This document shows, one piece after another, positions 1 to 64,000 of a DNA stretch of 64,000 bases. Position 1 is the stretch's first letter; the number at the start of each line of letters is the position of its first letter. The notes beneath the pieces were generated by a model, which was given only the letters and a program-made list of their open reading frames with translations, was not told the origin of the DNA and ran no database searches. Both the position numbers and the translations under genes were made by a program. The stretch is from Candidatus Babeliales bacterium. GTDB lineage: Bacteria > Babelota > Babeliae > Babelales > JANWKD01. The stretch lies in NCBI GenBank assembly GCA_963701665.1, contig OY969622.1, positions 992,001 through 1,056,000 on the forward strand, read 5' to 3'.

Positions 1-218
1 TTGCTCTGTATACCATGGGCGAACAACAATTCAAAATCGTATTAGTCGATATTCTTGAAGATAAAGATGGTGTTCAATTACTCTGCTTTGAAATATTTTC
101 GATTGTTAATGGACAAGACATACTCATGTCAAAACCTATGTTCAAAAAACGAAAAGACTCATCGGCAACCTTAACCTTAGGGACTGATGAATATTCAATG
201 ACCTTAGAAATTCGTTAA
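1..218 (+). CDS. C-terminal part of a hypothetical protein running in from the window edge
   Basis: Frame is open from the window start to TAA at 218; no recognisable motif. Confidence 0.5.
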   Translation, partial: ALYTMGEQQFKIVLVDILEDKDGVQLLCFEIFSIVNGQDILMSKPMFKKRKDSSATLTLGTDEYSMTLEIR

Positions 219-250
219 CAGTACTCTGTGCTTTGAAAGTCTCTCAACAA

Positions 251-520
251 TTAGTTGTCTTCACAACATGAGCCTGATGCGCCCGGAAATGGCTCAGAAG
301 AACACATACATAAACAATAAAGAGGAAGACAACAGTGTAGATAGCAAGTTTCTTCACAACACGATGTCTCGCGGCTCAAGCGAGAACTGGTTGGCGGCCT
401 TGGCCATACCATAGAATTTTGAGGTGGTTTAGCAAAAGGAGTTTCCTCATCTTCCATAGCATTCAATAACGTGCATAGTATCCCCATACTTATCATAACC
501 ATAGTTTTTTTCATGCTCAC
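251..520 (-). CDS. Small exported Cys-rich protein
   Basis: Signal-peptide-like N-terminus ending LLNA-MEDEE; C-terminal SCCEETCYLHCCLPLYCLCMC; GGGGTGAG upstream of the start. Confidence 0.6.
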   Translation of the reverse strand: MSMKKTMVMISMGILCTLLNAMEDEETPFAKPPQNSMVWPRPPTSSRLSRETSCCEETCYLHCCLPLYCLCMCSSEPFPGASGSCCEDN

Positions 521-590
521 CCCTTTTTTTTAAAGCTTATCCAAAAATTCAATCAACATTCAACACACGAGAAAAATATGCCTAGGAAAA

Positions 591-760
591 GACGTCATTC
601 TGAGACAACGAAGTTGTCGTAGGAATCCAGTCTAATAAGATTTTTCATTTTAAAGACTGGATCCCTACGTTCCGCCTTCGTTAAAACTTCGGCGGACAGG
701 CCGCTTCTTACGGATCCTGCGAAGCCTTGGCGAAGTAGGACGGCTCCTCAGGATGACGCC
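591..760. repeat. Composite palindromic REP/RPE-like element with nested small hairpins
   Basis: Outer stem GACGTCATTCTGAG...CTCAGGATGACGCC, inner ATCCAGTC/GACTGGAT; nested CCGCCTTCGTTAAAACTTCGGCGG and TCCTGCGAAGCCTTGGCGAAGTAGGA units. Confidence 0.8.
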
Positions 761-890
761 TCTGTTTCAAATAATAATCTCCAAATTTTGTATCCAATCG
801 ATTATTAAAATACAAAATTCACAATTCAGAATTTTCTAACTTTAAGATAAGCTCTTATATGTTACAAAACTATCAATCCACAAAAAACAT

Positions 891-1931
891 TTGATCATGA
901 GAAAAAATATGTATGTTAGCTTTGTCGGGGGAAAATCGGGGGGCCATGTGCTTCCCTGCATTGCAAAAGCACAAGAAATAATTGCACACAATCCAACAAC
1001 AAAAATACTTTTTTTTACCAGTCGCTCATCATTGGATAAAAAAATTATCGAGAACTTCACCTGTATTGAGCAAACAGTATTTTTGCCGATGCAGGCTATG
1101 GTGCTAAAAAAGTGGTGGCGAATGCCGCAGTATGCAGTACAATTTCTGCGCTCGTTTTTTATAAGTATTGTTGTTCTTCACCAGTATAAACCACAGACGC
1201 TTATAAGTATGGGCGGCATCATTTCAATACCCGTTTGCATTGCAGCTAAGCTGCTTGGCATTCCCATCATGTTACAAGAATTAAATGTTATTCCTGGAAA
1301 AGCAATCAAAGCGCTCGCACCACTCGCAACAGAAATTAGCGTGTGCTTTCAAGAAACGCGCGCCTATTTTGCTCCGCGCGCATGCATTAAACGCGCGTAT
1401 CCACTGCGTTTCAAACCCTCGCTCGCCCATATAACAAAAAAGCAAGCGTGTGCACATCTTGGTTTGCGCGATGATATTCCCATCCTCATGATTATTGGCG
1501 GTTCGCAAGGATCGGTATTTTTAAATACCCTTATTAAGCGTTGGCTTGCAGCAAAACCGAGCACGACGCCATTACAAGTTATTCATCAATTGGGCGATTC
1601 AACATTAAACGAGTGGCAAGCATTGTATGCAGCGCATGGCATTCCTGCACTCGTTTTTTCTTTTAATCACGCGATCGAGTACTGTTATGCTGCGAGCGAT
1701 CTTGTGCTTTGCCGTGCGGGTGCAGGCACCTTATTTGAATTATTGTTTTTCCAAAAAAAATGTATCACCATTCCTCTTGAAACAACGGAAAATAATCATC
1801 AACTTTTCAATGCACAAGCTTTTGTGCATGAATATCCTCATATGATACGCATGTTCCGTCAGCAAGAATTGCACGATATAACATCATTTTCTCAGCATCT
1901 GATTACCGATCTTAGACAGGCCAATCAGTAG
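891..1931 (+). CDS. murG: Lipid II N-acetylglucosaminyltransferase MurG
   Basis: GGKSGGHVLP, GGSQGS, RAGAGT and HQLFNA motifs of GT28 MurG; true start may be a few codons later. Confidence 0.92.
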   Translation: MIMRKNMYVSFVGGKSGGHVLPCIAKAQEIIAHNPTTKILFFTSRSSLDKKIIENFTCIEQTVFLPMQAMVLKKWWRMPQYAVQFLRSFFISIVVLHQYKPQTLISMGGIISIPVCIAAKLLGIPIMLQELNVIPGKAIKALAPLATEISVCFQETRAYFAPRACIKRAYPLRFKPSLAHITKKQACAHLGLRDDIPILMIIGGSQGSVFLNTLIKRWLAAKPSTTPLQVIHQLGDSTLNEWQALYAAHGIPALVFSFNHAIEYCYAASDLVLCRAGAGTLFELLFFQKKCITIPLETTENNHQLFNAQAFVHEYPHMIRMFRQQELHDITSFSQHLITDLRQANQ

Positions 1932-3774
1932 GTTTTTGTCCTGCAAATAAAATATAATCATTGCTGCCACCTTGATAGAGTAAAGGATAATTTTCAATAC
2001 TCACTGCTGGCCCTGATACAAACAAATCAAATCCATGTTGTCCTGTAATACTGAGTGTTTTACCATCTTTCTCAAAAAAACCTGGGGCCCCATATTGTTG
2101 TATCATAGTCATAATTTCTTGTGTGACGCCGGCTTTATTTTTTGAATAGTTCTTCATCCAACCGAGCACTTTCTGATTGAGCGTTTTGGCAAAGGCATCA
2201 AGATCTTCTGTCGCCTTCACCTTTTCAGTATCAATAAATGAGCCGAGCAAACCACTGACTTGATCTACGCGAATTAACGCTGGCGGTACAACGTAATAAT
2301 ACGGCCCAAAACCAAGCCCCCGTGGACTAAAATAATCCACCAGCACTACAACACCTTGTACGCCAGAGCCTTTTGTATCATCAATGATACCCAGTTGATT
2401 TGGTGGAATAGTAGTAAGCACAGTCTTTTCATCAAACCTAGGTATATTGATAGTTGGTTCAATAGCTTCTTTTCCTATAACACCATCACTTAGACGTTTA
2501 AGAAATGCTTTTGCTTTTGCATCATCATTAGTAAGTACAAAAACAACAAACAATGCTGATTTTTTTTCTGAAACCTGTGGCCGTATAATATTGAAGGTCG
2601 CAACATCGCTACCTTTTATTTTTTGTTGGTACGTAGAATCATGGGTAATATAGGAAATCCACATCTGCCCTTCAGGCTCATATGGCTCATCAGTATTTTT
2701 TGGATTCAGCTTTTTATATTGGTCAGACGATTGATACCACACGTGACATTCAAGAGGATTAATATCGCGCACAACATTTTTGGTAGAGTCTTTGCCAACT
2801 GTTTGCGTATAATTGCCGATCCCTAATCCTTGCATGCCGGCATCAAGTCCTTGGCTGCCTTGAAATACTTCGTAAGTATATAACATCGGGTCAGCTGGAA
2901 CATAGGTAGGGGCCTTGTTGGGATCTTTGCTTGGTGCTTGTTGCATACCACAAATAGCGAGTGGCGTTAATGGTAATGAAACGAATGGTTTACCATTTTG
3001 CAAAAATGTTAATGAACGTTTTTCACTGCTATCCTTTGCAGGTCGTATAGAATTTTTGACCCAACTATCAGAGCTGAGCAAACTAAAGGTATCAGGTTCG
3101 AGGGTTACAACATAGGTAACGCCATTTTTCATGTATTGCAATGAAACTGCTTGCGTTGCAGAATTCAAGAACACACCATTAAATTCTGGTGTTGTTGTTT
3201 TAATACCAAGATACTCCACTTTAGGGATTGTTCGATCACTATACGCACGATAATGATAAATATTTTTTGCATCGGGGTAGGCTATATTTTTTCGAAAGAG
3301 AGAATTCCAATTTACGGGATAGGGCGGCTTACCACTTGAACTATATGATTCATATAAGAATTTATTATTGACATCCCATTGCACGGCAAATTTGAAATAA
3401 AGATCCATATGCCAGAGTGGGCCATTTTCTTGACCACCTATATTTCCATACGGGTCAACCTTAAAAGCACGCGTTATATCACCATCAATTTCTATCCCAA
3501 CAAATTTTTTGACATCTTCTATCGCTGCATTCATGGGCCCTGGGGAATCATTCCAAAACATAATTGAGTAGACGCAACCAGCTTGTAAACATTTACCCGA
3601 AAATGATTCTGCAATACCAGTACCAAAATTTACGGCATAATCTTTCACGGTGCCCCATGCATCAGTAAATGCACCCGTTAATTCATCTACATCATCGGCG
3701 TATGCACTCGTGATGCTTAAAAAGATAAGACTGCATAGCCATATGCGCAGATACCCTACGAAATTTCCCTTCAT
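1912..3774 (-). CDS. Exported hypothetical protein, 620 aa
   Basis: Long ORF with AGGAG RBS and signal peptide ending AYA-DD; overlaps the murG stop convergently. Confidence 0.75.
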   Translation of the reverse strand: MKGNFVGYLRIWLCSLIFLSITSAYADDVDELTGAFTDAWGTVKDYAVNFGTGIAESFSGKCLQAGCVYSIMFWNDSPGPMNAAIEDVKKFVGIEIDGDITRAFKVDPYGNIGGQENGPLWHMDLYFKFAVQWDVNNKFLYESYSSSGKPPYPVNWNSLFRKNIAYPDAKNIYHYRAYSDRTIPKVEYLGIKTTTPEFNGVFLNSATQAVSLQYMKNGVTYVVTLEPDTFSLLSSDSWVKNSIRPAKDSSEKRSLTFLQNGKPFVSLPLTPLAICGMQQAPSKDPNKAPTYVPADPMLYTYEVFQGSQGLDAGMQGLGIGNYTQTVGKDSTKNVVRDINPLECHVWYQSSDQYKKLNPKNTDEPYEPEGQMWISYITHDSTYQQKIKGSDVATFNIIRPQVSEKKSALFVVFVLTNDDAKAKAFLKRLSDGVIGKEAIEPTINIPRFDEKTVLTTIPPNQLGIIDDTKGSGVQGVVVLVDYFSPRGLGFGPYYYVVPPALIRVDQVSGLLGSFIDTEKVKATEDLDAFAKTLNQKVLGWMKNYSKNKAGVTQEIMTMIQQYGAPGFFEKDGKTLSITGQHGFDLFVSGPAVSIENYPLLYQGGSNDYILFAGQKPTDWPV

Positions 3775-3802
3775 ACACTCTCCTCTTCTTGATTCTTTTT
3801 TT

Positions 3803-3989
3803 AACGCAAATTCGATGAGCTACTATCGCAGGAATGCATATTGAAACAAAATTGTCATTGCGAGCGTAAGCGTGGCAATCCAATTATAAAATTAGTTCCT
3901 TTAAGGATTTAATTAAAGTTTGGATCCCCACGTCGCTTCGCTCCTCGGGAAGACACTCTTGTTCATTGTGTGTTTCATCGAATTCGCAT
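3803..3989. repeat. Palindromic repeat (core 3853-3955) inside imperfect terminal inverted repeats; MITE-like
   Basis: Core TGTCATTGCGAG...CTCGGGAAGACA; ends ACGCAAATTCGATGA / TCATCGAATTCGCAT. Confidence 0.75.
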
Positions 3990-4059
3990 CCTTTTTTAAA
4001 GTTCTTTGAAAAAAAGCATACAAGAATGATTGATCAACGTGCAATTACTTTAACAAATG

Positions 4060-5937
4060 TCACATTAAAATAGTTAGTGCATTACGATCTGTAGGATCAG
4101 CAAGAATTTTTCCCGTTTTTGCGTGAATGCAATATTCTTTGAGCGAAGGATCATAAGAGAATTTTTTCTTTTGATGCTTAAGTGATAAATAAAGATTCTT
4201 CCAAATAGGAAACGCAGTTGATACCGCATACACATTAGAACCTAATGATTCATTTTCATCACAACTCAGATAAAGCCCCGTCGTCAAATCGGGCGTGGAA
4301 CCCATGAACCAACAGATGCGCGAATCGTTCGTTGTTCCGGTTTTGCCGATCGCCTCACTGGCGATCCACTCGCCTGGTTTTCTTTTGCGCGCGCGTTCTA
4401 GCCCAAGACTTAAGACTTTAGTAATTTGTCCACTCACGCGCGGGTGTAATGCAATTTCTTGATGCGCATGCGCAGTAAAAATTTTGTGACCCCATTCATC
4501 TTTAATCCAGGTAACATAATGCGGTTCAATGTAGATGCCATTATTAGCGTACACATTAAACATACCTACTGCCTCTTTCACGGTGCCATCAACACATCCC
4601 AACGCAAGTGAAGGGTAGCGCGGCAGTGGCGATTTAATGCCAAACTTACGCGCCAACGTAATGACTTTATCAAATCCTAGAGATAATAACGTTTTTATTA
4701 AAATAATATTATTGGAATAAGCCAGAGCACGAGCGAGCGTCATTTCACCCAAAAAGGTACGGTCATGATTTCTTGGTTGCCAGGTACTGATTTGTAATGG
4801 CTCATCGATGTCCGTTTGCGCTAAGGTTGCGCCACTTTCAATGGCAGCGGCAAATATAATTGGTTTAAAAATCGAACCCATTTGTTTATGGGCTTGTAGT
4901 GCACGATTAAATTTCGATGTTTCGAAATCGTAACCGCCGATCAATGCTTTGATGTGACCGGTTTTAACTTCCATTGAAATCATACCACCATCAATACGCG
5001 GCGTTTGTTTACGCAACTCCTCAATTTGCTCTTTAAATGATCGATTGGCTGCATTCTGAATTTCACGGCTGAGCGTTGTTTGAATTACATAGCCACCGGT
5101 ATATAACCTTTTTTTTCCCACAATATCTTCGGCCATAAGTCTGATTGTTTCTTTTAAATGCGGAGCACAACAATCTTCTTCATGCGCACGTAAGCCTAAA
5201 GGACGAGTTTTCGCTTCTTCATATTCTTCTTGAGAAATTAATTTTTGCTGTAGCATAGAATGCAACACGATGTTACGTCGTTTTTGCGCAGAAAGTGGAT
5301 AGGTTAGCGGGCAATAGTGAGAAGGATTTTTTACAATACCCGCTAATAATGCCGCCTGATCCAACGTAATATGAGCAGCAGATGTTGCCCAAAAACGCTG
5401 ACATGCCGCCTCAACACCATAAATGCCGCAACCAAAAAAAACCTGGTTAAGATAGGTTTCTAAAATGTGTTCTTTGCTAAATTGTTGTTCAACCACAAGT
5501 GCTAAAAATTGATCTTTAATTTTTCGCATGAAAGTGCGTTTTGAATCGGTAAAGAGTAGCTTGACCAATTGCTGCGTTATGGTACTCGCTCCTTGCACAA
5601 TCTTTCCATGATACATGTTTATTAATAAAGAACGGATAATACCTTTGAGAGAAATACCTTGATGATGAAAAAATGCATGATCTTCTGCCGCTATAAAAGC
5701 ATTCATGACGTATGGTGACATATGTTTAATGGAAATCGGCGTTCTCTTATCAAAAGAAAAACGCGCCCACTCATTGCCTTGATCATCAAGGACTATTGTT
5801 GGCTTTCCCGGATTATAATGTTCAAGCACACTCAAATCAATGACGGTGTTATGCACAAAAAAGAAAATCGTACTTGCGCAACAAGCACTTATTAAAATAA
5901 GTATGATGAAAACATAGCGGGCAATGGTTGTTACCAT
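4060..5937 (-). CDS. Class A penicillin-binding protein (PBP1A family, transglycosylase + transpeptidase)
   Basis: N-terminal TM; AAEDHAF, QGASTITQQLVK and RKIKD transglycosylase motifs; SIFK, SNN and KTG transpeptidase motifs. Confidence 0.93.
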   Translation of the reverse strand: MVTTIARYVFIILILISACCASTIFFFVHNTVIDLSVLEHYNPGKPTIVLDDQGNEWARFSFDKRTPISIKHMSPYVMNAFIAAEDHAFFHHQGISLKGIIRSLLINMYHGKIVQGASTITQQLVKLLFTDSKRTFMRKIKDQFLALVVEQQFSKEHILETYLNQVFFGCGIYGVEAACQRFWATSAAHITLDQAALLAGIVKNPSHYCPLTYPLSAQKRRNIVLHSMLQQKLISQEEYEEAKTRPLGLRAHEEDCCAPHLKETIRLMAEDIVGKKRLYTGGYVIQTTLSREIQNAANRSFKEQIEELRKQTPRIDGGMISMEVKTGHIKALIGGYDFETSKFNRALQAHKQMGSIFKPIIFAAAIESGATLAQTDIDEPLQISTWQPRNHDRTFLGEMTLARALAYSNNIILIKTLLSLGFDKVITLARKFGIKSPLPRYPSLALGCVDGTVKEAVGMFNVYANNGIYIEPHYVTWIKDEWGHKIFTAHAHQEIALHPRVSGQITKVLSLGLERARKRKPGEWIASEAIGKTGTTNDSRICWFMGSTPDLTTGLYLSCDENESLGSNVYAVSTAFPIWKNLYLSLKHQKKKFSYDPSLKEYCIHAKTGKILADPTDRNALTILM

Positions 5938-5958
5938 AAAATATATATAAAAAAGATA

Positions 5959-5978
5959 AGGGTCGCTTATGCGACCCT
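5959..5978. terminator. Hairpin downstream of the 6041-6298 gene, possible terminator
   Basis: AGGGTCGC-TTAT-GCGACCCT perfect stem; T-rich tail on the minus strand. Confidence 0.5.
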
Positions 5979-6040
5979 AGTAGTATTTATTGCATGACTG
6001 TTGTTAAGCCTGACAGTCACTTACTGCCTAACTTAATTTA

Positions 6041-6298
6041 TTATACTAACTTATTTTCTTGTTCGTCCTCAAAACCTAAGAAAGCTCTAACAGATGGGCA
6101 TTTCAATGCGGCATACACACCAATTCCAGCAGCAACAGTCAACCCAAGAGCAATTCTATGTTTTACACAGAATGTTTTTGCTTGTGCATAGTACGCTGAA
6201 ATTTTAGATGGAGCAGCTGGTGCAGTTTCATTGCCGTACATATTTACGCCAGTAAACAACAATGCACTTAATGTTGTAATAAAAATTTGTTTTTTCAT
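6041..6298 (-). CDS. Small exported or membrane protein
   Basis: AGGAG RBS before MKKQIF; signal peptide plus a second hydrophobic helix. Confidence 0.65.
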   Translation of the reverse strand: MKKQIFITTLSALLFTGVNMYGNETAPAAPSKISAYYAQAKTFCVKHRIALGLTVAAGIGVYAALKCPSVRAFLGFEDEQENKLV

Positions 6299-6422
6299 TG
6301 AATATGAACTCCTAACATGAAATGTATCAAACTTAACAACTGTGGTAAAATGTACTTGAATAATATTATTTGTCAATATAAGATAGAGTACGTTTTGAAA
6401 CAATGCCCAAATAAAAAACGCT

Positions 6423-6875
6423 GTGAATCATATAATTACACATTTTGTCTTACTGTTTTTCTTTCTTGATGTAACACTTATTGGTTTTTTTAAATACCAA
6501 TGTGTCCACATGCTTTTGAGTTTATATTGTGCATCGCGCATAGTAGCTGAACGTATGCTCTTTGATGAAATATTGCTCATAATTCTTTTCTTAATTGAAC
6601 AATGTTTACTTGATGATATGTTTGGGGTGCATCTTATCTATGTTTTACCCCTCATGGCATGCATCAACCTCCTTCAACCATTTTTTCGCCTAGATTTAGC
6701 CATACTTCCCTGCGCCTCGTTTATTTTTTTATTCTGCGCTCGCACCCTCTTTACCCATGGGTTTACAGGGATAAATACCTATATCTTTTATGAACTTTGT
6801 GCTAATATAGGTATTATACTGCTGTTCTTGAAATATATAGTTAAAGGTAGACTAGACAATCGCTTGTGCGCTTAG
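6423..6875 (+). CDS. Small polytopic membrane protein (MreD-like size and hydrophobicity; identity not established)
   Basis: 150 aa, almost entirely hydrophobic; last 38 nt overlap rnpB. Confidence 0.5.
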   Translation: MNHIITHFVLLFFFLDVTLIGFFKYQCVHMLLSLYCASRIVAERMLFDEILLIILFLIEQCLLDDMFGVHLIYVLPLMACINLLQPFFRLDLAILPCASFIFLFCARTLFTHGFTGINTYIFYELCANIGIILLFLKYIVKGRLDNRLCA

Positions 6876-7200
6876 CACAGGAGGAAAGTCCGGACTCCAA
6901 ACGAGCTAAGTACCTTAAAAGACTCCGGTCAATTAAGGGGGATGCAAATCCATGGATAGTGCCACAGAAAATAACCGCCGTTTACTCACGTAATCGGTAA
7001 GGCTGAAAACGGGTGGTAAGAGCGCACGCGTTATCATAGTAATATGATAATGGGGTAAACCCTACTTGGAGCAAGACAAAATAGGCATGTTCGGTTGTTC
7101 GTTCCGGTTTAAACATGCGGGTATGTCGCCTAGATAAATGATTGTCATTTTTATTGTTCGCTTTAAAAAACAGAATCCGGCTTATTGTCTACCTTAACTA
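6838..7200 (+). ncRNA. rnpB: RNase P RNA (bacterial type A-like, apparently lacking P18)
   Basis: GAGGAAAGTCCGG, AGTGCCACAGAAA, GGTAAACCC, GAGCAAG and ACAGAATCCGGCTTA conserved boxes; P1 TAGTTAAAGGTAGAC/GTCTACCTTAACTA; P2 GACAATC/GATTGTC. Confidence 0.96.
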
Positions 7201-7212
7201 GCTGAGTTACTA

Positions 7213-7914
7213 ATGAATGCAAAAAAACTATTATGGCTACTTCCATTCCTCTGTTTTTTACTGACCTATGCCATTCTCCATAAAATTTTTACAAAACCAC
7301 CATTTCTAACACCATCTGTTGTTGGAAAACAACTTCCCGAAGCCTTGAGTATTCTCTCGCAGCATACGCTCAACACGCGATTATGTGCACTCACCGAAAA
7401 TAATGATGTCCCTGAAGGCACGGTTCTCAATCAACATCCACTCGCCCATAACTCCATTCGCCCGCATCAAACGGTTTTTCTCACCATTTCAAAACGACAA
7501 GAAAGAATGTTAGCGCCCGATCTTGCCCATCTTTCGCGCGAGGTTATTGCAACATTGTTTGAACAACATGGCATCAGTGCTAAGTGGTACGAACTTTCCA
7601 GTCCTCTACCACGCCATCATTGTATTGCGCAAATTCCCCATGCTCATGAATTGCTCGAAGAAGATAAAAGAATGATTGTATATGTTTCGTCAGGTGAACA
7701 AAAACCGGTCATATTGCCCTCGTTCAAAGGTTTGTGCGTTGACGAGGTTATGCAGTTTTTAGAAAGTCACGGCATCAAAACAACTATCTTTCATGCAAAA
7801 GCTATGGGTCAAAACCACATATGTTCATCATGCACGGTGCTTGAACAAAAACCATTGGCTGGTTCATTTATTGATTTACAAAAACCTCTGACGGTATATT
7901 TATATGTACAATGA
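7213..7914 (+). CDS. Membrane-anchored PASTA-domain protein
   Basis: N-terminal TM, then three PASTA-like repeats (PSVVGK...GTVLNQHP; PDL...IAQIP; PSFKG...VLEQKP). Confidence 0.8.
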   Translation: MNAKKLLWLLPFLCFLLTYAILHKIFTKPPFLTPSVVGKQLPEALSILSQHTLNTRLCALTENNDVPEGTVLNQHPLAHNSIRPHQTVFLTISKRQERMLAPDLAHLSREVIATLFEQHGISAKWYELSSPLPRHHCIAQIPHAHELLEEDKRMIVYVSSGEQKPVILPSFKGLCVDEVMQFLESHGIKTTIFHAKAMGQNHICSSCTVLEQKPLAGSFIDLQKPLTVYLYVQ

Positions 7915-7969
7915 GTCATATGTCTCAAAAATTATCGCTTAAGAGCAATCAATTTCTATAGGGGAGTTC

Positions 7970-8866
7970 ATGAAAATAAGTATCAAAAATTATTTTGTTA
8001 TTCTGTTATTGTACTCGTCACTTTCATTCAGCATGGAACAACCTGAACGAGCGTTAACACGTGAACTTGCTCAATTAAGAAATGCATTAAATACTTTGGA
8101 ACAAAAACTTAAACTTACAAAACAAGGTCCTCAAGAAGAATTCTTAGATGCTGCTTCTTTAGAACGATTACCCGATGAAGTAATCCTACTGATTATTGAT
8201 GAAAGAATACCTCACCATTTTGAAAATGCTCAACAAATAATTAACACAATAAATAGTATGTTATCATTTGTTAATACGAGTAAAAGATTCAAGGAACAAT
8301 TTGAAAATTATGTAAAAACAAAACTTAGTAGAGCATTACAAGCAAGTAAGGAAATTTCTGTAAAACCTAAATATCCAGGCTTTGCGGAACATTTAGAAAG
8401 AAATCCAATTTTAAAAGAACAACAGAAAATAATAAATGAAGCGTTATTGCTAGCATTCCAAGCAAATAATCTACCTGCTTTAAGAATACTTCTTGAAAAT
8501 GGTGCCAATGTTGATACAGAATATATAGAGGGCTTACAAAACCTTACGTTACTTATGATAGCTCTTGCACAACAAAATATAGCCAAAGTAAACTTTTTAC
8601 TTTCCTTTGTTAATGAGAAAAATGGAAATGCGATTCTTAATCATCGAACGATCAACTCTGATGAAACCCCGCTTCAAATTGCGATAGAGAATAATTTCGT
8701 AGAAGGTATCGAAGCATTATTTAAAGCAGCTCTAAAAAATTATGTAAGAGAACTGGACCCTAACTTAACACCGAATCGAATACAACAGATTCACGGGCTT
8801 CTTTGGCCAAAATTAATGGAATTTTATAATAAATATAATGTTCGCGTAATGAGGTATTGGACCTAG
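7970..8866 (+). CDS. Exported ankyrin-repeat protein with F-box-like motif
   Basis: Signal ending SFS-MEQ; SLERLPDEVILLII; LLENGANVD, TLLMIA and ETPLQIA ankyrin motifs. Confidence 0.75.
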   Translation: MKISIKNYFVILLLYSSLSFSMEQPERALTRELAQLRNALNTLEQKLKLTKQGPQEEFLDAASLERLPDEVILLIIDERIPHHFENAQQIINTINSMLSFVNTSKRFKEQFENYVKTKLSRALQASKEISVKPKYPGFAEHLERNPILKEQQKIINEALLLAFQANNLPALRILLENGANVDTEYIEGLQNLTLLMIALAQQNIAKVNFLLSFVNEKNGNAILNHRTINSDETPLQIAIENNFVEGIEALFKAALKNYVRELDPNLTPNRIQQIHGLLWPKLMEFYNKYNVRVMRYWT

Positions 8867-9831
8867 AAAATTTCTTTAAAAAACGATTCTCTGGATTTAT
8901 TTCCAAAAACTACCTGATACAAACCTTGCAATAATGGTAACTTCAATTGTCTTCGCTCACACAATTGTTGAATGGCTTTGAGGGTCGTAACACTTTCTGG
9001 CACGGCGTGCATGGAAGCAAGTATCGCATCTAATTTTTCACCAGCACCTAAGCGATGCCCAACGGTTCTATTCCGGCTTCTACCGTACGCCGTTAATACA
9101 AGATCTCCAATACCCGCAAAAGAATCCACCGTTTCTTTCTTCCCGCCGAGTGCATCAACCGCATACTTTAATTCTTTGAAAGCGTACGTTAGCACTGCAG
9201 CTTGCGTTGATTCGCTGTAACGAGCGCCATCCAGCATGCCAATCAATAATGCTATGCAATTTTTTAAGGCACCACATATTTGTAAACCGAGCACATCATC
9301 ACAAGCAACAAGATGCAAACTATCGTTTTTTAACAGGTTTATAACTTCAGCTGTTATCTTCGCATCAGAACCTGCACAATTTACGACAATCTTTTGTTGT
9401 GCAACAATATCGTGCGCATAACTCGGGCCTGAGATAACGACTTTCTTTGTTTCACGAGAATAGACATCATCAATGATTCCAGAAGGAAATAATAACGAAT
9501 CTTCTTCTATGCCTTTACTCAGTATCACCCAAACATGTTCTTCATGGTTGCTGCTTTTTACCTGTTGCGCAACAGAACGCAAAAATTTTGTTGGAATTGC
9601 TTCAAAAATATATGAACTATTTTGTATTGCGAGCGCAATATCATGAAAGGGTGTAATTGATTCGGGGATTTTTACGCCTTTACATGCATAACTATTCTCT
9701 CGTTTTTCTTTGATGTGGCGATACACTTCCTGATCGTAACACCACCATTGTACCGTGTGCCCATTGCGCGCGAGTACTAAAGCGAGTGCCGTACCAAAAG
9801 CACCCTCGCCAAGAACCGTAACGATGCTCAT
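8863..9831 (-). CDS. gpsA: NAD(P)H-dependent glycerol-3-phosphate dehydrogenase
   Basis: VLGEGAFGTALA, LSKGIE, ISGPSYA, GALKN, GIGDLVLT and SRN motifs. Confidence 0.93.
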   Translation of the reverse strand: MSIVTVLGEGAFGTALALVLARNGHTVQWWCYDQEVYRHIKEKRENSYACKGVKIPESITPFHDIALAIQNSSYIFEAIPTKFLRSVAQQVKSSNHEEHVWVILSKGIEEDSLLFPSGIIDDVYSRETKKVVISGPSYAHDIVAQQKIVVNCAGSDAKITAEVINLLKNDSLHLVACDDVLGLQICGALKNCIALLIGMLDGARYSESTQAAVLTYAFKELKYAVDALGGKKETVDSFAGIGDLVLTAYGRSRNRTVGHRLGAGEKLDAILASMHAVPESVTTLKAIQQLCERRQLKLPLLQGLYQVVFGNKSRESFFKEIF

Positions 9832-10526
9832 GAGCCCATATTCCTTTGAATGCGCTTAAATTCTGAAAGGGCTCCTGCTAAATCTTGTTCGGTTATTTCT
9901 GGCCACAAGCAATCAAGAAAACATAATTCACTATAGGCCGCTTGAAAGAGCAAAAAATTACTCAATCGTTTTGTGCCGCCCGTGCGAATAATAAGTTCCG
10001 GTTCAGGAATATTCCCCATCCATAAATATTTTTTGAATATTTCTTCGGTGAAATCTTCAAGGGCAAGAAGGCCATTTTTAATATGTGTAATCATCTTTTT
10101 AACAGCACCAAAAATTTCCTGCTGGCCACCATAACAGAATAGTAAATTGAGATTTAAGGCTGAGCAATCTCGCGTTTTTTCTTCAACCGTTGCAATAGTT
10201 GCACGAATTACTTCGGGAAATAACGTTTCATCCCCAATAAAACGGATATGCACTCCTTGCTCAATAAATTTTGCTAAATTTTCTGTCAGTACCGTTATCA
10301 AAAGGGAAAAAAGATGAGATACCTCTTGTTCTGACCGCTTAAAGTTTTCAATCGAGAATGTATACAGTGATACATATTTAATATTATTATCCAATGCAAA
10401 CTGTATAACTCTTTTTACGGATTCAGCACCTTGGTTATGGCCAAACCAGGGCGTAAGTCCTTGCTTTTTTGCCCAACGGCGATTGCCATCCATGATGCAG
10501 GCGAGATGTTGTATCATGCTACTCAT
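9828..10526 (-). CDS. uppS: Undecaprenyl diphosphate synthase
   Basis: HLACIMDGNRRWA, YTFSIENFKR, IIRTGGTKRLSNFLL. Confidence 0.96.
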   Translation of the reverse strand: MSSMIQHLACIMDGNRRWAKKQGLTPWFGHNQGAESVKRVIQFALDNNIKYVSLYTFSIENFKRSEQEVSHLFSLLITVLTENLAKFIEQGVHIRFIGDETLFPEVIRATIATVEEKTRDCSALNLNLLFCYGGQQEIFGAVKKMITHIKNGLLALEDFTEEIFKKYLWMGNIPEPELIIRTGGTKRLSNFLLFQAAYSELCFLDCLWPEITEQDLAGALSEFKRIQRNMGS

Positions 10527-10542
10527 TTTCCTTTGAAGCTAA

Positions 10543-11211
10543 TTATGCAAAAAGATAATCACGAGTTTTTTCAAGCACAGAACGAGTGCAGTATTTTTTC
10601 ATCATAGAGAAGGTCTGACAATTGAGTGTATAAAAAAGAAGCATTGCACTCGCATGGAATAAACGCTCGACTGCTACAATGGGCAGCAAGGCATACCAAT
10701 AGGCGGGTACGGTAGGCAACCAATATAACCACAACACTGAACCAACAGCGTGGGCTATAAAGGTACTGCCAAATGCTTTTGAAAGCGCGGTTTCAGGAAC
10801 AAAATACAAGGCTACGGGAATCAGCCAATATAAAGTATATAAAGGTACCTGCATACCGATTGGGTGAGCAACAAACAGCATCATACAGATCACGGGCAGA
10901 TACAGCCGTATCATCTTTGATGAGGATGCCCAGTATGCTGATGCAAAGAGTGTAGGAATGTGGTATGCTAGAGGAGTAAACAGACCGACGCCTGTTATTG
11001 AAAACGTCACTAACCTTCTTACTAAGAATAAGATCAACCCAAGAAAACCAAGCGGATTTGCTCCCATGACGGGCCCTACAATGCTGATACCAGAAAAGTA
11101 GAACGAATAACCAAAGAAGTGATGTAATCGTATAAATCGAACTAATTCACACACTCCATACATGGCTATAGCCTGTGCAACGGCACTAAATCGTTTATTA
11201 ATCATAGTCAT
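10543..11211 (-). CDS. Integral membrane protein of unknown function
   Basis: Six to seven hydrophobic segments; co-oriented with uppS. Confidence 0.7.
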   Translation of the reverse strand: MTMINKRFSAVAQAIAMYGVCELVRFIRLHHFFGYSFYFSGISIVGPVMGANPLGFLGLILFLVRRLVTFSITGVGLFTPLAYHIPTLFASAYWASSSKMIRLYLPVICMMLFVAHPIGMQVPLYTLYWLIPVALYFVPETALSKAFGSTFIAHAVGSVLWLYWLPTVPAYWYALLPIVAVERLFHASAMLLFYTLNCQTFSMMKKYCTRSVLEKTRDYLFA

Positions 11212-11295
11212 AACCTTTACACTAAGTAGTAAGGGGAATTTTTGTTCATCATACCACCATTACTGGTCTTGAACAATAGGAAAGAAAGGAATTTA

Positions 11296-11967
11296 ATGTA
11301 TTACAAAGCTATTATTTTCGATATGGATGGTACCATTATTGATACCTCTCATATCTGGCGCCAAGCAACAAAAGATTTAATCACGAAGCACGGGATTGAT
11401 TTCGATCATGAAGCTCATGAAGATCTTCACGCAAAACTTCATGGCCTTGGCATGAAAGAAAGTTGTTCAATTATTAAGAACCACTTTAACCTTAATGCCT
11501 CCATTGATGTTCTTATGCAAGAAAAATCTCAAATTGCTGCAGCGTTATACAAAAATAACATCACTTTTGTTGATGGATTTCAAGAATTTCATCAACGAGT
11601 AAAACAAGCACAGCTAAAAACCGGTATAGCAACCAACGCTGATGATGTTACCTTACATATCACCAAAACTACTTTGAATCTTGAACAATTCTTTGGTGAA
11701 CATATTTATAGTATTGCGCATGTAAACTATGTGTGTAAACCAGATCCAGCTGTTTATCTTCATGCTGCAGCAAAACTGGCAGTTGCACCGCAAGAATGTA
11801 TCGCTATTGAAGATTCTGCTCACGGTATTGAAGCGGCAAAAAAAGCGGGCATATTCTGCATAGGCATTAATACCGGAAAAAACAGGGCAAACATTGCCGG
11901 CAGTGATTTGATTATTGAGTCATATAATGAACTTGAACTAAGTAAGCTTCTGGTAAAATTATCATAA
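11296..11967 (+). CDS. HAD-superfamily phosphatase (beta-PGM/CbbY-like)
   Basis: IFDMDGT, ATN, KPDP and IEDS..GIEAA motifs; AAGGA RBS before ATG 11296. Confidence 0.9.
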   Translation: MYYKAIIFDMDGTIIDTSHIWRQATKDLITKHGIDFDHEAHEDLHAKLHGLGMKESCSIIKNHFNLNASIDVLMQEKSQIAAALYKNNITFVDGFQEFHQRVKQAQLKTGIATNADDVTLHITKTTLNLEQFFGEHIYSIAHVNYVCKPDPAVYLHAAAKLAVAPQECIAIEDSAHGIEAAKKAGIFCIGINTGKNRANIAGSDLIIESYNELELSKLLVKLS

Positions 11968-11969
11968 CG

Positions 11970-13052
11970 TTATTCGATTACTTCTGATATATCAACAATT
12001 TCCTGAAATCCTTGTTCGTTAGAATCTTTATCTTCTGCTAGTTGGGCAAGGTCATCATACAATTTATTTTTTTGGGATGTGATAACTTGTATTATGTCCT
12101 CTACTTTTTTCTGGTCATCACTGGAATATGTATGTTGTTTATAGAATTCTCGGCCAGGTTCGCCTCGCCATTCTTTAACTATATAAGGCAAACACAAACA
12201 ACCCATTCCTCCACATACAAAGGTGCTAATTCCACCGATAATAGCTATCGCTACTCCAAGATTTTCATCAACCAGACATGCCACTGCGGTACCGACACCT
12301 ATACTGCAGCACCCACATAGACAACAAAGACAGCCTGGAACACGGGCACAAGAACAATTTTCTTCAGCCTCATAGCTTTCAAGACGCTTTTTAAAATATT
12401 CCAATATTCCTATTCGTATAGCATAAAAATCAGAACGAGTAATCGCTACTTTGGAACCAGCGCTTAATTCGTTCCATTTTGTTGGCGTTCTTTTGGAGAA
12501 TTTTTTTAATTTTTTTTCTATTAAAACACGATCAAGAAGATCCGTATTTGCCGTATAATCATTGCGCCTCAAAAATGGAATGCCACTGGGACCTACCATT
12601 AGTTGATTTAAGGAGCGTACATCTTTAGAAAAGGAATATAATTTATTTGATTCTGACCCATATTGAGTATGTTCAAAAAAATGTATCATTTGATAACCAA
12701 ACTTTTCTGATGTAGGATCATCACGATGTTCACAAAGATGCTTTACAAATGCTGTTTCTACTTTTGCAAAAACTTTATCACTTGGATAAAAGCTATTAAG
12801 TCTTATTAAATAGTTAAGTCCTCTATTATTTCCAGGCAAAAAATCAAAAATCATTTCCTTTACTTCATTAGGCATTTCTGCAAGCGTTATGGTATCGATT
12901 GATACATCACTATAGCCTAGGTAATTTTTCAGCTTTGCTAGCAAACCGGTTTGTTCTGTCGGTTCCTCTTGTTCCTCCATTGAATATATATAAGCTGTGC
13001 TAGCCAACACGATGCTAAGCATCATTCCTGTTATTATATTTTTAAAGATCAT
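11970..13052 (-). CDS. Exported protein with F-box-like motif and Cys-rich hydrophobic hairpin (paralogue 1 of 3)
   Basis: Signal ending IYS-MEE; TLAEMPNEVKEMIFDFL; CLCCLCGCC-containing two-helix segment; similar to the next two genes. Confidence 0.7.
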   Translation of the reverse strand: MIFKNIITGMMLSIVLASTAYIYSMEEQEEPTEQTGLLAKLKNYLGYSDVSIDTITLAEMPNEVKEMIFDFLPGNNRGLNYLIRLNSFYPSDKVFAKVETAFVKHLCEHRDDPTSEKFGYQMIHFFEHTQYGSESNKLYSFSKDVRSLNQLMVGPSGIPFLRRNDYTANTDLLDRVLIEKKLKKFSKRTPTKWNELSAGSKVAITRSDFYAIRIGILEYFKKRLESYEAEENCSCARVPGCLCCLCGCCSIGVGTAVACLVDENLGVAIAIIGGISTFVCGGMGCLCLPYIVKEWRGEPGREFYKQHTYSSDDQKKVEDIIQVITSQKNKLYDDLAQLAEDKDSNEQGFQEIVDISEVIE

Positions 13053-13073
13053 GATTATTCTTTTTGAGAGTAG

Positions 13074-13130
13074 ATTATTGAATCGTATAACGAACTTGAA
13101 TTAACAAAGCTGCTGGTAAAGTTATCGTAA
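13074..13130 (+). pseudogene. Orphan copy of the last 18 codons of the HAD phosphatase gene
   Basis: Translates IIESYNELELTKLLVKLS* versus IIESYNELELSKLLVKLS* at 11911-11967. Confidence 0.85.
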
Positions 13131-13132
13131 CG

Positions 13133-13969
13133 CTATTCAATAACCTCAACTTCCCCTTCGATTTTAAGATAATTTAAATTCGTTTGAGCTTGGTTAATTG
13201 ACTGTACTATGGTGAGTATTTTTCCATCCACTTGTTTCTCAAAAATATTGCGACTCTTTCGATCGATCTCAGCGCATCGTTGTGCCATATCTTCACAAAA
13301 AAGACATGAAACTCCCCCGAGACCTATTTCCAGAAGACCCGTAGCTAACACCCATGCTCCTGTTAGCGGATCGAATAAAGCTAATAGGGGAACAGCTGCA
13401 ACTGTCTGGGAACATCCACACAGACAACAAGAACCTCCAATAGCAGTGTTCAACAAGCAGGTCGCCTCACTGTGATAACTCTCGATTCTTTTTTCAAAAT
13501 AATTGAGTATTTTCGCGCGAAGCGTATAAAAATGAGAACGCGTGAGTTCTTTCTGGGTGCCCGCGCTTAATTGCTGCCATTTTTTTGGCGTTGCGATACA
13601 AAATGTAGTTAACTGATTTTCTATTGCCCTCTCATCCAGATCATCAACGCTTACTACATAATCATGAAACCTCAAGCAAGGAATGTCAGGAGATGGTATT
13701 AATTCATGTAAGGAACCTACATCATCAAAAATACTATTTATGTCCTCTTTGGATAAATTTTTAAATTTTTCCGTTATGTGACAGGGCAATGTTTTTACTA
13801 ACTTATCATTGTCTGCACAAGAAAATTTTTCTCTTAATAGTTCGATATTTTCAAGATACACATCACTTTCAAGATGCTCATCATGCTCATCTTTTTCCAT
13901 CGAATATACATAAGATGCAATCAACATCATGCTAAGCATCGTTACTTTTGTTATAGCTTTGCATATCAT
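13133..13969 (-). CDS. Exported protein with Cys-rich hydrophobic hairpin (paralogue 2)
   Basis: Signal ending VYS-MEK; shares DV.SL..LI, LSAG...TRS.FY..R..IL.YF.KR.ESY and terminal EVIE with paralogue 1. Confidence 0.7.
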   Translation of the reverse strand: MICKAITKVTMLSMMLIASYVYSMEKDEHDEHLESDVYLENIELLREKFSCADNDKLVKTLPCHITEKFKNLSKEDINSIFDDVGSLHELIPSPDIPCLRFHDYVVSVDDLDERAIENQLTTFCIATPKKWQQLSAGTQKELTRSHFYTLRAKILNYFEKRIESYHSEATCLLNTAIGGSCCLCGCSQTVAAVPLLALFDPLTGAWVLATGLLEIGLGGVSCLFCEDMAQRCAEIDRKSRNIFEKQVDGKILTIVQSINQAQTNLNYLKIEGEVEVIE

Positions 13970-13993
13970 AATTATCCTTTTGAATTTGAAGAA

Positions 13994-14845
13994 TTACTCT
14001 CGAAGATCATTGTCGCCATTTTCCCGATAATGGTAATCGCCATCACTATTTTGATGTAGAAGACTACTTATTTTTGTTTGGCATTCTCCAAACTTTTTTA
14101 TTATCTCTTTGATCTTCTTTGAATCATGCTGTTCATCATCCGACTTATTACAATAGTCACAGTATTTACATTGTAAAAATAGATCTTCCTCTGCACAATT
14201 ACGTACGGCACAAGAATAACTTGCACCCATAGAGCCGAGAGCTAGCAATGTTATACCTAAACCCACCAATGTTGCTGGATGGGATGCGCTACATCCTGCC
14301 GTAGTTATCCCCAATCCACTTGTACCAAGACCAGTACATGGCAAACAAGCTGGATGTAGAATCGATTCAACCCGATAACTTCTAACGCGTTGTTTATACT
14401 CTTCCAATACTGCTCCCCTCACGGTATAAACATCATAATGAGATAGTATTCTTTGAGTATATGGCTTTAGAACATTCCGTAATGTTGAACTGTTGTCATA
14501 AAAAATATTTAATGCTCGTTCTATTTCTTCTTGGTTAAGATCATCGGTATTCGCTGTCATATTTCGCCATGCAAACCAAGGAAGATCAGGATGTGGTATC
14601 ACGGAATCTAATAATGAAACATCATTAAAAATAATGGCTCTGTCACTTTCTTGTATACAGTCTAATCTTAGCATTAAATCATCGGATAGCGGTAATATTT
14701 CGTCATCAGTATTTTTTCCACAACAAAAATATTCTTTTGGATATTTTAACAATCTAAGTGCTTCGGGTTGATTATCATCCATCGAATACAGATGAACATT
14801 AGCCAACAGCACAATAGTTAGGACTGCGATTATATTTTTGAACAT
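13994..14845 (-). CDS. Exported protein with Cys-rich hydrophobic hairpin (paralogue 3)
   Basis: Likely start MFKNII (TAATG overlap with the upstream stop); signal ending LYS-MDD; DVSLLD, TANTDDL and KQRVRSY match the paralogues. Confidence 0.7.
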   Translation of the reverse strand: MFKNIIAVLTIVLLANVHLYSMDDNQPEALRLLKYPKEYFCCGKNTDDEILPLSDDLMLRLDCIQESDRAIIFNDVSLLDSVIPHPDLPWFAWRNMTANTDDLNQEEIERALNIFYDNSSTLRNVLKPYTQRILSHYDVYTVRGAVLEEYKQRVRSYRVESILHPACLPCTGLGTSGLGITTAGCSASHPATLVGLGITLLALGSMGASYSCAVRNCAEEDLFLQCKYCDYCNKSDDEQHDSKKIKEIIKKFGECQTKISSLLHQNSDGDYHYRENGDNDLRE

Positions 14846-15165
14846 TATGATTGCCTTTTTGATTGGAACCAGTTTTTTATTCCTATACATACATAGGTAT
14901 ATCCTACATTCAGTGCTGCATCAATTGTTTCATCAACTCCCCGCGCCAATCTAAGAAGATTATATGAAGCGGTAAGGGCTGGTGTCAGCTCAGAGAAATA
15001 TTCATCCTCAGACGTATGATGTTCTGATAAAATATTTTCAATATCCGTTGCATGTTCTGATGTACAAATTTGTTCTGGAGATAGAATCTTTGCAACTTCC
15101 ATCGCGTGTGAGGAAAGTTGAAAAAACAAAAAAGTAGTATAAAAAAAAGAAGATTGTTTTTTCAT
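14845..15165 (-). CDS. Small exported hypothetical protein
   Basis: Signal ending SHA-MEV; stop overlaps the next start. Confidence 0.6.
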   Translation of the reverse strand: MKKQSSFFYTTFLFFQLSSHAMEVAKILSPEQICTSEHATDIENILSEHHTSEDEYFSELTPALTASYNLLRLARGVDETIDAALNVGYTYVCIGIKNWFQSKRQS

Positions 15166-15255
15166 AGGAGCGCGTTCCTGAAACTTTTTAAAAGCTTGTC
15201 TTTATGATGATTACTTAGGTACATTTTTTACCACAAGTTCCAAGAAAGGCAATCA

Positions 15256-16440
15256 ATGGTTATAAAAAAGGATAGTATATATTTTTTCTTTATCTGCATT
15301 TTTATCATTTCTCATACATCTTTACATGCTCATGAAAATACGGTACCTGAAAAGCAATGGACAGTGGTGGGAGCAGGCCCTGCTGGCATTATTGTAATAA
15401 GTATGTTGCTCGAATTGGGAATCAACGCACACGATATTGCATGGATCGATCCTGATTTTAGTGTTGGACGATTAGGTAAATATTATAAAACAGTGCCGGG
15501 CAACAGCGAAACGCGCGACTTCATTGAATTTCTTAATGGCTGCAGCATATTTCATTATTGCGATGAAGCGAGCGTTGCAGCGATCAACTCGTATGGCTGC
15601 GAAGATGAATATCCATTAAGTATTATTATTGAACCTTTGCAAACAATCACTAATTATATATGCACGCACGTAACGGCCCACCGCTCGACTATGACGGCAC
15701 TCGAATTCATTGAGAACGAGTGGCACGTTGGCACAGCAGAAAATTCTTTTACTTCGCATAATGTTATTTTAGCAACCGGCGCGTGTCCAAAAGCATTATC
15801 ATACGAGGGCCCTCAACCAATCTCACTTGATAGTGCACTCGACAAGGCTACGTTGGCAACACTCGTTTGCCCAGATGATACGATCGCTGTTGTTGGCGGT
15901 TCGCACTCAGCAATTTTACTGTTGAAATATTTATCAGAACTTCCTGTTAAACAGGTCATCAATTTTTATAAAAAACCGTTGTGCTACAGTTATGAAAAAG
16001 ATGGTATTTATTATAATGCAACTGATGGACTCAAAGGCACTGCCGCACGCTGGGCAAAAAATGTATTAGAAAAAAATCCTCCAGCTAATGTAAAGCGCGT
16101 TTTGAACACACCAGAAGGGCAGGCATTATGGTTGCCACATTGTACAAAAATTATCTATGCCATTGGGTATGAACGCTCAGCATTGCCTTCAATTAGCACA
16201 CTCCCTCATTGCTATGATAGTTATGATGCTCACACGGGCATCATTGGTCCACGACTTTTTGGCATTGGTATCGCATTTCCTGAACAATACACTGATCTAG
16301 CTGGATCTCAACAATTAGGAATAGGGCTCATTGATTTTATGCAATACGCTCAGTATATTGTACCTTCATGGCTTGATTATTCATCCGCACACGTGCAACG
16401 CAGAAATAATCGAACCATTTTTGCATTAATTCCATGGTAA
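15256..16440 (+). CDS. FAD/NAD(P)-binding oxidoreductase with N-terminal signal-like segment
   Basis: VVGAGPAG, ILATG, VVGGSHSA and AIGY flavoprotein motifs. Confidence 0.8.
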   Translation: MVIKKDSIYFFFICIFIISHTSLHAHENTVPEKQWTVVGAGPAGIIVISMLLELGINAHDIAWIDPDFSVGRLGKYYKTVPGNSETRDFIEFLNGCSIFHYCDEASVAAINSYGCEDEYPLSIIIEPLQTITNYICTHVTAHRSTMTALEFIENEWHVGTAENSFTSHNVILATGACPKALSYEGPQPISLDSALDKATLATLVCPDDTIAVVGGSHSAILLLKYLSELPVKQVINFYKKPLCYSYEKDGIYYNATDGLKGTAARWAKNVLEKNPPANVKRVLNTPEGQALWLPHCTKIIYAIGYERSALPSISTLPHCYDSYDAHTGIIGPRLFGIGIAFPEQYTDLAGSQQLGIGLIDFMQYAQYIVPSWLDYSSAHVQRRNNRTIFALIPW

Positions 16441-16481
16441 TTCTATACTTTCAAAATATAGTAGGATGAACACAATTTTTA

Positions 16482-17378
16482 ATGAGAATTAATAAAAAAA
16501 TGAGCGTAGTAGTTACCCGATTTTCTTTTTTAATACCATTTCTTTTTATTCTTGCGATCTATAGTGAACAAGGAATCACCGATAGCCTTATCGAGGCACA
16601 ACTTGGCGGCCCCAATCCTATTTTTAGCATTGGTCATAACATTCAAAAAAAAGGCCATGGATTTGTCCGCTGTTTTGCCTACCGTATAAAAGAAAGTGAA
16701 AAGCAGTCTTCATTCGTCACGCATAACGGCCTTTACTATGGCATTACAGATACCTTAACCGTTAATATACGAATACCCGGCATAAGATACGCAAAGTCAC
16801 CTCCTTTAAAAACTTCAGGCGTTGGCAATGTACATTTGCAAGCGGAATGGGCATTTTACAACCATTATGAAAGCGGCAGTTTAACTCAAGCCACCGTACT
16901 TGCAACCGTACGCATTCCTAGTTCGGATATACAGGTGCAAACAATTGACACAGCACGCTCACCAAATTTTTTGGTCGGAGCTACCACGAGTCATTGGACT
17001 GATATATGGCATCTTTATACTGATGCTGCAGTTAACCTAATGACTACGCATAAACATTTTAAATTAGGAAATCAATTTTACTATAATTTAGGATTGGGCC
17101 GCATCGTTTATTCTAAACCATTAAGTCGTGGCGGCATTCTCTATGTTGAACTGATGATGGATATTAATGGCCTTTACACACGGCCTAATACCCTCTATCA
17201 CAAGCAAGATTTATCAACTGGTAGCATCGTTACCTATTTAGGACCTTGCTTTCGGTTTTCACTTCCTTATCTTGTTTTAGTAGGCGGTATGCAATATCCG
17301 ATCTCTCAGACCTACCGGGACCCTGCAACTATTCGTTCACATTATAAATTGGGACTTGGTGGAGCTTTTGTGTTTTAA
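16482..17378 (+). CDS. Probable outer-membrane beta-barrel protein
   Basis: Signal-like N-terminus, alternating beta-strand pattern, GVGNVHLQAEW motif, C-terminal Phe. Confidence 0.55.
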   Translation: MRINKKMSVVVTRFSFLIPFLFILAIYSEQGITDSLIEAQLGGPNPIFSIGHNIQKKGHGFVRCFAYRIKESEKQSSFVTHNGLYYGITDTLTVNIRIPGIRYAKSPPLKTSGVGNVHLQAEWAFYNHYESGSLTQATVLATVRIPSSDIQVQTIDTARSPNFLVGATTSHWTDIWHLYTDAAVNLMTTHKHFKLGNQFYYNLGLGRIVYSKPLSRGGILYVELMMDINGLYTRPNTLYHKQDLSTGSIVTYLGPCFRFSLPYLVLVGGMQYPISQTYRDPATIRSHYKLGLGGAFVF

Positions 17379-17435
17379 AAAGGTAAATTTAATAAATTAA
17401 ATTTGGCAGCGCAAAGGTAGCATCGAAAACAGAAT

Positions 17436-17682
17436 TGTCATTGCGATCCTACTTCGCCCTACGAGCTTCGAAGGAGCTGGCAACCTGTTCTACGAAGTTT
17501 TAACGAAGTAGAATCCAGATAATAAAATTAGTTCCTTTAAGGAATTATTAAATTTTGGATTACCACGTCGCTTCGCTCCTCGTAATGACATACTGGCGCG
17601 CATATTCGTCATTCCGAGCGTTAGCGTGGGAATCCAGTAATAAAATTTTCCTTATAGGAACGGCTAAAGCCTCGGGATGACA
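17436..17682. repeat. Tandem pair of palindromic REP/RPE-like elements with nested hairpins
   Basis: TGTCATTGCGA...TCGTAATGACA then GTCATTCCGAG...CTCGGGATGAC; near-identical reverse complement at 60979-61236. Confidence 0.85.
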
Positions 17683-20364
17683 TTATTCCAAATTATATTC
17701 TTTACATCGACGATTAATTGAAGAACGATTCACGCCCAAGAATGCTGCGATTTTGTTTTGATTTTTAAATTTATGCCACAACGCATGCATGATGGTGCGA
17801 TCTTTGAGTGCCTTTTTGCCAAGCTTAGCAGCTTGCATAAGCAATGGATCAGTAACAGCATGATTGGCATCAACTTCCACGGAATGTTCAACCTTAATTT
17901 TTTTTGATTTTTGCACTAAGAGTTGTTGAATTTTTGCTTTAAACTCTGCCAAACTCATAGGCCTATCATCAATAAGATTATTTTTTTCACGCTGGGTCAA
18001 TTCAAGCAGGTTTTTAAACGTAGGCGTACGCAATGCTTGTTGTGTAAAACCATCAACTAACTCATCCATTTCATGCCCTGCAAGCGATGCTAACGATGGC
18101 ATGCTCAAGGTTGTTTTTTGTAATTCATTGTATAAACATTGTGAGAAGCGCCCTTCTTGTACTAATGATTCTACATTATGATGCGTTGAAACAATGATGC
18201 GAACATCACTCATAATGCGCTGATCACCTTTATAGATCGTAAAGTAGCCATACTTAATGAATTCCGCCAATTTTTCTTGAAGCACCGTATCAAGAAAATG
18301 AATATTTTGTATAAATAAGGTACCAATCGAATTCAATTGCTCTAGCAGTGATGGCTTTCGTGCAAATCCTAAGAGCGGGTTGATGCCAAAGAGTTGCATC
18401 GCCACATCGGTATTCTTGTGTGCCTGAAGCGTAAGAACTTCTAATTTTTCGCGCAAACTAATGTGATGAATAATATCCACCGTCGGAAGTAAGTCAGCAT
18501 CGGGCATCTGCAACAATAATGCTTTTTTACTGAGTGCAGTTTTGAGTAACTGTATTTTGAAATTGAGTAGTTGAGATCCTGAACTTGGAATTAACTGATT
18601 AATAAGTTGTCCTGATTTTGTTGTCTCTAAATAGAGCAAATAATCCCATTCAGATGGATTAGCTAAAAGATCAATCTGTTTTTTAATCATATCGGCAATT
18701 TCAGGATAGTAGACGGTAACAATAACTTGCGAGTGTTCAAGACTCGGAATCGCCGCTAAAACGAGAGAATTCCCATTGGCATCAGTACCAAATATTTGCT
18801 GTGACGATTTATAATGTTCAACTTGTTCAACGAGCTTCTTGCACGCTTTTGAAATTGGATGCCCAAAATGCGTATTGAGATCAACGCCGATAAGCTCTTG
18901 TGCTGCTTGGTTGCCAAAAGTAAATCGTCTGTTTTTATAAAATATGATACCGATTTTGCGCTGCCCACTCGAGCGCAAAAATGAACGTACGCTTTCTTTA
19001 TATTGATTAATTTCTTGATGTTTATGGAACAGCTCTTCGCGCAGTTCTTTCTCCTGAGCAATGAGCAACGTAAGGTTACGATTTTGCAGTAAGTGAATAA
19101 TGTTACTGATGTAACTACCAAATACGACCATTTCATCGCGCTCGATATTACTAAAAAATTCGTGCGCTCGTCCTTCGCGATCGACAATTACGTACGCAAT
19201 GAGTGTCGCGTGCTGATAAACAGGCAAAAATAATGCCGCCTTAATACGTTCAAGAAATTGTATGATATGATGATTGCGTGCATCTTCTTGATAAAAATTA
19301 TTGAAAACAATTTCATCATAGATAAAAATTTTATGCTCCTTGAGCATACGCAAAGCTTCATGCCCTTCGCTCAAGAACCGTTCAACGATCATTTCTCGTT
19401 CAGATAATTCTGCTTTGGGTTCAGATTTTTGTTGTGTTGCAGTACGAATGTATAATGCCGTATGATCAGCTTTCACCTTAAATGCATCTTTGAAAAAAAG
19501 TTGCGTCAAAATGCCAAGTTCAGCGAGTGATGTTGTATGGCTTAATTTTTCAAGAACATTTTTAAAATCATCAATAAAATTAAATTTCTTTGTTGATTGC
19601 ACATGATTTTGGAAATTCAAGAAACGTAACCCCATTACTTTACGCATTGCATAATAAATCGCCATGGTTAAAAGCAACGATGCAATGCTAGTAGCTGCAT
19701 AAAAATAGGTATTCGTTGCCACCAACACACAATGCATAAGCTCAACAAAAATATACGGAGCAATCAGATATTTAACGAAGAGCGTGAGCTGTTTTTTCAA
19801 AATTTTTGAAAAAACCGGTTTATTTAAGCGTTGTATCACAAAAAAGAGCGTAGGAAGTATTAAGAAGGATACTAAATAAACAATGCTAATCTCCATTACA
19901 TAAAACTCAAATGGAGATCTATTGAGAACATTATTGAATTCAAAAATTGCTAAATAAAAGAAAAATATTATAAAAAGGCTATTTACCCCGAGTAAAAACT
20001 TTTGCCATAGCGTAATCGTAAATTCTTTTTCAGAAAGGCTTTGTATAAAAAAACTTAATGATTGAAATTGAATAATGTTGAATGCCCATGCTATGCGAAT
20101 AAAGAACAGAACGATACGATAATCTAATATAAATGCACCCAGCTCTCTTAATAATTTCACGAGCCACACAACATCGCCAATTGCACTACTGCATAAGAGA
20201 ACTAATAAACACCATAAAGGTGTTTTCATAGATTGCTGCCTTAATGCTTTAAGGCTTAAAAAAAATAAAAAATAAATTTTTACGGAAGATGCGATACATT
20301 CTACAAATACAAGAAATTCAGGACTCTTAATAAAAAGATATAGTTGTTCTAGTAAGAAGATCAT
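17683..20364 (-). CDS. Membrane-bound regulator: multi-TM sensor, GAF/PAS-like region, degenerate sigma54-activator AAA domain, Fis-type HTH
   Basis: About 7 N-terminal TMs; QLFG, GTLFIQNI..L...LQ.KL, DVRII.ST, GRF...LY and MPSL motifs; C-terminal NQNKIAAFLGVNRSSINRR. Confidence 0.75.
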   Translation of the reverse strand: MIFLLEQLYLFIKSPEFLVFVECIASSVKIYFLFFLSLKALRQQSMKTPLWCLLVLLCSSAIGDVVWLVKLLRELGAFILDYRIVLFFIRIAWAFNIIQFQSLSFFIQSLSEKEFTITLWQKFLLGVNSLFIIFFFYLAIFEFNNVLNRSPFEFYVMEISIVYLVSFLILPTLFFVIQRLNKPVFSKILKKQLTLFVKYLIAPYIFVELMHCVLVATNTYFYAATSIASLLLTMAIYYAMRKVMGLRFLNFQNHVQSTKKFNFIDDFKNVLEKLSHTTSLAELGILTQLFFKDAFKVKADHTALYIRTATQQKSEPKAELSEREMIVERFLSEGHEALRMLKEHKIFIYDEIVFNNFYQEDARNHHIIQFLERIKAALFLPVYQHATLIAYVIVDREGRAHEFFSNIERDEMVVFGSYISNIIHLLQNRNLTLLIAQEKELREELFHKHQEINQYKESVRSFLRSSGQRKIGIIFYKNRRFTFGNQAAQELIGVDLNTHFGHPISKACKKLVEQVEHYKSSQQIFGTDANGNSLVLAAIPSLEHSQVIVTVYYPEIADMIKKQIDLLANPSEWDYLLYLETTKSGQLINQLIPSSGSQLLNFKIQLLKTALSKKALLLQMPDADLLPTVDIIHHISLREKLEVLTLQAHKNTDVAMQLFGINPLLGFARKPSLLEQLNSIGTLFIQNIHFLDTVLQEKLAEFIKYGYFTIYKGDQRIMSDVRIIVSTHHNVESLVQEGRFSQCLYNELQKTTLSMPSLASLAGHEMDELVDGFTQQALRTPTFKNLLELTQREKNNLIDDRPMSLAEFKAKIQQLLVQKSKKIKVEHSVEVDANHAVTDPLLMQAAKLGKKALKDRTIMHALWHKFKNQNKIAAFLGVNRSSINRRCKEYNLE

Positions 20365-20652
20365 AAAACCTTGCCAGATACTATAGGAATAATTATACTA
20401 CTCAACAGTTGGATAAAATAATTGTGCTTCATAAGGTAACAAATCATGATAAAAAGTAAAAAAATTGTAGCTTTTTTTCAATTTTTGAAGAAACTCGTTC
20501 CAGTACTTTTAATTTTAATATCACGACGCATACCACCTTGGGATTAAATACTAATTAGTTCAAAGACTAGCAAATAAAAAATATTGCCACAAACAAGAAT
20601 TAATTAGGTTTATCGGCTCGTTTATATAAGCTAATACAGCGTATTAGCTTTC

Positions 20653-21837
20653 TTGTATTATTTTAATGTCTTTAATCTTCTAGGAATAAGCCTCGTGGTT
20701 TGCATCATTAAGAAGTGTTCGGTTGTATTTTTATTATTATATAATTTCCCCTCCTATTGCGCTGAAAATAAGCCCAATACTGATCCTCTTGAAAAATTAG
20801 ATGAGTTACTTGCTCGAATCCCTACCGACGAATTTCTTCAACATATCACTGACCAAGAAAAGCGTAAGTTTCTTAAAGCTCTTTTTGAGTACAATAAAGA
20901 CACCGAAAATAGCCCAAAAAACTCAGAAGGCTCTTATCATTTTGAACCCCGACAGCCAGCCCCATTAACTAATGAACAAAAAACAATCCCTATTCATGAA
21001 AGAATTAAGAAGAAATTTATTGGCGATCTTCCCGGTAGAATTAATGATTTAATTTTCTATTTTAGCAATCAGGAGCTATGTCTAAAAAATAACAAATCAA
21101 TCTACAATAGAATTTTGCTTCATGGGCAACCTGGCACAGGAAAATCTCATCTGGTAAAAGTACTTGCTGAAGAATTACAAGTCCCCTATTTTTATTTTCC
21201 TGCCTCATTTTTTGCTGATAAATACATTGGCGAAACCTCGAAAAAAATTCGTGCCGCATTTGCTTGCGCAAAGAACCTCAAAAAACCTGTTATTATTTTT
21301 ATTGATGAGATAGATGGGCTTGCATCTAAAAGAAAAGATAATACACATGACGAACAACGTGCATCATTAGTAACGCTTTTAACTGAAATGCAAGATCTAC
21401 AGCAAAATAAAAATATTTTTATTTTCGTTGCGACTAATGATCTTAAAGCATTAGATCCAGCCATAAAAGATCGCTTTGCAGGCTCAATATGCGAAATTAA
21501 ACCTCTCACCTTAGAAGAAAGAGCCGCAATGTTTAAAAAAGCATTTAAAGAACATGGAATTACAATTGAAGATAATTTTGCAAAAAGGCTAGCTGAAGTT
21601 ACTAATACAACAACCAAGGATGAAGAAACAAAAAATAAAATTTTAAATTTTTCCAACAGAGACATTGAAAGTATAGCAACAACTGTTGCTTTTCGCCAAT
21701 TTGCAGAATGCCATAAAGATAAAGCGAATTGCAATAAACACCTCTGTCATTATGCTCGTAAGGTAATTGATGAAACAGGCAAAAAAGCTTCATTCACAAC
21801 ATTTCATATTAACTATGAGTTTTGTGAAGGAATTTAA
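20653..21837 (+). CDS. AAA+ ATPase (classical clade) with signal-peptide-like N-terminus; first gene of toxin-like locus 1
   Basis: GQPGTGKS Walker A, DKYIG pore loop, IFIDEID Walker B, ATND, DPAIKDRF, FSNRDI; start possibly GTG at 20695. Confidence 0.85.
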   Translation: MYYFNVFNLLGISLVVCIIKKCSVVFLLLYNFPSYCAENKPNTDPLEKLDELLARIPTDEFLQHITDQEKRKFLKALFEYNKDTENSPKNSEGSYHFEPRQPAPLTNEQKTIPIHERIKKKFIGDLPGRINDLIFYFSNQELCLKNNKSIYNRILLHGQPGTGKSHLVKVLAEELQVPYFYFPASFFADKYIGETSKKIRAAFACAKNLKKPVIIFIDEIDGLASKRKDNTHDEQRASLVTLLTEMQDLQQNKNIFIFVATNDLKALDPAIKDRFAGSICEIKPLTLEERAAMFKKAFKEHGITIEDNFAKRLAEVTNTTTKDEETKNKILNFSNRDIESIATTVAFRQFAECHKDKANCNKHLCHYARKVIDETGKKASFTTFHINYEFCEGI

Positions 21838-24577
21838 AACAAGCATTAAAATTTTATTCAATATATTTCTTCTTTTTTATTCGTTGAATAATTGGGCAAT
21901 GGATCAAAAGATTGAGCCATATTCATCATTTGAAGATTGGGGCTCTTCGGATGATTCGTCTAGCTCTTCGGATTCATCTAGCTCTAACGATGTTATTGCC
22001 ATTTCAAAATCATCAACAGAAACGGATGAATCATCTTACAAAGAATATATCCGCGAGTTCTATGAAAGCTCATCATATCAATATGTAGATTATGATGAAG
22101 AACATGCCTCGACGACAAACTCCCAAGCCCATTCCAACTCAAAATCAGATAGCCATACTGCTTCCAGCCAATCACATGCAATCCCAGTAATAGCATATCC
22201 AACCAATCAGCACCCTTCTTTTTCATCAAATAAAGAATCAACACGACACGCCAGAATGAGTCACCTCAATAATTCAGTAGGTACTTTCAGACGACGTTCA
22301 CAATATTATGCAGACAGAGATCTGGCTGTAAAAAGATACTTAGGCGTTCGCAATCAACTTAATGCAGAAGATCAAGAAAAATTTGCACATGAAAATAAAA
22401 ATCTTCATAAGCTTGCTATGAAACACCTTGAATATGAAAATCGTCCTTCTACTGGAGAACGAATAAAACAAGGATTTAAAGCACTAGGAGAAAATATATC
22501 AAGTACGAAGCAACGTATTGGTAGTTGGTGGCAAGGCTCGAGCAATAATAATGAAAACCAAAAGCACCAATCAACTACAAACGATTATAAAAGTGCCACT
22601 GCAGAACAAAATCGCAATGCACGATATAACGATTATAAGAACGCAAGCTTTGAACAACAAGGAAGTCTTAGCAAAAGACGGCGCGAGCAAGATTATAACA
22701 ATAGCATTCAAGAACAATTAAAGTTCATAGAAGAAGAGCCAACTAAAGATCTTAGATCTAGTGATAAAAGTCAAAATAAGCCTTTAACTAAACAAGAGCC
22801 TGAATTTCTGCAAGAACAAGCTCTTGGTGAAAAAGAACTTGAACAAAAAGCAGCCCAAGATCAGTTACGTTATGAAAAAGAGATTGAAAGACTCAATGAA
22901 AAATTTGAAATTGAACAATCTCAACACAGACTTGATGAAATAGGAAAATTAATCAAGTCTTTTGCTGAACGTCCTACCAATGAACTGCCTAAAATTGATG
23001 CGCCTAACTCCAGGCAAGACGTTTCTGATTATTACCTGGATGATTTAGATGATTTCTCATTCTCTGAAAATAACCAAGACGATCCATTCACGCATAAAGA
23101 ATGCGCTCTCGGACAAGATGAAAATTGGACTAAATCAAAGAATGTCAGCACTGAAGCATTATCTTCGGTCGTAAAAGATTTTGAAAAATCTGCTGTTGAT
23201 TTTCTAACAACTGGCCGACATGAATCAAAACATATTGACCCTAAAATAGTTAATGAAATTATTAATGATCCTGCAACACCAAAGAATATTGTTAAACTTT
23301 TAGAACACAATAATAGTTTACAAAACAGCACAAATAATAAAGAACTACGCGATTTATCAATCACCACAACTGAGCTTCTTGTTTATGCTGAAACTCTATC
23401 AAGAAAAATAGCTGAAGATGTTTATAAGACGTCTCAAGAAGAAGCAAGGTTAAATAATGCCATCAAAGATAAAATTATTGATGTTGCCACCAACATTGGA
23501 GAATATATTGACATTGCGCTAGAAGAATTAAAAGCAAGACGTAATGAAAATATTGAACGGCCAATTGAAGCAATTAAATCAAGTGTAGAAGCGGCAGGTC
23601 ATGTAGCCATGGAATGCGGTAAATTAGCTGTTTTACTTATCCCAACAGAACACATGCCTCTTTTAAAAAATCTATCTCCAGAAGATTCTTCAACGTTAGA
23701 AAAAAAATCTCTTGAAGAGATGAGTAAAATAATCCATACAGTTGAACAAAATTTTTCTGAATTTAAAAATCTTCCTCCACAAGAACAATTCAGATCTGCT
23801 GTACGAACTGTTCTCAACGCTGCCTCGCTGATTCTTGTAGCCAAAACTTGTTCGCAAGTACTAGCAACTTTACGAACAAGCGCCGCTCATGTAAATGATT
23901 TGAAAGGTGTTGCAACAACAGCTGAAGAAATGGCTACTCTTGAATCATCAGCTCAATTAATATCCCAAGAGCAAAAATTGGTTCACGCTGTTGAACAAGC
24001 TATTGAAAATAACCTCACGCAAGCATCTGAGCATATACCGGGAGCACCAAAATTTAATCAAAAAGATGCTTTAGCTAAAGAATTTGCAGAATCAGAAACA
24101 GGGAAAAAAATTGGCGCTAGACTAGAAAAATCTGCTTCTGAGAAAGCAAAACCTTCGGGCTCATCGGGTAACGCATCTCATTCTGCGGTGGAAGTAGAAA
24201 CTCCGGAAGCCATTAAGAATTTTAACCCTGCAAACCAAAATGCGATTAAAGAATTTCCCAAAGATCTTATTAAAAACTATAAAGACCATATTTTTTCAAA
24301 AAATCATAGAAGAGATGGAATTTTAAGGTTAGGAGCAAATGAATCTGAAATTATAAACAAAATTACGGATATAATATTAGAAACAGATCAGGTGGGATTA
24401 ATTAAACCAGCAGAGAAAAATGTCATTCTTACTGTTATTCAGGGTAAAGATGTTATTATTAGGGCTACATTAAATGAATCTGGTAAAATAATTAGTATGA
24501 ATGGTTATCTAAATACTTCTTCTACTATTCCAAGTAATGGTAATGTAGTTAGGTATATTTCGGAAAAATATAAATGA
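21815..24577 (+). CDS. Large exported protein with putative C-terminal toxin domain (BECR-RNase/Ntox35-like)
   Basis: Signal ending NWA-MDQ; low-complexity and coiled-coil body; linker then a ~100-aa tip DHIFSKNH...IQGKDVIIRATLNESGKIISMNGY; ATGA overlap with the next gene. Confidence 0.6.
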   Translation: MSFVKEFKTSIKILFNIFLLFYSLNNWAMDQKIEPYSSFEDWGSSDDSSSSSDSSSSNDVIAISKSSTETDESSYKEYIREFYESSSYQYVDYDEEHASTTNSQAHSNSKSDSHTASSQSHAIPVIAYPTNQHPSFSSNKESTRHARMSHLNNSVGTFRRRSQYYADRDLAVKRYLGVRNQLNAEDQEKFAHENKNLHKLAMKHLEYENRPSTGERIKQGFKALGENISSTKQRIGSWWQGSSNNNENQKHQSTTNDYKSATAEQNRNARYNDYKNASFEQQGSLSKRRREQDYNNSIQEQLKFIEEEPTKDLRSSDKSQNKPLTKQEPEFLQEQALGEKELEQKAAQDQLRYEKEIERLNEKFEIEQSQHRLDEIGKLIKSFAERPTNELPKIDAPNSRQDVSDYYLDDLDDFSFSENNQDDPFTHKECALGQDENWTKSKNVSTEALSSVVKDFEKSAVDFLTTGRHESKHIDPKIVNEIINDPATPKNIVKLLEHNNSLQNSTNNKELRDLSITTTELLVYAETLSRKIAEDVYKTSQEEARLNNAIKDKIIDVATNIGEYIDIALEELKARRNENIERPIEAIKSSVEAAGHVAMECGKLAVLLIPTEHMPLLKNLSPEDSSTLEKKSLEEMSKIIHTVEQNFSEFKNLPPQEQFRSAVRTVLNAASLILVAKTCSQVLATLRTSAAHVNDLKGVATTAEEMATLESSAQLISQEQKLVHAVEQAIENNLTQASEHIPGAPKFNQKDALAKEFAESETGKKIGARLEKSASEKAKPSGSSGNASHSAVEVETPEAIKNFNPANQNAIKEFPKDLIKNYKDHIFSKNHRRDGILRLGANESEIINKITDIILETDQVGLIKPAEKNVILTVIQGKDVIIRATLNESGKIISMNGYLNTSSTIPSNGNVVRYISEKYK

Positions 24578-25296
24578 ATAAAAATTTATTATTAAAAAAT
24601 ATTAATAAACAAATAGATCAATATAGAAAAAATAACTATGACATGACAACATTCAGTAATATACGAAAAACTTTTGATGAATATTTACATGTTCACCCAA
24701 AAGATACGGAAATTTGGCTGAGTTATGCTTTATGCATGTATAAATTAGCCGAAGGCAGTGATTATCCTGAAGAATGCTTAAGGAAAATATTAGAATACGA
24801 TCAAGACAATCTCTATGCTATAATGTTACTTGTCTATATTAATGCACACGATTCGTATATTAGTGACCAGCTTTTTAAACAGTTATGCAACTTAAAAAGC
24901 AATGACAATCAAATATTATCGATGATAGAATATGAAAAAATTTGGTACTATAAAGATGTTGAAAATTATGAAAGAGTATTAACTGATTCTGTTCAATTAT
25001 ATGATAAACATGTTTGGAATAATGTTAAATTGGGATATATTTATTTAGAAAAAGGAGAGATCAAAATAGGACAAGAATTAATATTAAAGGGGTTAAAAAA
25101 TGTTCAACTTGTTTATGATGATGATACTGTATATGACGAATTAAGTATCGAAGAATATTTTAACGAAACGATTAAAGGAATTCACTTAACAGATATCAAT
25201 TACAATTCTATTATTGATTCATTAGACCCAAATTATCTTAAGCCCATTATGGATTTGATTAATAGACATCTTGCTCGCAATTCATCTCAAGAATAA
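24574..25296 (+). CDS. TPR-like helical protein, candidate cognate immunity protein (copy A)
   Basis: Coupled to the toxin-like gene; no signal peptide; TPR-like pattern; paralogues downstream. Confidence 0.6.
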   Translation: MNKNLLLKNINKQIDQYRKNNYDMTTFSNIRKTFDEYLHVHPKDTEIWLSYALCMYKLAEGSDYPEECLRKILEYDQDNLYAIMLLVYINAHDSYISDQLFKQLCNLKSNDNQILSMIEYEKIWYYKDVENYERVLTDSVQLYDKHVWNNVKLGYIYLEKGEIKIGQELILKGLKNVQLVYDDDTVYDELSIEEYFNETIKGIHLTDINYNSIIDSLDPNYLKPIMDLINRHLARNSSQE

Positions 25297-26296
25297 TTTA
25301 AGAAAATGGGCTTATGCTGCTTCATACATCACTTTTACTATGTTAATTCATAAAGAATATTCTCAATATTTATATTTAATGATTAATAATTTTCCTATCA
25401 AATTACGCAACTATACCTTCGAATATCCTATTCCAATAAGAGTATGTGTTAAAAATTATGATAAATTCGAAGAAGTATTGGGTGATACAAAATATTTATA
25501 CATTAGTAAGGGCAGTCTTTCAGATACAACTGAATTAGTTGTCGATGATTATTCAAAAAAACTACTAATGTTACAAGTAATAGCCTCGAACCAAATTACC
25601 TTTCATGACCTTGATTTCGATATCGATAGTTATTTAAGCTATAATTCTTACATAGCCATAAATATTACAAATGATTCTTTTGAAAAATGGGAAAAATATC
25701 TTCCTGCATTAGATACCCAACCAAAAATACATGTTTTTAATAGCCTTATTGTATTAATAATAGATGAAAATAAATGCCCCGCTTATATGTTTTCAGAAAA
25801 TAATAAATTTGGCGTTATAACCAATAAAGACTTAAACATTGCGGCCTTTTTTATAAACAATATTACTGAAAAAGATAAAAAAATCATCAAAGAACATGCA
25901 AACTATCTTAATTCACCAAATCAAGAAAGTGCATTTCCCTTTAACAAATGCAAAACAACAATTATGGAACATAAAAATTATTTAATAAAAAAAATTATAG
26001 AGCTTGAAAATGTCAATTTATGGGATGTTATTTATTATGGTCTTGAACGAAAATTAATCAATAATAATTTTGTAATAGAATCTGCTATTGCTATGTTAGA
26101 GCATAATAAAACATCTGATAATATTACTCTTGAAATAGCAAGCCTGCTTAATCATGAATTAGAAAAAGTATCTATTTTACTCAACGAAAAAGTAAATAAA
26201 GATGAAGTTATGATTAATAAAGGACCTTTTTATAATAAAATTTGGTTATATCTTTCAGTTGCTTCAGATATGTGTGCAGCAAAAATTATCAAATAA
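25271..26296 (+). CDS. Hypothetical two-domain protein; C-terminal part DUF2247-like, immunity-type
   Basis: W.VIYYGL..KLI...FVI...A...LEIASL...KIWLYLS pattern; start uncertain. Confidence 0.5.
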   Translation: MLAIHLKNNLRKWAYAASYITFTMLIHKEYSQYLYLMINNFPIKLRNYTFEYPIPIRVCVKNYDKFEEVLGDTKYLYISKGSLSDTTELVVDDYSKKLLMLQVIASNQITFHDLDFDIDSYLSYNSYIAINITNDSFEKWEKYLPALDTQPKIHVFNSLIVLIIDENKCPAYMFSENNKFGVITNKDLNIAAFFINNITEKDKKIIKEHANYLNSPNQESAFPFNKCKTTIMEHKNYLIKKIIELENVNLWDVIYYGLERKLINNNFVIESAIAMLEHNKTSDNITLEIASLLNHELEKVSILLNEKVNKDEVMINKGPFYNKIWLYLSVASDMCAAKIIK

Positions 26297-26317
26297 AAAG
26301 AAATATTTTTATCAGAT

Positions 26318-27037
26318 ATGATAAACAAAGATCTATTGCTAAAAAATATAAGCTTACAAATGGATCAACATAAGAAAAATAATTATGACTTAACAACATT
26401 TATCACCATACAGAAAAGCTTTGATCAATATTTAAACCTTCATCCTTACGATACGGAAATTTGGCTAAAATATGCATTATGCATGTATGATTTAGCCGAA
26501 GGAAGTGATTATCCTGAAGAGTGCTTAAGAAAAATCTTAGAATATGATCAAAATAATCTCTCTGCTACGATGCTTTTAGTTTACATTAATGCGCATGATT
26601 CCCATATTAGTGATCAGCTTTTTAGGCAATTATGCGCCTTAAAAAGCGATGATAATGAAATACTATCAATGATTGAATATGAAAAAATTTGGTACTATAA
26701 AGATGATGAAAATTATGAGAAAGTATTAGTTAATTCGGTTAGATTGTGCAACAAACATGTTTGGAATAATGTTAATTTAGGAAGATTGTATATTACTAAG
26801 GGAGAATTTAAAAAAGGTCAAGAGCTAATATTAAAAGGATTAGAGAATATTAAGCTTATTTATAATAATGATACCATATACGATGAACTAAGCGTAGAAG
26901 AATACTTTAATGAAACAATCAAGGGAATTCATTTAAGTAGATCAAATTATAATTGTATTATTGGTTCATTAGATCCAAACTATTATAAACCAATCATGGA
27001 TCTAATTAACAAACATCTTAACCAATCCAAAGACTAA
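26318..27037 (+). CDS. TPR-like immunity paralogue (copy B)
   Basis: Aligns end to end with 24574-25296 (LAEGSDYPEECLRKILEYDQ, EEYFNETIKGIHL). Confidence 0.65.
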   Translation: MINKDLLLKNISLQMDQHKKNNYDLTTFITIQKSFDQYLNLHPYDTEIWLKYALCMYDLAEGSDYPEECLRKILEYDQNNLSATMLLVYINAHDSHISDQLFRQLCALKSDDNEILSMIEYEKIWYYKDDENYEKVLVNSVRLCNKHVWNNVNLGRLYITKGEFKKGQELILKGLENIKLIYNNDTIYDELSVEEYFNETIKGIHLSRSNYNCIIGSLDPNYYKPIMDLINKHLNQSKD

Positions 27038-27101
27038 TTTCTGATCTATAAAAAAAGAAAGCAGATCAGTTAGCATAAAAATCATCAAGGACTTTTTCAT
27101 A

Positions 27102-27830
27102 ATGAACAAAGATCCATTGTTAAAGAATATAAACTTACAAATGAAGCAATATAAAAAAAGCAATTATAATCCCTCTATATTTTTTAATATTCAAAAAACA
27201 TTTGATGAATATTTAAACGTCTATCCTAAAGATACGGACGTTTGGCTAAGTTATGCATTATGTATGTATAAATTGGCTGAAGGTGAAGATCTTGCCGAAA
27301 ATTGTTTAAAAAAGATATATGAATATGACAAAAGCAATGTTTATGCAACTATGTTGCATGCATATATAGCTGCTCATGATTCTCATATTGATGATGAATT
27401 ATTTGAAAAATTATGTAATGTAAAAACACACAACCTTGAATTACAATCAATGATTGAATATTTAAAAAGTTATTATTATTTCTTGAAAAATGATACCTTG
27501 AATGAAAAGGTATTACAAAATTCTGTTGCATTATGCGATAAACATGTTTGGAACCTTGTCAATTTAGGTAGAATTTATATAAAAAAAGGCGATTACAAAG
27601 AAGGGCAAAGATTAATCAAAAAAGCCCTATCGAACATCGAATATACTTATGATGAACATCCAATTGAAGATCAGTTAGATCTTAATGAGTATTTTAATGA
27701 AACTATTAAAGGAATTCACTTAACAGATAGTAACTACAATTCTATTATTGATTCACTTGATCCAGACTACCTTAAGCCAATCATGGATTTGATCAACAAA
27801 CATATGAATCTACCAAAAGATGAATTTTAA
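27102..27830 (+). CDS. TPR-like immunity paralogue (copy C)
   Basis: Aligns end to end with copies A and B; AAGGA RBS. Confidence 0.65.
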   Translation: MNKDPLLKNINLQMKQYKKSNYNPSIFFNIQKTFDEYLNVYPKDTDVWLSYALCMYKLAEGEDLAENCLKKIYEYDKSNVYATMLHAYIAAHDSHIDDELFEKLCNVKTHNLELQSMIEYLKSYYYFLKNDTLNEKVLQNSVALCDKHVWNLVNLGRIYIKKGDYKEGQRLIKKALSNIEYTYDEHPIEDQLDLNEYFNETIKGIHLTDSNYNSIIDSLDPDYLKPIMDLINKHMNLPKDEF

Positions 27831-27881
27831 ATAATGCATTAAAAAAATGAACGAGCAATATAAAGAAAAACTTAGATTTTT

Positions 27882-28430
27882 ATGCTGGTTTGCAAACAAG
27901 GCATAGATGAAAATAACACTGACCCAATTGATATCAACGTTGCTACTAATGACGATATGAAAAATAAAACAGAATGTAATCAATCTTTTTTTTCACATTC
28001 TGATTGTTTTAAGCGAAAATTGCATCAATATTTTAAAGGATACTTTATTGGAGGATTCGATTTTCGTTTATATGAAAATGACAACTTAATTATAAAAAAT
28101 AAGGATCATTTAATAAAAAAGATAACAGAACTCGAGAATGTTGATCCTTTGAAAGTCATTTATTATGGATTAACCTGAGAATTTATTAATTATCAATTTG
28201 TGCTAGAATATTGTTATTCGCTTATCGAAAAGACAAACCGTACACATCAATTTATCCTTGATATTGCTGCACTTTTCCAAGAAAACGACTTATATAATCT
28301 CCCCAAAAAGATTGCTGCAGAAATTACCCTTCCTCAAGATGTTGCAATTGATAGGGACCAATATTACGGGAAAATCTGGGCTTATCTTTCAGCTGCGGCT
28401 GAAATATGCTCAGAAAAAATTACTAAATAA
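27882..28430 (+). pseudogene. Interrupted paralogue of the C-terminal domain of 25271-26296
   Basis: LIKKITELENV..VIYYGLT*EFINYQFV...KIWAYLS; in-frame TGA at 28176-28178 aligns with CGA(Arg) in the intact copy. Confidence 0.7.
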
Positions 28431-28558
28431 GCATTCCCTCCCCCCCTAAAAATACTACCTGAACTAATTTTATTTTAAAAAAGGCCTGACAAACAGTCTC
28501 ACTTTAGGTTATACTAATAATCATTGAGGTACTAAAACCCCTGAATTGATTAGTTTTT

Positions 28559-29839
28559 ATGAAAAAGAAGCTTTATTCTATTATTCTATTTTTTCTAATG
28601 ACTTCTGCCTTCCCTGTAATGGCAGAAGGAACGGATCGGCCAAGATCTGACCAGGAAGAAACCTGGCTAACCATTATTATACATGGGATCTTGAATGCCA
28701 AGCCGCATATTTCTATTTCTAATATCATCCTGGTCCTTCGAGATCAACTTGAAAATACGATTTATGCCCACACCATTGATATTACGCGAAATGATCCCTT
28801 CTTTTATCAATATCACCCTATGCAAAAGCCAGGTTTACAAAAAATAGATTTTAATGATATCGGACCAGGCAAAGCAGCCACGGCATTTGCTCGGCTTTAT
28901 GATGAAATGAGTGCCCTAAACCAGAAAAAGCCGGTCAAAAACGTATATTATACCTTTGGTTGGACCGGCATATTAGGCATGAACGTACGTATCCTGGATG
29001 CCCAAATCTTTTATGACCAGCTGTTAACAGAGATCAATGCCTATAAAGCACAGGGCATTAATCCTAAAATTCGGATTATAGGCTACAGTCACGGCGCTCA
29101 TATTGCCCTCCATTTAGGAACTATTCATAAGCAACGCGCGCAAGAAAATTTACTTGATCCTATTGATCAAATAGTTTTATTGGGGCTACCTATTGTATGT
29201 GATATGGATTATTTGGTTCATAGTCCCTTATTTAAAAAGATTTATAACCTCTATTCGACTGGCGATAGGGTACAAATTGCTGATTTTATGTCCTATCAGA
29301 AGTTCTTATCATATCGAACCTTCAACGAACGCCCTACCTTTGAGGTCCCTGATAATCTTACGCAAGTCCAATTGCGCTGGAAACGGCTTGCACGCACAAG
29401 AAAAAAATATACCTATCCCTATTATCCAAAATGGCTTATTCGTAATTCTGATCCAGGACATAGTGAACTTTTTTCATTTGGCTGGATTTATAATTACCGA
29501 CAATATGTACCATTTTATCCAATGCCTATATGCTGCTATGTTGGTTACTTTTTGAATGCGGTTGAAAATAGCGATCTTAATGCAAACCATCTCTGTCTTG
29601 AAGTTCATCCTTTTGCTGAGACTATGTCGCTCAAAGCACAAACGGCAAGAAATGCATTAAACATGCCGTTCCTCACCTTTGAACAACAACAACATTTTGT
29701 GGATGTAACTAATTCATTTAGACCGGTGAATTTCAATCTCGCACTATTCAATGAACGTACGGCGCAGACAATTGAATTAGCAAAACAACGATTTGAAGAA
29801 CAAAATGCATGTCATTCTTTAGTTAAAACCTGCGAGTGA
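28559..29839 (+). CDS. Exported alpha/beta-hydrolase-like protein
   Basis: Signal peptide; IIIHG, FGWTG, IIGYSHGA nucleophile elbow, NLYS.GD.VQ, PGH. Confidence 0.7.
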   Translation: MKKKLYSIILFFLMTSAFPVMAEGTDRPRSDQEETWLTIIIHGILNAKPHISISNIILVLRDQLENTIYAHTIDITRNDPFFYQYHPMQKPGLQKIDFNDIGPGKAATAFARLYDEMSALNQKKPVKNVYYTFGWTGILGMNVRILDAQIFYDQLLTEINAYKAQGINPKIRIIGYSHGAHIALHLGTIHKQRAQENLLDPIDQIVLLGLPIVCDMDYLVHSPLFKKIYNLYSTGDRVQIADFMSYQKFLSYRTFNERPTFEVPDNLTQVQLRWKRLARTRKKYTYPYYPKWLIRNSDPGHSELFSFGWIYNYRQYVPFYPMPICCYVGYFLNAVENSDLNANHLCLEVHPFAETMSLKAQTARNALNMPFLTFEQQQHFVDVTNSFRPVNFNLALFNERTAQTIELAKQRFEEQNACHSLVKTCE

Positions 29840-30648
29840 TTCTCAAGAAGTTTTAGTATTGCTTGGTTACCTTTTCTATCCGCCAACTCACGCGGAGTAG
29901 CATATTCTTCAACATAATAGCCATTCATGCCTCGTTTATTTGAATAGGCAAAGCGTTGATCCGGATTTGCCCCATGAGCTAATAATATTTGTACTAAACC
30001 GGTATTTTCTTTTTCTATTCCTAACGCCAAACCTGTATATTCATCACCTAGAAAATTTCGATAGTATACCGCGTTAACATCTTCTCCATGGTTAAGACAA
30101 TATACTACCGTCTTTATATCCGGTATTGAAAGAGCATCTTGCAAAAACTCTCCTTTGGCACCTTGCACAAGAAAGTATGCATAATAAAACCGTGCCATAC
30201 AGGGATATCTGTATACATAGGAATCTTTTACATTGCCAGGTTTGTGAATGGCATGTGAAAAGGTCTGATTAGGAACCTTGGTAGTTGGATATAGCAATTT
30301 CTTAATAATTTCTTCCGGATAGAACCAAGGCATATTACTTTTTTTATATTTTTCGATTAATTTTTTTCGTATCGGTTTAGAGCTCGGCAAAAACTCAGAA
30401 AAAAATTGATAAGTTTCTTTATCAATATATCGAACCTTCGTGAGTGATAAAGCTGCCTCCTCTATATCCTTTGATTCATCGATGGTTATAACGATAATCT
30501 TTTCGAGTATTTCTGAAGGTAGTATATGTACAAAAGAATAGCCTAATCTTTTGGGATCTTCTTTCCATTCTTCCATCGAGTATGAGCACCAAGAAAATAA
30601 TAAGAACATGCAAGTAACTATTTTTTTATAAGCGGAACCTGTAAACAT
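29812..30648 (-). CDS. Exported ankyrin-repeat protein with F-box-like motif
   Basis: Signal ending SYS-MEE; ILPSEILEKII; LNHGEDVNA, LLAHGANPD, TPRELA. Confidence 0.75.
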   Translation of the reverse strand: MFTGSAYKKIVTCMFLLFSWCSYSMEEWKEDPKRLGYSFVHILPSEILEKIIVITIDESKDIEEAALSLTKVRYIDKETYQFFSEFLPSSKPIRKKLIEKYKKSNMPWFYPEEIIKKLLYPTTKVPNQTFSHAIHKPGNVKDSYVYRYPCMARFYYAYFLVQGAKGEFLQDALSIPDIKTVVYCLNHGEDVNAVYYRNFLGDEYTGLALGIEKENTGLVQILLAHGANPDQRFAYSNKRGMNGYYVEEYATPRELADRKGNQAILKLLENHSQVLTKE

Positions 30649-30690
30649 AAAAGGCCTTTTTGATTAACCATTAAATTTATAAAGAAAATA

Positions 30691-30779
30691 TTTAATGAAC
30701 GGCATAGACCGTTGAATTAGCAAAGCAAAGGTATGAAGAATAAAATGCATGTCATTCTTTGGCTAAGGCTCGTGAATGA
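30691..30779 (+). pseudogene. Decayed copy of the 3' end of the hydrolase gene 28559-29839
   Basis: A*TVELAKQRYEE*NACHSLAKARE* versus AQTIELAKQRFEEQNACHSLVKTCE*. Confidence 0.75.
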
Positions 30780-31579
30780 TTCTCAAGAAGTTCTATTATT
30801 TCTTGGTTACCTTTTCTATGCGCTAATTCACATGGCGTCATGTAATATTCAATGACATGACCTCCTATGCCTTCTTTCCTTTTTCGTTTAAGTTTCTTAT
30901 TGGGATCTGCATTACAAGCTAATAATTTTTTTACTAAATCAACATTATCGAAATCAATGGCCTTCGTTAACGGTGTCCATTGCTGATCCATCTTATTATT
31001 GTGCCAATATACACAAAGTATATTAGCATTCGCCCCATGATTGAGACAAAATACCGCTGTTTTTGAATCATTTTTTTCATTAGCTATTTCAAAAAAGTTA
31101 TTTTTATTATCATCGCGTACATAAGGATAAAAGAAACGAGCAATATTTGGAGAATGCTGCCGATATGCTGCTTGCGCAAGATTAATAACCATCGATAAAG
31201 TACTCGTAGGGCATAAAAACTTTGTAGCGAGGTTACTTGCAAGTTTGGGCAAATAAAGATCTCTTTCTAGTTTCTTCACGAGCTTTTTTTGTATTTCATT
31301 TGAAAATGCTTCCTGCGCCAAGGAACTTTTTATAGCATTAGATGTTTCCCGGTCGACATATTCGAAGGATTTTAATGATTTAAAAGCAATGTCGCTAGTT
31401 TCAGATTCATCAACAAGCGCCAAAACAACTTTTTCTAATATTTCTGGCGGCAAAATTTGCGCAAATGAACAATTTAATGTGCCCGGATTTTCTTTTCCCC
31501 ATTCTTCCATAGAATATGAACACCAGAAAAACAAAAAAAGAAAATATATTGATAATTTTTTATGATAAAACGTAATCAT
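30752..31579 (-). CDS. Exported ankyrin-repeat protein, tandem paralogue of 29812-30648
   Basis: WCSYSMEEW shared; ILPPEILEKVV; TPLTKAI, NADPN, TPCELA. Confidence 0.75.
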   Translation of the reverse strand: MITFYHKKLSIYFLFLFFWCSYSMEEWGKENPGTLNCSFAQILPPEILEKVVLALVDESETSDIAFKSLKSFEYVDRETSNAIKSSLAQEAFSNEIQKKLVKKLERDLYLPKLASNLATKFLCPTSTLSMVINLAQAAYRQHSPNIARFFYPYVRDDNKNNFFEIANEKNDSKTAVFCLNHGANANILCVYWHNNKMDQQWTPLTKAIDFDNVDLVKKLLACNADPNKKLKRKRKEGIGGHVIEYYMTPCELAHRKGNQEIIELLENHSRALAKE

Positions 31580-31690
31580 AGCGAGGTCCCTAAAGAAATT
31601 GAATATTTATTAGATTTATTATGAATTATAATACTAGTTTTTAGAAAAATCAAGTACCTACGCTATTTTTTTGCATCGAACAAGAATGTA

Positions 31691-32473
31691 TTACGAACGC
31701 ACGCGTTCCCAAATATGCAAGAGATCTTCCATATTCATCTGTTGCGCGCGCAACAAAATATATTTTTCAGGAATTTTTGAAAGATCAATTTGAGATTGCG
31801 CGAGATTATTTTTGAGCGTACGCCTCGGTTGACGAAAACACAGTTTTATGAATTTCCAAAAATGTTCTTCATCAGGGATTGGCGTCATAATTTTTTTTGG
31901 TTTGAAATGTACTAAGCGTGAATAAACTTTCGGCGGCGGTAAAAAAGCGCCAGGAGAAATTTTCTGCAAAAGTTTCAGTTCAAAATAGTGTTGAAAAAAC
32001 AATGAAGGATAGCCATAGCCCCTGCCACTTTTTTTAACGAGCTTTTGTGCCACCTCTTCTTGGATCATGATCACGCCTTCTTGCAGCAAATCGCGGTTAC
32101 GTTGCAAAAGATGCAAAATAGGAAAGGTAATTAAATAAGGAAGATTTGCTAATAAAATCCACGGTTTATATGGTTCAAAGCGTGAAAAATCAACATCAAG
32201 AATATTTTCCCGAAACATGCTCATGCGCTCGTCAGGATAGGTTTTTTGCACATATTCAGCCCATTGCGGATCAATTTCAAAAACCCACAAACGCGCGATA
32301 TCTTGTTTTAAAATCGAGCGCGTTAAAAAACCATCGCCACAGCCGATTTCAAATACGGAACTGCGCTCGTTTAAATCAACGGCAGCAATCATCTCATCAA
32401 TGATTGATTGCTGCCGTAAAAAATGTTGACCGAACTGTTTTTTAAGCGGAATGCCCGCGGTGTATACTGTCAT
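31691..32473 (-). CDS. rsmA: 16S rRNA m6,6A dimethyltransferase RsmA/KsgA
   Basis: KKQFGQHFL, EIGCGDG, ANLPY, MIQEEVA, FLPPPKVYS. Confidence 0.95.
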   Translation of the reverse strand: MTVYTAGIPLKKQFGQHFLRQQSIIDEMIAAVDLNERSSVFEIGCGDGFLTRSILKQDIARLWVFEIDPQWAEYVQKTYPDERMSMFRENILDVDFSRFEPYKPWILLANLPYLITFPILHLLQRNRDLLQEGVIMIQEEVAQKLVKKSGRGYGYPSLFFQHYFELKLLQKISPGAFLPPPKVYSRLVHFKPKKIMTPIPDEEHFWKFIKLCFRQPRRTLKNNLAQSQIDLSKIPEKYILLRAQQMNMEDLLHIWERVRS

Positions 32474-32488
32474 AGAGAATGCGTGCGC

Positions 32489-33538
32489 CTATTTCATAAG
32501 TGCTTCACGGAAGAAATCTAATTCATCAAGCACGCGTCCAACGCCTTTGACAACACATTGTAATGGATCTTCTGCCACGCGCACGGGTAATTTAGTTTCT
32601 TTTGAAATGAGATCACCAAGACCGCGCAAGAGCGAACCGCCACCCGCCATGACAATACCTTTATCCACCAAATCAGAGGAAAGTTCCGGCGGCGTATTTT
32701 CAAGTGCCACGCGCACGACATCAACAATGTTAGCGATCGTTTCAAGTAATGATTCGTTCACTTCAGTGCTTGTCAAACACACGGTTTTTGGAATACCGGT
32801 TACTAGATCGCGTCCTTTGACATCCATTTTTTCAATTTTTGAATCACACATCACGGTGCCGATGCTAATTTTTATTTGTTCTGCCGTACGTTCACCAATG
32901 AGCAAATTATATTTACGTTTTACATATTGCACGATTGCGCGATCCATTTCATCGCCACCGACGCGCACCGATCTGCAGAAAACCACATCTTTTAAACTAA
33001 TAACAGCAACTTCTGTGGTGCCACCGCCGATATCAACGATCATGCTGCCTGAAGGATCTTCAACACGCAACCCTGCACCGATGGCTGCCGCCATTGGCTC
33101 CATAATGGTATAGACTTCGCGCGCACCTGCTTGTTTAGCCGCGTCTTCAATAGCACGACGCTCGACTTGCGTAATACCCGAGGGCACGCCAACAATAATG
33201 CGAGGGCGAATCCACGTACGTCTATTATCATTGACCGCGCGGATGAAATACCGCAGCATACTTTCGGTCAAATCAAAATTTGCAATAACGCCATCACGCA
33301 TAGGGCGACATGCGACAATACTTTCTGGTGTTTTACCAAGCATTTTTTTTGCTTCTTTTCCTGCAGCAAGCACTTGGTTGGTATTTGCTTTTACGGCAAC
33401 TACTGATGGTTCATCAAGCACGATACCTCGATTGCGCACATATACTAACGTGTTTGCGGTTCCTAGATCAATAGCAATATCATTTGAAAGAAAGCTAAAA
33501 ATCTTTTTAGCGGGAAAAAATGAGAACGGTCTTTTCAT
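32489..33538 (-). CDS. mreB: Rod shape-determining protein MreB
   Basis: IDLGTANT, EPSVVA, EPMAAAIGAG, DIGGGTTEVA, AGGGSLL. Confidence 0.98.
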   Translation of the reverse strand: MKRPFSFFPAKKIFSFLSNDIAIDLGTANTLVYVRNRGIVLDEPSVVAVKANTNQVLAAGKEAKKMLGKTPESIVACRPMRDGVIANFDLTESMLRYFIRAVNDNRRTWIRPRIIVGVPSGITQVERRAIEDAAKQAGAREVYTIMEPMAAAIGAGLRVEDPSGSMIVDIGGGTTEVAVISLKDVVFCRSVRVGGDEMDRAIVQYVKRKYNLLIGERTAEQIKISIGTVMCDSKIEKMDVKGRDLVTGIPKTVCLTSTEVNESLLETIANIVDVVRVALENTPPELSSDLVDKGIVMAGGGSLLRGLGDLISKETKLPVRVAEDPLQCVVKGVGRVLDELDFFREALMK

Positions 33539-33555
33539 ACACGGTACCTATTTTT

Positions 33556-34851
33556 TTAGTAGAGTAACTCTAATCCTAATGCAACACGGTTTGTTTTACT
33601 TGCGCGCTTAGCGATTAATAATTTCGTAGGTATATCCCATTTAAATGAAAAAATTGGAGGATAATCATAGGGATCGCGCACTTTTGAAAAATCATAATAC
33701 ACATTCACGGTAAAATATTCAGCATTCCAGCGTGAACGTTTTATCACCTGACTTAATGTCGCAGGAGGGAGACTCGGCGGTTTATTAACTTGTTTCCACA
33801 CATCATTTTCGTGGAAAATTAAGGTGTATTGTGCTTGTACACCAAGGCCATCACGGATACCACTTAAAATTGCGTACGGCGCAACGACGGAAGTAAATCC
33901 TGGATCAATACGGACAGATCCTTGTGTTGCCGCATAGAGTTGTTGTTCATTGGCAATCGGCAACCGTTCTTGCTTTGTTCTTTCAAAGCGTTGATTAAAC
34001 CGAACGTATAAACCAACAATCCAATCTTCTTTCAACTCAATTTCTACATCACCAGCAACATAGACACCCCAAAAACCATCGCCACCAAATGGGATAGATG
34101 CAGGATTAAGAATCTCGCGTGTTAATCCGGAAGGAATGAGTGCACCAATGCTGATACCGGCATCAATGCGTTTTAATTTATACAAATAATCCCAAATATT
34201 GCCCATGCGTAGATAGAGATCAATGTCAGAAAAGCCCGCACGGCTGAAGGTAGGCGCAAGCAACCCTACTTCTTGATTCATAAATCTACGCGCTTGATCT
34301 AAACGTATTTGCTCATCAGGCGTAATCATAAAATCTGTAATGGTTTTAGGCGACAAGAAGAAATCGTTCTTAGAAAATAAATGCATGAAGAAACAGCTGA
34401 ACCCGCCAGAAAAATAGCGCCAAATATGCTGATCATATTGCAACGCAAAACCTTCAGAAGCAATTTTACCATTCATACGGAATATAACATCTTGTCCCTG
34501 AAAGCGCATAAGTGCTGGTGTATTAAGTGGATCAGGTAAGCCTAAAAGATTTATTGCTGCTTCCATAGCCCCTAGATTATAATCACCAAAAACCTCAAAC
34601 AAGCCTATTTCTGGATTATCTTCACCTTTTGCGAATGCTTCATTGGCAGTCATGATAAAAAGATCACCAAATAACCCTGATGTTTGCTTTAAACAAGGGC
34701 CACACGGCGAGTTACGGAGCGAACACGTACGCGAAAAAGTACGACGCAACAAGGGCAAAAAGCGATTATCATACACCATGCCCAACACGTTTGTTGTGCA
34801 CATAAAAAAGAAGAGAGCAATAACGAGTGAGCGAAGTTTGATCATATACAA
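33556..34851 (-). CDS. Exported hypothetical protein, probable outer-membrane beta-barrel
   Basis: Signal peptide; beta-strand-rich C-terminal half ending in an aromatic residue (ALGLELLY). Confidence 0.6.
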   Translation of the reverse strand: MYMIKLRSLVIALFFFMCTTNVLGMVYDNRFLPLLRRTFSRTCSLRNSPCGPCLKQTSGLFGDLFIMTANEAFAKGEDNPEIGLFEVFGDYNLGAMEAAINLLGLPDPLNTPALMRFQGQDVIFRMNGKIASEGFALQYDQHIWRYFSGGFSCFFMHLFSKNDFFLSPKTITDFMITPDEQIRLDQARRFMNQEVGLLAPTFSRAGFSDIDLYLRMGNIWDYLYKLKRIDAGISIGALIPSGLTREILNPASIPFGGDGFWGVYVAGDVEIELKEDWIVGLYVRFNQRFERTKQERLPIANEQQLYAATQGSVRIDPGFTSVVAPYAILSGIRDGLGVQAQYTLIFHENDVWKQVNKPPSLPPATLSQVIKRSRWNAEYFTVNVYYDFSKVRDPYDYPPIFSFKWDIPTKLLIAKRASKTNRVALGLELLY

Positions 34852-34876
34852 AAAGACCTTTTTAAATTCCTATTTA

Positions 34877-35040
34877 TGCACGAGTCATATAACTGGCCGT
34901 GCCAGCCCAGTCTTCGCTTGCAATGGAATGCCTTCGAAGAGAAATTGAGCTTCGACGGGCAATCTACGCATCATTCTCCTTAAAGAAAACTGGCGAAGCC
35001 AATCGTAGCCAAATATCACATCAAAGCTTCTCCCCATGCA
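34877..35040 (-). ncRNA. Rod-shaped structured RNA, 6S RNA (SsrS) candidate
   Basis: Nested helices on the minus strand: TGCATGGG/CTCGTGCA, ATGTGA/TTATAT, TGGC/GCCA, CCAGTTTTC/GAAGACTGG, TGCC/GGCA, TCGAAG/CTTCGA, with internal bubbles; G-U pairs fix the strand. Confidence 0.55.
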
Positions 35041-35049
35041 GGCGTAGAT

Positions 35050-35142
35050 TGGAGGAGAGAGAGGGATTCGAACCCCCGATTCCATTATACATGAAATAAC
35101 CGCTTTCGAGGCGGCCGCTTTAGACCGCTCAGCCATCTCTCC
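35050..35142 (-). tRNA. tRNA-Ser, anticodon CGA, encoded CCA
   Basis: Acceptor GGAGAGA/TCTCTCC, anticodon arm GCCGC-CTCGAAA-GCGGT, long variable arm, GGTTCGAATCC T-loop. Confidence 0.95.
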
Positions 35143-35209
35143 ATGTACAGTGTTCTATTCATCTAATAATAAAGGATTCTGCTTTTTTGAGAAGTTTTTC
35201 CCAACAAAA

Positions 35210-35239
35210 TTGACAACCTGCCGAAAGCTCGACTATGCT
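35210..35239 (+). promoter_or_regulatory. Possible sigma70 promoter for glmU-sbcD
   Basis: TTGACA-18 nt-TATGCT upstream of the glmU RBS. Confidence 0.4.
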
Positions 35240-35276
35240 ACGTCAGGCAAAAGAGACATTAAGTAAAGGAGATTCC

Positions 35277-36740
35277 ATGCTAGAAAAGAATCTGCAAGCA
35301 GTACTTTTAGCGGGAGGTCGTTCAACACGATTCAAAACGGGAAAAACAAAATTACTTGAAAGAATTTGCGGCCAAGAAATGGTTCTTTATGCAACCTCTC
35401 TCCTTGAGCATTTAGGTTTGCCTACGACGGTTCTTATCGGTTATGAAGGCAATGCCGTTAAAGAGTGCATCATCCAAAGACATGGCTCAGCACTCAATTT
35501 TGCCGTGCAAGAAGAACAAAAAGGAACCGGCCATGCACTCTTATGCACCCAAAAACAGTGGCAGCATGATCATATCCTGGTCATGAATGGTGATATGCCA
35601 CTCATCACCGAAAATACTCTAGAACAATTAGTGCAGAAACATTGTGAACATAAGGCAAGCATTACGTTTGTGACTGCGCACAATGCTGATCCGTCAGTGA
35701 CTGGCTACGGCAGAGTGGTACAGGAAGATCACAAAGTACGCATCATTGAACCAAAAGAATTTCATGGCGATACTCATGAACATTGCTGCGTCAATGCAGG
35801 CATTTATTTAATTAAAAGAGATTTTTTAGAAAATAGCATTCATACGTTACAAGCAAATAACAGCGCGCAAGAATTTTATTTAACGGATTTAATAAAAATC
35901 GCCAGCGATGCACAGCTCACCATCAAAACGGTGCCGGTGGCATTTGATGAAATTCGAGGCGTTAATGATTTTAAAGAACTGTGGACCGTTGAACAAATAA
36001 AACGCTCGGAACTCATTTCTAAATGGATGGCGTCAGGCGTACGCTTTCATGCAGCACAAAATGTACACATAGATGTGAATGTCACGATCGGCGCTGGATC
36101 CTATATAGGTAATGGCGTTCACATTATTAATAATTCACACGTGGGGCAACATTGCATCATCGAGTGTTTCTCTGTCATCAGTAACACACACATTGGCAAT
36201 CATACCACCATCCGCGCGCATTCTGTTGTGTATGATTCCACCATTGGCGATCAATGTTCAGTTGGTCCTTTTGCTCATATTGAAAAAGATTCTCGCCTTG
36301 AAGCGCACGCCGTAATTGGCAATTTTGTTCACGTCAAAAAAAGTACTCTCGGCTCACACTCAAAAGCAAAACATCTTGCGTATCTTGGTGATACTAACAT
36401 CGGTGAGCAGGTGAATATCGGCGCAGGCACTATCACATGCAATTATGACGGCGTTCACAAACATACCACGACCATTGAAGATAATTGTTTTATCGGCAGC
36501 AACAATACCCTCGTTGCACCCGTTGCCATTGGCAAAAATAGTTATACTGCAGCAGGATCGGTTATTACCAACAACGTTCCGCAGGGAGCGCTCGCAATCG
36601 GACGCGCGCGCCAAGTCAATAAAGAAGGATACGCGCGCACGTTACATGAAAAATTAACGCACGCGCAAAATGAAGCTGATATTCCTTTTATTGGTGCACT
36701 CAAAACAACTGACCCCTCAAGTTTTACTGAAGGAACATGA
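35277..36740 (+). CDS. glmU: Bifunctional UDP-GlcNAc pyrophosphorylase / GlcN-1-P acetyltransferase
   Basis: LAGGRSTRF, QKGTGHA, GYGRV, EFYLTD, hexapeptide repeats, HLAYLGD, NIGAGTITCNYDG. Confidence 0.96.
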   Translation: MLEKNLQAVLLAGGRSTRFKTGKTKLLERICGQEMVLYATSLLEHLGLPTTVLIGYEGNAVKECIIQRHGSALNFAVQEEQKGTGHALLCTQKQWQHDHILVMNGDMPLITENTLEQLVQKHCEHKASITFVTAHNADPSVTGYGRVVQEDHKVRIIEPKEFHGDTHEHCCVNAGIYLIKRDFLENSIHTLQANNSAQEFYLTDLIKIASDAQLTIKTVPVAFDEIRGVNDFKELWTVEQIKRSELISKWMASGVRFHAAQNVHIDVNVTIGAGSYIGNGVHIINNSHVGQHCIIECFSVISNTHIGNHTTIRAHSVVYDSTIGDQCSVGPFAHIEKDSRLEAHAVIGNFVHVKKSTLGSHSKAKHLAYLGDTNIGEQVNIGAGTITCNYDGVHKHTTTIEDNCFIGSNNTLVAPVAIGKNSYTAAGSVITNNVPQGALAIGRARQVNKEGYARTLHEKLTHAQNEADIPFIGALKTTDPSSFTEGT

Positions 36741-37981
36741 TACAATTTATTCACACAGCAGACATCCATTTTGGGATGGAAAATTACGGCAAAATTGATC
36801 CCGCGACTGGCATTCACACGCGGTTGCTTGATTTTAAAAAAGCGTTAGATTTTTGTGTTGATTATGCATTAAAAAGCAACGTAGATTTCTTTCTGTTTTC
36901 TGGTGACGCCTATAAAACCATTAATCCAACACCCACCCAGCAACGATTATTGCTCAACTGTTTTTTACGGTTACAACAAGCTGGCATTCCACTCGTCATT
37001 GTAGTGGGCAATCACGATAATCCACTCAGTTTCGGTAAAGCAAATACGTTGGATATTTTTAGTGATCTGCCACTTGAAGGATTTCATGTCATTGCCAAAC
37101 CAGCTATTATTAACTTAACTACTAAAAACGGCCCCGTGCAGATTGTTGGCATTCCATGGCCAAGCCGAACCAACATTGCACTATCTTCAATGCATGCCTA
37201 TAAATCCGCCACAGCACTCACGGAACATATTGCCAGTTCAGTAAGTTCGTTAATTAGTCATTTTGCTCAGCAACTTGATCGCACCATTCCTGCTGTGCTT
37301 GCCGGGCATTTAACGGTAAGTTCCGGCATTTTTTCCGGATCGGAAAAGCGCGCAATTTATGGCAATGATCCGGTGTTGCTACCATCACAACTAGCAATCG
37401 AGCCATTTGATTATGTTGCACTCGGCCATTTGCATCGCTATCAAAATTTAAACCCCAATGGCTATCCTGCACTCGTTTATTCCGGTTCAATCGAGCGCAT
37501 CGATTTTGGCGAGCGCAAAGAAGAGAAAGGATTTTGTTCTGTTACGATTGAAAAAAAAGGTGTCACGACGCACGAATTTATCAAAACACCAGCGCGTCCT
37601 TTCATTCAGATTGAAGTGAAGCTCAAAGAACATCAGGATCAAACAGAGCAACTTCTTGATCAACTGCAACAACATGATATCAATGATGCAATCGTAAAAA
37701 TTTTGTATCATGTACCCGCGGGCAAAAAAGATACGGTGAACTTGTCACTCGTTTTACAAGCGTGCGCAAGCGCGATGCATGTTGTCAACATCACCCCCGT
37801 TCACGCGCCAGAAACGCGCGAGAAACGCTCGGTCATGAATATTTCGATGGATTTGAAAACACTCGTTTCCACGTATTTAGAAGGAAAAAATACCGCGCAA
37901 TCAGATAGCGCGCGTCTTTTGGAAAAAGCACTCGCTTTGCAACAAGAAGCGCTCAATGAAGAGTTTCAGGAAGAGAGTTGA
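36737..37981 (+). CDS. sbcD: SbcD/Mre11-family nuclease subunit
   Basis: HTADIHFG, SGD, GNHD, ALGHLH, YSGS; ATGA overlap with glmU. Confidence 0.9.
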   Translation: MIQFIHTADIHFGMENYGKIDPATGIHTRLLDFKKALDFCVDYALKSNVDFFLFSGDAYKTINPTPTQQRLLLNCFLRLQQAGIPLVIVVGNHDNPLSFGKANTLDIFSDLPLEGFHVIAKPAIINLTTKNGPVQIVGIPWPSRTNIALSSMHAYKSATALTEHIASSVSSLISHFAQQLDRTIPAVLAGHLTVSSGIFSGSEKRAIYGNDPVLLPSQLAIEPFDYVALGHLHRYQNLNPNGYPALVYSGSIERIDFGERKEEKGFCSVTIEKKGVTTHEFIKTPARPFIQIEVKLKEHQDQTEQLLDQLQQHDINDAIVKILYHVPAGKKDTVNLSLVLQACASAMHVVNITPVHAPETREKRSVMNISMDLKTLVSTYLEGKNTAQSDSARLLEKALALQQEALNEEFQEES

Positions 37982-37990
37982 GAATTATTT

Positions 37991-38194
37991 CACGCAAATC
38001 CAATGCAAATTTTACAATGAACTCAAGAATGTCTTCCCGAGGCTTTAGCCGTGGGGATCCAGAACTTTAATACATTCCTTTAATGAACTAATTTTATAAG
38101 CTGGGTTGCCACGCCACATACATGGCTCGCAATGACAATTCTGTTTTCAATGTTATCTTTGCGTAGCCACATTTAATTTATCGAATTTGCGTTA
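37991..38194. repeat. Palindromic repeat (core 38030-38137) inside imperfect terminal inverted repeats
   Basis: Core TGTCTTCCCGAG...CTCGCAATGACA; ends CACGCAAATCCAAT / ATCGAATTTGCGTT; right flank is the reverse complement of about 17392-17435. Confidence 0.75.
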
Positions 38195-38303
38195 ATTACA
38201 ATAAGCACAAGATCAATTCTTAGTGATACAAATTTGTTTTTTTAGTATAATACAACTATATATCTCATAGTATTAAAATTCTACTCAATCAAGTATTGCT
38301 TCT

Positions 38304-40457
38304 ATGATAGTGAAATTAAAACTACATCCATTACATTTAATTATAGCATTTTTCATTCCAAGCATCTTTTACGGAATGTCTGAGCCAAAAATTGCTAAGC
38401 AGCACTCGATCAAAGATTACGGAGAGTTATATTCACAACAAGGTCTTAGAAGCCTACAAGCAATTTGTTTAGGCGTTATAGCAGATAATATTAAAGATAC
38501 TATTGATACAAAAGATCCATTAAATGATAAGCCTTTAATTGAAGAAATCTTAAAGCAAGTATCAGATTACGTCCCACACTTGTTAGAGTATTGGAAGGCA
38601 CATACGCAACCAACATGGAAATTCTTAACACGAGTACCCAATAATATAGATGTAAAGTGGTACAATTCAAAATTGGCTATCTGGTTTGATTCTAAATTCG
38701 ACAAAATTGGCATTTTGCATAGAGATATTGTTAGTTATAAAGATAACCCATTTACGGGAGATTTTGACTGCATTACTGGCAGTAAAGACAATACTTGCAT
38801 TGCAATAAGCAAAAAAAATAAAATAAGAATTTTTTCAGGTAACCATCCATATGAAACTATCCATCGTTTTGAATTGCCTGATACTGATGCTGTTACATCA
38901 CTCGTTTTTTCTCCCGATAAAAATGCTCTTGTCGTAGGCAGTTCAGATGGTAGCATTTATTATATTTTTTTGAATAAACTCAGTTCCTATCCTATGTTAA
39001 CAGAAAAGCATCCTACATCATCAAGCATAAAACATCTTACTTATGCCCCAAATGGCACATACTTTATTTCAATTGACGGGAAAGGCAATGCACTCAAATG
39101 GTATTTTTCATTACATTGTCCTTTATCATCGCATCCTGTATTCCTAGATGGTCCCGTCTTCTATAGCATTATTTCTTTGGATAGTAAGTTCATTTTTTTT
39201 GATAGCTCTTTAGCGCACAAGAAAAATATACAACCCCAAGGATTCATATTCGATGTTAATGATGAAAAAATAATACTTTTTGAAAATGTAGATATTCGTG
39301 GTGTAACTCAAGGGAATAATTTTTTTGGCATCCAATATGAACATAGAGAAAAAACTGTTGCTCGTGACATGGGCAGTTATCTGGCCGCAGCTATTGAAGT
39401 GGAGCTTATTCCTTGGCTTGTAGCAATTGATGTAAAAGGAAATTTTCAAAAATTCTCGTACAATAAGAAAGTGACGACGCTAATCAGTCCGACCAATCTT
39501 TTAGATAGCATGATGTGTTGTGTCTATCAAAATCAAAAATCTTATGACACTTTTTTTTGTTGTTCAGCAAAACCAACGTTAGATCAATTATTATTCAAAC
39601 TTGCCCTAGAAGCAGCACTGAAACATAATAAAACAGCTCATACAAAATCCTTACTCTCACATTCTATATTTTCAACATTTGAACCACACACTGAACAGCA
39701 CACATTACGAGAAAGAATTGATTTGACTCTCTCCAAAGTACATCCTCCATTAGTTGCCCTCCATTTTGTTTATACGCATATCGACCAATTACTACAAACT
39801 AACAAACCGTTCGATACCGTATTGAATCCTGATATGTTAGATGGTTATGACAATAATATTTTAGAGATGATTCATTATCTTACTCAGGAAACAGTTCGTT
39901 CGTGGTTCTCAAAAAAAATAAATCAACAGACTAAATTAATACACACATTAAATAACTTTGAACTTGAAGGAACGCAATATTTGTTATCAGTTAATAGGCA
40001 GTTTGTTTTTGACACTTTTAACACTATAGTAAATGCTGCTAAAAATAATTTTAATGCGCTCAAAACAATACAAAAATCAGGTATAGAAAGAAAATTACGC
40101 ACGTTTACAACTAACACAAAAAGTATCTTGTCAACGGCGGATCATCTTGATACCTTAATTAAACTTAAGAATGAGAGTTTATTACAAGAGGGACGCTATT
40201 ATGGGGGTGAAATTTCTGATTACTACAATCTCGACATAGCAAAACATATGAAGAATTGTATATATAAATTGGAACGATCAGTACCTCCATCTTATAGAAG
40301 CATGGATGAAATTTTACCTAATACTTTATTTGGTCAAGCAGTTAAAGCGTCAGAAGATAGTATTCAAAGCTATGCATCAAGCGTAACGTCTCCTGATAAA
40401 ATGAAGATTTTTCCACGTCTTTTATACAAACATGCACATCTGCAATGCACAAAGTAA
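38304..40457 (+). CDS. Exported WD40-like protein with BC-box-like motif and helical C-terminal region
   Basis: Signal ending FYG-MSE; RSLQAICLGVI; VTSLVFSPD..LVVGSSDGSI and IKHLTYAPNGTYFISIDGKG..KW. Confidence 0.65.
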   Translation: MIVKLKLHPLHLIIAFFIPSIFYGMSEPKIAKQHSIKDYGELYSQQGLRSLQAICLGVIADNIKDTIDTKDPLNDKPLIEEILKQVSDYVPHLLEYWKAHTQPTWKFLTRVPNNIDVKWYNSKLAIWFDSKFDKIGILHRDIVSYKDNPFTGDFDCITGSKDNTCIAISKKNKIRIFSGNHPYETIHRFELPDTDAVTSLVFSPDKNALVVGSSDGSIYYIFLNKLSSYPMLTEKHPTSSSIKHLTYAPNGTYFISIDGKGNALKWYFSLHCPLSSHPVFLDGPVFYSIISLDSKFIFFDSSLAHKKNIQPQGFIFDVNDEKIILFENVDIRGVTQGNNFFGIQYEHREKTVARDMGSYLAAAIEVELIPWLVAIDVKGNFQKFSYNKKVTTLISPTNLLDSMMCCVYQNQKSYDTFFCCSAKPTLDQLLFKLALEAALKHNKTAHTKSLLSHSIFSTFEPHTEQHTLRERIDLTLSKVHPPLVALHFVYTHIDQLLQTNKPFDTVLNPDMLDGYDNNILEMIHYLTQETVRSWFSKKINQQTKLIHTLNNFELEGTQYLLSVNRQFVFDTFNTIVNAAKNNFNALKTIQKSGIERKLRTFTTNTKSILSTADHLDTLIKLKNESLLQEGRYYGGEISDYYNLDIAKHMKNCIYKLERSVPPSYRSMDEILPNTLFGQAVKASEDSIQSYASSVTSPDKMKIFPRLLYKHAHLQCTK

Positions 40458-40468
40458 ATGTAATAAAA

Positions 40469-40486
40469 AGTTTCAGGAAGAGAGTT
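40469..40486 (+). repeat. 18-bp direct repeat of the sbcD 3' end (37962-37979)
   Basis: AGTTTCAGGAAGAGAGTT identical at both positions. Confidence 0.75.
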
Positions 40487-40510
40487 CAGATTACAACCTC
40501 CACTTTCTTT

Positions 40511-40753
40511 TTAATGTATGTCTTGTTTCGTTATCAACTGAGCCTGTAGGTCAAATAATTCTTGTTCCAATTCTGTCATTTTTAGGAACGCTTTGTCCTG
40601 TTCATCAAACATTTCTTCGGATATCTCATGATTCTTGTCATCACCATTGATGGGAACTACGCCATGTCGAAAAATTAGATTTTTAAATTCTTCGACGTGG
40701 GATTCCATCCTGATTAATATTTCATTCCGTTTTTGCTCATAGGATTTGTTCAT
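40511..40753 (-). CDS. Small hypothetical protein
   Basis: 80-aa helical ORF with AGGGA RBS, co-oriented with the foldase genes. Confidence 0.5.
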   Translation of the reverse strand: MNKSYEQKRNEILIRMESHVEEFKNLIFRHGVVPINGDDKNHEISEEMFDEQDKAFLKMTELEQELFDLQAQLITKQDIH

Positions 40754-40782
40754 GTTAGGTTCCCTAAAAAGAGAAAAGTTAA

Positions 40783-41808
40783 TTATTCAACTGCTGAAAT
40801 AGAACTGAACGAACGCAATTCTTTTTTATATTCATCAATCATGTGTTGTAATTTTGGCATACGCAGCGTGTGCAAAATTTCACGATACCGTTTTTCTAGA
40901 GGGATAACGCGCGCTTCTTTTTTGTTAACTAAGCGCAGCACTTCAAAACCGCCATCGACAAGCTGTGCTGGCGCACATTCGCCACGCGCTAACTGTGTAA
41001 TATACTTTTTCTCATCGGCAATATCATTTTCTTTTAGCCAGAACGGCTCGCCCCAACGAATCGATTCAGGACTTGTTTTAACACGTTGTTCTAAATCCTG
41101 CTTTTGAGCTTCCAATGGTTGTGACGTATCAAAAGGAATGTAGGCAACTTGTAATTGATATTTTGCAGCCTTAATTTTCGGATGTGCCTCATAGTATTCT
41201 TTGATTTCATGTTCAGGCAGATAGATGCGGGACATAATTTTTTGTTCAATCATCGTATTACCCGCGCCCATTTTTTCAAATTCTTCAAGTGCACCTTGCG
41301 GGTCTAATCCTGCTTCTGCACAAATTTTATCAAAGACTTCATCAGTTAACTTATGCTGTCTTTTAATACCCTGAATATGTTTTTGTGCAAACTCAGTGAT
41401 GGGAATTTTATGTTTGAGCGCATCTTGATATATTAACTCTTTGTCAACTATCTCATCGGCAGAAGGAATTTTGCCATCAAAGCCGGGCGTCTCTAATTCG
41501 CTGCGGGTTATATAATAGCGCCGTTCAGGCCCGTCAACAATACATGAAACTTCGTTAATGAGAAAACGCTCTTCTTCTATCTGTATGTCAGCAGGCACTT
41601 CTTCTGGCACCTCTGCACTTGGTAATTGTTCTTGAATGTCTTGTTCTGCTACCTGCGCATTTGGCAGTTGTTCTTGAATTTCTTGCGCATCTTGGGGCAA
41701 TGGCTCCGTGTTTGATTGTTCATCACCCATAAGCGTTCCCATGAATAAACTAAAAACAATTGTCGTTATGAAAGAATAGCGTCTGTTTTTCATGAAATAT
41801 GCTTTCAA
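40783..41808 (-). CDS. SurA-like periplasmic chaperone / parvulin PPIase
   Basis: Signal peptide; INEV..IV.G..IT.SEL SurA-N pattern, EIKEYY, degenerate rotamase region; start probably MKNRRY. Confidence 0.6.
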   Translation of the reverse strand: MKAYFMKNRRYSFITTIVFSLFMGTLMGDEQSNTEPLPQDAQEIQEQLPNAQVAEQDIQEQLPSAEVPEEVPADIQIEEERFLINEVSCIVDGPERRYYITRSELETPGFDGKIPSADEIVDKELIYQDALKHKIPITEFAQKHIQGIKRQHKLTDEVFDKICAEAGLDPQGALEEFEKMGAGNTMIEQKIMSRIYLPEHEIKEYYEAHPKIKAAKYQLQVAYIPFDTSQPLEAQKQDLEQRVKTSPESIRWGEPFWLKENDIADEKKYITQLARGECAPAQLVDGGFEVLRLVNKKEARVIPLEKRYREILHTLRMPKLQHMIDEYKKELRSFSSISAVE

Positions 41809-41812
41809 TGCG

Positions 41813-41843
41813 CAAAGGGGAATTGCGGTACAATTCCCCTTTT
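41813..41843 (-). terminator. Intrinsic terminator-like hairpin
   Basis: AAAGGGGAATTG-CGGTA-CAATTCCCCTTT. Confidence 0.65.
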
Positions 41844-41864
41844 GTTATTGGTTATCAATGTTTT

Positions 41865-42902
41865 TTACATTGCTTTCATTGGAGCAGCAGCTCTAGTTGG
41901 CATCTCTTGTTGTGCAACCATTTCTGGTTCTGGTGCGGTTGTTTTCTTTTTGCGTTCAAAATAATCTTTGTTAACAGAAACTTTATAATCTTGCGCTAAT
42001 TTTTCTAACTCTTTATTTAATGCTTCAGCTATTTTTTGCTGTTTGAGCATATTTTCAATGCCAGCTTTTACATCTTCAAAAGGAACATACTGTGGTTCTT
42101 TTTTGCCTGTCGCTTTTACAACAGCAAATGATGTACTGTTAACTTCAATTAACTCTATTGATGGGAACTTCTTAAATTCAAGAAGTTTCTTTCTAATAGC
42201 GCCATCTACATTGAAGCTTTGATTGCCAACTTCGCCAAAATCTTTCACCGGAAGATTTGCATCTTTTGCTGCAGTTTCAAAACTTACAGCGCCATCTTTT
42301 ACTTTATCATAGAAGGCTTGCGCGGCATCTTTAGAATCGAACATCACGCCTTGCGCTGTAACGCCGCCTTGGGAAAGCATCAACTGAGGAATGCTGTTTT
42401 TGTTGTCATTATAATATTGTCTGACTTCAGCATCGGTGACTTTTACTGGATATGCTTCTTGGAAATATTTAACATTCAAACTACGACGAGCAAACTTGCG
42501 AATTTTTTCTTCATCTTTTAGGTATTCAGGTTTCTTATCAATGCCATTCTTTTCAACCCATTCAGCAAGTACGAGCTCATTTTTTAAACCATCAAAAATT
42601 TGCTCTTCTGCACCTGGCATCATTTCAAACACAGCTTTATATTGAGGTTGTGCTTCTAGAAACTCATTAATGTAATCTTCAAAATCTTTGACCGTTGCTT
42701 TAGGCGTTTTACCATCATACATAGTAATAAGTACTTCTTCATTCCCACCTTTTGGCGCACTCATCGGCATTGATGTGCTTTTATTCTCCATCTTCATGTC
42801 TGTTGCAGATTCTTTTGTCTCTTTTGATTCAAATAAACTGCATTGAGGGAGTATAGCAAGTGAGGCGAGTGCAATCATAAAGACATACTGTTGTTTTTTC
42901 AT
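41865..42902 (-). CDS. PrsA/PpiC-type foldase lipoprotein
   Basis: AAGGA RBS, lipoprotein-like signal ending LPQC, VTDAEVRQYY, SFETAAK, PFEDVK..I. Confidence 0.7.
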   Translation of the reverse strand: MKKQQYVFMIALASLAILPQCSLFESKETKESATDMKMENKSTSMPMSAPKGGNEEVLITMYDGKTPKATVKDFEDYINEFLEAQPQYKAVFEMMPGAEEQIFDGLKNELVLAEWVEKNGIDKKPEYLKDEEKIRKFARRSLNVKYFQEAYPVKVTDAEVRQYYNDNKNSIPQLMLSQGGVTAQGVMFDSKDAAQAFYDKVKDGAVSFETAAKDANLPVKDFGEVGNQSFNVDGAIRKKLLEFKKFPSIELIEVNSTSFAVVKATGKKEPQYVPFEDVKAGIENMLKQQKIAEALNKELEKLAQDYKVSVNKDYFERKKKTTAPEPEMVAQQEMPTRAAAPMKAM

Positions 42903-43142
42903 TTGTATTCCTTGTCGTGAAGGGGGGTTACTAATGTTTAATCCTTTTTTTGCTAGAGTAGCATATATCGATGTTTCTTGCAAAACTGCTGTTCGCTCAC
43001 ACAATTAGCATGCTCAAAATTTATGGTCCATTTCTTCAAATTTTAACTTCATGAAATAGTTTACTTTTTAGGCAAGTGATATTAGAATTGCTGCAATTTA
43101 TACATCAAATTTTTCTAACAATTCTAAACAATAGGATAGGCA

Positions 43143-44531
43143 ATGCAGCTTCAAACTCTTCTTAATTCCAAAAACACCGATACACCATTAGCTTTAACAT
43201 TTTTATTCCGCGCCACCTTAGTTTTCAGCTTGTGGTGTAGTGCAACATACTGCATGGAAGACCCGCTTAATGTAAAACAGAAATTACCAACAGGTTCTAA
43301 TAAAAATTCTGGTATCAAAAAAGAACTTATAGGTCTAATACAAAGTTTAAAACAGGAACAAAATGGCCTTATAGGCTCAGCTCAATTTGGTGTTGAAAGG
43401 GAAGAAGATCAAGAACCTTTAAGAAGTGAATTGGTTGAAGAACTCATTAATGAAAGCCCTCATCGAATAAAAAAACTTATTAGTGATATCAATAAAAGAC
43501 AAAATCCTGACGATTTATTTCAGAAAGCTCCTTATATGAGCAATATACATGTTTTAGTCGGTTCTCCAGGAACTGGTAAAAGCAGTCTAGCAAAGGCTAT
43601 TGCAAAAAAATGTTCTATACCTTACCTTTTTGTCGCGATTCAATTGTTATCAAATCAATATCAGCATTCTGGCTCAAGCAATCTTGCAAGTATTCTTGGC
43701 CCCTTATCAAGGAGTAAAAAGCCCGAGGTAATTATACTGGATGAGCTACAGACAATTGTCAAAAAAAGAGGTAAAGAAGATTACGATATGGAAGGCGCTC
43801 AATCATTGTGGAAATTCCTTGATACTTTTAAAAACAAAAAAAATTTATTAATCATCGCCACTGCAAATGATCTTGATATTTTACCTGATCAAGTCCGTAG
43901 TCGCATCAAAGTAGGAATACACGACATAAGTCTTCCCGATCAATCTAAAAGAGAAAAAATTATTTCTTATTATTTACATCTTTATTCGCCTTCCTTGCAA
44001 GCTGTTCCCTCACCATCTGAAATTCAGTTTTTAGGATATAAAACCAAAAAATTCACACCGCGTGACTTAGAAACCATGATACGAGCCGCATTATCCAATG
44101 CTCACGACCGTTCAGGCGATGAAATTTTAGTTCTTGATAAAAAAGACTTTGATGCCGCTATTGCACTGGTAACAAAAGATGATGAAAGATTTTCAATCTC
44201 TAAAAGAACTTACAAAATGATTAAGCCACATATAGGAACTACTATTCAAATTATGGGCCCACTAACCATACAAATAATAGTCAATAGTTTTATGCAATAT
44301 TGCGGCATGAATCAACAAGTCCTGTTTCATAACGAAAGCATAGGGTTGCAAAGAGAGGGATTAGACTTACAAAAGAAAAGCTTTGCACAACAAGAGAGAT
44401 TCCACAATGAAAACAAAAATCTCACCTTGGAACATTTCAGAACACAGCTCATATGTCAAATTGTAGGCAATATACCTGGAGCTATTTATCATTGGTATTA
44501 TGGTAGTTCCACTCAACCAAAACCCCAATAA
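43143..44531 (+). CDS. AAA+ ATPase with signal-peptide-like N-terminus and C-terminal hydrophobic/coiled-coil tail; first gene of toxin-like locus 2
   Basis: Signal ending TYC-MED; GSPGTGKS, IILDELQ, ATAND, VRSRI, FTPRDL. Confidence 0.85.
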   Translation: MQLQTLLNSKNTDTPLALTFLFRATLVFSLWCSATYCMEDPLNVKQKLPTGSNKNSGIKKELIGLIQSLKQEQNGLIGSAQFGVEREEDQEPLRSELVEELINESPHRIKKLISDINKRQNPDDLFQKAPYMSNIHVLVGSPGTGKSSLAKAIAKKCSIPYLFVAIQLLSNQYQHSGSSNLASILGPLSRSKKPEVIILDELQTIVKKRGKEDYDMEGAQSLWKFLDTFKNKKNLLIIATANDLDILPDQVRSRIKVGIHDISLPDQSKREKIISYYLHLYSPSLQAVPSPSEIQFLGYKTKKFTPRDLETMIRAALSNAHDRSGDEILVLDKKDFDAAIALVTKDDERFSISKRTYKMIKPHIGTTIQIMGPLTIQIIVNSFMQYCGMNQQVLFHNESIGLQREGLDLQKKSFAQQERFHNENKNLTLEHFRTQLICQIVGNIPGAIYHWYYGSSTQPKPQ

Positions 44532-44543
44532 CCAAAATTACTC

Positions 44544-47500
44544 TTGAATACATATTTTATGAAAACATTCAAACTATATTCTATCTTTGCCATTTTTGCG
44601 TATCTAACCTCAACTGCCATGGATAACAAAATAGTTATCCATGGACCTACTTACGATACTGATAATGAACAAAGAAAATTCATTACTCCTTTTCAACGAA
44701 ATACCGCAGCAAATTTTATTCCGCCTGAAAGAGATATTATTGCTATCCCAACATCATCCAAAATCAATACGGCACTTTCAGCAATACAGTGCATAGCATC
44801 ATTAGAACAGGCACATTTAGAACAACAATTTAATACGTGTGTTGATATATTAAGCCAAGCAAATCTTTCCGAGTCAATAAGTGCTATTTTATCTCTTGGT
44901 GATCTTCAATTTCAACGGTGCAACATACTTGATGAATCTTCTGTTGAATATCAGTATTATTTGAAAACAACAATTAATGACCTCAATTATATTCTATATG
45001 ATAAAACAGGCTCTCTTCAATTAACATCAATACCTTCTCAGCAATATGACTCTGCAAAAGTAATAACCGATGACTTTTTAAAACCATTACGGCCAGACGA
45101 TTATAAAGAAATTGTAGAAAAGCTTGCTTTGTTAAATCGACCAGGATTTGCAGAAGTTCATCAAGAACTGACACAAGGAGGTATACGGCCATACTTCCGC
45201 GCATTAGGTAGAGGAATTTCTGCATGTTTCTCTTATCAAGAATCATCTGATAGGTTGAGAAAACTCATCAATGGCAATGATGTTAGAAAAGATCTTATAA
45301 AAATTAAGGAATATGGAGAACAATTCAAATTTTTGCAAGCAAAGGCTATTGTTGAAAAATATGATAATGCTCAATCATCAAGTGATAAAAAAATAGCTGA
45401 TATTGCTCAACAACTTTATCTTGAATATATAGACAAGACATATGATCTTTTGATCGAGAGACTTCACTTAACACCATCACAAGAATTAAAACAAGAATTA
45501 CGTGACCTCATACCTTATATAGTTGAAAAACCCGCAAAAGCAGCCGAACTCTTTTATGAAAAATTAGAACAATACAAAAATAATGAAAAACAATATGGAC
45601 TTTTACAACAGCTCATCAATAAGGTTGGATTACCTAAATTTTATAGCTATGATCGTACATGTTTAAATGCTATCGAAATTCCCACTACTATTCGTGATAG
45701 CAATCACATCAAAGAACAACAAACATTATTTTCACTTGCGACATGTCCCACACATGACAAAGAAGCCCTTGCTTTAGGAATGAGATATGTTGTTAGATCA
45801 TGCCAAACCGAATCATCATTATACACTCATTATGCCAAAGCACTGCTTCATAGCGTTCAATCAAAAGATCCCGATACGAAACTTTTGAAATGTACCGATT
45901 TTACTCAAACATTTGACGTCAAAGCAAAACAGGATATGATCCGTCGAATGATTCCTGCCATCTGCAACATAACAAATGAGATTAACCAACTCAAACAGCA
46001 ACCAGGATCAGAAGAACGCATTAAGCAATTACAATCACTACGAACAACACTACATGATGCATTCCAAGCTTTGGATGATACAGCATCGAAACGAATATCA
46101 TTTAATAAGGTAATAAGTGAGGCAATACGCGAACTCAATGTACTTAATCGTTCGGAGATGATCCTCACAAAATCACAAGAAGATCTGCGTGCTTTACTGC
46201 AAAGCGTTGACCTTCTTTATACAGGAAAAACAGAAACACATAATCTTCAAGTATTGCAAAAATTACAACCTCAATCTAGCCATGCTCAACCTGATTTAAG
46301 CAAAACCTATGAGCAGTATTTGATGCGGGAGACACTTGATAATAAAGATTTATGGACTGAGGCGAATGACTCTCTGCGCAATGAGGTTATTAAGCACTAT
46401 ATAGCATCATCACAAGATGAGGCTCTCCAAGAAATAGAAACAATTATTTTAAATCGTGATACCAATTGCACCATAGCTAAAAATATTTTTACTGTTATTC
46501 AAGATAGCGCTACAATAATCGCAACTGATTTTCCTCTCAAAGAAATTGGTGATTATGCTCATGAAACGATTACTCATCCAACAGCATATTTATTAAATAT
46601 CGCAAAAGATTTTGCACAACTAGGTCATTTTCTGAAATCATTTGTTTCTGATTATGCAAAAAATAATATCGCTTCTTTAGGTGCAAGCAAAAAAGATGCT
46701 TATGAATTTAGCAAAAAATATAATGAGGCTGTTCATAAATTTGCTGAAGGCTGGAAAAACTTAAGCCTAGAGCATAAAAAGGAATTTGTAGCAAAGCTAA
46801 TCGTTGATCTTGCTGCAAATAAAGCATTAGGCATTGGCGCTAAACTTATCAGCAACATTATGGGAGACTGCATCATATCATTTGTTGATACACTTCCCCC
46901 TTCAATTTCAGGTGGCGGTGCAGTCGCTATTACACGAGATATCGCTTTAATGCCTGAACTTGTCGCAGAAGTAGCGGAAGTTATTCAAGCAGGTGGGGCA
47001 GCTGTTGGGTCAACGTCAGTGGCAGTTGGTTCAACAGGAATACAAGGTATAGTTACATTGTATGAGACAACCCCAGGTAAAAATAGCAAATCATCAAAAA
47101 TAATACCCCAAGGCTCATATGAATTGCCTATTGAAAAATTCAAAGCATATACAACGATTGTTGAAGATGGTAATCCCAAAATTATTGAAAGTACCTTTAG
47201 TACTGAAGAAGCATTAGAAATTTTGAATAATTCTTCGGAATTAAAAATGTTAAATTCTCGAATCGAAGAATTAAAGAAAGCAACACAGGATATCAGATTC
47301 GGAATTTCAGATGAGAGATTCAAAGATGTCCCAAAATTATATGAAAAAGCAATGCATCAAGCTGAACAATTATATGAAAGAGCAAGAAAAAATAATAACG
47401 ATATTCAAAAAATTGCCTACAATATTGGTATATCTGAAAAAGTAATAGAAAAAATTAAAAATCATATTTTTATTGAAGAACATATTCTCGGTCATGGCAA

Positions 47501-47708
47501 CGAACAATTTTTATCAAAATTTTTGACTGATATTGATATTGCCGAAAGTTGGGAACGACTTATAAATGGTAATTTTGTACAATCAGATTTGATTTTGTTA
47601 CAGCACGAATTAACCGAATCACTCCTGATGCAAGGAACAAAATTAAATTATGGTTCTGCTCATTATAAAATCGTAAATAAAATATTTAATTGGAATGCTA
47701 CCTTGTAA
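44544..47708 (+). CDS. Large exported protein with putative C-terminal toxin domain
   Basis: Signal ending STA-MDN; Gly/Ala-rich hydrophobic stretch then tip Y..R..DI.KIA.N.G.S..I.KIK.H.F...H...F..D..IA.SW.RL..G...D..LL.HE..E...Y..AH...NW, a pattern I recall from Rhs/MuF-type toxin C-termini. Confidence 0.65.
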   Translation: MNTYFMKTFKLYSIFAIFAYLTSTAMDNKIVIHGPTYDTDNEQRKFITPFQRNTAANFIPPERDIIAIPTSSKINTALSAIQCIASLEQAHLEQQFNTCVDILSQANLSESISAILSLGDLQFQRCNILDESSVEYQYYLKTTINDLNYILYDKTGSLQLTSIPSQQYDSAKVITDDFLKPLRPDDYKEIVEKLALLNRPGFAEVHQELTQGGIRPYFRALGRGISACFSYQESSDRLRKLINGNDVRKDLIKIKEYGEQFKFLQAKAIVEKYDNAQSSSDKKIADIAQQLYLEYIDKTYDLLIERLHLTPSQELKQELRDLIPYIVEKPAKAAELFYEKLEQYKNNEKQYGLLQQLINKVGLPKFYSYDRTCLNAIEIPTTIRDSNHIKEQQTLFSLATCPTHDKEALALGMRYVVRSCQTESSLYTHYAKALLHSVQSKDPDTKLLKCTDFTQTFDVKAKQDMIRRMIPAICNITNEINQLKQQPGSEERIKQLQSLRTTLHDAFQALDDTASKRISFNKVISEAIRELNVLNRSEMILTKSQEDLRALLQSVDLLYTGKTETHNLQVLQKLQPQSSHAQPDLSKTYEQYLMRETLDNKDLWTEANDSLRNEVIKHYIASSQDEALQEIETIILNRDTNCTIAKNIFTVIQDSATIIATDFPLKEIGDYAHETITHPTAYLLNIAKDFAQLGHFLKSFVSDYAKNNIASLGASKKDAYEFSKKYNEAVHKFAEGWKNLSLEHKKEFVAKLIVDLAANKALGIGAKLISNIMGDCIISFVDTLPPSISGGGAVAITRDIALMPELVAEVAEVIQAGGAAVGSTSVAVGSTGIQGIVTLYETTPGKNSKSSKIIPQGSYELPIEKFKAYTTIVEDGNPKIIESTFSTEEALEILNNSSELKMLNSRIEELKKATQDIRFGISDERFKDVPKLYEKAMHQAEQLYERARKNNNDIQKIAYNIGISEKVIEKIKNHIFIEEHILGHGNEQFLSKFLTDIDIAESWERLINGNFVQSDLILLQHELTESLLMQGTKLNYGSAHYKIVNKIFNWNATL

Positions 47709-47719
47709 TTGGAGTTAAT

Positions 47720-48031
47720 ATGGGAAAAGGAATAGATATCATAAAATATAAAAGCTCAAATAATATTCATTATTACTATATAGCATTTGGTGATTTAATT
47801 CCTGTGTTTTATATAGCCATTAATCCCATTAAAAATACTGTTTCATTTTTTAAAGATAATGATTTTGCTCAAGAACCAATAGGGATCATTGATTTTAACA
47901 ATCCAGATCCTTTTAAATCGATACCAAAAATTCCTGATGTACACAAAAATTATATTTTAATGACAATTACTAGGGCGCGTTTAGCGATAAACAAAGGAGA
48001 ATTTCATGATTATATCGGCTTTTCAAGTTAA
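47720..48031 (+). CDS. Small protein, candidate cognate immunity protein
   Basis: GGAG RBS, ATG 11 nt after the toxin-like stop, 103 aa, no signal peptide, very AT-rich. Confidence 0.55.
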   Translation: MGKGIDIIKYKSSNNIHYYYIAFGDLIPVFYIAINPIKNTVSFFKDNDFAQEPIGIIDFNNPDPFKSIPKIPDVHKNYILMTITRARLAINKGEFHDYIGFSS

Positions 48032-48148
48032 GTGGACCTAATTCAATACTATTTTTTAAAGATAATTCATCCAATATATTCAAAATATTCTAATGAAGAA
48101 TACACATATCTTTTTGATATACCCATTATGATTACAAAAGAGTAAACA

Positions 48149-49090
48149 ATGAAAGCACCTAAAATAATTCAACCGACAGTTAGCATAGATTGTGACTGTT
48201 GGTGCACTTCGAAACTGGCCGTTGAAAACAATAAATTTTATTTCGGTACCTTCGGTGGTACACTCAATTTTGGAGATATTAAGACTAAAAATATTATTGA
48301 AACTCCTACTAAAGAACAAATCGAATCAGTCGCAGTATATAAAGATTATGTTTTCGCCGCTGGCGACACTTTTATAGGTATGTTTGACAAAGTAACAGGT
48401 AAACTATTATATGAATTTCCCCAAGGACATTTGGGATGTATTCATGGCTTGATTACGTACAAAAATACTTTAATATCTGGATCCGATGAAATTAAAATTT
48501 GGGATTTAGAAACTAAAAAATGCTTGGCAACCTTAGAATGCTCTAGAGAATTAGTACAATCTCTTATTATAAAAGATAACTTTCTGATTTCTGGTCATGA
48601 TAAAGGAGTCATTAGAATATGGAATCTTATTTCAAAAGAATTAGTTCAAATATTGCATGAACATAGTTGGAGTGTTAAATCTCTCGCCATAAATGGTAAT
48701 ACCATCATTTCAGCCACTGGCGATCAAACAATCAAAATATGGGACTTTCATTCTGGAAAATGCCTTAATACTTTAGTTGGCCATAATACACCGATTACAT
48801 CAATTGCTCTACATAAAAATTATCTCTTTTCAAGCTCAGAAGATGCATTACTAAAAATATGGGATTTAAAACAAGGACTGTGTTTAAATAGTTTGAAATT
48901 AGATGACCAAGTTCTTCAACTCGTTGCTGATCAATATTTTTTATATACTATTTCGGACTACTCCTTTTTCCATCAATGGAGGTTAGATGATTTGATTACT
49001 CATGAACCTCTCGAAGCATTAATTCCTAAGGATTATTATGTAGAAAAATCTAGATTAACACATATTTCCTATGTATATAAAGGTGATTAA
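48149..49090 (+). CDS. WD40-repeat beta-propeller protein
   Basis: Repeated GH...LISGS.D..IKIWD units (IKIWDLE, IRIWNL, IKIWDF, LKIWDL). Confidence 0.9.
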   Translation: MKAPKIIQPTVSIDCDCWCTSKLAVENNKFYFGTFGGTLNFGDIKTKNIIETPTKEQIESVAVYKDYVFAAGDTFIGMFDKVTGKLLYEFPQGHLGCIHGLITYKNTLISGSDEIKIWDLETKKCLATLECSRELVQSLIIKDNFLISGHDKGVIRIWNLISKELVQILHEHSWSVKSLAINGNTIISATGDQTIKIWDFHSGKCLNTLVGHNTPITSIALHKNYLFSSSEDALLKIWDLKQGLCLNSLKLDDQVLQLVADQYFLYTISDYSFFHQWRLDDLITHEPLEALIPKDYYVEKSRLTHISYVYKGD

Positions 49091-49092
49091 TT

Positions 49093-49515
49093 ATGGAAAC
49101 CCAACATTATGTTACTGAAACAATTAAACCTCATACTTATCATTGGACCATAACAATCACCGCACTTATATTCTTGATAAGCTTGTTATATTTTATTTTT
49201 CAATTTTTTCCAACCTATTATCATTTACGCTTAGTTTTTAAAACAGCCGAATATAATTTTACTCTTGGCAATTATACAGAAGCAATAAAAGGATATACCC
49301 TCATTTTAAAAAATTTTAACAGCTTTAAAATGGCAAAAATAAAAAAGGTACAAGGATACTTTCCATTAGGCAAAAAACAAAAAGCGCTAAAATTACTATC
49401 TAATATGGAACTAACTCATAATGATTTAGAGTTATTAAAAAAATATATACCATTTGATTGTCAACATCATTTTCAACCAAAAACGAACATCATAGGATAT
49501 AAAGTCATATGCTAG
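49093..49515 (+). CDS. Single-TM protein with TPR-like motif
   Basis: N-terminal TM; AEYNFTLGNYTEAIKGY. Confidence 0.6.
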   Translation: METQHYVTETIKPHTYHWTITITALIFLISLLYFIFQFFPTYYHLRLVFKTAEYNFTLGNYTEAIKGYTLILKNFNSFKMAKIKKVQGYFPLGKKQKALKLLSNMELTHNDLELLKKYIPFDCQHHFQPKTNIIGYKVIC

Positions 49516-50036
49516 CACTATTAACATTTCCAGGAATAATCATTCATGAAATTGGGCATAGATTTTTCTGTGATATTCTGAATATAAAAGTTTATGAAGT
49601 CATGTATTTTAATCTTGCACGGGATATTAGTGGTCATGTTATACATGAAATAACCCAAAATGTTCATAAACAATTTCTTATTGCTATGGGTCCTCTTCTT
49701 ATTAATACTTTTTTTTGCATGTTATTCACTTTCCCCTATAGCTTGCCTAACTATTGGTTTGGAGAACAATTAGAATACTCACAATTTATAAATGCATTAT
49801 TTTTAATCATGTATTGGGTAGGATTTAGTGCTGGTGTCCATGCTTTTCCAAGCAATATAGACTTAAACAGCTTAGAAAAAACATCTAAAGAATATTATTC
49901 TGACTCTGTATTAACAAATTCTATCTTAGGAAGCTTACTTAATTTTTTTCGTATAATTGAACCAATAAAATTTTTATTGCAATTGATGTATGCTTTCTCA
50001 ATTAGTCAATTTTTACCATCATTAATATTGCCATAA
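49509..50036 (+). CDS. Membrane zinc metalloprotease-like protein (HExxH, M50-like)
   Basis: FPGIIIHEIGH, IAMGP, AFPS..D within hydrophobic segments. Confidence 0.7.
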   Translation: MLALLTFPGIIIHEIGHRFFCDILNIKVYEVMYFNLARDISGHVIHEITQNVHKQFLIAMGPLLINTFFCMLFTFPYSLPNYWFGEQLEYSQFINALFLIMYWVGFSAGVHAFPSNIDLNSLEKTSKEYYSDSVLTNSILGSLLNFFRIIEPIKFLLQLMYAFSISQFLPSLILP

Positions 50037-50127
50037 AAACAAAGCAAAAATATCGTCTCATATTTACTTTTACTAAAAAAAAGATACGATCTTAGCGATT
50101 CACAAACCATAACACAAAAGGATTACC

Positions 50128-50469
50128 ATGAAAGTCTTATTCAGCTTAAAACACACATTTCTTGTTTTAACATTTGTCTTTTTAGTACCTGCAAGCTGTT
50201 CTGCTAGGGTTCAATCACCTATTACTGTTTCTGAAAGCATCGGGTGGACTATAGCAGGCGCAGCATTGATAGCATCAGGACTTTGCATCGTTAACGAAAT
50301 ACCATTAACTTCTCTTGATGAAATTTCTTTGTCATTTCGCAATCAATTAAGTAAAGAAAATCTGAGAAAATTACACCTCGGACGTGCAATACAGGGATAT
50401 ACATTAGCTGGCGTTGGATCAATTATAAGCTTTCTTGGTGTATGTGCATTGATCACCGCCAAAAAATAG
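50128..50469 (+). CDS. Small membrane protein
   Basis: Signal peptide plus two hydrophobic helices; AAGGA RBS. Confidence 0.6.
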   Translation: MKVLFSLKHTFLVLTFVFLVPASCSARVQSPITVSESIGWTIAGAALIASGLCIVNEIPLTSLDEISLSFRNQLSKENLRKLHLGRAIQGYTLAGVGSIISFLGVCALITAKK

Positions 50470-50629
50470 ATAGTGCTATGTTCTACACAGAACAACTATT
50501 GATGCAGATTTCAACGCGAGTAGTGCCTCATCCAGCAGCTATGTTGACTATAAAAAATTAAAGGTCATGAAGAACAATATAACATTTTATACGGTTCTAA
50601 TCATGACCCTTAATGTACAACAATTAAAA

Positions 50630-51655
50630 TTACTTTAATTCACACTCTTTTACTTCAGCTTCACTAAACCTTTTAATGATGTAGGCAATTTCCTGCACAA
50701 CTTCTTCAGGCAATAAACCATAATCTTCTGCAATTTTCTCAACACGGTAACTGAGGTCCCAAAATGGGATATCCGCCCATTGCCTCTTCCATTGTCCCAT
50801 ACAAACATTTGCTTTCATCGCATCTAATTGATCACAACGATGTTTTACCCTGGTTGATGCATCACTATGTTTGTTGTTAAAGCACACATATTCAATGAAT
50901 GAATTTTCTTTTGTATGCAATCGATCTATTTCTTTTGTGACCGCTTTTTTAAAAACACTTTCAGAGGAATTTTTTTGTAAGATAAGTATTCTCTTTTTCA
51001 TAGACTCTAGTTCTTGCTCTAACTCCGATCGAGAACATTTTAATTCGTCATTACATAATTTTTCAACCTCCTCCAGCACATGATCAAGTCTGTTCTCAGC
51101 TTTCCCACACATATCTTTCACTGCCGCCCTATAAAAATCTTCAGAATTTGCTTCGTGGCTTAAAATTCTCCGATGAACATCATCAGTATTATTTTCTACA
51201 TAAGGGTGCACAGCACAATATAAAAAAAAATTCAAACGGGAACAATGATCATCTTGCGATAGCTTAGATGGTGAACCTTCTTTTAAAAAATTTATTCTAG
51301 GCGTACATGCTTTTCCAACTTTTGAGTCTTCATCGTAGAGTGTATCAAAACTACATTCTTCAACATCGTGTTTTCTTAACATTTCTTTAGCCATATGTTC
51401 TTTAGCAATAAGTGATAAAGGACGTACCGGACGCACCTTTCTTAAAGATGATTGGTTTTCTGTTTGGCTAGATTTCTCGAAATTTTCTTGTGTTTCACGA
51501 TTAGCAGATTTTTCTTCTTGTACCTGTTGCACGCCTTCAGTTTTTTCATAAGCTCTCTGCGCTGCCTTGAGCCATTTATCTGCATCATCCTGCATGGCAT
51601 TCAGCGATGTAACAAAAATAATAGTCGGCAGTATAATTTTATACATGCGTTGCAT
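50630..51655 (-). CDS. Array gene 7: shared leader fused to an unrelated non-ankyrin body
   Basis: LNA-MQDDADKWLKAAQRAYEKTEGVQQV leader, then no ankyrin motifs; start placed after the SD-like junction motif. Confidence 0.7.
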   Translation of the reverse strand: MQRMYKIILPTIIFVTSLNAMQDDADKWLKAAQRAYEKTEGVQQVQEEKSANRETQENFEKSSQTENQSSLRKVRPVRPLSLIAKEHMAKEMLRKHDVEECSFDTLYDEDSKVGKACTPRINFLKEGSPSKLSQDDHCSRLNFFLYCAVHPYVENNTDDVHRRILSHEANSEDFYRAAVKDMCGKAENRLDHVLEEVEKLCNDELKCSRSELEQELESMKKRILILQKNSSESVFKKAVTKEIDRLHTKENSFIEYVCFNNKHSDASTRVKHRCDQLDAMKANVCMGQWKRQWADIPFWDLSYRVEKIAEDYGLLPEEVVQEIAYIIKRFSEAEVKECELK

Positions 51656-52706
51656 GCTCATCCCCATTTTTTTGAAATTGTTTGAGTCGATTGTTGCGTT
51701 CTTCTTCAATTAGATAATAAATCGATTTACATGGGCCATCATGCATTTTACATTCTCGAAGATAATCCTGGGCAGTTTTGCCCTCTCTATTTTTAGTATC
51801 AAGATTTATTCCTGCTTTTAATAATGCTTGAGCCGTTCTTATCAAATTGTCACTCGAAGTAAAAAAGATAGGCGCTGGATTGGAAGCCTGCGTTGATAAA
51901 ACGTGAAGTGCTGTTTCATCACTATCATCTACAGAATTGATAGAGATATTTTGTTGTATATAGTACTCTACAAGATCAGATGAACATGAACCCCATGAGG
52001 GTCCGCCTATTGGACTCTTGATTGCGCGATGTAATAAAGTTTCATAACCATTGCATTTGCAATTAACTCTTGCACCGTGCTTAACTAACAGCTCGGCTAT
52101 TTCTCTATTTTCAGCCCAGCATAGTGAAAACATACCAGGAGTAGCTTTATTCGGGTTAGCTTTTTGTTCAAGCAAAAGTTTTAAGAGCGAAAAATCATTC
52201 GCTGCTATGGGTGCAACAAGTGCTCTCGCACGATATTCTTTTGATTTTGCGTTGGGATCGGCACCTGCACACACCCACCCACTTATTTTACAACGAGTCT
52301 TAGGATATTCTTCAAAATTACGATTATCTGTGTTATCACCTAATTGGTTATTTTTTTGTTCTTGAGATAACGAAACTGCTCTTCGAAAGTATCTTTTTCT
52401 TTTAAAATAATCACACGTTAATGGTTGACGTTGCTCAGGACATTCTGAAAACCATGTTTCATGATCATTTTCATCAAAATCGGCTTCATTATATTCTTCT
52501 TGTGTAGCATCTGTGCTTTCTCTTTGCTCAAATTTTTCAAAACTTGCTTGTGCATGGTTCTCTTCATTGACTTGCTGCACACCTTCAGTTTTTTCATACG
52601 CTCTTTGTGCTGCATTCAGCCATTCATCTGCATCATCTTGCATGGCATTTGATGATGATGCAACAAAAATCATCATCAGTATTATAATTTTATACGTGCA
52701 TTCCAT
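51639..52706 (-). CDS. Array gene 6: exported ankyrin-repeat protein (type A, mosaic)
   Basis: Leader, TWFSECP..CDYFK motif, ankyrin repeats, SPIGGPSWGSCS insert. Confidence 0.85.
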   Translation of the reverse strand: MECTYKIIILMMIFVASSSNAMQDDADEWLNAAQRAYEKTEGVQQVNEENHAQASFEKFEQRESTDATQEEYNEADFDENDHETWFSECPEQRQPLTCDYFKRKRYFRRAVSLSQEQKNNQLGDNTDNRNFEEYPKTRCKISGWVCAGADPNAKSKEYRARALVAPIAANDFSLLKLLLEQKANPNKATPGMFSLCWAENREIAELLVKHGARVNCKCNGYETLLHRAIKSPIGGPSWGSCSSDLVEYYIQQNISINSVDDSDETALHVLSTQASNPAPIFFTSSDNLIRTAQALLKAGINLDTKNREGKTAQDYLRECKMHDGPCKSIYYLIEEERNNRLKQFQKNGDEHATHV

Positions 52707-53772
52707 GATCACCACCATTTTTTTGAAATTGCTTGAGTCGATTATTACGTTCTTCTTCAATTAAATCGTAAAGTAATTTACAAGTTTCCTTGGATGATTC
52801 CTTAAAACTTTCATTCTTTTGACATTCTTGAAGCAGACCTTGGGCGCTCTTTTCCCTTATATCTTTGGCATCAATATCTATACCCGCTTTAAATAAGAGG
52901 CGTGCTTTTTTTATAAGCTCTTCATGAGAATGTGCATAACACCTCCCGGATAAAATATGGAGCGCTGTTTCACGAACAGTATTTATTGCATTAATAGGAA
53001 CCTTTTGCTGAATATAATACTCTAGAAGATCCGATCGATAATCTTGATCGGCTGATCTATGCAATAAAGTACCACCCAAACCGTCACAGCATATTTCCAA
53101 TTCTGCACCATGTTTAATTAACAATTCAGCTATCTCTTTCTTCTTTGTCCAATATAGGGGAGGCCTATTTCTACAAATTGTTTCATTTGGATTCAGTCTA
53201 TGCTCCAGTAAAATTTTTATAAGCCAATAATCATTTTGTTCGGCTGGCTCTAAAATTGTACTTAGAAAAGAATGTCTTTTGCCTTTCGTGTTGGGATCTG
53301 CACCCGCACATACCCACCCAGCAGTTTTACAGCGATTTGCAGAATATTCCCTTTCAAACGATACCTTTAACGCACAATCCTTATTTAAATCAGCAAGAAT
53401 ATCATTTTTTTGTCCTTGCGGTAACGAAACAGCTCTTTGGAAGTATCTTTTTCTTTTAAAATAATCACACGTTAATGGTTGACGTTGCTCAGGACATTCT
53501 GAAAACCACGTTGCAGGATCATTTTCATCAAAATCGGCTTCATCATATTCTTCTTGTGTAGCTTCAGGGCTTTCTGCTTGCTCGAGCTTCTCAAGCTTTT
53601 CTCGCGCTTCATGCTGAGCATCTTTTTCTTCATTTACTTGCTGCACACCTTCAGTTTTTTCATACGCTCTTTGCGCTGCCTTAAGCCATTCATCTGCATC
53701 ATCTTGCATGGCATTCAGTAATGATGCAAAAAAAATAAGCATTAGCATTATAGTTTTAGACATACATTCCAT
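52690..53772 (-). CDS. Array gene 5: exported ankyrin-repeat protein (type B)
   Basis: Leader, TLLHRSA, ETALHIL, KAGIDID. Confidence 0.85.
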   Translation of the reverse strand: MECMSKTIMLMLIFFASLLNAMQDDADEWLKAAQRAYEKTEGVQQVNEEKDAQHEAREKLEKLEQAESPEATQEEYDEADFDENDPATWFSECPEQRQPLTCDYFKRKRYFQRAVSLPQGQKNDILADLNKDCALKVSFEREYSANRCKTAGWVCAGADPNTKGKRHSFLSTILEPAEQNDYWLIKILLEHRLNPNETICRNRPPLYWTKKKEIAELLIKHGAELEICCDGLGGTLLHRSADQDYRSDLLEYYIQQKVPINAINTVRETALHILSGRCYAHSHEELIKKARLLFKAGIDIDAKDIREKSAQGLLQECQKNESFKESSKETCKLLYDLIEEERNNRLKQFQKNGGDHGMHV

Positions 53773-54832
53773 GATCACCACCATTTTTTTGCAACTGTTT
53801 GAGGCGATTGTTGCGTTCTTCTTCAATTCGATCATAAAGAAGTTTGCAATTATCATTATATTTTTTACATTCTCGAAGATAATCCTGGGCAGTTTTGCCC
53901 TCTCTATTTTTAGTATCAAGATTTATTCCTGCTTTTAATAATGCTTGAGCCGTTCTTATCAAATTGTCACTCGAAGTAAAGAAGATAGACGCTGGATTGG
54001 AAGCCTGCGTTGATAAAACGTGAAGTGCCGTATCATTATTATCATCTACAGAATTGATAGAGATATTTTGTTGTATATAATACTCTACAAGATCAGGTGA
54101 ACATGAACCCCACGAGGGTCCTCCTATTGGACTCTTGATCGCTCTATGCAATAAAGTTTTTCTCCCATCGCATCTGCAATTAACATTTGCACCATACCCG
54201 ACTAATAATTCGACCATTTCTTTATTTTCAGCCCAGCATAGTGGAGACATACCGGGGGTAGCTTTGTTCGGGTTAGCTTTTTGCACAATCAAAAGCTCTA
54301 AGAGACGAAAATCATTCGCCCCAACGGGTGCAACAAGTGCTCTCGCACGGTATTCTTTTGATTTTGAATTGGGGTCGGCACCCGTACACACCCACCCACT
54401 TATTTTACAACGAGTCTTAGGATATTCTTCAAAATTACGATTATCTGTGTTATCACCTAATTGGTTATTTTTTTGTTCTTGAGGCAACGAAACAGCCCTT
54501 TGGAAGTACCTTTTTCTTTTAAAATAATCACATGTTAATGGTTGACCTTGCTCCGGGCATTCCGAAAACCATGTCGAAGGGTCATTCTCATCAAAAGTAG
54601 CTTCATCATAGTATTCTTGTACTGCAGGACTTTCTGTTTGCTCAAATTTTTCAAAACTTGCTTGTGCTTCATGCTGAGTATCTTTTTCTTCTTTTACTTG
54701 CTGCACACCTTCAGTTTTTTCATAAGCTCTTTGTGCTGCATTGAGCCATTCATCTGCATCATCTTGCATAGCATTTAGTGATGACACAACAAAAATCATC
54801 ATCGGCATTATAGTTTTATACATGCATTCCAT
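53756..54832 (-). CDS. Array gene 4: exported ankyrin-repeat protein (type A)
   Basis: Leader, TLLHRAI, SPIGGPSWGSCS, DTALHVL. Confidence 0.85.
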   Translation of the reverse strand: MECMYKTIMPMMIFVVSSLNAMQDDADEWLNAAQRAYEKTEGVQQVKEEKDTQHEAQASFEKFEQTESPAVQEYYDEATFDENDPSTWFSECPEQGQPLTCDYFKRKRYFQRAVSLPQEQKNNQLGDNTDNRNFEEYPKTRCKISGWVCTGADPNSKSKEYRARALVAPVGANDFRLLELLIVQKANPNKATPGMSPLCWAENKEMVELLVGYGANVNCRCDGRKTLLHRAIKSPIGGPSWGSCSPDLVEYYIQQNISINSVDDNNDTALHVLSTQASNPASIFFTSSDNLIRTAQALLKAGINLDTKNREGKTAQDYLRECKKYNDNCKLLYDRIEEERNNRLKQLQKNGGDHGMYV

Positions 54833-55886
54833 GATCACCACCATTTTTTTGCAATTGTTTGATTCGATCGTTACGTTCTTCTTCAATTAAATCATAAACC
54901 AGGTTACAACGTTCAACCCATTTTTTACATTCTTGAAGCGAGTCTTGGGCAGTTTTGCCCTCTTTATCTTTAGCATCAATATCTATGCCTGCTTTAAGCA
55001 AATATTGAACTGTCTTCTTTAGATCAACATCTGAAATTAAATTTGAGGAATAATTAGCTGAAAGAGCTGAAACATGTAAGGCTGTTCTATTATTTCTATC
55101 TAGAGAATTAATAGGAATTCCCTGTTTAATATAAAAATTTATAAGACTGGGTTGGCGATCACTATTAATTGCTTCGTGTAATATAGTAGTCCCCCAAATA
55201 GTATCTTTAGATATTTTAGCGCCATATTTAATTAATAATTTTGCCATTCGTTTATTTTTAGCAAAATATGATGATGGAACAAATATTATTGTTTTATTAG
55301 GATTGGCCCCATGCTCAAGAACTATTTGAATTACTTCATAATCATCATGATCGATTGGCCTTAAAAGCACATTTCCCGCATCCACCAAATGAAACAAAGC
55401 TACACTAGTATTGGGATTACCTCCTGCACAAACCCAACCGGCAGTTTGGCATCGATTTATAGCATATTCATTATCGTCATCAGGGAATTTATAACGTTTT
55501 ATGAGATGGTGAAGTAAATCATTTTTCTTTCTTTTTGGTAATGAAACAGCCCTTTGCCAGTACCTTTTGCCTTTAAAATAATCGCAACTTAATTCCTTGC
55601 CTTGTGCAGGGCATTCTGAAAACCATGTTGAATAATCATTCTCATCAAAATTAGGTTCATCATATTCTTGTGTAGCTTCGGGGCTTTCTGTTTGCTCAAG
55701 CTTCTCAAAACTTTCTCGAGCTTCATGCCCAGCATCTTTTTCTTCTTTTACGTGCTGCACACCTTCAGTTTTTTCATATACCTTTTGTGCTGCCTTGAGC
55801 CATTCACCTGCATCATCATGCATAGCATTCAGCGATGATGCAACAAAAATAATAGTCGGCAGTATAATTTTATACATGCATTGCAT
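54816..55886 (-). CDS. Array gene 3: exported ankyrin-repeat protein (type B, divergent)
   Basis: Leader, LEHGANPN, TILHEAI, RTALHV. Confidence 0.85.
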   Translation of the reverse strand: MQCMYKIILPTIIFVASSLNAMHDDAGEWLKAAQKVYEKTEGVQHVKEEKDAGHEARESFEKLEQTESPEATQEYDEPNFDENDYSTWFSECPAQGKELSCDYFKGKRYWQRAVSLPKRKKNDLLHHLIKRYKFPDDDNEYAINRCQTAGWVCAGGNPNTSVALFHLVDAGNVLLRPIDHDDYEVIQIVLEHGANPNKTIIFVPSSYFAKNKRMAKLLIKYGAKISKDTIWGTTILHEAINSDRQPSLINFYIKQGIPINSLDRNNRTALHVSALSANYSSNLISDVDLKKTVQYLLKAGIDIDAKDKEGKTAQDSLQECKKWVERCNLVYDLIEEERNDRIKQLQKNGGDHGMHV

Positions 55887-56937
55887 GATCACCACCATTT
55901 TTTTGAAATTGTTTAAGCCGATTATTACGTGCTTCTTCAATCAAATCATAAATCGATTTACATGGGCCATCATGCATTTTACATTCTCGAAGATAATCCT
56001 GGGCAGTTTTGCCCTCTCTATTTTTAGTATCAAGATTTATTCCTGCTTTTAATAATGCCCGTGCCGTTCTTATATAATCTTCATTCGAAGCATATAGGCC
56101 AGATACGTGGTTAGACACTTGCGATGCCACAACGTGAAGTGCTGTTTCATCACTATCATCTACAGAATTGATAGAGATATTTTGTTGTATATAATACTCT
56201 ACAAGATCAGATGAACATGAACCCCATGAGGGTCCTCCTATTGGACTCTTGATCGCTCTATGCAATAAAGTTTTTCTCCCATCGCATCTGCAATTAACAG
56301 TTGCGCCGTGCTTAACTAATAATTCGGCTATTTCTCTATTTTCAGCCCAGCATAGTGAAAACATACCAGGAGTAGCTTTATTCGGGTTAGCTTTTTGTTC
56401 AAGCAAAAGTTTTAAGAGCGAAAAATCATTCGCTGCTATGGGTGCAATAAGCGCTCTCGTACCATATTCCTTCGATTTTGCATTGGGATTGGCACCTGCA
56501 CACACCCAACCGCTTATTTTACAACGAGCTTTAGGATATTCCTCCCGATGACGATTATGTATACTATTGCCTAACTGATGATTTTTTTGTTCTTGAGGTA
56601 ATGAAACAGCTCTTCGAAAGTATCTTTTTCTTTTAAAATAATCACACGTTAATGGCTGACCTTGTTCAGGACATTCTGAAAACCATGTTTCATGATCATT
56701 TTCATCAAAATCGGCTTCATTATATTCTTCTGCGGGCCTTTCTGTTTGCTCACGATTTTCAAACTTTTCTTGTGCTTCATGCTGAGTATCTTTTTCTTCT
56801 TTTACCTGCTGCATGCCTTCAGTCTTTTCATAAGCTCTTTGCGCTGCATTGAGCCATTCATCTGCATCATCTTGCATGGCATTCAGTGATACAACACAAA
56901 TCATCATCGGTATTATAATTTTATACATGCGTTCCAT
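55870..56937 (-). CDS. Array gene 2: exported ankyrin-repeat protein (type A)
   Basis: Leader, TLLHRAI, SPIGGPSWGSCS, ETALHV. Confidence 0.85.
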   Translation of the reverse strand: MERMYKIIIPMMICVVSLNAMQDDADEWLNAAQRAYEKTEGMQQVKEEKDTQHEAQEKFENREQTERPAEEYNEADFDENDHETWFSECPEQGQPLTCDYFKRKRYFRRAVSLPQEQKNHQLGNSIHNRHREEYPKARCKISGWVCAGANPNAKSKEYGTRALIAPIAANDFSLLKLLLEQKANPNKATPGMFSLCWAENREIAELLVKHGATVNCRCDGRKTLLHRAIKSPIGGPSWGSCSSDLVEYYIQQNISINSVDDSDETALHVVASQVSNHVSGLYASNEDYIRTARALLKAGINLDTKNREGKTAQDYLRECKMHDGPCKSIYDLIEEARNNRLKQFQKNGGDHAMHV

Positions 56938-57934
56938 GTTCACCACCATTTTTTTGCAGTTGTTTAAGCCGATTGTTACGTTCTTCTTCAATTAAATCAT
57001 AAAGCGCCCTGCAATTATCATTATTCTTCCTGCATTCTTGAAGCATACCTTGAGCAGTTTTTCCATCTTTATTAGCATCAATATCTATATCTATGCCTGC
57101 TTTAAATAAGAGACGTGCTTTTTTTATAACGTCTCCACGAGACTGCACCGTGCACCAATAAGATAACTCATGAAGCGCTGTTTCATTATAATGATTCAGA
57201 GAGTTTATAAAGACCTTTTGTTCGATATAATACTCTAAAAGATCAGGTAATCTTCCTTGCATTATTGCTCGATGCAATAATGTGTTACCACTTTTTGCAC
57301 CTTTCCAATTAACTTTTGCACCATGCGCAACTAATAACTCAGCTATCTCTTTGTTTTTAGCATAGGATAACGCAGGCTCACCTAGGATAATGTTTTTATT
57401 TGGTTTAGCTTTGTGCTCAAGTAAAATTTTTACAAGCCAAAAATCATCATTTTGAAGGGGATCTAACAGTGGCCTCCAGGGTCTTTTGAAACTAATGTTA
57501 GGATTAGCTCCTGCACACACCCAACCGCCTATTTTGCATCGCTGTGTAGAATATTCTGCACAACTATCATCTAACTCATTATTTTTTTGTTCTTGAGTCA
57601 AAGAAACAGCCCTTTGAAAGTACTTTTTTCTTTTAAAATAATCACACGTTAATGGTTGACCCTGTGCAGGACATTCTGTAAACCATGTTGCATGATCATT
57701 CTCATCGAAAGTAGGTTCATCATAGTCTTCTTGTGTAACTTCAGGGCTTTGCTCAAGCGTCTCAAACTTTTCTTGAGCTTCATGCCCAGCATCTTTTTCT
57801 TCTTTTACTTGCTGCACACCTTCAGTTTTTGCAAAAGCTTCATCAGCTTTTCTTAGCCATTCATCTTCATCATGCATGGCATTCAGTGATACGCTCAGCA
57901 TCATTGATACAAAAAATATATATCCCAATTTCAT
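56921..57934 (-). CDS. Array gene 1: exported ankyrin-repeat protein (type B)
   Basis: Own signal ending LNA-MHD; GNTLLHRAI, ETALHEL. Confidence 0.85.
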   Translation of the reverse strand: MKLGYIFFVSMMLSVSLNAMHDEDEWLRKADEAFAKTEGVQQVKEEKDAGHEAQEKFETLEQSPEVTQEDYDEPTFDENDHATWFTECPAQGQPLTCDYFKRKKYFQRAVSLTQEQKNNELDDSCAEYSTQRCKIGGWVCAGANPNISFKRPWRPLLDPLQNDDFWLVKILLEHKAKPNKNIILGEPALSYAKNKEIAELLVAHGAKVNWKGAKSGNTLLHRAIMQGRLPDLLEYYIEQKVFINSLNHYNETALHELSYWCTVQSRGDVIKKARLLFKAGIDIDIDANKDGKTAQGMLQECRKNNDNCRALYDLIEEERNNRLKQLQKNGGEHGTHV

Positions 57935-57951
57935 AAGAATATCTTTCTTTT

Positions 57952-59646
57952 TTAAATGTGAGATACGTAGTTTTGTGCCTTATTATGTTGTTCAATTTTT
58001 TCATGCACAATGCGATCAAGCGTATGCTCACTCATAACTTTATTTTCAGTTGCAAATGCAGCATGCTGCGCATGAATTGCTAATTTTGATATATCACGTC
58101 CTGAAAAACCTGCTGTCTTGTGTGCCATTTCTTGCAATTTTTCTTCTGAAAGATTTTCAATCTTTGCCTCTCTATCCATAACATATTTATTAAAATAGAG
58201 ATTAAGTAACTCTTTACGCCCTAGTGCATCAGGTAATCCAATAAATTCTTTTTGATCAATACGACTTATCGCTGCTGCATCTAATGCTTCTGGTCTATTC
58301 GTAGCCAAAACAAGCATGAACTTTTTGGTCTCGGTTCCGGTGTGCGTTAAGAAAGCGGTTAATAATTTTCTGGTTGATTCACTTACTTTATTTCTTGATT
58401 CTAAAAGAGCATCAGCTTCATCGATAAACAGCAAAAGTCCTTTTGGAGAATTGTCTGCCCATTTAAATAGCTTATTGAGCTCTTTAATTTTCTGATCTTC
58501 AGAAAACTGATCAAAATTTGCGCCTGAAGTAATTGCATAATCTAACCCTGATGAGCGCGCTAATTCTCGTGCCAATAATGTTTTACCAGTACCTGGAGGA
58601 CCATATACTAAAAGGTGACGATGAAATCCATCATTTTTTTGAACATGCTTTAAACCCTGTGCAAGTTCAAGAAGACGATTTTTTGTTGCCTCAGGCAAAA
58701 TAAGCTCGCTAAACGGTGCAACAGCAACAGGTTGTGGCTTGCCATAATTTATTGCAGTTTTGAATGGCGCAAGAAAACGCTGTTGTAATGTTAGGCGCGA
58801 TGTTTCAGTCACAAGAGTCGGCTTTCGCAAAAGCATTGCAACGTGATCACCAACAACTTGCGATCCTTTACGGGAAGCAAAATAGGCAAGGCTGCATCCA
58901 GCAAGGCCGAGGGTGGCGTAGGTAACTTTTTCAGGATCACTTATGAAGGTGTTAAATCCTTGTCCCCATAATTGCAATTTTTCCATCGAGTGTTTATGAA
59001 GCATAGCGGTTTTTGTAAGATCATGCTTTAAGCGTTCTGGCAATGTTTGTTGATCTAATTCTGCTTGGATTTTAGCTTCTTCGACGCGTGTTTTACGCTG
59101 TTCTCTTTCACGTTCTCTCATGCGTTGTGTTTTATAAGATTCTCCCTCTTGCATGAGTTTCCGCGCTAATGCATCCTGGCGTAGAAGAAAATCGTTTAAT
59201 TCATTACCAAAATTAAGATCAACATTTCTCCGTGTACCTGCTTTTGCTTTTATAGTATCTTTTATATATTTTTTATTTCTTTTTTGTGCTAATTGATGTT
59301 CTTCTCTCAGCAATTGCTTTCGTAATTTATGCTCTTCGGCTTGGCGCTCTTTTGCCAATTCATGTTCTTTTTGTGCTTTTGCCATTTCACTTGCCATGCC
59401 CCAACGCCCACGTACATCTTCATGATCTTTCACAAGCTTTAATTGTTCTGCTTTAGCAGCCTCAATGTCCCGTTGGAGTTTTAATTTTTCAACAGTTTGA
59501 TAAAGATCAATCTTTGAATTTGAAGGTGATTCCATATAAACAGCCGCTCGGCTCAGTGCTGTACTCAACCTTTTATCAGAATGCTGCATAGCACCGAGTG
59601 GCAATGAAAGTAAAAGTAATGGTATAAGATAGAAAGTATTCTTCAT
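57952..59646 (-). CDS. ATAD3-like AAA+ ATPase with signal peptide
   Basis: Coiled coil, GQGFNTFISDPEKV, TM, KPTLVTETSR, GPPGTGKT, SGLDYAI, LFKWA..S.KGLLLFIDEADA, FMLVLATNRPE, YFNKYV, GFSGRDI. Confidence 0.8.
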   Translation of the reverse strand: MKNTFYLIPLLLLSLPLGAMQHSDKRLSTALSRAAVYMESPSNSKIDLYQTVEKLKLQRDIEAAKAEQLKLVKDHEDVRGRWGMASEMAKAQKEHELAKERQAEEHKLRKQLLREEHQLAQKRNKKYIKDTIKAKAGTRRNVDLNFGNELNDFLLRQDALARKLMQEGESYKTQRMREREREQRKTRVEEAKIQAELDQQTLPERLKHDLTKTAMLHKHSMEKLQLWGQGFNTFISDPEKVTYATLGLAGCSLAYFASRKGSQVVGDHVAMLLRKPTLVTETSRLTLQQRFLAPFKTAINYGKPQPVAVAPFSELILPEATKNRLLELAQGLKHVQKNDGFHRHLLVYGPPGTGKTLLARELARSSGLDYAITSGANFDQFSEDQKIKELNKLFKWADNSPKGLLLFIDEADALLESRNKVSESTRKLLTAFLTHTGTETKKFMLVLATNRPEALDAAAISRIDQKEFIGLPDALGRKELLNLYFNKYVMDREAKIENLSEEKLQEMAHKTAGFSGRDISKLAIHAQHAAFATENKVMSEHTLDRIVHEKIEQHNKAQNYVSHI

Positions 59647-59664
59647 AAAAAAGTCCCTTTATAA

Positions 59665-60675
59665 TTAATTATTGTGTTCTTTGTGTTTGTTAATCTTTTT
59701 TGCTTCATGCAGACGCTCTTTAAAACGCTCTTTTCTCGTGTAACAGGATGGATGAGAATCAAAGAGTGAAGTTGTTGCTTTTTGCACTTCTTCACGAATC
59801 TCTTTTTTTTCTTTTTTGTTTGCTAAAAAAATGGATGGCGCCATTGCCTCTTCATATCTTTTTTGATCTCTTTTGAAATGATGAATGGCAGCTTGTAAAA
59901 TTTTAGGGTTATCGACAACAACGTTATCATCGGCACGTTGCTCAATATATCTTTGACATCCCATTAACAGCATCAGATTTCCGTACCCTTTTGCAACACC
60001 AAGCGGTAACGCAAGAAGATTTCTGATCCATCGTCTAGTTGGTTTAAAAGGTTTTTTGCAAAAATAATAAAGACCTTCGGTACATAGAGGGATAGCCAAC
60101 CCTAGCGCAAGTTTCTGCTTTGTATCGCAATAATAAACATGATTTGCTTCGTGTCTGTAGATAAATTTCTGTTCAGCTAACTCTTTGTTACGTTGTTTCT
60201 TGGTATAATAATTTTTTCTGGTCCTATTCTTTTCTAAGACTCCCTCCAATTTTGAGGTCACTTCTTTAGTATTTTGATCAAGGTAACTATGTACAAATAC
60301 TGTATTATCAGTGGAACTGGAACCACCTATTCCGGCATCACCTTTGGGCAAAAGAAATCGTTTAATTCTAACACCTTCAGGATTTGCAATATTCTGTATA
60401 GCAAGCTGCTCTCTAATAAACTGTTTGGCATCCTCAGTAGGTTCACCATACTTATCAATATCCCCGTGTAGTTCAGACCATAAGAGGGTTGACTTAGCTG
60501 CAGGAAATCCAGTTGGGGCAAATGCACAGCCATAATGAGCACAGGTTAACGCTGCAGTCCCGATAGTTGCTCCGACCGCTAAACTCCTTTTAAAGAGTGA
60601 TTTTTTCTCCATAGAAAAGGCGCAAGGCGTCATCAATACCATAGCTATAAATAAGCTCATTCCATAACTTTTCAT
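59665..60675 (-). CDS. Exported M48-like zinc metallopeptidase
   Basis: Signal ending AFS-MEK; HEANH, EQRADD, HPS...R. Confidence 0.65.
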   Translation of the reverse strand: MKSYGMSLFIAMVLMTPCAFSMEKKSLFKRSLAVGATIGTAALTCAHYGCAFAPTGFPAAKSTLLWSELHGDIDKYGEPTEDAKQFIREQLAIQNIANPEGVRIKRFLLPKGDAGIGGSSSTDNTVFVHSYLDQNTKEVTSKLEGVLEKNRTRKNYYTKKQRNKELAEQKFIYRHEANHVYYCDTKQKLALGLAIPLCTEGLYYFCKKPFKPTRRWIRNLLALPLGVAKGYGNLMLLMGCQRYIEQRADDNVVVDNPKILQAAIHHFKRDQKRYEEAMAPSIFLANKKEKKEIREEVQKATTSLFDSHPSCYTRKERFKERLHEAKKINKHKEHNN

Positions 60676-60924
60676 AAATCCCCTAATAGCCTATTGCTTT
60701 CTATTTGAAACAAAGGTATATTTTTAAAAATTGCTACAATAATACCTTATAGCAGGTTAATTTCTATAATACCATATAATTTCATTTTGACAAGTCCAGG
60801 GAGAATATAGAGACAATATATTTACTTTTGGCTATTTTTTTTATGGCAAAAGGCCTAAAAACACCTTGGAATAAGAAAAGAGCGATTATGGGGTAAAAAG
60901 GCTAAGATTGTCCAAGAACCTACT

Positions 60925-61322
60925 TAACGTGAATTCAATAAGAAAACTTGAAATTAAATGTGAATAATAGCCCAAAGACGTCTTCCCGAGGCCTGCGATC
61001 CAGATAATAAAATTAATTCATTAAGGAAAATTTTATTATTGGATTCCCACGCTAACGCTCGGAATGACGAATATGCGCCAGTATGTCATCCCGAGAAGCG
61101 AAGCGACGTGGGGATCCAAACTTTAATTAATTCCTTAAGGATTTATAAATTATCTGGGTTCTACTTTGCTAAAGCTTCGTAGAACAGGTTGCCAGCTCCT
61201 TCGAAGCTCGTAGAGCGAAGTAGGATCGCAATGACACCTTTACCGTCAATCAACTTTATTAAATTGCTATATTCTTCTTTTAAATAACAAAAATTATCGT
61301 TGCTTAAATCGAACTCACGTTA
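60925..61322. repeat. Tandem palindromic elements (core 60979-61236) inside terminal inverted repeats; MITE-like
   Basis: Ends TAACGTGAATTCAAT / ATCGAACTCACGTTA; core is the reverse complement of 17436-17682. Confidence 0.8.
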
Positions 61323-61323
61323 T

Positions 61324-61989
61324 TTAAGTACGGCACAGAACAACTGCAGTTATTGAGGCAGGTTTCAACGCTAATAATGTCTTTGCAGCAGCTTTCAGTG
61401 TTGAACCTGTCGTCATAAGATCATCCACCAGTAAAAGATGCTTCCCTTCAAACTGATGCCCATCATGATCACGTAATGTAAAGGCGTTGGTAACGTTTTC
61501 TTTACGTTCAGCGGTAGAAAGAACCGATTGAAAAACCGTATATTTTTTGCGTCGTAATAGTTCAATCATCGGTTTTTTGCTTTTCTTTGCTAGTTCTTTG
61601 GCCATCATCGTTGCTTGATTATAACCTCGATACGCAAAGCGACGCCAATGCAATGGGATAGGAATAATATAATCACACGGCACGTGTGAAACGTTCGTCA
61701 GTTCCCAAATCAATTGTCCCATATAATGACTTGCTAATGAATCGAACCTGCTTTTTGCCAAGATAAGTGATTTCAGTGGCTCTTCATACGCACTCGCTGC
61801 GTAGGCTGTCATTGCCACAGAAGGCGTTATGGCAATTTTAGCTGACACAATTGGCCTTATTAAGGTCCGGCATTGCGGGCACAAAATGGTAGGTTCATCG
61901 AGCCATTTCTTACAATGAACACAAAACGAGGGCGTAAAAAAATACCGCAATCCATGAAACGCGGTTTTGAAAAAATTGTTAAAGGGCAC
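61324..61989 (-). CDS. comF: ComF-family protein (zinc-finger + PRTase-like)
   Basis: CxxC...CxxC, IPIPLH..R...RGYNQA, LLVDDLMTTGSTL. Confidence 0.9.
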   Translation of the reverse strand: MPFNNFFKTAFHGLRYFFTPSFCVHCKKWLDEPTILCPQCRTLIRPIVSAKIAITPSVAMTAYAASAYEEPLKSLILAKSRFDSLASHYMGQLIWELTNVSHVPCDYIIPIPLHWRRFAYRGYNQATMMAKELAKKSKKPMIELLRRKKYTVFQSVLSTAERKENVTNAFTLRDHDGHQFEGKHLLLVDDLMTTGSTLKAAAKTLLALKPASITAVVLCRT

Positions 61990-62449
61990 TGTAAACCTTT
62001 ACCCCATACAGCATAAGATGCATGCAGATGTTACTCAAAAATCCTGCAACAAGGTCATCTGCCATAATGCCAAAAGCACCGGGTAACTTTTCTGCATACC
62101 CAATGATGCTGAACTTAAAAATATCGAAAATTCTAAAAAGCACAAAAGCCAGCGCCCATGCCCACCATAAAGCTGGCAGCGCAAAACAAGCGAGTGCACA
62201 GCCAAAAACCTCATCAATAACAATTTCAGAAGGATCCTTTTGGCTAAATTGCGCGCGACATAAATAAATAAACGCGCAACTTATGCAAGTGCCAATGCCG
62301 ATAACGAGTGCGTACCATGAAAGTGGCAGCGCGCGCGCCAATAAAAAAGCGAACGGCAGCGTTACTAATGAAGCGCACGTTCCTGAAGCTGGCAAATAGC
62401 CAATAGGGCCGAGTGTCAGGAGAGGTTTGAGCATTGCACATTTATTCAT
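61979..62449 (-). CDS. pgpA: Phosphatidylglycerophosphatase A
   Basis: GYLPASGT, DPSEIVIDEVFG, FRIFDIFK, GIMADDLVAG. Confidence 0.92.
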   Translation of the reverse strand: MNKCAMLKPLLTLGPIGYLPASGTCASLVTLPFAFLLARALPLSWYALVIGIGTCISCAFIYLCRAQFSQKDPSEIVIDEVFGCALACFALPALWWAWALAFVLFRIFDIFKFSIIGYAEKLPGAFGIMADDLVAGFLSNICMHLMLYGVKVYSAL

Positions 62450-62903
62450 GGCGTAATCCCTCGAGCATAATAAAAAAAATACCTACCACGATTGCAACAT
62501 CGGCAACATTAAACACAGGAAAAGTCCACCCGCGCCAAGACACGATAATAAAATCAATAACGCCGGCATGCACAAAACGATCAATCACATTGGAAATAGC
62601 TCCGCCCAAAACGGCACATTCTGCAACTATTGCATGCCCTTCGCCATAACGTTGATACGTGTGATATAAAAAACCGCCAATAAAACAGGTAATAACAAAT
62701 GTAATAAAAAAGAAAAATGCGGTATGTTCTGAATGGAACATGCCCCATGAGATACCGCGATTCATATGTACTTGTAATGAAAGAAATGAGGTCAGTGTAT
62801 ACTGTGCATCAGTACTATAAAAATAAAGTTTAGTCAGTTGATCGAGCGCAATAATACATGAGACAAGAGATAGATACCATAAAGCATAACGATCACGACT
62901 CAT
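62442..62903 (-). CDS. lspA: Lipoprotein signal peptidase II
   Basis: DQLTK, NRGISWG, GAISNVIDR, VIDFI, FPVFNVAD. Confidence 0.95.
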   Translation of the reverse strand: MSRDRYALWYLSLVSCIIALDQLTKLYFYSTDAQYTLTSFLSLQVHMNRGISWGMFHSEHTAFFFFITFVITCFIGGFLYHTYQRYGEGHAIVAECAVLGGAISNVIDRFVHAGVIDFIIVSWRGWTFPVFNVADVAIVVGIFFIMLEGLRHE

Positions 62904-64000
62904 CGAATAGTTGCCCCAAGTTTTTTCACCATATTTGTGACCATCTCAGACACAGCATCCACTTCTTCACTCACGAGCGTTTTTTCCTGACTTGCCAGCG
63001 AGAAACGCATCGTTACTGAACGAACATCATGCCATTCCTTTTTTTGGAAGTAATCAATAAGTTCAACGGAAGTAATAAGTGGTGATACATCCTTGATGCG
63101 ACGTTCTAAATCACTCACGGTAATAGTAAGCGGAATTAACATGCTAATATCACGCCACGAATCTTGATATTTGTGGAGTGGTTTGAACAAAGCAACTTTT
63201 GAGGACAGTTCAAGCAACATATCGCCATCAAGTTCTAACACAAATGCCGATCCTTCAACGGCTTTATGTAAAAATGCTGGATATGCCATGCCAGCATACC
63301 CTAGAAGCTTACCATCGATTTCAAGACGCGCGGTCTGATAAGGATGAAACCACGGCGCGTGTTTATCGGATTTTTGCCACGCGACATCTAAAGCGAGTGC
63401 ACTAAATAGTTGCGCGCACAATTCTTTTTTTTCAAAAAAATTAATCTCTTTCTTTGCATCAAAAAAAATTGCTGCAAAAGATGTTTTTTCTTGTAGTTTA
63501 TGATCCGATTCTCGATGCCAAATTTTGTTAATCTCAAAAAAGTTAAAGGCGTCCTTATGCGTCGCATTTGTGTGTACATTTTTAATAAGATTGGGCACCA
63601 AACTGGTAACCAGCCGGAACATCGTATGAGAAACGGGATTTTTGATAGCAACGGTATCGCCTGGATCCCAAGAAAGGAGTTTCAAAAATTCTTCATCATA
63701 CACAGCATAATTTCTCGTTTCATGCGCACGCCCTGCATATGCCATATATTCTTTGATAGCATTTATGCGCTCAAAACGCAGTAAATTAGCCGGATTACTT
63801 GGTAAACGAGGCAATTGATGCGCAATAGCATCATAGCCAAAAAAGCGGCCAATCTCTTCGACAATATCCTGTTTATTAAGAACATCTTTTGTGCTTCTGA
63901 AACTCGGCACTTGAAGAACGTACGCCGTTTGACCGTCGCGCGTTTCTTTTTTTACGCCAAATGATAAACGCGTGAGCGTTGATGCCACAAACTGTTCATC
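62900..64000 (-). CDS. pheT: Phenylalanyl-tRNA synthetase beta subunit, C-terminal part (starts beyond the window)
   Basis: VPSFR..D....DIVEEIGRFFGYD B5 motif, NP...LVTSLVPNL, FHPYQTA, RDISML...KTL..EEV anticodon-binding domain. Confidence 0.93.
   Translation of the reverse strand, partial: DEQFVASTLTRLSFGVKKETRDGQTAYVLQVPSFRSTKDVLNKQDIVEEIGRFFGYDAIAHQLPRLPSNPANLLRFERINAIKEYMAYAGRAHETRNYAVYDEEFLKLLSWDPGDTVAIKNPVSHTMFRLVTSLVPNLIKNVHTNATHKDAFNFFEINKIWHRESDHKLQEKTSFAAIFFDAKKEINFFEKKELCAQLFSALALDVAWQKSDKHAPWFHPYQTARLEIDGKLLGYAGMAYPAFLHKAVEGSAFVLELDGDMLLELSSKVALFKPLHKYQDSWRDISMLIPLTITVSDLERRIKDVSPLITSVELIDYFQKKEWHDVRSVTMRFSLASQEKTLVSEEVDAVSEMVTNMVKKLGATIR

Follow-up and report, generated by a model that had tools for sequence, protein, structure and literature searches.

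The window, a 64,000-nucleotide stretch of contig OY969622.1 from a Candidatus Babeliales bacterium, encodes a series of proteins whose predicted signal peptide ends directly before a methionine, mostly followed by Glu, Asp or Gln (a hyphen marks the predicted cut in the junctions below). A small Cys-rich protein on the reverse strand (251..514) has a signal peptide starting at position 514, the junction LNA-MEDEE and its Met codon at 457-455. An ankyrin-repeat protein (Ank_2; 7970..8866, forward strand) carries a 21-aa signal peptide ending in SFS-MEQP (Met codon 8033-8035), and its public gene call starts at this internal Met. Three paralogues on the reverse strand, an orphan family, show the junctions IYS-MEEQ (11970..13052; Met codon 12980-12978), VYS-MEKD (13133..13969; 13900-13898) and LYS-MDDN (13994..14845; 14782-14780), and adjoin a small orphan with an MKK-type signal peptide and the junction SHA-MEVAK (14845..15165, reverse strand; 15102-15100). 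A large orphan of 920 aa from position 21815 (21815..24577, forward strand) contains NWA-MDQK (Met codon 21899-21901). Two reverse-strand paralogues share the junction SYS-MEEW, namely an orphan with no Pfam match (29812..30648; Met codon 30576-30574), for which shorter public starts exist, and an Ank-matching protein (30752..31579; 31510-31508). On the forward strand, a WD40-like protein (38304..40457; Met codon 38376-38378) has the junction FYG-MSEP, in which Phe at -3 fails the strict site rule, and a P-loop-motif protein, AAA-like by eye (43143..44531; Met codon 43254-43256), has a long n-region and the junction TYC-MEDP, which was read by eye; the pipeline missed this gene. They are followed by a further large orphan with STA-MDNK (44559..47708, forward strand; 44619-44621).

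An array of seven paralogous genes (50630..57934, reverse strand) carries (L/S)NA-MQDD or MHD(D/E) in each copy, with the first bases of the Met codons at 51595, 52643, 53709, 54769, 55823, 56877 and 57877 and an Ank match in four of the five members scanned. Between six of the copies, the signal-peptide DNA differs by 3-nt indels and hydrophobic swaps only, and the reading frame is kept. An ATAD3-like AAA ATPase (57952..59646, reverse strand; LGA-MQHS, Met codon 59589-59587) shares a BLAST cluster with a non-Met AAA gene at 20695, and its homologues elsewhere have signal peptides ending in A-A, A-F, S-A or A-M. The orphan encoded at 59665..60675 (reverse strand; AFS-MEKK, Met codon 60612-60610) falls into a BLAST cluster with six M48-like paralogues from other parts of the genome; a homologue search with this protein yielded one match, from a near-identical strain, among 3338 candidates, and no cross-species alignment. 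The gene at 33556..34845 (reverse strand) is a partial exception, as the initial annotation had held: its junction VLG-MVYD places hydrophobic residues after the Met, and the Met is not kept in the homologues of two relatives. Its product is an orphan with no Pfam match, and the C-terminal Tyr makes it a possible outer-membrane protein.

All 22 junctions listed in the initial annotation could be read from the translations at their given places, and the non-Met comparators AYA-DD, LMG-DE, VMA-EG and LHA-HE are present in the window as well. The description of these genes as about 20 unrelated candidates was too generous, however, as reading of the translations suggests roughly a dozen families (the array accounts for seven paralogues, 11970-14890 for three and 29812/30752 for two). 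The strict pipeline recovers 15 of these genes (8 BLAST clusters) in the window, beside 10 non-Met signal-peptide-like proteins.

The Met-[E/D/Q] pattern is genuine and extends far beyond the window. Genome-wide, cleavage sites were predicted by a rule-based detector with a fixed (-3,-1) rule, and are neither SignalP nor experimental sites; the rule replaced an EM-trained cleavage matrix (positions -5 to -1) that had collapsed onto the end of the hydrophobic core. This detector calls too many signal peptides (500-520 among about 1283 ORFs, with some cytoplasmic false positives). In 165 proteins from 122 BLAST clusters, roughly one third of the 462 signal-peptide-like proteins with a site, a canonical signal peptide ends in a valid (-3,-1) site that is followed by Met. 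By these predicted sites, the export signals encoded by about one in eight genes of this small, parasite-type bacterium are cleaved immediately ahead of a conserved Met-Glu/Asp/Gln. With this heuristic detector the genome-wide pattern far exceeds chance: Met follows 86.4 of 404 weighted valid sites (21%) vs 1.8% of neighbouring non-site positions in the same stretch, an enrichment of about 12-fold. Irrespective of sites, Met frequency reaches 5-11% just past the hydrophobic core and about 1-2.7% further downstream.

The signal peptides themselves have the positively charged n-region, h-region and small or neutral residues at -1 and -3 of Sec/signal peptidase I substrates, as judged by the same detector. 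A/S/G/C occupies -1 in 171 and L/S/T/A/I/V occupies -3 in 176 of 224 Met-bearing N-termini, in register with the Met, and cluster-weighted information amounts to 2.14 bits at -1 and 1.20 bits at -3. Start codons are ATG in 115 of 121 signal peptides, and Lys is the second residue in 67 of 121. Since length and hydrophobicity, including that of the h-region, are identical in tagged and untagged signal peptides, the difference between the two sets sits after the cut. There, +2 is Glu in 77, Asp in 19, Gln in 19 and Asn in 12 proteins (together 127/165), and a hydrophobic +2 occurs in 11/165, vs 66/311 non-Met sites with a hydrophobic residue at +1 or +2. Information drops from 1.27 bits at +2 to 0.35 at +3 and <0.3 beyond, and no C-terminal co-motif was found in the tagged proteins. 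Glu at +2 is encoded by GAA in 62 and GAG in 15 cases, the same ratio as elsewhere in the genome, so that the signal lies at the amino-acid level and an RNA-level signal such as a Shine-Dalgarno (SD)-like pause site was rejected. Because the 165 proteins are spread over 122 clusters, the Met appears to be selected rather than inherited, and the ankyrin cluster keeps A-M(E/D/Q/N) in 20 of 28 members although the flanks are not alignable. A shared mobile signal-peptide cassette was also rejected, with 28 of 34 pairs of similar signal-peptide DNA being similar in their mature part, too.

The tag separates protein classes. In a Pfam sample of 177 signal-peptide-like proteins, the 74 with Met at +1 matched Ank (12), DnaJ (4), M48 (4), AAA (1) and HAD (1) or had no match (52), and the 103 others include a secretin, BamD/YfiO, OmpA, a SurA-like rotamase, thioredoxin, PASTA, LspA and transporters. 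Ordinary bacterial families account for 1/74 tagged vs 27/103 untagged proteins and Ank/DnaJ/WD40 for 16/74 vs 5/103, a contrast whose Fisher values are overstated, as the categories were set after seeing the matches and paralogues are not independent. The claim that most ordinary envelope proteins lack the tag is therefore borne out beyond the window. The idea of a general export code is weakened, since several untagged proteins also look host-directed (four Ank proteins, three sulfotransferases, two TcdA/B-like glycosyltransferases and one PLA2_B lipase).

By sequence statistics, the signal peptides are translated from their own start codons. SD motifs lie ahead of 80 of 165 signal-peptide starts and of only 2 of 165 internal ATGs, a G-rich SD peak lies upstream of the former, and the 16S rRNA tail CACCTCCTT is a canonical anti-SD. 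The internal Met codon is ATG in 165/165, with no GTG/TTG class seen, and is followed by Glu in 47%, Asp in 11.5%, Gln in 11.5% and Lys in 5.5% of cases, vs Lys 21%, Asn 11%, Ala 10%, Glu 3.6% and Asp 1.8% as second residue at 331 SD-supported native starts. A start of translation at this internal codon, which the initial annotation had wished to see excluded, is accordingly unlikely. For at least two of five window genes looked up, public gene calls begin at the internal Met, which removes the signal peptide and biases secretome counts from annotated proteomes.

Of 16 relatives sampled, 6 follow the rule strongly and 6 others stand at background level, including AT-rich ones, which served as negative controls in the same pipeline and gave 0-1 Met+1 proteins per 100 kb (G016, 1/39 and 0/11; G024, 1/31 and 0/21; G027, 0/28). 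A 50-kb stretch of E. coli contained only two signal-peptide-like ORFs, too few as a control. Relatives with equally large secretomes do without the tag, and even a sister pair differs (30/82 Met+1 in G022 vs 7/82 in G047), such that the rule varies within a single order; clustering of the trait on a partial RpoB tree was not significant (55/500 shuffles as low). This sister pair is a natural contrast, and its comparison could identify the reader of the tag.

Taken together, the sequences very probably reflect genuine Sec-type signal peptides that start at their own SD-preceded codons and end in a site of the signal peptidase I type ([L/S/T/A/V]-x-[A/S/G/C]), right behind which stands a conserved Met and then Glu or, in falling order, Asp, Gln or Asn. 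This two-residue mark at the amino-acid level recurs in >100 unrelated, fast-evolving families, and within the order some lineages retain it while others do not. We favour a role of this mark as a host-type, NatB-class mature N-terminus, a function assigned by inference, and put the probability of the whole explanation including this role at about 40%. Cleavage by signal peptidase would leave mature proteins beginning with Met-Glu/Asp/Gln/Asn, and the tag would most likely act after export, inside the host cell, because its carriers are orphans and proteins with domains of eukaryotic type (ankyrin, J-domain, WD40, ATAD3-like AAA), and ordinary envelope proteins are spared. Secreted J-domain and ankyrin proteins would make sense only in the host cytosol. 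Met-[D/E/N/Q] is the NatB class of eukaryotic N-termini, a resemblance already proposed from the window that holds for the 127/165 proteins above. Such an end is spared by methionine aminopeptidase, avoids the Met-hydrophobic degron and may be N-acetylated, which would give the effector a native-looking and stable N-terminus. Stability alone leaves the Met unexplained, as Ala, Ser and Gly, which signal peptidase likes, could be equally stable. Degron avoidance is not a general constraint here, because the predicted +1 residues of the non-Met ankyrin paralogues (Y, H, W, Q and I) would be destabilising in a eukaryotic cytosol. The untagged enzymes that look host-directed, and the relatives whose equally large secretomes lack the rule, also speak against this reading.

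The main rival is a sorting tag for export across the outer membrane, which we consider unlikely: the Met-acidic dipeptide would be read in the periplasm after Sec export and route proteins to vesicles or to the only recognisable outer-membrane route, a type II secretion/type IV pilus-like machine, with untagged proteins staying in the envelope. The genome encodes a secretin and two T2SSE ATPases, with no match to the VirB4, FHIPEP or VipB families, and type II secretion is named as the sole secretion system found for Babela in the excerpted text of PMC4378268. The scarcity of ordinary envelope families among tagged proteins and the identical signal peptides, which place the difference past the cut, are also consistent with sorting, as are precedents from lipoproteins discussed below. 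It is less easily reconciled with the untagged Ank, sulfotransferase, TcdA/B-like and PLA2_B proteins and with relatives that have similar secretomes and no such rule, and elsewhere type II machines recognise their substrates in folded form and not by a linear tag. A candidate reader is also lacking in the families searched. The two tandem LepB genes do not suggest a dedicated signal peptidase paralogue, as LepB copies do not track the trait (2, 2, 2, 2, 1, 2, 2 and 3 in strong genomes, 1 to about 3 in others). A secreted N-acetyltransferase was rejected on the same grounds (1-14 GNAT copies, with the matches in relatives reflecting the generic fold); all four GNAT genes of this genome have hydrophobic N-termini, and one has weak matches (E 1e-4 to 1e-7) in 6/7 strong relatives vs 1/10 others. 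Neither of two methionine aminopeptidase-type (M24) genes has a signal peptide. The broader proposal that the dipeptide is a second address label for effectors, decoded either by the sole outer-membrane exporter or by an N-terminal enzyme of the host, for example NatB, is possible, though we would not bet on it; if true, the host-directed secretome of an entire Dependentiae branch would be defined by a two-residue code, which could be gained and lost between sister genera.

Quite unlikely is a protective N-terminus, in which the Met-acidic end resists aminopeptidases or periplasmic quality control and prolongs the life of loosely folded, fast-evolving proteins. The predominance of orphans (52/74 without Pfam match) would fit, and a similar purpose has been proposed for the pyroglutamate of the Q-rule, which is suggested to protect and stabilise extracytoplasmic proteins in the excerpts of PMC5837995 and PMC10653852. 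Housekeeping periplasmic proteins would gain equally yet lack the tag, unmodified Met is not known as protective, and no modifying enzyme is implied or found: the glutaminyl cyclase families PF05096 and PF04389 have no match in this genome (93.6% complete). Rather improbable, too, is a fossil start codon, left when signal-less genes, for example from hosts or viruses, were extended upstream. The junction coincides exactly with an ATG, eukaryote-like domains occur in many of the tagged proteins and one near-miss has Ile at +1 before EER. Against this, the residues after the Met differ from those at native starts, no upstream SD remnant is left (2/165), a good peptidase site is precisely in register, the Met is kept where the flanks have diverged past alignment, and sister lineages have the same gene classes without it. 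Dual or internal initiation, with the Met as a working second start of a cytoplasmic isoform or an untranslated upstream part, is scarcely credible despite the public gene calls and an internal ATG about 47 nt past the upstream gene's stop in the array, given the near-absence of SD motifs at internal ATGs of a canonical anti-SD genome, the lack of GTG/TTG codons, the full n-h-c architecture of upstream parts conserved as coding sequence, and the absence of the pattern from AT-rich control genomes.

In comparison with classical Sec/signal peptidase I substrates, the n-h-c architecture and the -3/-1 rule are shared, but Met at +1, which is rare at such sites elsewhere, is about 12-fold enriched. 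NatB substrates are alike in their two-residue consensus, to which the information is confined here as well. NatB is regarded as acting chiefly on nascent chains, where Met is the initiator, whereas here it would be exposed by predicted periplasmic proteolysis. Under the lipoprotein +2 rule and the Bacteroidetes lipoprotein export signal, residues just past the cut, including acidic residues after +1, decide the compartment. Those systems require a lipobox Cys at +1 and signal peptidase II, whereas the tagged set has Met at +1, by definition, and type I sites. Lipoprotein-like junctions (LSG-CGGS and LAG-CTH) occur among the untagged proteins. Plasmodium PEXEL and oomycete RxLR proteins likewise combine a signal peptide with a short motif and a cut that leaves a defined, acetylatable N-terminus on host-targeted proteins. 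The resemblance to PEXEL drawn in the initial annotation is loose: the organism is bacterial, one cleavage, by signal peptidase itself, is implied, and no RxL/RxLR motif is present, as the cut follows A/S/G/C, Leu occupies -3 in 31% (cluster-weighted) and Arg is outside the top five residues at -8 to -4.

The closest parallel is the Bacteroidetes Q-rule, in which, according to the excerpts of PMC5837995 and PMC10653852, Gln at +1 of signal peptidase I substrates is cyclised to pyroglutamate. Both are lineage-restricted preferences for the residue directly past the signal peptidase I site in many unrelated exported proteins. Here, the 404 best-scoring sites have Met at +1 in 93 cases and Gln in 28, Met goes together with Glu/Asp/Gln/Asn at +2, the genome search for glutaminyl cyclase families was negative and the rule varies within one order. 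The Q-rule covers most substrates, including periplasmic ones, whereas the Met rule covers roughly a third (165/462) and spares housekeeping envelope proteins. Literature searches found no published description of the Met+1 rule, in agreement with its initial presentation as undescribed. It allows the fast-evolving and probably host-directed share of the secretome to be recognised by a simple feature of the sequence in an almost uncultured phylum, in which 40-44% of genes encode signal peptides (this analysis and the Chromulinavorax paper). Only the Q-rule would precede it as a lineage-wide rule for the residue past the signal peptidase I cut; unlike that rule it is class-specific, and thus bears on the sorting or host fitness of Sec-exported proteins in a type-II-only parasite.

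All ORFs in the window were read, with two small ORFs translated separately, and every junction listed by the initial annotation was present, each with a short, basic N-terminal segment, a hydrophobic stretch and a small residue at -1, then Met at +1 and a polar, usually acidic residue (hereafter the tag). The comparators said to lack Met at +1 also read as described, with AYA-DD at 1912-3774, LHA-HE at 15256, VMA-EG at 28559 and LMG-DE at 40783 (hyphens mark the predicted cut). The count of about 20 unrelated carriers was too high, as the array (50630..57934, reverse strand) comprises seven paralogues, 11970-14890 holds three more and the genes at 29812 and 30752 form a pair. BLAST clustering also groups the gene at 57952 with an AAA gene at 20695 that lacks the Met. 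In total, the window contains about 21 tagged genes in roughly a dozen families (judged by eye), plus an exception at 33556; the strict pipeline recovered 15 of the tagged genes, in 8 clusters, alongside 10 untagged signal-peptide-like proteins. The exception (VLG-MVYD) is an orphan with a terminal Tyr, possibly an outer-membrane protein, and its Met was read as chance because it is not kept in homologues from two relatives.

Tagged small proteins encoded at 251-514 and 11970-14845 have dense Cys clusters near the C-terminus (CC, CxC and CCxxC beside hydrophobic stretches), which may serve as membrane anchors or be acylated in a host. In its long form, the ORF at 13994-14890 runs into the 3' end of 14845-15165. 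Starting at the signal peptide (14845) abolishes this overlap, an argument for the shorter start. The large tagged protein at 21815-24577 is directly followed by a low-GC island (24001-28000; 27% versus 34-42% around it) containing three paralogous genes (24574-25296, 26318-27037 and 27102-27830), whose products of about 240 aa lack signal peptides, and one 341-aa gene, a layout reminiscent of a toxin accompanied by an array of immunity genes.

The genome is a single contig of 1,337,192 bp (37.3% G+C; window at 992001-1056000), in which our own codon-usage picker defined 1284 ORFs. Our rule-based signal-peptide detector, which asks for net positive charge in the n-region and for a hydrophobic core of 7-18 residues free of charges, over-calls, returning 500-520 ORFs with some cytoplasmic enzymes among them. 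The resulting share of about 40% is similar to the 44% predicted by Phobius in another member of the phylum (PMC6561590). Aligned on the core end with no site chosen, Met frequency was 10.6% at -1, 10.8% at +2, 5.6% at +4, 6.9% at +5 and 5.2% at +6, and about 1-2.7% from +8 to +59. At candidate cleavage sites set by the -3 and -1 residues only, no residue was commoner at +1 than Met (86.4 of 404 with weighting, 93 of 404 when only the best site is counted), compared with 1.8% at non-site positions of the same stretch, and a slightly wider search range placed Met at +1 in 165 of the 462 proteins that had a site.

Residues preceding Met (n=224) carry the peptidase signature in register, with A 77, S 42, G 38 and C 14 at -1 and L 65, S 31, T 26, A 21, I 17 and V 16 at -3, while Met is followed (n=165) by E in 77 cases, D in 19, Q in 19, N in 12, K in 9 and H in 7. 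With each BLAST cluster weighted once (118 effective sequences), information amounted to 1.20 bits at -3, 2.14 at -1 and 1.27 at +2; as it falls to 0.35 bits at +3 and stays below 0.3 beyond, the tag is two residues long. Hydrophobic residues at +2 are rare in tagged proteins (11/165 versus 66/311 untagged sites, at +1 or +2), and no C-terminal motif was seen among the tagged proteins. Tagged and untagged signal peptides are alike in core length (13.3 versus 13.2) and hydrophobicity (2.52 versus 2.53). By sequence statistics, the signal peptides of the tagged proteins are shown to be real.

The 165 tagged proteins form 122 clusters, and 98 of these have a single member (BLASTP E<1e-5, coverage of 40% or more). 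A shared signal-peptide cassette was rejected as the source, since the DNA of this region plus 60 nt upstream is alike in only 34 pairs, 28 of which are also alike in the mature part. Within the largest cluster, 28 ankyrin proteins, Ala, Ser or Gly followed by Met and E, D, Q or N is kept in 20 of the 28, and the signal peptides and the residues after the tag have diverged beyond alignment. Signal-peptide-like proteins of relatives with a homologue in this genome were paired untagged-untagged in 103 cases, untagged-tagged in 14, tagged-tagged in 7 and tagged-untagged in 5; judged from these homologies, the tagged proteins are the fast-evolving ones.

The Pfam scan covered every signal-peptide-like protein that had a site and was wholly contained in the window or in one of the 20-kb pieces into which the first 400 kb were divided, 177 in all. 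The 74 tagged proteins matched Ank (12), DnaJ (4), M48 (4), AAA (1) and HAD (1), with 52 giving no match, and the 103 untagged proteins include secretin, BamD/YfiO, OmpA, a SurA-like rotamase, thioredoxin, PASTA, LspA, transporters and several cytoplasmic false positives. Consistent with the proposal that ordinary envelope proteins lack the tag and eukaryote-like ones carry it, ordinary bacterial families accounted for 1/74 tagged versus 27/103 untagged proteins (Fisher 1.5e-6) and Ank, DnaJ and WD40 for 16/74 versus 5/103 (p 8.6e-4), although in both comparisons the categories are post hoc and paralogues are not independent. Phe at -3, which breaks the site rule, is the sole reason why the WD40 protein at 38304 scored as untagged. 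A strict code is opposed by the presence of four Ank proteins, three sulfotransferases, two TcdA/B-like glycosyltransferases, two GH1 enzymes and a PLA2_B lipase among the untagged proteins.

The 74 related genomes available at phylum level all belong to the same order, and 100 kb from each of 16 genomes in 14 families were processed by the same pipeline. Tagged fractions of proteins with a site were high in G003 (21/43), G022 (16/36), G020 (13/33), G014 (13/35), G028 (12/36) and G001 (7/33), all with canonical junctions such as LNA-MEIE and IFS-MEDP; 100 kb of the genome under study (G000) gave 14/43 by the same measure. Intermediate values were found in G018 (6/25), G062 (4/23), G010 (4/28) and G057 (6/47), and G047 (3/45), G058 (2/24), G016 (1/39), G024 (1/31), G005 (0/26) and G027 (0/28) were near chance, roughly estimated at 5% from 2-3 candidate sites per protein and about 2% Met. 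A second independent 100 kb confirmed four genomes (G022 14/46, G047 4/37, G016 0/11, G024 0/21). In a partial RpoB tree, G000, G001, G003 and G014 form a clade (support 99), G020, G022 and G028 lie elsewhere within a 13-genome clade, background-level G047 is the sister of strong G022 (support 97), and the other clade, of four genomes, includes no strong one. This tree requires at least two changes of the trait, whose clustering fell short of significance, 55 of 500 shuffles giving a value as low. Homologues of the window's ATAD3-like ATPase from other families all have signal peptides, ending A-A, A-A, S-A, A-F and, in two genomes, A-M; the tag is therefore a labile lineage-level habit rather than a property of particular genes. 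It is shown to be restricted both by class and by lineage. The main rival to a role in the host cell, that the tag sorts proteins for passage across the outer membrane, is weakened by the relatives without the rule and by host-directed-looking enzymes without the tag, and we consider it unlikely.

Candidate readers of the tag were also sought. Two tandem signal peptidase I (S26) genes are present in this reduced 1.3-Mb genome (G000:C1:911622-913439, outside the window) and most relatives also have at least two copies; a paralogue of this enzyme was rejected as reader because copy number does not track the trait. The products of the genome's four GNAT acetyltransferase genes (G000:C1:162570-163163, 436754-437260, 502325-503212 and 1319566-1320216) all have a hydrophobic N-terminal segment, either signal peptide or anchor, and may therefore act outside the cytoplasm. 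A weak match pattern for one of these genes vanished once the whole family was counted. M24 peptidases were dismissed, as neither of the two is exported, and a family search of the genome found no glutaminyl cyclase. Secretion genes comprise a secretin and two T2SSE ATPases, and the VirB4, FHIPEP and VipB families were not found in this genome, in agreement with type II secretion being reported as the only system in a cultured member (PMC4378268).

Protection from proteolysis is an improbable role for the tag, and a fossil start codon is slightly less probable still. The main refuting condition named by the initial annotation, translation initiation at the internal ATG, is opposed by Shine-Dalgarno (SD) and second-codon counts. 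The 16S rRNA ends in a canonical anti-SD; a G-rich peak lies at -12 to -7 from the signal-peptide starts, of which 80/165 have an SD motif, versus 2/165 of the internal ATGs. At 331 SD-supported starts of non-exported genes the next residue is K in 21%, N in 11%, A in 10%, E in 3.6% and D in 1.8%, quite unlike the residue after the internal Met (E 47%, D 11.5%, Q 11.5%). Signal-peptide DNA of six array copies differs by indels of 3 nt only and by hydrophobic-for-hydrophobic swaps, and spurious hydrophobic upstream extensions do not make the pattern, because AT-rich relatives yield almost none with the same pipeline. Internal initiation is accordingly very improbable. Glu codons at +2 (62 GAA, 15 GAG) are used as elsewhere (21.5% GAG), so the signal is carried by the protein rather than the RNA. 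Selection of the two-residue Met-[E/D/Q/N] junction at the protein level is shown.

Public gene calls are inconsistent, and among five window genes for which both forms were looked up they give the full precursor in two, an internal-Met start in two and neither in one; one of the two internal-Met calls has other truncated starts on record too. At 7970-8866 and 29812-30648 the public calls begin at or near the internal Met, without the signal peptide, and neighbouring genes are called whole. Outside the window, the rpoB match at G000:C1:400365-401696 lies in an open frame of 488-507 aa versus about 1440-1480 aa in 16 relatives, reflecting either an interrupted gene or an assembly frameshift; indel errors elsewhere in the assembly could slightly affect ORF calls.

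Full-text literature searches on Dependentiae/Babela/TM6 signal peptides, effectors, NatB and the Q-rule, a corpus that excludes subscription journals, returned no description of a Met+1 rule. Searches combining signal peptidase, NatB and secreted effectors, or Dependentiae effectors and N-terminal motifs, found only unrelated papers. The word 'methionine' is absent from the accessible text of the Chromulinavorax (PMC6561590) and Babela (PMC4378268) genome papers, as are 'methionine', 'TM6' and 'Dependentiae' from that of the Q-rule paper (PMC5837995).

We tentatively infer, with a probability of roughly 0.4 for the statement as a whole, its demonstrated part included, that the tag acts after export, in the host cell. 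This role is favoured because the carriers look like host-cytosol proteins, and because the tag matches the substrate class of eukaryotic NatB (Met-Asp/Glu/Asn/Gln) in length and specificity and avoids the Met-hydrophobic class.

What the first reader, a model, noticed from the sequence alone, without database searches (positions are those of the whole stretch)
11911..13130. Effector gene bracketed by two versions of the HAD gene 3' end that differ almost only at synonymous sites
Seen: 11911-11967 and 13074-13130 encode the same 18-aa C-terminus and stop, with 7 synonymous codon differences, one S/T change and no indels. Each is followed by CG and the stop codon of a convergent paralogue ending EVIE. 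A dead duplicate should decay at random, so both versions were probably coding for most of their history. Established: some integrative elements (e.g. e14 and phage 21 at icd) replace the 3' end of their target gene. Inference: 11970-13052 arrived from a relative together with that relative's HAD tail and displaced the resident tail. No integrase is visible, which suggests homology-anchored cassette accretion.
Basis: partly seen in the sequence, partly recalled or inferred. Interest (0 to 1): 0.72.

Follow-up and report, generated by a model that had tools for sequence, protein, structure and literature searches.

The report
Rival alleles stacked behind HAD gene
In a Babeliales (protist-parasite) bacterium, two distantly related, likely secreted genes sit side by side with a spare, differently spelled copy of the neighbouring phosphatase gene's last 18 codons between them, which is likely the scar of one strain's version of this variable gene slot recombining in beside another's; scars of this kind are known, but here they suggest that some tandem 'paralogues' are captured alleles.

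Summary
Observation confirmed: 11911-11967 and 13074-13130 differ at 9 of 57 nt, giving 7 synonymous codons and one S/T change. Short contigs from other runs bridge the joint, so it is no assembly artefact. Local duplication fails: the flanking paralogues are 37% identical with saturated silent sites, yet the spare tail is intact. About ten such downstream tails occur genome-wide (secA, valS, gyrB, gatB, hpf); six core-gene tails pool to pN/pS 0.08. A sister contig carries HAD, X1 (11970-13052, 96%) and X3 but no X2 (13133-13969); another carries a third allele. At valS, the sister lacks the insert and ends ValS with the spare tail's residues. Best reading: two alleles of one variable slot were joined by homologous recombination in HAD plus one illegitimate joint, without an integrase. 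The kind of event is known (rhs and T6SS displacement arrays, homology-facilitated illegitimate recombination, e14/icdC). This scan already noted it at gyrB and maf in this genome and in six other genomes. The addition here is protein-level evidence of the parental alleles and allele stacking as a source of tandem arrays.

The parts
11296..11967 (+). HAD-IA (beta-phosphoglucomutase-like) hydrolase gene, 223 aa; the likely recombination anchor
   Evidence: Pfam HAD_2 E 3e-29; NCBIfam TIGR01509 above cut-off; matches in 37 of 41 genomes searched
11911..11967 (+). Working HAD tail (IIESYNELELSKLLVKLS*), the S version
   Evidence: S at this site in 3 of 3 relatives at 96-98% identity
11970..13052 (-). 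X1, 360-aa orphan-family protein with a hydrophobic leader ending S-M-E, an F-box-like-looking segment (sub-threshold) and a Cys-rich hydrophobic stretch; ends EVIE; likely the incoming allele
   Evidence: 96% homologue P0001 on a 1,323,443-nt contig
13053..13073 (-). 21-nt leader of X1 with a ribosome-site-like AAAAAGAA; the non-homologous joint lies at its far end (about 13073)
   Evidence: Sequence; bridged by contigs of two other runs
13074..13130 (+). Spare HAD tail (IIESYNELELTKLLVKLS*), preceded by an in-frame TAG; likely the displaced end that travelled with X2
13133..13969 (-). X2, 278-aa member of the same family, 37% identical to X1, ends EVIE, lacks X1's N-terminal F-box-like segment; likely the resident allele
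   Evidence: No cluster member on the sister contig
13994..14845 (-). X3, third family member (283 aa), first gene of the likely X3-X2-X1 operon
   Evidence: 90% to the sister's copy, against 96% for X1
14959..14988 (-). Best sigma-70-like promoter match of the region (11 of 12), upstream of X3; predicted to drive X3-X2-X1
   Evidence: consensus match only (12 sites found, 14.6 expected by chance)

Best explanation
The spare HAD tail is likely the scar of a one-off capture in which DNA from a related strain, carrying the 3' part of its HAD gene plus its own allele (X1) of the variable gene slot behind HAD, likely paired by homologous recombination inside HAD and was likely joined without homology about 58 nt before the resident HAD stop. 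The resident tail and the resident allele X2 would thus be pushed 1163 nt downstream, and both alleles now stand in tandem. Shown: two coding-type tails; two saturated paralogues; about ten similar footprints downstream of their genes; relatives with other allele sets; no nearby recombinase; ComEC, DprA and RecA genes. Inferred: uptake by natural transformation; the direction; a crossover near the middle of HAD; and that the tails differ so much at silent sites because codons abutting a non-homologous allele are rarely recombined away from it. Capture by one homologous and one illegitimate joint, in either direction or via a circle, I put at about 0.87; this exact route and direction at 0.6.
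For: X1 and X2 are 37% identical over 278 columns with 6 of 18 four-fold sites identical, while the spare tail has 1.5 non-synonymous differences on 44 sites: it was released from selection far more recently than X1 and X2 split. Six core-gene tails (gatB, secA, hpf, gyrB, HAD, valS) pool to 46 synonymous vs 15 non-synonymous differences, pN/pS 0.08, P 1e-11; secA alone 3e-8. A 1,323,443-nt contig holds members of the clusters of gpsA (96%), the gene left of HAD (96%), HAD (97%), X1 (96%), X3 (90%) and 14845-15165 (97%), and none of X2's cluster. A 10,566-nt contig holds HAD (98%) and a third allele, P0002 (47% to X1). All 7 HAD differences to the sister lie in residues 1-102 of 214 and none in 103-214, while P0012 is identical to this genome over 1-101 and differs at 3 sites after 102, which fits a crossover in mid-HAD. 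At valS, the sister's ValS ends WIAKILL like the spare tail and the insert's cluster has only this genome's member; another relative ends WVAKILI like the gene. At hpf, the spare ending KTGLKKRE is the working end in 2 of 3 relatives. ComEC, DprA and RecA are present. HFIR was proposed for the analogous Vibrio arrays (PMC5361080, passages).
Against: No relative shows the T tail as a working HAD end: 0 of 5 proteins at 87-98% identity end like it. No HAD-X2 empty-site DNA was seen. Contigs were matched by length only; their gene order and DNA were not seen. The HAD mosaic rests on about 7 informative sites and could equally be a recombination in the P0012 lineage. The single-locus test weakens to P 0.06 with two more codons. 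The core/accessory grouping was made after seeing the cases; 3 of 6 accessory cases (pN/pS 0.43-1.06) look like ordinary decayed copies. The likeness of X1's leader to the X3-X2 spacer is weak (54 of 2185 leaders score as well). HFIR is rare in the laboratory and usually deletes about as much as it inserts; in E. coli conjugation, circle-plus-single-crossover duplications outnumbered it about tenfold (PMC3240628, passages). Competence was not tested; the ComEC is a short 371-aa form.
Confidence: 0.6

Rival explanations
1. Same capture, reverse direction: this lineage had HAD(S)-X1-X3. Foreign DNA carrying a HAD tail (T), X2 and X3 recombined by homology on the X3 side and was joined without homology just upstream of X1, so the spare tail is the donor's.
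For: The S tail is the norm among the 3 closest relatives and X1 is at background identity (96%) to the sister, while X3 (90%) is the divergent gene. T at that site occurs only in the more distant P0004 (87%).
Against: X3's differences are spread over its length and its last 12 residues are identical to the sister's, whereas a donor with near-saturated silent sites should give a far more divergent X3. The HAD 3' half matches the X1-bearing sister exactly. valS shows the other direction.
Confidence: 0.15
2. Circle and single crossover: donor DNA spanning the HAD tail and X1 circularised (by ligation or excision) and integrated by one crossover in the shared tail, duplicating it.
For: Proposed for rhs tips (PMC2935791, passages). 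Seen experimentally in E. coli with 109-950-nt duplications (PMC3240628, passages). Gives the same layout.
Against: The shared stretch is 58 nt at 84% identity with a longest identical run of 9 nt, a poor RecA substrate (own knowledge). The HAD mosaic points to exchange far upstream of the repeat. No joint forms were seen in the 7 runs laid, but coverage was very thin.
Confidence: 0.12
3. Site-specific integration (e14-like, or Xer-borrowing) at a core GATTATTGA, with the element carrying the replacement 3' end; the integrase acts in trans or has been lost.
For: Same layout as icd/icdC around e14 (PMC13626634, passages). A 9-nt identical run opens both copies.
Against: The insert is one gene plus 21 nt. 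PF00589 finds only two genes, XerC/XerD-like by sequence, and the three serine recombinases lie more than 350 kb away. Twelve junctions share no motif: the commonest 5-mer is in 6 of 12, and repeat lengths run 41-210 nt. The HAD junction's dif match (10 of 14) is reached or exceeded by 403 of 2000 random windows.
Confidence: 0.04
4. Plain tandem duplication of [HAD tail + X] within the lineage, then fast divergence of X, with or without later gene conversion of the tail.
For: Both tails are followed by CG and paralogues ending EVIE. The genome has many tandem arrays. Some accessory cases show pN/pS near 0.5-1.
Against: Silent sites of X1/X2 are saturated (6 of 18) while the non-coding tail keeps 84% identity with a synonymous bias. 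Conversion would reset identity but still predicts pN/pS near 0.5, against 0.06 observed. At secA, valS, gatB, gyrB and hpf the DNA after the two tails is unrelated (0-7 nt).
Confidence: 0.04
5. The spare tail is kept by its own function: a promoter for X1, an antisense read-through extension of X2, a small peptide, or a back-up end used when X1 excises.
For: It lies 21 nt upstream of X1. The minus-strand frame after X2's TAG stays open for 25 codons. A GAGAG precedes ATT ATT on the plus strand.
Against: No minus-strand promoter-like site lies in it. The read-through frame differs at 4 residues between the copies, against 1 in the HAD frame. An in-frame TAG precedes it. A promoter would not give third-position periodicity. 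Older spare tails carry stops (window 30699-30779; G001 L106).
Confidence: 0.05

Closest known systems
Homology-facilitated illegitimate recombination (HFIR) in Streptococcus pneumoniae, Acinetobacter baylyi, Pseudomonas stutzeri (as summarised in PMC3240628, passages read)
   Same: One homologous end, one non-homologous joint, about 1 kb inserted, no integrase, RecA and uptake genes present.
   Different: The laboratory products usually carry a deletion of similar size; here the joint falls inside the anchor gene's last codons, so nothing functional is lost. A 3-10-nt microhomology cannot be shown without parental DNA.
Sequential displacement in Vibrio cholerae T6SS effector-immunity arrays (PMC5361080, passages) and rhs C-terminal displacement (PMC2935791, passages)
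   Same: Incoming DNA supplies a new 3' end and pushes the old end and the old downstream gene along; arrays of non-identical alleles build up.
   Different: There the displaced part is a variable toxin tip or immunity gene of a dedicated system. Here the anchors are ordinary housekeeping genes, the tail is functionally unchanged, and the stacked genes are whole convergent alleles, at about ten unrelated loci.
Insertion with long target duplication of restriction-modification genes (PMC2853133, passages)
   Same: Repeats over 30 nt of variable length flanking an insert without mobility genes; reported mostly in naturally competent species; some overlap gene 3' ends.
   Different: The repeats tabulated there are 44-47 of 45-47 nt identical and the cargo is a nuclease system. 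Here the copies are 84% identical with coding-type divergence and the cargo has no recognisable nuclease.
e14 prophage at icd with the icdC pseudogene (PMC13626634, passages); phage 21 recalled, not checked
   Same: Working gene end supplied by the insert; spare end downstream differing mainly at synonymous sites.
   Different: e14 is a 15-kb element with SOS-induced site-specific excision. Here there is one gene, no integrase and no shared core.

Membership tests
Integrase-driven element replacing a gene's 3' end (e14-type) | Recombinase gene in or beside the insert | tested here: not met
   Insert is X1 plus 21 nt; PF00589 and PF07508 hits lie 190 kb or more away
Integrase-driven element replacing a gene's 3' end (e14-type) | Fixed core/att sequence shared among insertions | tested here: not met
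   12 junctions share no motif; repeat lengths 41-210 nt
Integrase-driven element replacing a gene's 3' end (e14-type) | Insert supplies a working 3' end; spare end downstream | tested here: met
Xer-exploiting element (IMEX/pdif) | dif-like sites at the joints | tested here: not met
   HAD joint scores 10 of 14 against a recalled dif motif, within background; a dif-like site lies at genome position 721033
HFIR product | One end exchanged by homology in a shared gene | tested here: inconclusive
   Protein-level HAD mosaic with the 3' half matching the X1-bearing sister; few sites, no DNA
HFIR product | Other end a non-homologous joint, often with 3-10-nt microhomology | tested here: inconclusive
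   Abrupt joint at about 13073; 8 of 10 nt match across it, but donor sequence unseen; spacer likeness weak
HFIR product | Uptake and RecA machinery in the host | tested here: met
   ComEC, DprA, RecA found; function untested
HFIR product | RecA dependence and a linear substrate | not testable with these tools
   Needs an experiment
C-terminal displacement array (rhs/T6SS type) | Spare 3' ends downstream, also found as working ends in other strains | tested here: inconclusive
   Met at valS and hpf; not seen for the HAD T tail in 5 relatives
C-terminal displacement array (rhs/T6SS type) | Displaced part is a variable toxin tip with an immunity gene | tested here: not met
   The tail is 18 conserved residues of a phosphatase; X1-X3 hit no Pfam or NCBIfam family
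Insertion with long target duplication | Near-identical repeats over 30 nt around a restriction-modification cargo | tested here: not met
   Repeat length fits, but 84% identity with synonymous bias and no RM cargo
F-box effector | F-box domain above family cut-off | tested here: not met
   No hit for X1 at E up to 1; only sub-threshold hits (E 0.03-0.12) in 2 of 8 homologues scanned

The most novel reading that the evidence does not exclude
In Babeliales, tandem arrays of secreted 'paralogues' behind housekeeping genes grow largely by stacking ancient alleles captured from co-infecting relatives, anchored in the neighbouring gene, and not by duplication; each spare gene tail marks one capture, and its decay dates it. 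Tandem effector expansions in these parasites would then be a record of inter-strain exchange inside protist hosts.
Probability: 0.35. Interest if true: 0.65.

Novelty: new variant of a known kind. Interest (0 to 1): 0.4.

Why it matters
The scar itself is a known kind and this scan has met it repeatedly. Its value here is that it separates captured alleles from true duplicates. If it holds, part of the large secreted-protein repertoire of Babelota (44% of genes with signal peptides in Chromulinavorax, PMC6561590, passages) is built by recombinase-free exchange between strains, and a simple scan for synonymously diverged downstream tails becomes a countable, datable marker of HFIR-like events in natural populations, where the process is otherwise known mainly from laboratory selections.

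Tried and rejected
Genome-wide blastn of gene ends was swamped by repeats and was replaced by a local anchored scan. My first scan missed gyrB because the spare tail is fused in frame to the accessory gene; one search recovered it. GTDB relatives are too distant to assign the tails: the closest (G001, 76% HAD) lacks X1-X3 at this locus, and the best metagenome locus (79%) does too. No other HAD locus among those scanned had a spare HAD tail. The seven sequencing runs hold only 5-8% of the words; they showed no joints or empty-site forms, but coverage is too thin to mean anything. Structure of X1: mean pLDDT 48.6; Foldseek found nothing at E up to 0.001, so no fold claim is made. The protein atlas gave no result. 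GC and GC3 do not separate X1 from X2 or HAD. No leading/lagging-strand bias among 12 cases (5 vs 7). Exact look-ups for SecA and two inserts failed, and clusters whose member sits on 2-3 contigs may hide the sister, so only HAD and valS inform on direction. Prudhomme 2002 (PMC122325) was not held and was not read. No paper describing this in Babelota turned up in three searches, nor a genome-wide treatment; subscription journals are largely not covered, and no supplements were read.

Full report
Setting. The window is positions 992,001-1,056,000 of a single 1,337,192-nt contig, 37% GC. The closest HAD relatives in named genomes are labelled Candidatus Babeliales, intracellular parasites of protists (PMC6561590, passages). 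I call 11970-13052 X1, 13133-13969 X2 and 13994-14845 X3.

The observation. It is as described: 57 nt, 9 differences, 7 synonymous codons, one S/T, no gaps, then CG and the stop of a convergent gene ending EVIE, where 4 of the last 5 codons again differ only silently. Under a null of a neutral spare copy and a purifying gene copy, 985 of 200,000 simulations gave at most one residue change. The two codons just 5' of the spare copy half-match and include a stop; counting them gives P 0.06, so this locus alone is suggestive. Short contigs from other runs bridge the joint with 0 and 1 differences and cover the working tail with none, so the layout is not a collapsed assembly.

Not a local duplication. 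X1 and X2 share 37% of 278 aligned residues and 6 of 18 four-fold sites: silent sites are saturated. A non-coding copy of the same age would be unrecognisable, yet the spare tail has 1.5 non-synonymous differences on 44 sites. The antisense read-through frame differs at 4 residues against 1 in the HAD frame, and no minus-strand promoter-like site lies in the tail; the best site sits upstream of X3. The simplest reading is that the spare tail was a working HAD end until recently.

Genome-wide. An anchored scan of 3' ends within 8 kb (my own ORF calls and thresholds) gave 63 downstream candidates, 12 after removing paralogous context. Ten are plausible (gatB, secA, hpf, gyrB, HAD, valS, and four accessory genes; names from Pfam); two lie in coding DNA and are doubtful. 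Upstream there were 5 of 53: two are reciprocals of downstream rows, and three come from ORFs under 100 aa that I judge spurious. The distant control gave 0. For 5' heads upstream there were 5 of 57, of which only maf (19 identical codons, 1 synonymous) is a core gene; the rest look like signal-peptide likeness among paralogues. Pooled over six core genes: 46 synonymous vs 15 non-synonymous differences, pN/pS 0.08, P 1e-11. Six accessory cases (two taken) give 0.27, P 0.012, three of them 0.43-1.06. The grouping was made after seeing the cases. The twelve joints share no motif and repeat lengths run 41-210 nt.

Other genomes. In 400 kb of G001: 6 downstream rows (5 real, at 3 genes) and 0 upstream. 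In 400 kb of G003: 5 downstream and 2 upstream rows, of which 3 and 2 come from one repetitive protein. In 45 HAD-centred loci ranked as Babeliales-like (436 kb): 5 downstream, 2 upstream; in 33 more distant loci (318 kb): 1 weak downstream. G001's maf locus repeats this finding's layout: maf, two convergent paralogues with near-identical ends, two spare maf tails. I ran no proper control phylum, so I make no claim that the density is unusual.

Parental states, at protein level. A contig of 1,323,443 nt holds members of the clusters for gpsA (96.3%), the gene left of HAD (95.9%), HAD (96.7%), X1 (95.7%), X3 (90.1%) and 14845-15165 (97.1%). X2's cluster has two members, on this genome and on a 1,540-nt contig, and a search with X2 found only that cluster among 590 candidates. 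A 10,566-nt contig holds HAD at 98% and P0002, 47% to X1 and 37% to X2. So the slot behind HAD is occupied by different, anciently diverged alleles in close strains, and this genome has two. Contigs are identified by length only and order was not seen. At valS the same sister ends WIAKILL, as the spare tail does, and has no member of the insert's cluster, while another relative ends WVAKILI, as the gene does. At hpf the spare ending is the working end of 2 of 3 relatives. These two loci show directly that spare tails are real gene ends of relatives.

Direction at HAD. For X1 as the incomer: the sister has the donor-type set; all 7 HAD differences to it fall in residues 1-102 of 214; P0012 matches this genome over 1-101 and differs at three later sites; X1 is closer to the sister than its paralogue X3 is; valS goes the same way. 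Against: the S tail is simply the norm in 3 of 3 close relatives, none of 5 relatives ends like the spare tail, and the mosaic could have arisen in the P0012 lineage. Both directions share the same single joint.

Mechanism. ComEC (371 aa), DprA and RecA are present. PF00589 finds two genes, XerC/XerD-like, and PF07508 three distant serine recombinases. I favour HFIR: pairing within HAD, and a non-homologous joint 21 nt upstream of X1's start into the resident HAD's last codons. With only 2 nt between HAD and the slot gene, a joint that keeps the resident allele must fall inside HAD, which explains the spare tail (inference). A circle with one crossover gives the same layout and has experimental precedent (PMC3240628) but would have to use 58 nt at 84% identity. 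The near-saturated silent divergence in tails of strains otherwise 96-99% alike is explained, by inference, by their linkage to non-homologous alleles.

The cargo. X1-X3 hit no Pfam or NCBIfam family. A profile search found 21 representatives at E up to 0.001, and matches in 6 of 61 genomes, the strong ones within the family. Members have a hydrophobic leader ending before M-E/D, a Cys-rich hydrophobic stretch (X1 235-292) and, in X1 but not X2 or X3, an LPxE-type segment that gives sub-threshold F-box hits in two homologues; one homologue ends in a RING finger. The fold model is unreliable. A secreted, host-directed role is plausible and untested.

Against the known. It works like HFIR and like the displacement arrays of rhs and Vibrio T6SS loci, and looks like e14/icdC, but fails membership of integrase-driven elements, Xer-borrowing elements, toxin-tip arrays and RM long-target duplications. 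I read passages, not whole texts, of PMC5361080, PMC2935791, PMC2853133, PMC3240628, PMC13626634 and PMC6561590, and the abstract of PMC2568036. Earlier notes of this scan report the same footprint at gyrB and maf in this genome and in six other genomes; I re-found gyrB and maf myself and did not test the others.

Verdict. Real, non-random, and best explained as allele capture without a recombinase; a variant of a known kind. Interest 0.4. The bolder reading, that Babeliales build tandem secreted-gene arrays largely this way, is open at about 0.35.

Noticed in passing
window 28559-29839 (+), spare tail 30699-30779, ankyrin-type pair 29812-30648 and 30752-31579 (-): Same layout as the finding: a spare tail between two convergent paralogues 41% identical; older, with two stops (10 synonymous, 7 non-synonymous differences).
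   Followed up: partly
window 25271-26296 (+), spare tail 28371-28430: A decayed 60-nt copy of this gene's end 2134 nt downstream, after two paralogues of 24574-25296; pN/pS 0.43, so compatible with plain decay.
   Followed up: partly
window about 51400-57900 (-): Tandem array of about seven paralogues with a period near 1.05 kb, alternate copies more alike than neighbours.
   Followed up: no
window 21767-24577 (+): 936-aa protein with a weak C-terminal Ntox35 match (E 7e-5, just above cut-off), followed by three paralogous small genes with immunity-like layout; polymorphic-toxin reading untested.
   Followed up: no
L148:3011-3910 (G000 883511-884410): The spare gyrB tail is fused in frame as the C-terminus of the accessory gene; P0066 from another contig has the same fusion, P0065 ends earlier.
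   Followed up: partly
L144 (G000 116924-122085): secA has a 210-nt spare tail including the SEC-C motif, 22 synonymous vs 3 non-synonymous differences, behind a 731-aa orphan gene: the clearest case in the genome.
   Followed up: partly
L111:5468-8581 (G001): maf followed by two convergent paralogues with near-identical C-termini and two spare maf tails, a stacked version of this finding.
   Followed up: partly
L021, L044, L049, L062, L184, L192: Spare tails of gpsA and uppS recur near the HAD locus in several Babeliales-like contigs, suggesting a capture hotspot in this neighbourhood (L049 and L188 may be one genome).
   Followed up: partly
G000 721033: dif-like site (ATAA TATATA TTATGTTAAAA) about 10 kb from the GC-skew maximum at 731164 (motif recalled).
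   Followed up: no
G000 1253001-1254528: Three near-identical 132-aa genes in tandem with a 566-nt period; IS200-type transposase by my recall, not tested; a broken copy sits inside the gatB insert.
   Followed up: no
window 9244-9535 and 10009-10153: Runs X4 and X1 hold pieces 89-91% identical to gpsA and uppS alongside exact-match pieces elsewhere, hinting that close relatives co-occur in one sample; depth is 2-3.
   Followed up: no

Follow-up and report, generated by a model that had tools for sequence, protein, structure and literature searches.

Putatively secreted RNase toxin loci paired with a signal-bearing AAA+ ATPase in a Babeliales genome: candidate three-module polymorphic toxin systems

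In a stretch of 64,000 nucleotides from a single bacterial genome (hereafter the window) we found two loci at which a gene for an AAA+ ATPase with a signal-like start is followed by a gene for a large, putatively secreted toxin-like protein and by a gene for a small signal-less partner. A third locus with the identical gene order lies at positions 575513-580070 of the same genome. We consider it probable (about 0.6) that the three loci are three-module polymorphic toxin systems, each made up of a carrier-toxin, its immunity and an AAA+ ATPase that would be co-exported as an accessory of the carrier. The pairing of a secreted RNase toxin, with exchangeable tip and antidote genes, with a signal-bearing AAA+ ATPase is an unusual and previously undescribed combination.

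The original prediction had placed an AAA+ gene, a large toxin-like gene and a small partner gene between positions 20653 and 28430, and all of these elements were present there, with every coordinate verified: AAA1, BIG1 with an Ntox35 tip, a TPR-like partner and an immunity array (Table 1). The claimed repeat of the three-part order at 43143-48031, with another tip and another partner, was likewise recovered as AAA2, BIG2 and the short ORF behind it. Since a third copy exists in the genome and the order of AAA, large protein and small partner was found again in many relatives, we concluded that the architecture of the locus is real and not a product of chance. The source organism belongs to the Babeliales (Dependentiae) and is an energy parasite of amoebae. 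The GC content is 0.27-0.28 at 24-28 kb, compared with 0.29-0.43 across the remaining window.

Table 1. Positions and properties of the genes and domains of loci 1 and 2 in the window
Feature	Position	Strand	Description
AAA1	20653-21837	+	Single-domain classical AAA+ ATPase; 394-aa ORF; PF00004, E 1.7e-32
BIG1	21815-24577	+	Putatively secreted carrier-toxin, 920 aa; ORF opens at 21767, likely start Met17 (21815)
Predicted Ntox35 (BECR-type RNase) domain	24272-24508	+	PF15534; BIG1 ORF residues 836-914
Cognate immunity candidate	24574-25296	+	TPR-like, signal-less, 240 aa; ATGA-coupled to BIG1
Imm38/DUF2247 gene	25271-26296	+	341 aa, domain C-terminal; PF10004, E 1.6e-7, 31.6 bits (cut-off 25)
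Second TPR-like paralogue	26318-27037	+	75% identity to 24574-25296
Third TPR-like paralogue	27102-27830	+	63% identity to 24574-25296
Broken second DUF2247-type gene	27882-28430	+	Two ORF fragments, 27882-28178 and 28200-28430
AAA2	43143-44531	+	Signal-bearing AAA+, 462 aa, toxin-linked clade; PF00004, E 1.7e-24
BIG2	44544-47708	+	Putatively secreted carrier-toxin, 1054 aa; second 'body' family
Candidate immunity of BIG2 tip	47690-48031	+	Signal-less ORF, 113 aa; proposed from its position

The first gene of locus 1 had been described as a classical-clade AAA+ ATPase with a signal-like start upstream of the toxin gene, and this description held. Besides the PF00004 match, the best solved relatives of AAA1 in the PDB are p97/Cdc48, VAT, Rix7, i-AAA and PAN, which places the protein in the classical clade; it contains a Walker A motif (GQPGTGKS), a Walker B motif (VIIFIDE) and a canonical pore loop (KYIGE), and it begins with a hydrophobic, signal-like stretch. 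Orthologues whose signal peptides are clear were found in the genomes G014 (54% identity) and G002 (58% identity; its N-terminus is lost at the contig end) and at locus L107. AAA2 retains both Walker motifs, has NQYQHSG in its pore-loop region and carries hydrophobic C-terminal segments. The pore loop of the clade comprising AAA2 to AAA4, Y/F-x-N/H-S-G, deviates from the canonical aromatic-hydrophobic-Gly. Among 29 AAAs checked by pattern, Walker A and Walker B were both detected in 26.

BIG1 begins with a signal peptide, continues as a helical body that is Ser-rich and coiled, and ends, after a Ser/Gly linker, in the C-terminal tip; its start was assigned to Met17, from which the orthologue P0002 (at L107) aligns. 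P0002 is its only full-length relative (40% identity). The tip had been guessed to be an RNase of the Ntox35/BECR type, and the results agree with this guess. The match of BIG1 to PF15534 is marginal, its 23.9 bits (E 7e-5) barely exceeding the threshold of 23.6, and that of P0002 scores 35.5 bits. The motif HIFSKNH is located after the linker (PSGSSGNAS), and the predicted catalytic pair consists of the histidines in DHIF and KNH, spaced six residues as are H199 and H205 of the tested Ntox35 of S. aureus; in an alignment of 43 sequences the former (H42) is invariant and the latter (H48) occurs in at least 90%. Each of the 99 tip homologues is C-terminal, in proteins of 61-2569 aa. Ntox35 is present in 40 of the 58 that were scanned, and among the Ntox35 homologues scanned RHS repeats occur in four, PT-HINT in two and PT-TG in one. 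The AF2 model of the tip (pLDDT 89.5) shows helices followed by a four-strand sheet, and its top five neighbours in the fold search were all CdiA-CT RNases, at Z scores (4.3-5.3) that fall below the tool's own caution line. We concluded that the last ~100 aa of BIG1 are predicted to be an Ntox35 BECR-type RNase toxin domain. As had been noted from the start, delivery domains of the Rhs, haemagglutinin, LXG, PAAR or VgrG type are missing: neither BIG1 nor BIG2 matched one at E <= 0.1.

The gene coupled to BIG1, the stop codon of which overlaps the next start in ATGA (24574-24577), had been proposed to encode the immunity protein. Its TPR-like homologues lie directly 3' of 10 of the 12 Ntox35-tip ORFs at the loci examined in relatives, with four unrelated carriers. 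Three runs of a complex model of the tip with this protein gave ipSAE values of 0.92, 0.02 and 0.91 (median 0.91, one of the three runs reaching 0.02 only), and the best control gave 0.07; 116 of 157 solved complexes attain the mark set for this score, as do 2 of 215 mismatched pairs. In the model the interface involves tip residues 39-51, with the partner placed over the catalytic histidines; the partner has a pLDDT of at least 82, and the contacts agree between runs in at least 1%. On account of the adjacency in relatives and of the modelled cover of the catalytic histidines, the product of 24574-25296 is taken to be the predicted cognate immunity protein of the Ntox35 tip. The genes behind it do resemble the immunity array that had been claimed, with two TPR-like paralogues and two Imm38/DUF2247-type genes, one of them broken. 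The intact one is a spare (orphan) immunity gene; full DUF2247 genes sit after a different tip at three other loci (L001, L051 and L058). The fragments of the broken one align to stretches 228-258 and 270-341 of its intact 341-aa counterpart, with a weak DUF2247 match. Imm38, which equals DUF2247, is found in heterogeneous polyimmunity loci (PMC3482391).

Exchange of tips is seen best in the second carrier 'body', which is common to locus 2 and the third locus. BIG2 and its relative P0021 share a body (76% identity) and part at a Gly-rich stretch into different tips, that of P0021 being Ntox35; the identity of the BIG2 body to those of BIG3, P0095, P0007 and P0018 is 25-35%. The tip of BIG2 (about aa 871-1054, nt 47154-47705) matched no Pfam family and was assigned to no known family. 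The 113-aa ORF also matched no Pfam family, and a homologue of it (E 1e-8) occurs as an orphan inside the immunity region of L064. The immunity matched to the tip of the third locus is Imm38/DUF2247. A Pfam EndoU tip is carried by body-family members at L052 and L057 (at L060 under the cut-off) and by another AAA-linked large protein at L091 (at L104 under the cut-off); CdiI_ImmP immunity genes come after body-family members at L055 and L061, and orphan tips and immunities are found at L063 and L057. Because relatives carry Ntox35, EndoU or other tips together with matching immunity genes, we concluded that the second body family is a true polymorphic toxin, in agreement with the original prediction of such a system.

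That the AAA+ is a conserved partner was also borne out. An AAA gene lies directly upstream on the same strand in 14 of the 18 evaluable body-family loci (four are without it), and all five AAA1-clade genes (one in the window, one each at L014 and L015, two at L107) are followed by a gene for a large signal-bearing protein, whereas none of four giant non-body Ntox35 toxins has an AAA; thus the AAA tracks the carrier and not the tip. The AAA stays with its carrier across families of the order, and each immunity pairs with its tip. The coding regions of AAA and toxin overlap by 23 nt at locus 1, where the BIG1 start ATG lies within the 3' end of AAA1, and by 4-86 nt at L014, L051, L058, L060, L061, L107 and L110. 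The expectation that AAA homologues are consistently followed by large variable-tip proteins was correct for the close clades and failed for the wider signal-bearing AAA superfamily of the phylum, in which a toxin link was seen at 4 of 43 loci that had been chosen solely for their AAA similarity. In the AAA tree the toxin-linked rows fall into two clades (19 of 27 rows, in the clade that holds AAA2, and 3 of 3), with 0 of 43 elsewhere; the toxin-link label requires 8 changes compared with 19.1 for shuffles, and none of 500 shuffles was as low.

The evaluable toxin-linked AAAs have signal-like n-h-c N-termini, as read by eye, with a basic n-region, an h-region of 10-16 residues, small residues at -1/-3 and acidic residues after these. 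The signal often ends in the pattern small-residue/Met-Asp/Glu, and it is of the same kind as in the toxins and the ankyrin effectors, which suggests that the AAA may be co-exported with the toxin. Since a signal peptide is predicted in 44% of the CDS of a related genome (PMC6561590) and a crude signal rule flagged 507 of 976 ORFs, a signal-like start is weak evidence. The genome encodes four TLC ATP/ADP translocases, so host ATP presumably has to cross the periplasm. According to the mechanism we propose, the toxin would be exported by Sec, exit the cell, enter a competing bacterium, perhaps within the same host cell as originally suggested, and cut RNA there, while kin would be shielded by the immunity proteins. 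The AAA+ would be a dedicated accessory of the carrier, probably an unfoldase; once exported, it would use the ATP found outside the cytoplasm of the ATP-importing parasite and act on the helical carrier, unfolding or remodelling it so that it can be released, cross the outer barrier or become active, in parallel to the secreted S8 peptidase of S8-type polymorphic toxin systems. Precedents for AAA+ proteins acting on membrane-crossing proteins are HSP101 of PTEX in Plasmodium, which is itself exported, and the FtsH-dependent import of nuclease colicins; HSP101 and FtsH belong to subfamilies and organisms unrelated to AAA1 and AAA2 and serve as analogy only.

The same linkage would be expected if the AAA worked on the cytoplasmic face of the producer's inner membrane, held by an uncleaved N-terminal anchor or translated from an internal Met, as a pre-export unfoldase that strips off the immunity protein and feeds the toxin to Sec. 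ATPases likewise prepare substrates in other secretion systems, ATP is certain in the cytoplasm, and the tip and its cytoplasmic immunity protein would have to be separated prior to Sec export. A second start could lie at the Met that immediately follows the signal-like stretch, the Met from which P0001 was called, and in G001 the AAA3 orthologue is without ATG, GTG or TTG ahead of the signal-like frame; nevertheless, G001 keeps this frame, and the layout of n-region, h-region, -1/-3 and acidic residues corresponds to a topology in which the domain behind it is exported. In an ATAD3-like paralogue a membrane helix separates the signal from the AAA domain, which would leave that domain facing the cytoplasm, but AAA1 to AAA4 have no such helix. 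We regard cytoplasmic action of the AAA as unlikely. Slightly less likely again is that the AAAs are independent host-directed effectors, adjacent to toxins through the clustering of fast-evolving secreted genes, and that the RNase toxins may target the host too, with immunity as self-protection. In Babela massiliensis nine signal-bearing AAA-peptidase fusions have been interpreted as proteins that the bacterium secretes into its amoeba (PMC4378268), and toxin domains of intracellular bacteria are often redirected to the host (PMC3482391). Most members of the large AAA superfamily have no toxin link, and AAA4 and the ATAD3-like AAA precede signal-bearing ankyrin genes, so that the AAA proteins may not be specific to toxins. 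On the other hand, chance same-strand adjacency is estimated at well below 1 in 100 per locus (from ~5-14 AAA matches per genome and an assumed ~1100 genes), far from the proportion of body-family loci with an AAA; the gene overlaps and the constancy of AAA with carrier across families also disagree with mere clustering. The presence of several extra immunity paralogues, and of orphan cassettes of tips and immunities, is a signature of inter-bacterial conflict, and host-directed toxins of intracellular bacteria are usually without immunity genes (PMC3482391).

It is very improbable that we are dealing with a toxin-antitoxin or anti-virus module of the cytoplasm whose signal-like N-termini are untranslated AT-rich read-through. 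AAA1 matches the NCBIfam model IteA_antiphage, at 88.7 bits, far under the cut-off of 510, and the gene caller behind P0001 skips the signal and begins BIG1 at the Met after it. The signal region of BIG1 is nevertheless conserved as protein sequence in P0002 from Met17 onward, almost every member has an open frame extending 20-45 codons ahead of the Met, at a GC content of ~33%, and the tip family is also found on RHS, PT-HINT and PT-TG toxins.

The polymorphic toxin reading can be set beside several known systems. With the Sec-dependent ('T2SS'/MafB-type) toxins the loci share a signal peptide, a variable C-terminal nuclease tip, downstream immunity and poly-immunity loci (PMC3482391). Zhang et al. 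2012 predicted a BECR fold with the motif 'H, KH' for Ntox35 and gave Odyssella as a rare intracellular bacterium with toxin and immunity; as far as the available sections of that catalogue go, it holds no Ntox35 immunity family, a place taken here by the TPR-like family, names no AAA+-linked class and does not include Dependentiae among the Ntox35 lineages (PMC3482391). The AAA ATPases of Babela massiliensis, also of the Dependentiae, have atypical predicted signal peptides and are thought to be secreted; they exist as fusions with a permuted Ulp1-like peptidase and have been interpreted as effectors acting on the host, whereas the AAA here is a single domain coupled to a toxin gene, and the available part of that report mentions only two classical toxin-antitoxin pairs (PMC4378268). 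CdiA-CT RNases are the nearest solved folds of the BIG1 tip and CdiI_ImmP genes follow two carrier-family members in relatives, but haemagglutinin/FHA, TPS and CdiB were not found in BIG1 or BIG2 by Pfam search. The closest analogue appears to be the S8-PTS, a three-gene polymorphic toxin system of Gram-positives consisting of S8 peptidase, BetaH-toxin and immunity (PMC9424270; 10.1101/2025.07.24.666436). Its accessory is a peptidase and its carrier a BetaH protein, whereas a diderm obligate intracellular parasite would here use an AAA+ ATPase, which would need extracytoplasmic ATP, with helical bodies of 600-900 aa in two new families. Both systems combine an accessory enzyme with a Sec signal, a toxin that bears a Sec signal and joins a variable tip to a conserved N-terminal module, and cytosolic immunity; the tested S. 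aureus example moreover has Ntox35 with two histidines six apart, and its immunity protein is likewise modelled to block the active site.

The genome is a single contig of 1.337 Mb with 37% GC, and the window spans its positions 992001-1056000. The layout originally predicted for locus 1 was recovered as written: an AAA+ gene (AAA1), an overlapping gene for a 920-aa carrier-toxin (BIG1), a next gene whose start overlaps the BIG1 stop as ATGA, and a downstream array across which GC dips to 0.27-0.28. The BIG1 ORF opens at 21767. Since the alignment with P0002, the orthologue and only full-length relative of BIG1, runs from Met17 onward and includes the signal region, the likely start is the ATG at 21815, which falls 23 nt within the 3' end of AAA1. 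When the whole of BIG1 was searched against 5.8 billion proteins, the sole match was BIG1 itself. Among the sequencing runs listed there was no RNA dataset, and there were four DNA rows of small share, all from one study. The 893-aa membrane protein divergent from AAA1 has a 900-aa counterpart, similar by eye in its N-terminus, at the same position in the metagenome contig L107; a role in regulating locus 1 is possible.

Features of the two toxin loci, their surroundings and the third system (window coordinates unless marked)
Feature	Coordinates	Strand	Length (aa)	Remarks
Membrane protein	17683-20364	-	893	C-terminal part only of Sigma-54 interaction domain, E 1.4e-10; HTH-like C-terminal tail
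AAA1	20653-21837	+	394 (ORF)	AAA domain PF00004, E 1.7e-32
BIG1	from 21815		920	Met-Asp/Glu junction
TPR-like protein	24574-25296		240	first gene after BIG1; signal-less
DUF2247-domain protein	25271-26296		341	second gene after BIG1
Two further TPR-like paralogues				third and fourth after BIG1; 75% and 63% identical
Second DUF2247-type gene				end of array; broken, two fragments
Signal-bearing protein	28559-29839	+	426	after locus 1 immunity array; weak lipase-3 match, E 0.013
ORF	29812-30648	-		Met-Asp/Glu junction
ORF	30752-31579	-		Met-Asp/Glu junction
ORF	44559			Met-Asp/Glu junction
WD40 propeller	48149-49090	+	313	after locus 2
Toxin-adjoining pair	49093-50036	+	175 and 140	no Pfam family
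Seven tandem paralogous genes	50630-57934	-		signal-bearing
One of the seven, scanned by Pfam	56921-57934			ankyrin repeats
ATAD3-like AAA	57952-59646	-	564	ATAD3_N (PF12037), E 2.1e-6, over cut-off; Met-Asp/Glu junction
Third system	genome 575513-581524 (L001:3514-11229)			AAA3, BIG3 and following genes
BIG3	genome 577158-579539		793	BIG2-type body, different tip
DUF2247 gene after BIG3	L001:7546-8070		174	full-length Imm38/DUF2247, E 2e-27, 96.2 bits

AAA1 carries a Walker A motif (GQPGTGKS) and a Walker B motif (VIIFIDE), and its nearest solved structures are p97/Cdc48, VAT, Rix7, i-AAA and PAN. On these grounds we assign it by sequence to the classical clade of AAA+ proteins (PF00004). Its pore loop, KYIGE, has the canonical aromatic-hydrophobic-Gly pattern and is common to AAA1 and its orthologue. 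The clade of AAA2 to AAA4, which includes the AAA of locus 2, has Y/F-x-N/H-S-G instead, and this non-canonical loop calls for caution before threading is assumed.

The C-terminal tip of BIG1 had been guessed to be an RNase of the BECR/Ntox35 type, and the Pfam and histidine data agree with this. Pfam Ntox35 (PF15534) matches residues 836-914 of the BIG1 ORF at 23.9 bits, marginally over the cut-off of 23.6, and P0002 scores 35.5 bits. Because the score was marginal, the last 137 aa of BIG1 were searched against 1.84 billion representatives; 99 homologues were obtained at E <= 0.001 (9 at <= 1e-10), matching C-terminally in every case, the proteins ranging in length from 61 to 2569 aa. Fifty-eight of the 99 were scanned with Pfam; Ntox35 was detected at E <= 0.001 in 40 (35 over cut-off) and not in 18, and RHS repeats were found in 4, PT-HINT in 2 and PT-TG in 1. 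In the tip motif DHIFSKNH the first histidine (H42) is invariant and the second (H48) is present in at least 90% of the 43 aligned tips, which fits the signature 'H, KH' given for Ntox35 (PMC3482391). The six-residue spacing is the same as that of H199/H205 in S. aureus Ntox35, where H205A is described as abolishing killing (10.1101/2025.07.24.666436). The AlphaFold2 model built from the 43-tip alignment (pLDDT 89.5) showed N-terminal helices and a four-stranded sheet, the layout expected of the BECR fold. Foldseek of this model against the PDB gave no match at E <= 0.001. With VIA-align the best five matches were CdiA-CT RNases (8ey4_A, Z 5.3, rmsd 3.8, 80 aligned; 6cp9_A, 5.2; 7m5f_C, 4.7; 7vmc_B, 4.6; 6cp8_B, 4.3), followed by RelE, ParE, YafQ and BrnT toxins, all at Z values, at most 5.3, that lie under the caution line of the tool; the fold comparison is thus weakly consistent with Ntox35. 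We concluded that the tip is a predicted Ntox35 RNase domain with its catalytic residues intact.

The gene coupled to BIG1 had been proposed to encode the immunity protein, and both gene order and modelling favour this. Among the fetched loci, 12 ORFs end in Ntox35 tips, on four unrelated carriers (BIG1-type, BIG2-type, giant proteins of 1782-2584 aa and short orphans), and a homologue of the TPR-like protein is the next gene in 10 of them, the exceptions being L053 and one orphan in L063. Complex models of the tip with the TPR-like protein scored 0.92, 0.02 and 0.91 (median 0.91; best control 0.07), a level that 116 of 157 solved complexes attain, as against 2 of 215 mismatched pairs; the pLDDT of the partner was at least 82 and the runs shared at least 1% of contacts. 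The modelled interface lies on tip residues 39-51, including the surroundings of both histidines. The TPR-like protein is therefore the predicted cognate immunity of the Ntox35 tip. Its family comprises 16 members among 5.8 billion proteins; one bears the source name tetratricopeptide repeat protein and none of the 16 is named as an immunity protein. In the 2012 catalogue (PMC3482391), Ntox35 stands without a listed immunity partner and Imm38 is equated with DUF2247.

The rest of the array, two TPR-like paralogues, an Imm38/DUF2247 gene and a broken DUF2247 copy, agrees with the downstream immunity array that had been proposed. The intact DUF2247-domain protein matches PF10004 at 31.6 bits (cut-off 25), over profile positions 11-87 of 158 only. 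Since a full-length DUF2247 gene lies directly 3' of the BIG3-type tip in all three loci with that tip (L001, L051 and L058), the DUF2247 genes of locus 1 are best read as spare immunities. The immunity gene immediately downstream thus co-varies with the tip, TPR-like with Ntox35 and DUF2247 with the BIG3 tip. Orphan cassettes are represented by the Ntox35 tips in L063, an EndoU fragment in L057 and the extra immunity genes of the window.

The two carriers of the window differ in their bodies. No BLAST or profile similarity was found between the bodies of BIG2, the toxin of locus 2, and BIG1, and in hhalign the two families matched in their tips alone (97.9%), the bodies being unrelated. The BIG2 body is common to BIG3 of the same genome (28% identity) and to P0021, P0095, P0007 and P0018, all four of which end in Ntox35. 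The toxin N-terminus of the BIG2/BIG3 family contains a conserved stretch, ...IIIVNSH.... Over 431 residues BIG2 and P0021 share 76% identity, and they stay nearly letter-identical until a Gly-rich hydrophobic stretch, after which the tips differ; read from the alignment, this is the classical picture of recombination. EndoU tips occur on the same body family in L052 (8e-15), L057 (3e-10) and L060 (2e-4, below cut-off), and on AAA-linked large proteins lacking detectable body similarity in L091 (1.2e-9) and L104 (1.4e-4, below cut-off). A CdiI_ImmP immunity gene lies 3' of the carriers of other relatives (L055, 1e-32; L061, 7.6e-27). Of the 261 genomes available for the order, 33 were matched by the body-plus-tip profile; in this collection order and phylum coincide, since searching at phylum level gave the same 261. 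Alternative tips on one body, immunity that follows the tip, and orphan cassettes are all found here, and by gene content the loci qualify as a polymorphic toxin system sensu Zhang et al. 2012, as the original prediction held; its remark that known delivery domains are missing also stands, since no RHS/YD, haemagglutinin/FHA, LXG, PAAR or VgrG domain was found in BIG1 or BIG2 at E <= 0.1. The AlphaFold2 model of the BIG2 body (alignment A5, 20 rows) was all-helical with pLDDT 54, too poor for a structure search. For the BIG2 tip, a Pyocin_S lead of 0.88 from an atlas search was not trusted, the other matches being unnamed clusters only.

In the third system, AAA3 (538 aa) and BIG3 are followed by the DUF2247 gene, by AAA4 (416 aa) and by a 557-aa signal-bearing ankyrin protein. 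In one genus, a conserved protein of about 183 aa that bears a signal and has no Pfam family sits between AAA and toxin gene (L054:6478-7029, L109:1655-2209); in L108 (4309-4860) it stands before the toxin and the AAA is absent. The same toxin-immunity genes stand at both ends of contig G003:C1 (L062, 1-12000; L111, 1410000-1418565), in inverted orientation; whether a true inverted repeat or an artefact of assembly, this arrangement hides the region upstream of that toxin. The single-copy pair that follows the WD40 gene of locus 2, a 175-aa multi-pass membrane protein with HExxH (HEIGHRFF) and a 140-aa membrane protein, adjoins toxin loci in 4 of 4 places, a count biased by the choice of loci for their toxins (the others being L051:7105-8066, L058:4838-5844 and L107:10079-10968).

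The loci of the BIG2-body family were found through the toxin profile, independently of the AAA. In 14 of the 18 evaluable loci (two more are cut by contig ends) an AAA gene lies directly upstream on the same strand, with one or two small genes between in three; L052, L056, L059 and L108 have none. All five AAA1-clade genes (the window, G014, G002 and two tandem pairs on L107) are followed by a gene for a large signal-bearing protein. The first L107 pair exactly repeats the order AAA1, BIG1, TPR-like, DUF2247; the tip of the second toxin lies beyond the metagenome record. Scanned with an HMM of the BIG1 body, the fetched ORFs yielded no further member, so that the G014 and G002 orthologues of AAA1 have other proteins as partners. 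The four giant Ntox35 toxins, which are built on other bodies, all lack an AAA. From this gene order we concluded that the AAA goes with the carrier.

A FastTree phylogeny was calculated for 73 AAA ORFs, none longer than 720 aa, with linkage labels that we assigned from gene maps (an AAA counting as toxin-linked if one of the next two genes downstream encodes a signal-bearing protein of 570 aa or more and small ORFs come after it). The toxin-linked AAAs fell into one clade (19 of 27 rows, support 93) and the AAA1 clade (3 of 3, support 100), with 0 of 43 elsewhere; the label changed 8 times on the tree, compared with 19.1 for shuffles, and 0 of 500 shuffles was as low. As the AAAs were sampled partly via toxins, these figures describe clustering, not frequency. 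In the 43 loci chosen only by similarity to AAA1 (52 AAA ORFs), 4 were toxin-linked. Conserved partnership, as originally proposed, therefore holds for the carrier families and the AAA1 clade and does not extend to AAA1-like proteins at large: the phylum has a large superfamily of single-domain AAA proteins that bear a signal, an ATAD3-like clade among them, and only two clades of this superfamily are toxin partners. In L053, L085 and L091 (also in L073 and L093) a single toxin gene is preceded by two different AAA genes of the toxin-linked clade in tandem, an arrangement that suggests mixed rings. A fifth signal-bearing AAA of the genome combines ATAD3_N and a membrane helix with an AAA domain at the C-terminus, has thereby the layout of eukaryotic mitochondrial ATAD3, is followed on the same strand by the seven tandem paralogues, and belongs to a separate ATAD3-like clade of 18 rows across the order.

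The N-terminus of AAA1 is hydrophobic and signal-like. Judged by eye, the readable toxin-linked AAAs open with a basic n-region, to which a hydrophobic core and small residues succeed; Met-Asp/Glu often comes next, and the toxins and ankyrin proteins of this genome share this junction (e.g. WA/MDQK, TA/MDNK and SYS/MEEW, the slash marking the end of the signal). The junction Met could also serve as a second start site. In genome G001 the signal-like frame is conserved although no ATG, GTG or TTG precedes it; AAA1 to AAA4 have no membrane helix between signal and AAA domain, and the Lon-like protein of the genome lacks such a start. A crude rule for signal peptides did not discriminate, as 507 of 976 ORFs satisfied it. 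The genome encodes two secretins and four ATP/ADP translocases, and with the latter host ATP would have to cross the periplasm.

These comparisons document the module structure, the tip family and the co-occurrence of tip with immunity and of carrier with AAA. In the mechanism that we propose, the toxin would be exported by Sec and would attack rival bacteria, a target suggested by the spare immunities and orphan cassettes, which are typical of such conflict; the AAA may be an accessory acting on the carrier. By analogy with the secreted S8 peptidase reported to activate BetaH-toxins (10.1101/2025.07.24.666436), we favour co-export of the AAA and ATP-driven remodelling of the helical carrier. 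In its full form, this reading would have Sec-exported AAA+ motors working outside the cytoplasm, in the periplasm or host cytosol, on host ATP, with two clades dedicated to unfolding, releasing or driving large polymorphic toxins at rivals; we give it a probability of roughly 0.3. The ATP would be the same that these energy parasites import through their translocases.

Two rivals are live. The AAA may be a cytoplasmic unfoldase that prepares the toxin before export; the 44% of CDS with predicted signal peptides reported for a related species (PMC6561590) and the placing of the BIG1 start by the gene caller at the post-signal Met count against AAA export. The AAA may also be a host-directed effector unrelated to the toxin: Babela massiliensis is reported to have signal-bearing AAA-peptidase fusions for which secretion into the amoeba has been proposed (PMC4378268), so a signal on a Dependentiae AAA is not new by itself. 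Three further candidates were rejected, namely a T7SS EccA-like role (a sub-threshold NCBIfam match, 18 bits), the anti-phage ATPase IteA (a match far below cut-off) and a loading ATPase of the eCIS/PVC type, considered as an idea only.

Polymorphic toxins, Ntox35 and Imm38 are already known; new are both carrier families, a TPR-like immunity that goes with Ntox35, the conservation of an AAA+ partner and the occurrence in Dependentiae. Full-text literature searches found no paper on polymorphic toxins in Dependentiae and none that treats a Babeliales effector together with an ATPase and a secretion system; among the papers listed for AAA+ ATPase with polymorphic toxin, immunity and signal peptide, none concerned such a system by title and abstract. 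The loci add to the catalogue of polymorphic toxins a class defined by two new carrier families together with a dedicated AAA+ partner, and supply a putative immunity family for Ntox35, blank in that of 2012. Several cassettes for bacterial warfare are retained by obligate intracellular parasites whose genomes measure about 1.3 Mb; by implication, co-infection and competition are frequent. If the AAA acts outside the cytoplasm, the textbook view of a periplasm free of ATP-driven machines would be challenged, and there would be a testable model for the exit of toxins and effectors from cells on whose toxins described here no specialised delivery domain was found; polymorphic toxin systems would then gain a new delivery class, powered by ATP, and the exported motor would be a rare instance of a bacterial AAA+ machine working outside the cytoplasm.

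Compared with known systems, the domains that define Rhs, CDI, LXG and T6SS-delivered toxins were not detected in BIG1 or BIG2 at E <= 0.1. The S8-PTS is marked by a secreted S8 peptidase gene together with a BetaH domain on the toxin; here no peptidase family was detected by Pfam in the 12 window proteins scanned, and the accessory of these loci is an AAA+ protein instead. The AAAs described in Babela massiliensis are fused to peptidases (PMC4378268), whereas those coupled to the toxin genes here are single-domain proteins.
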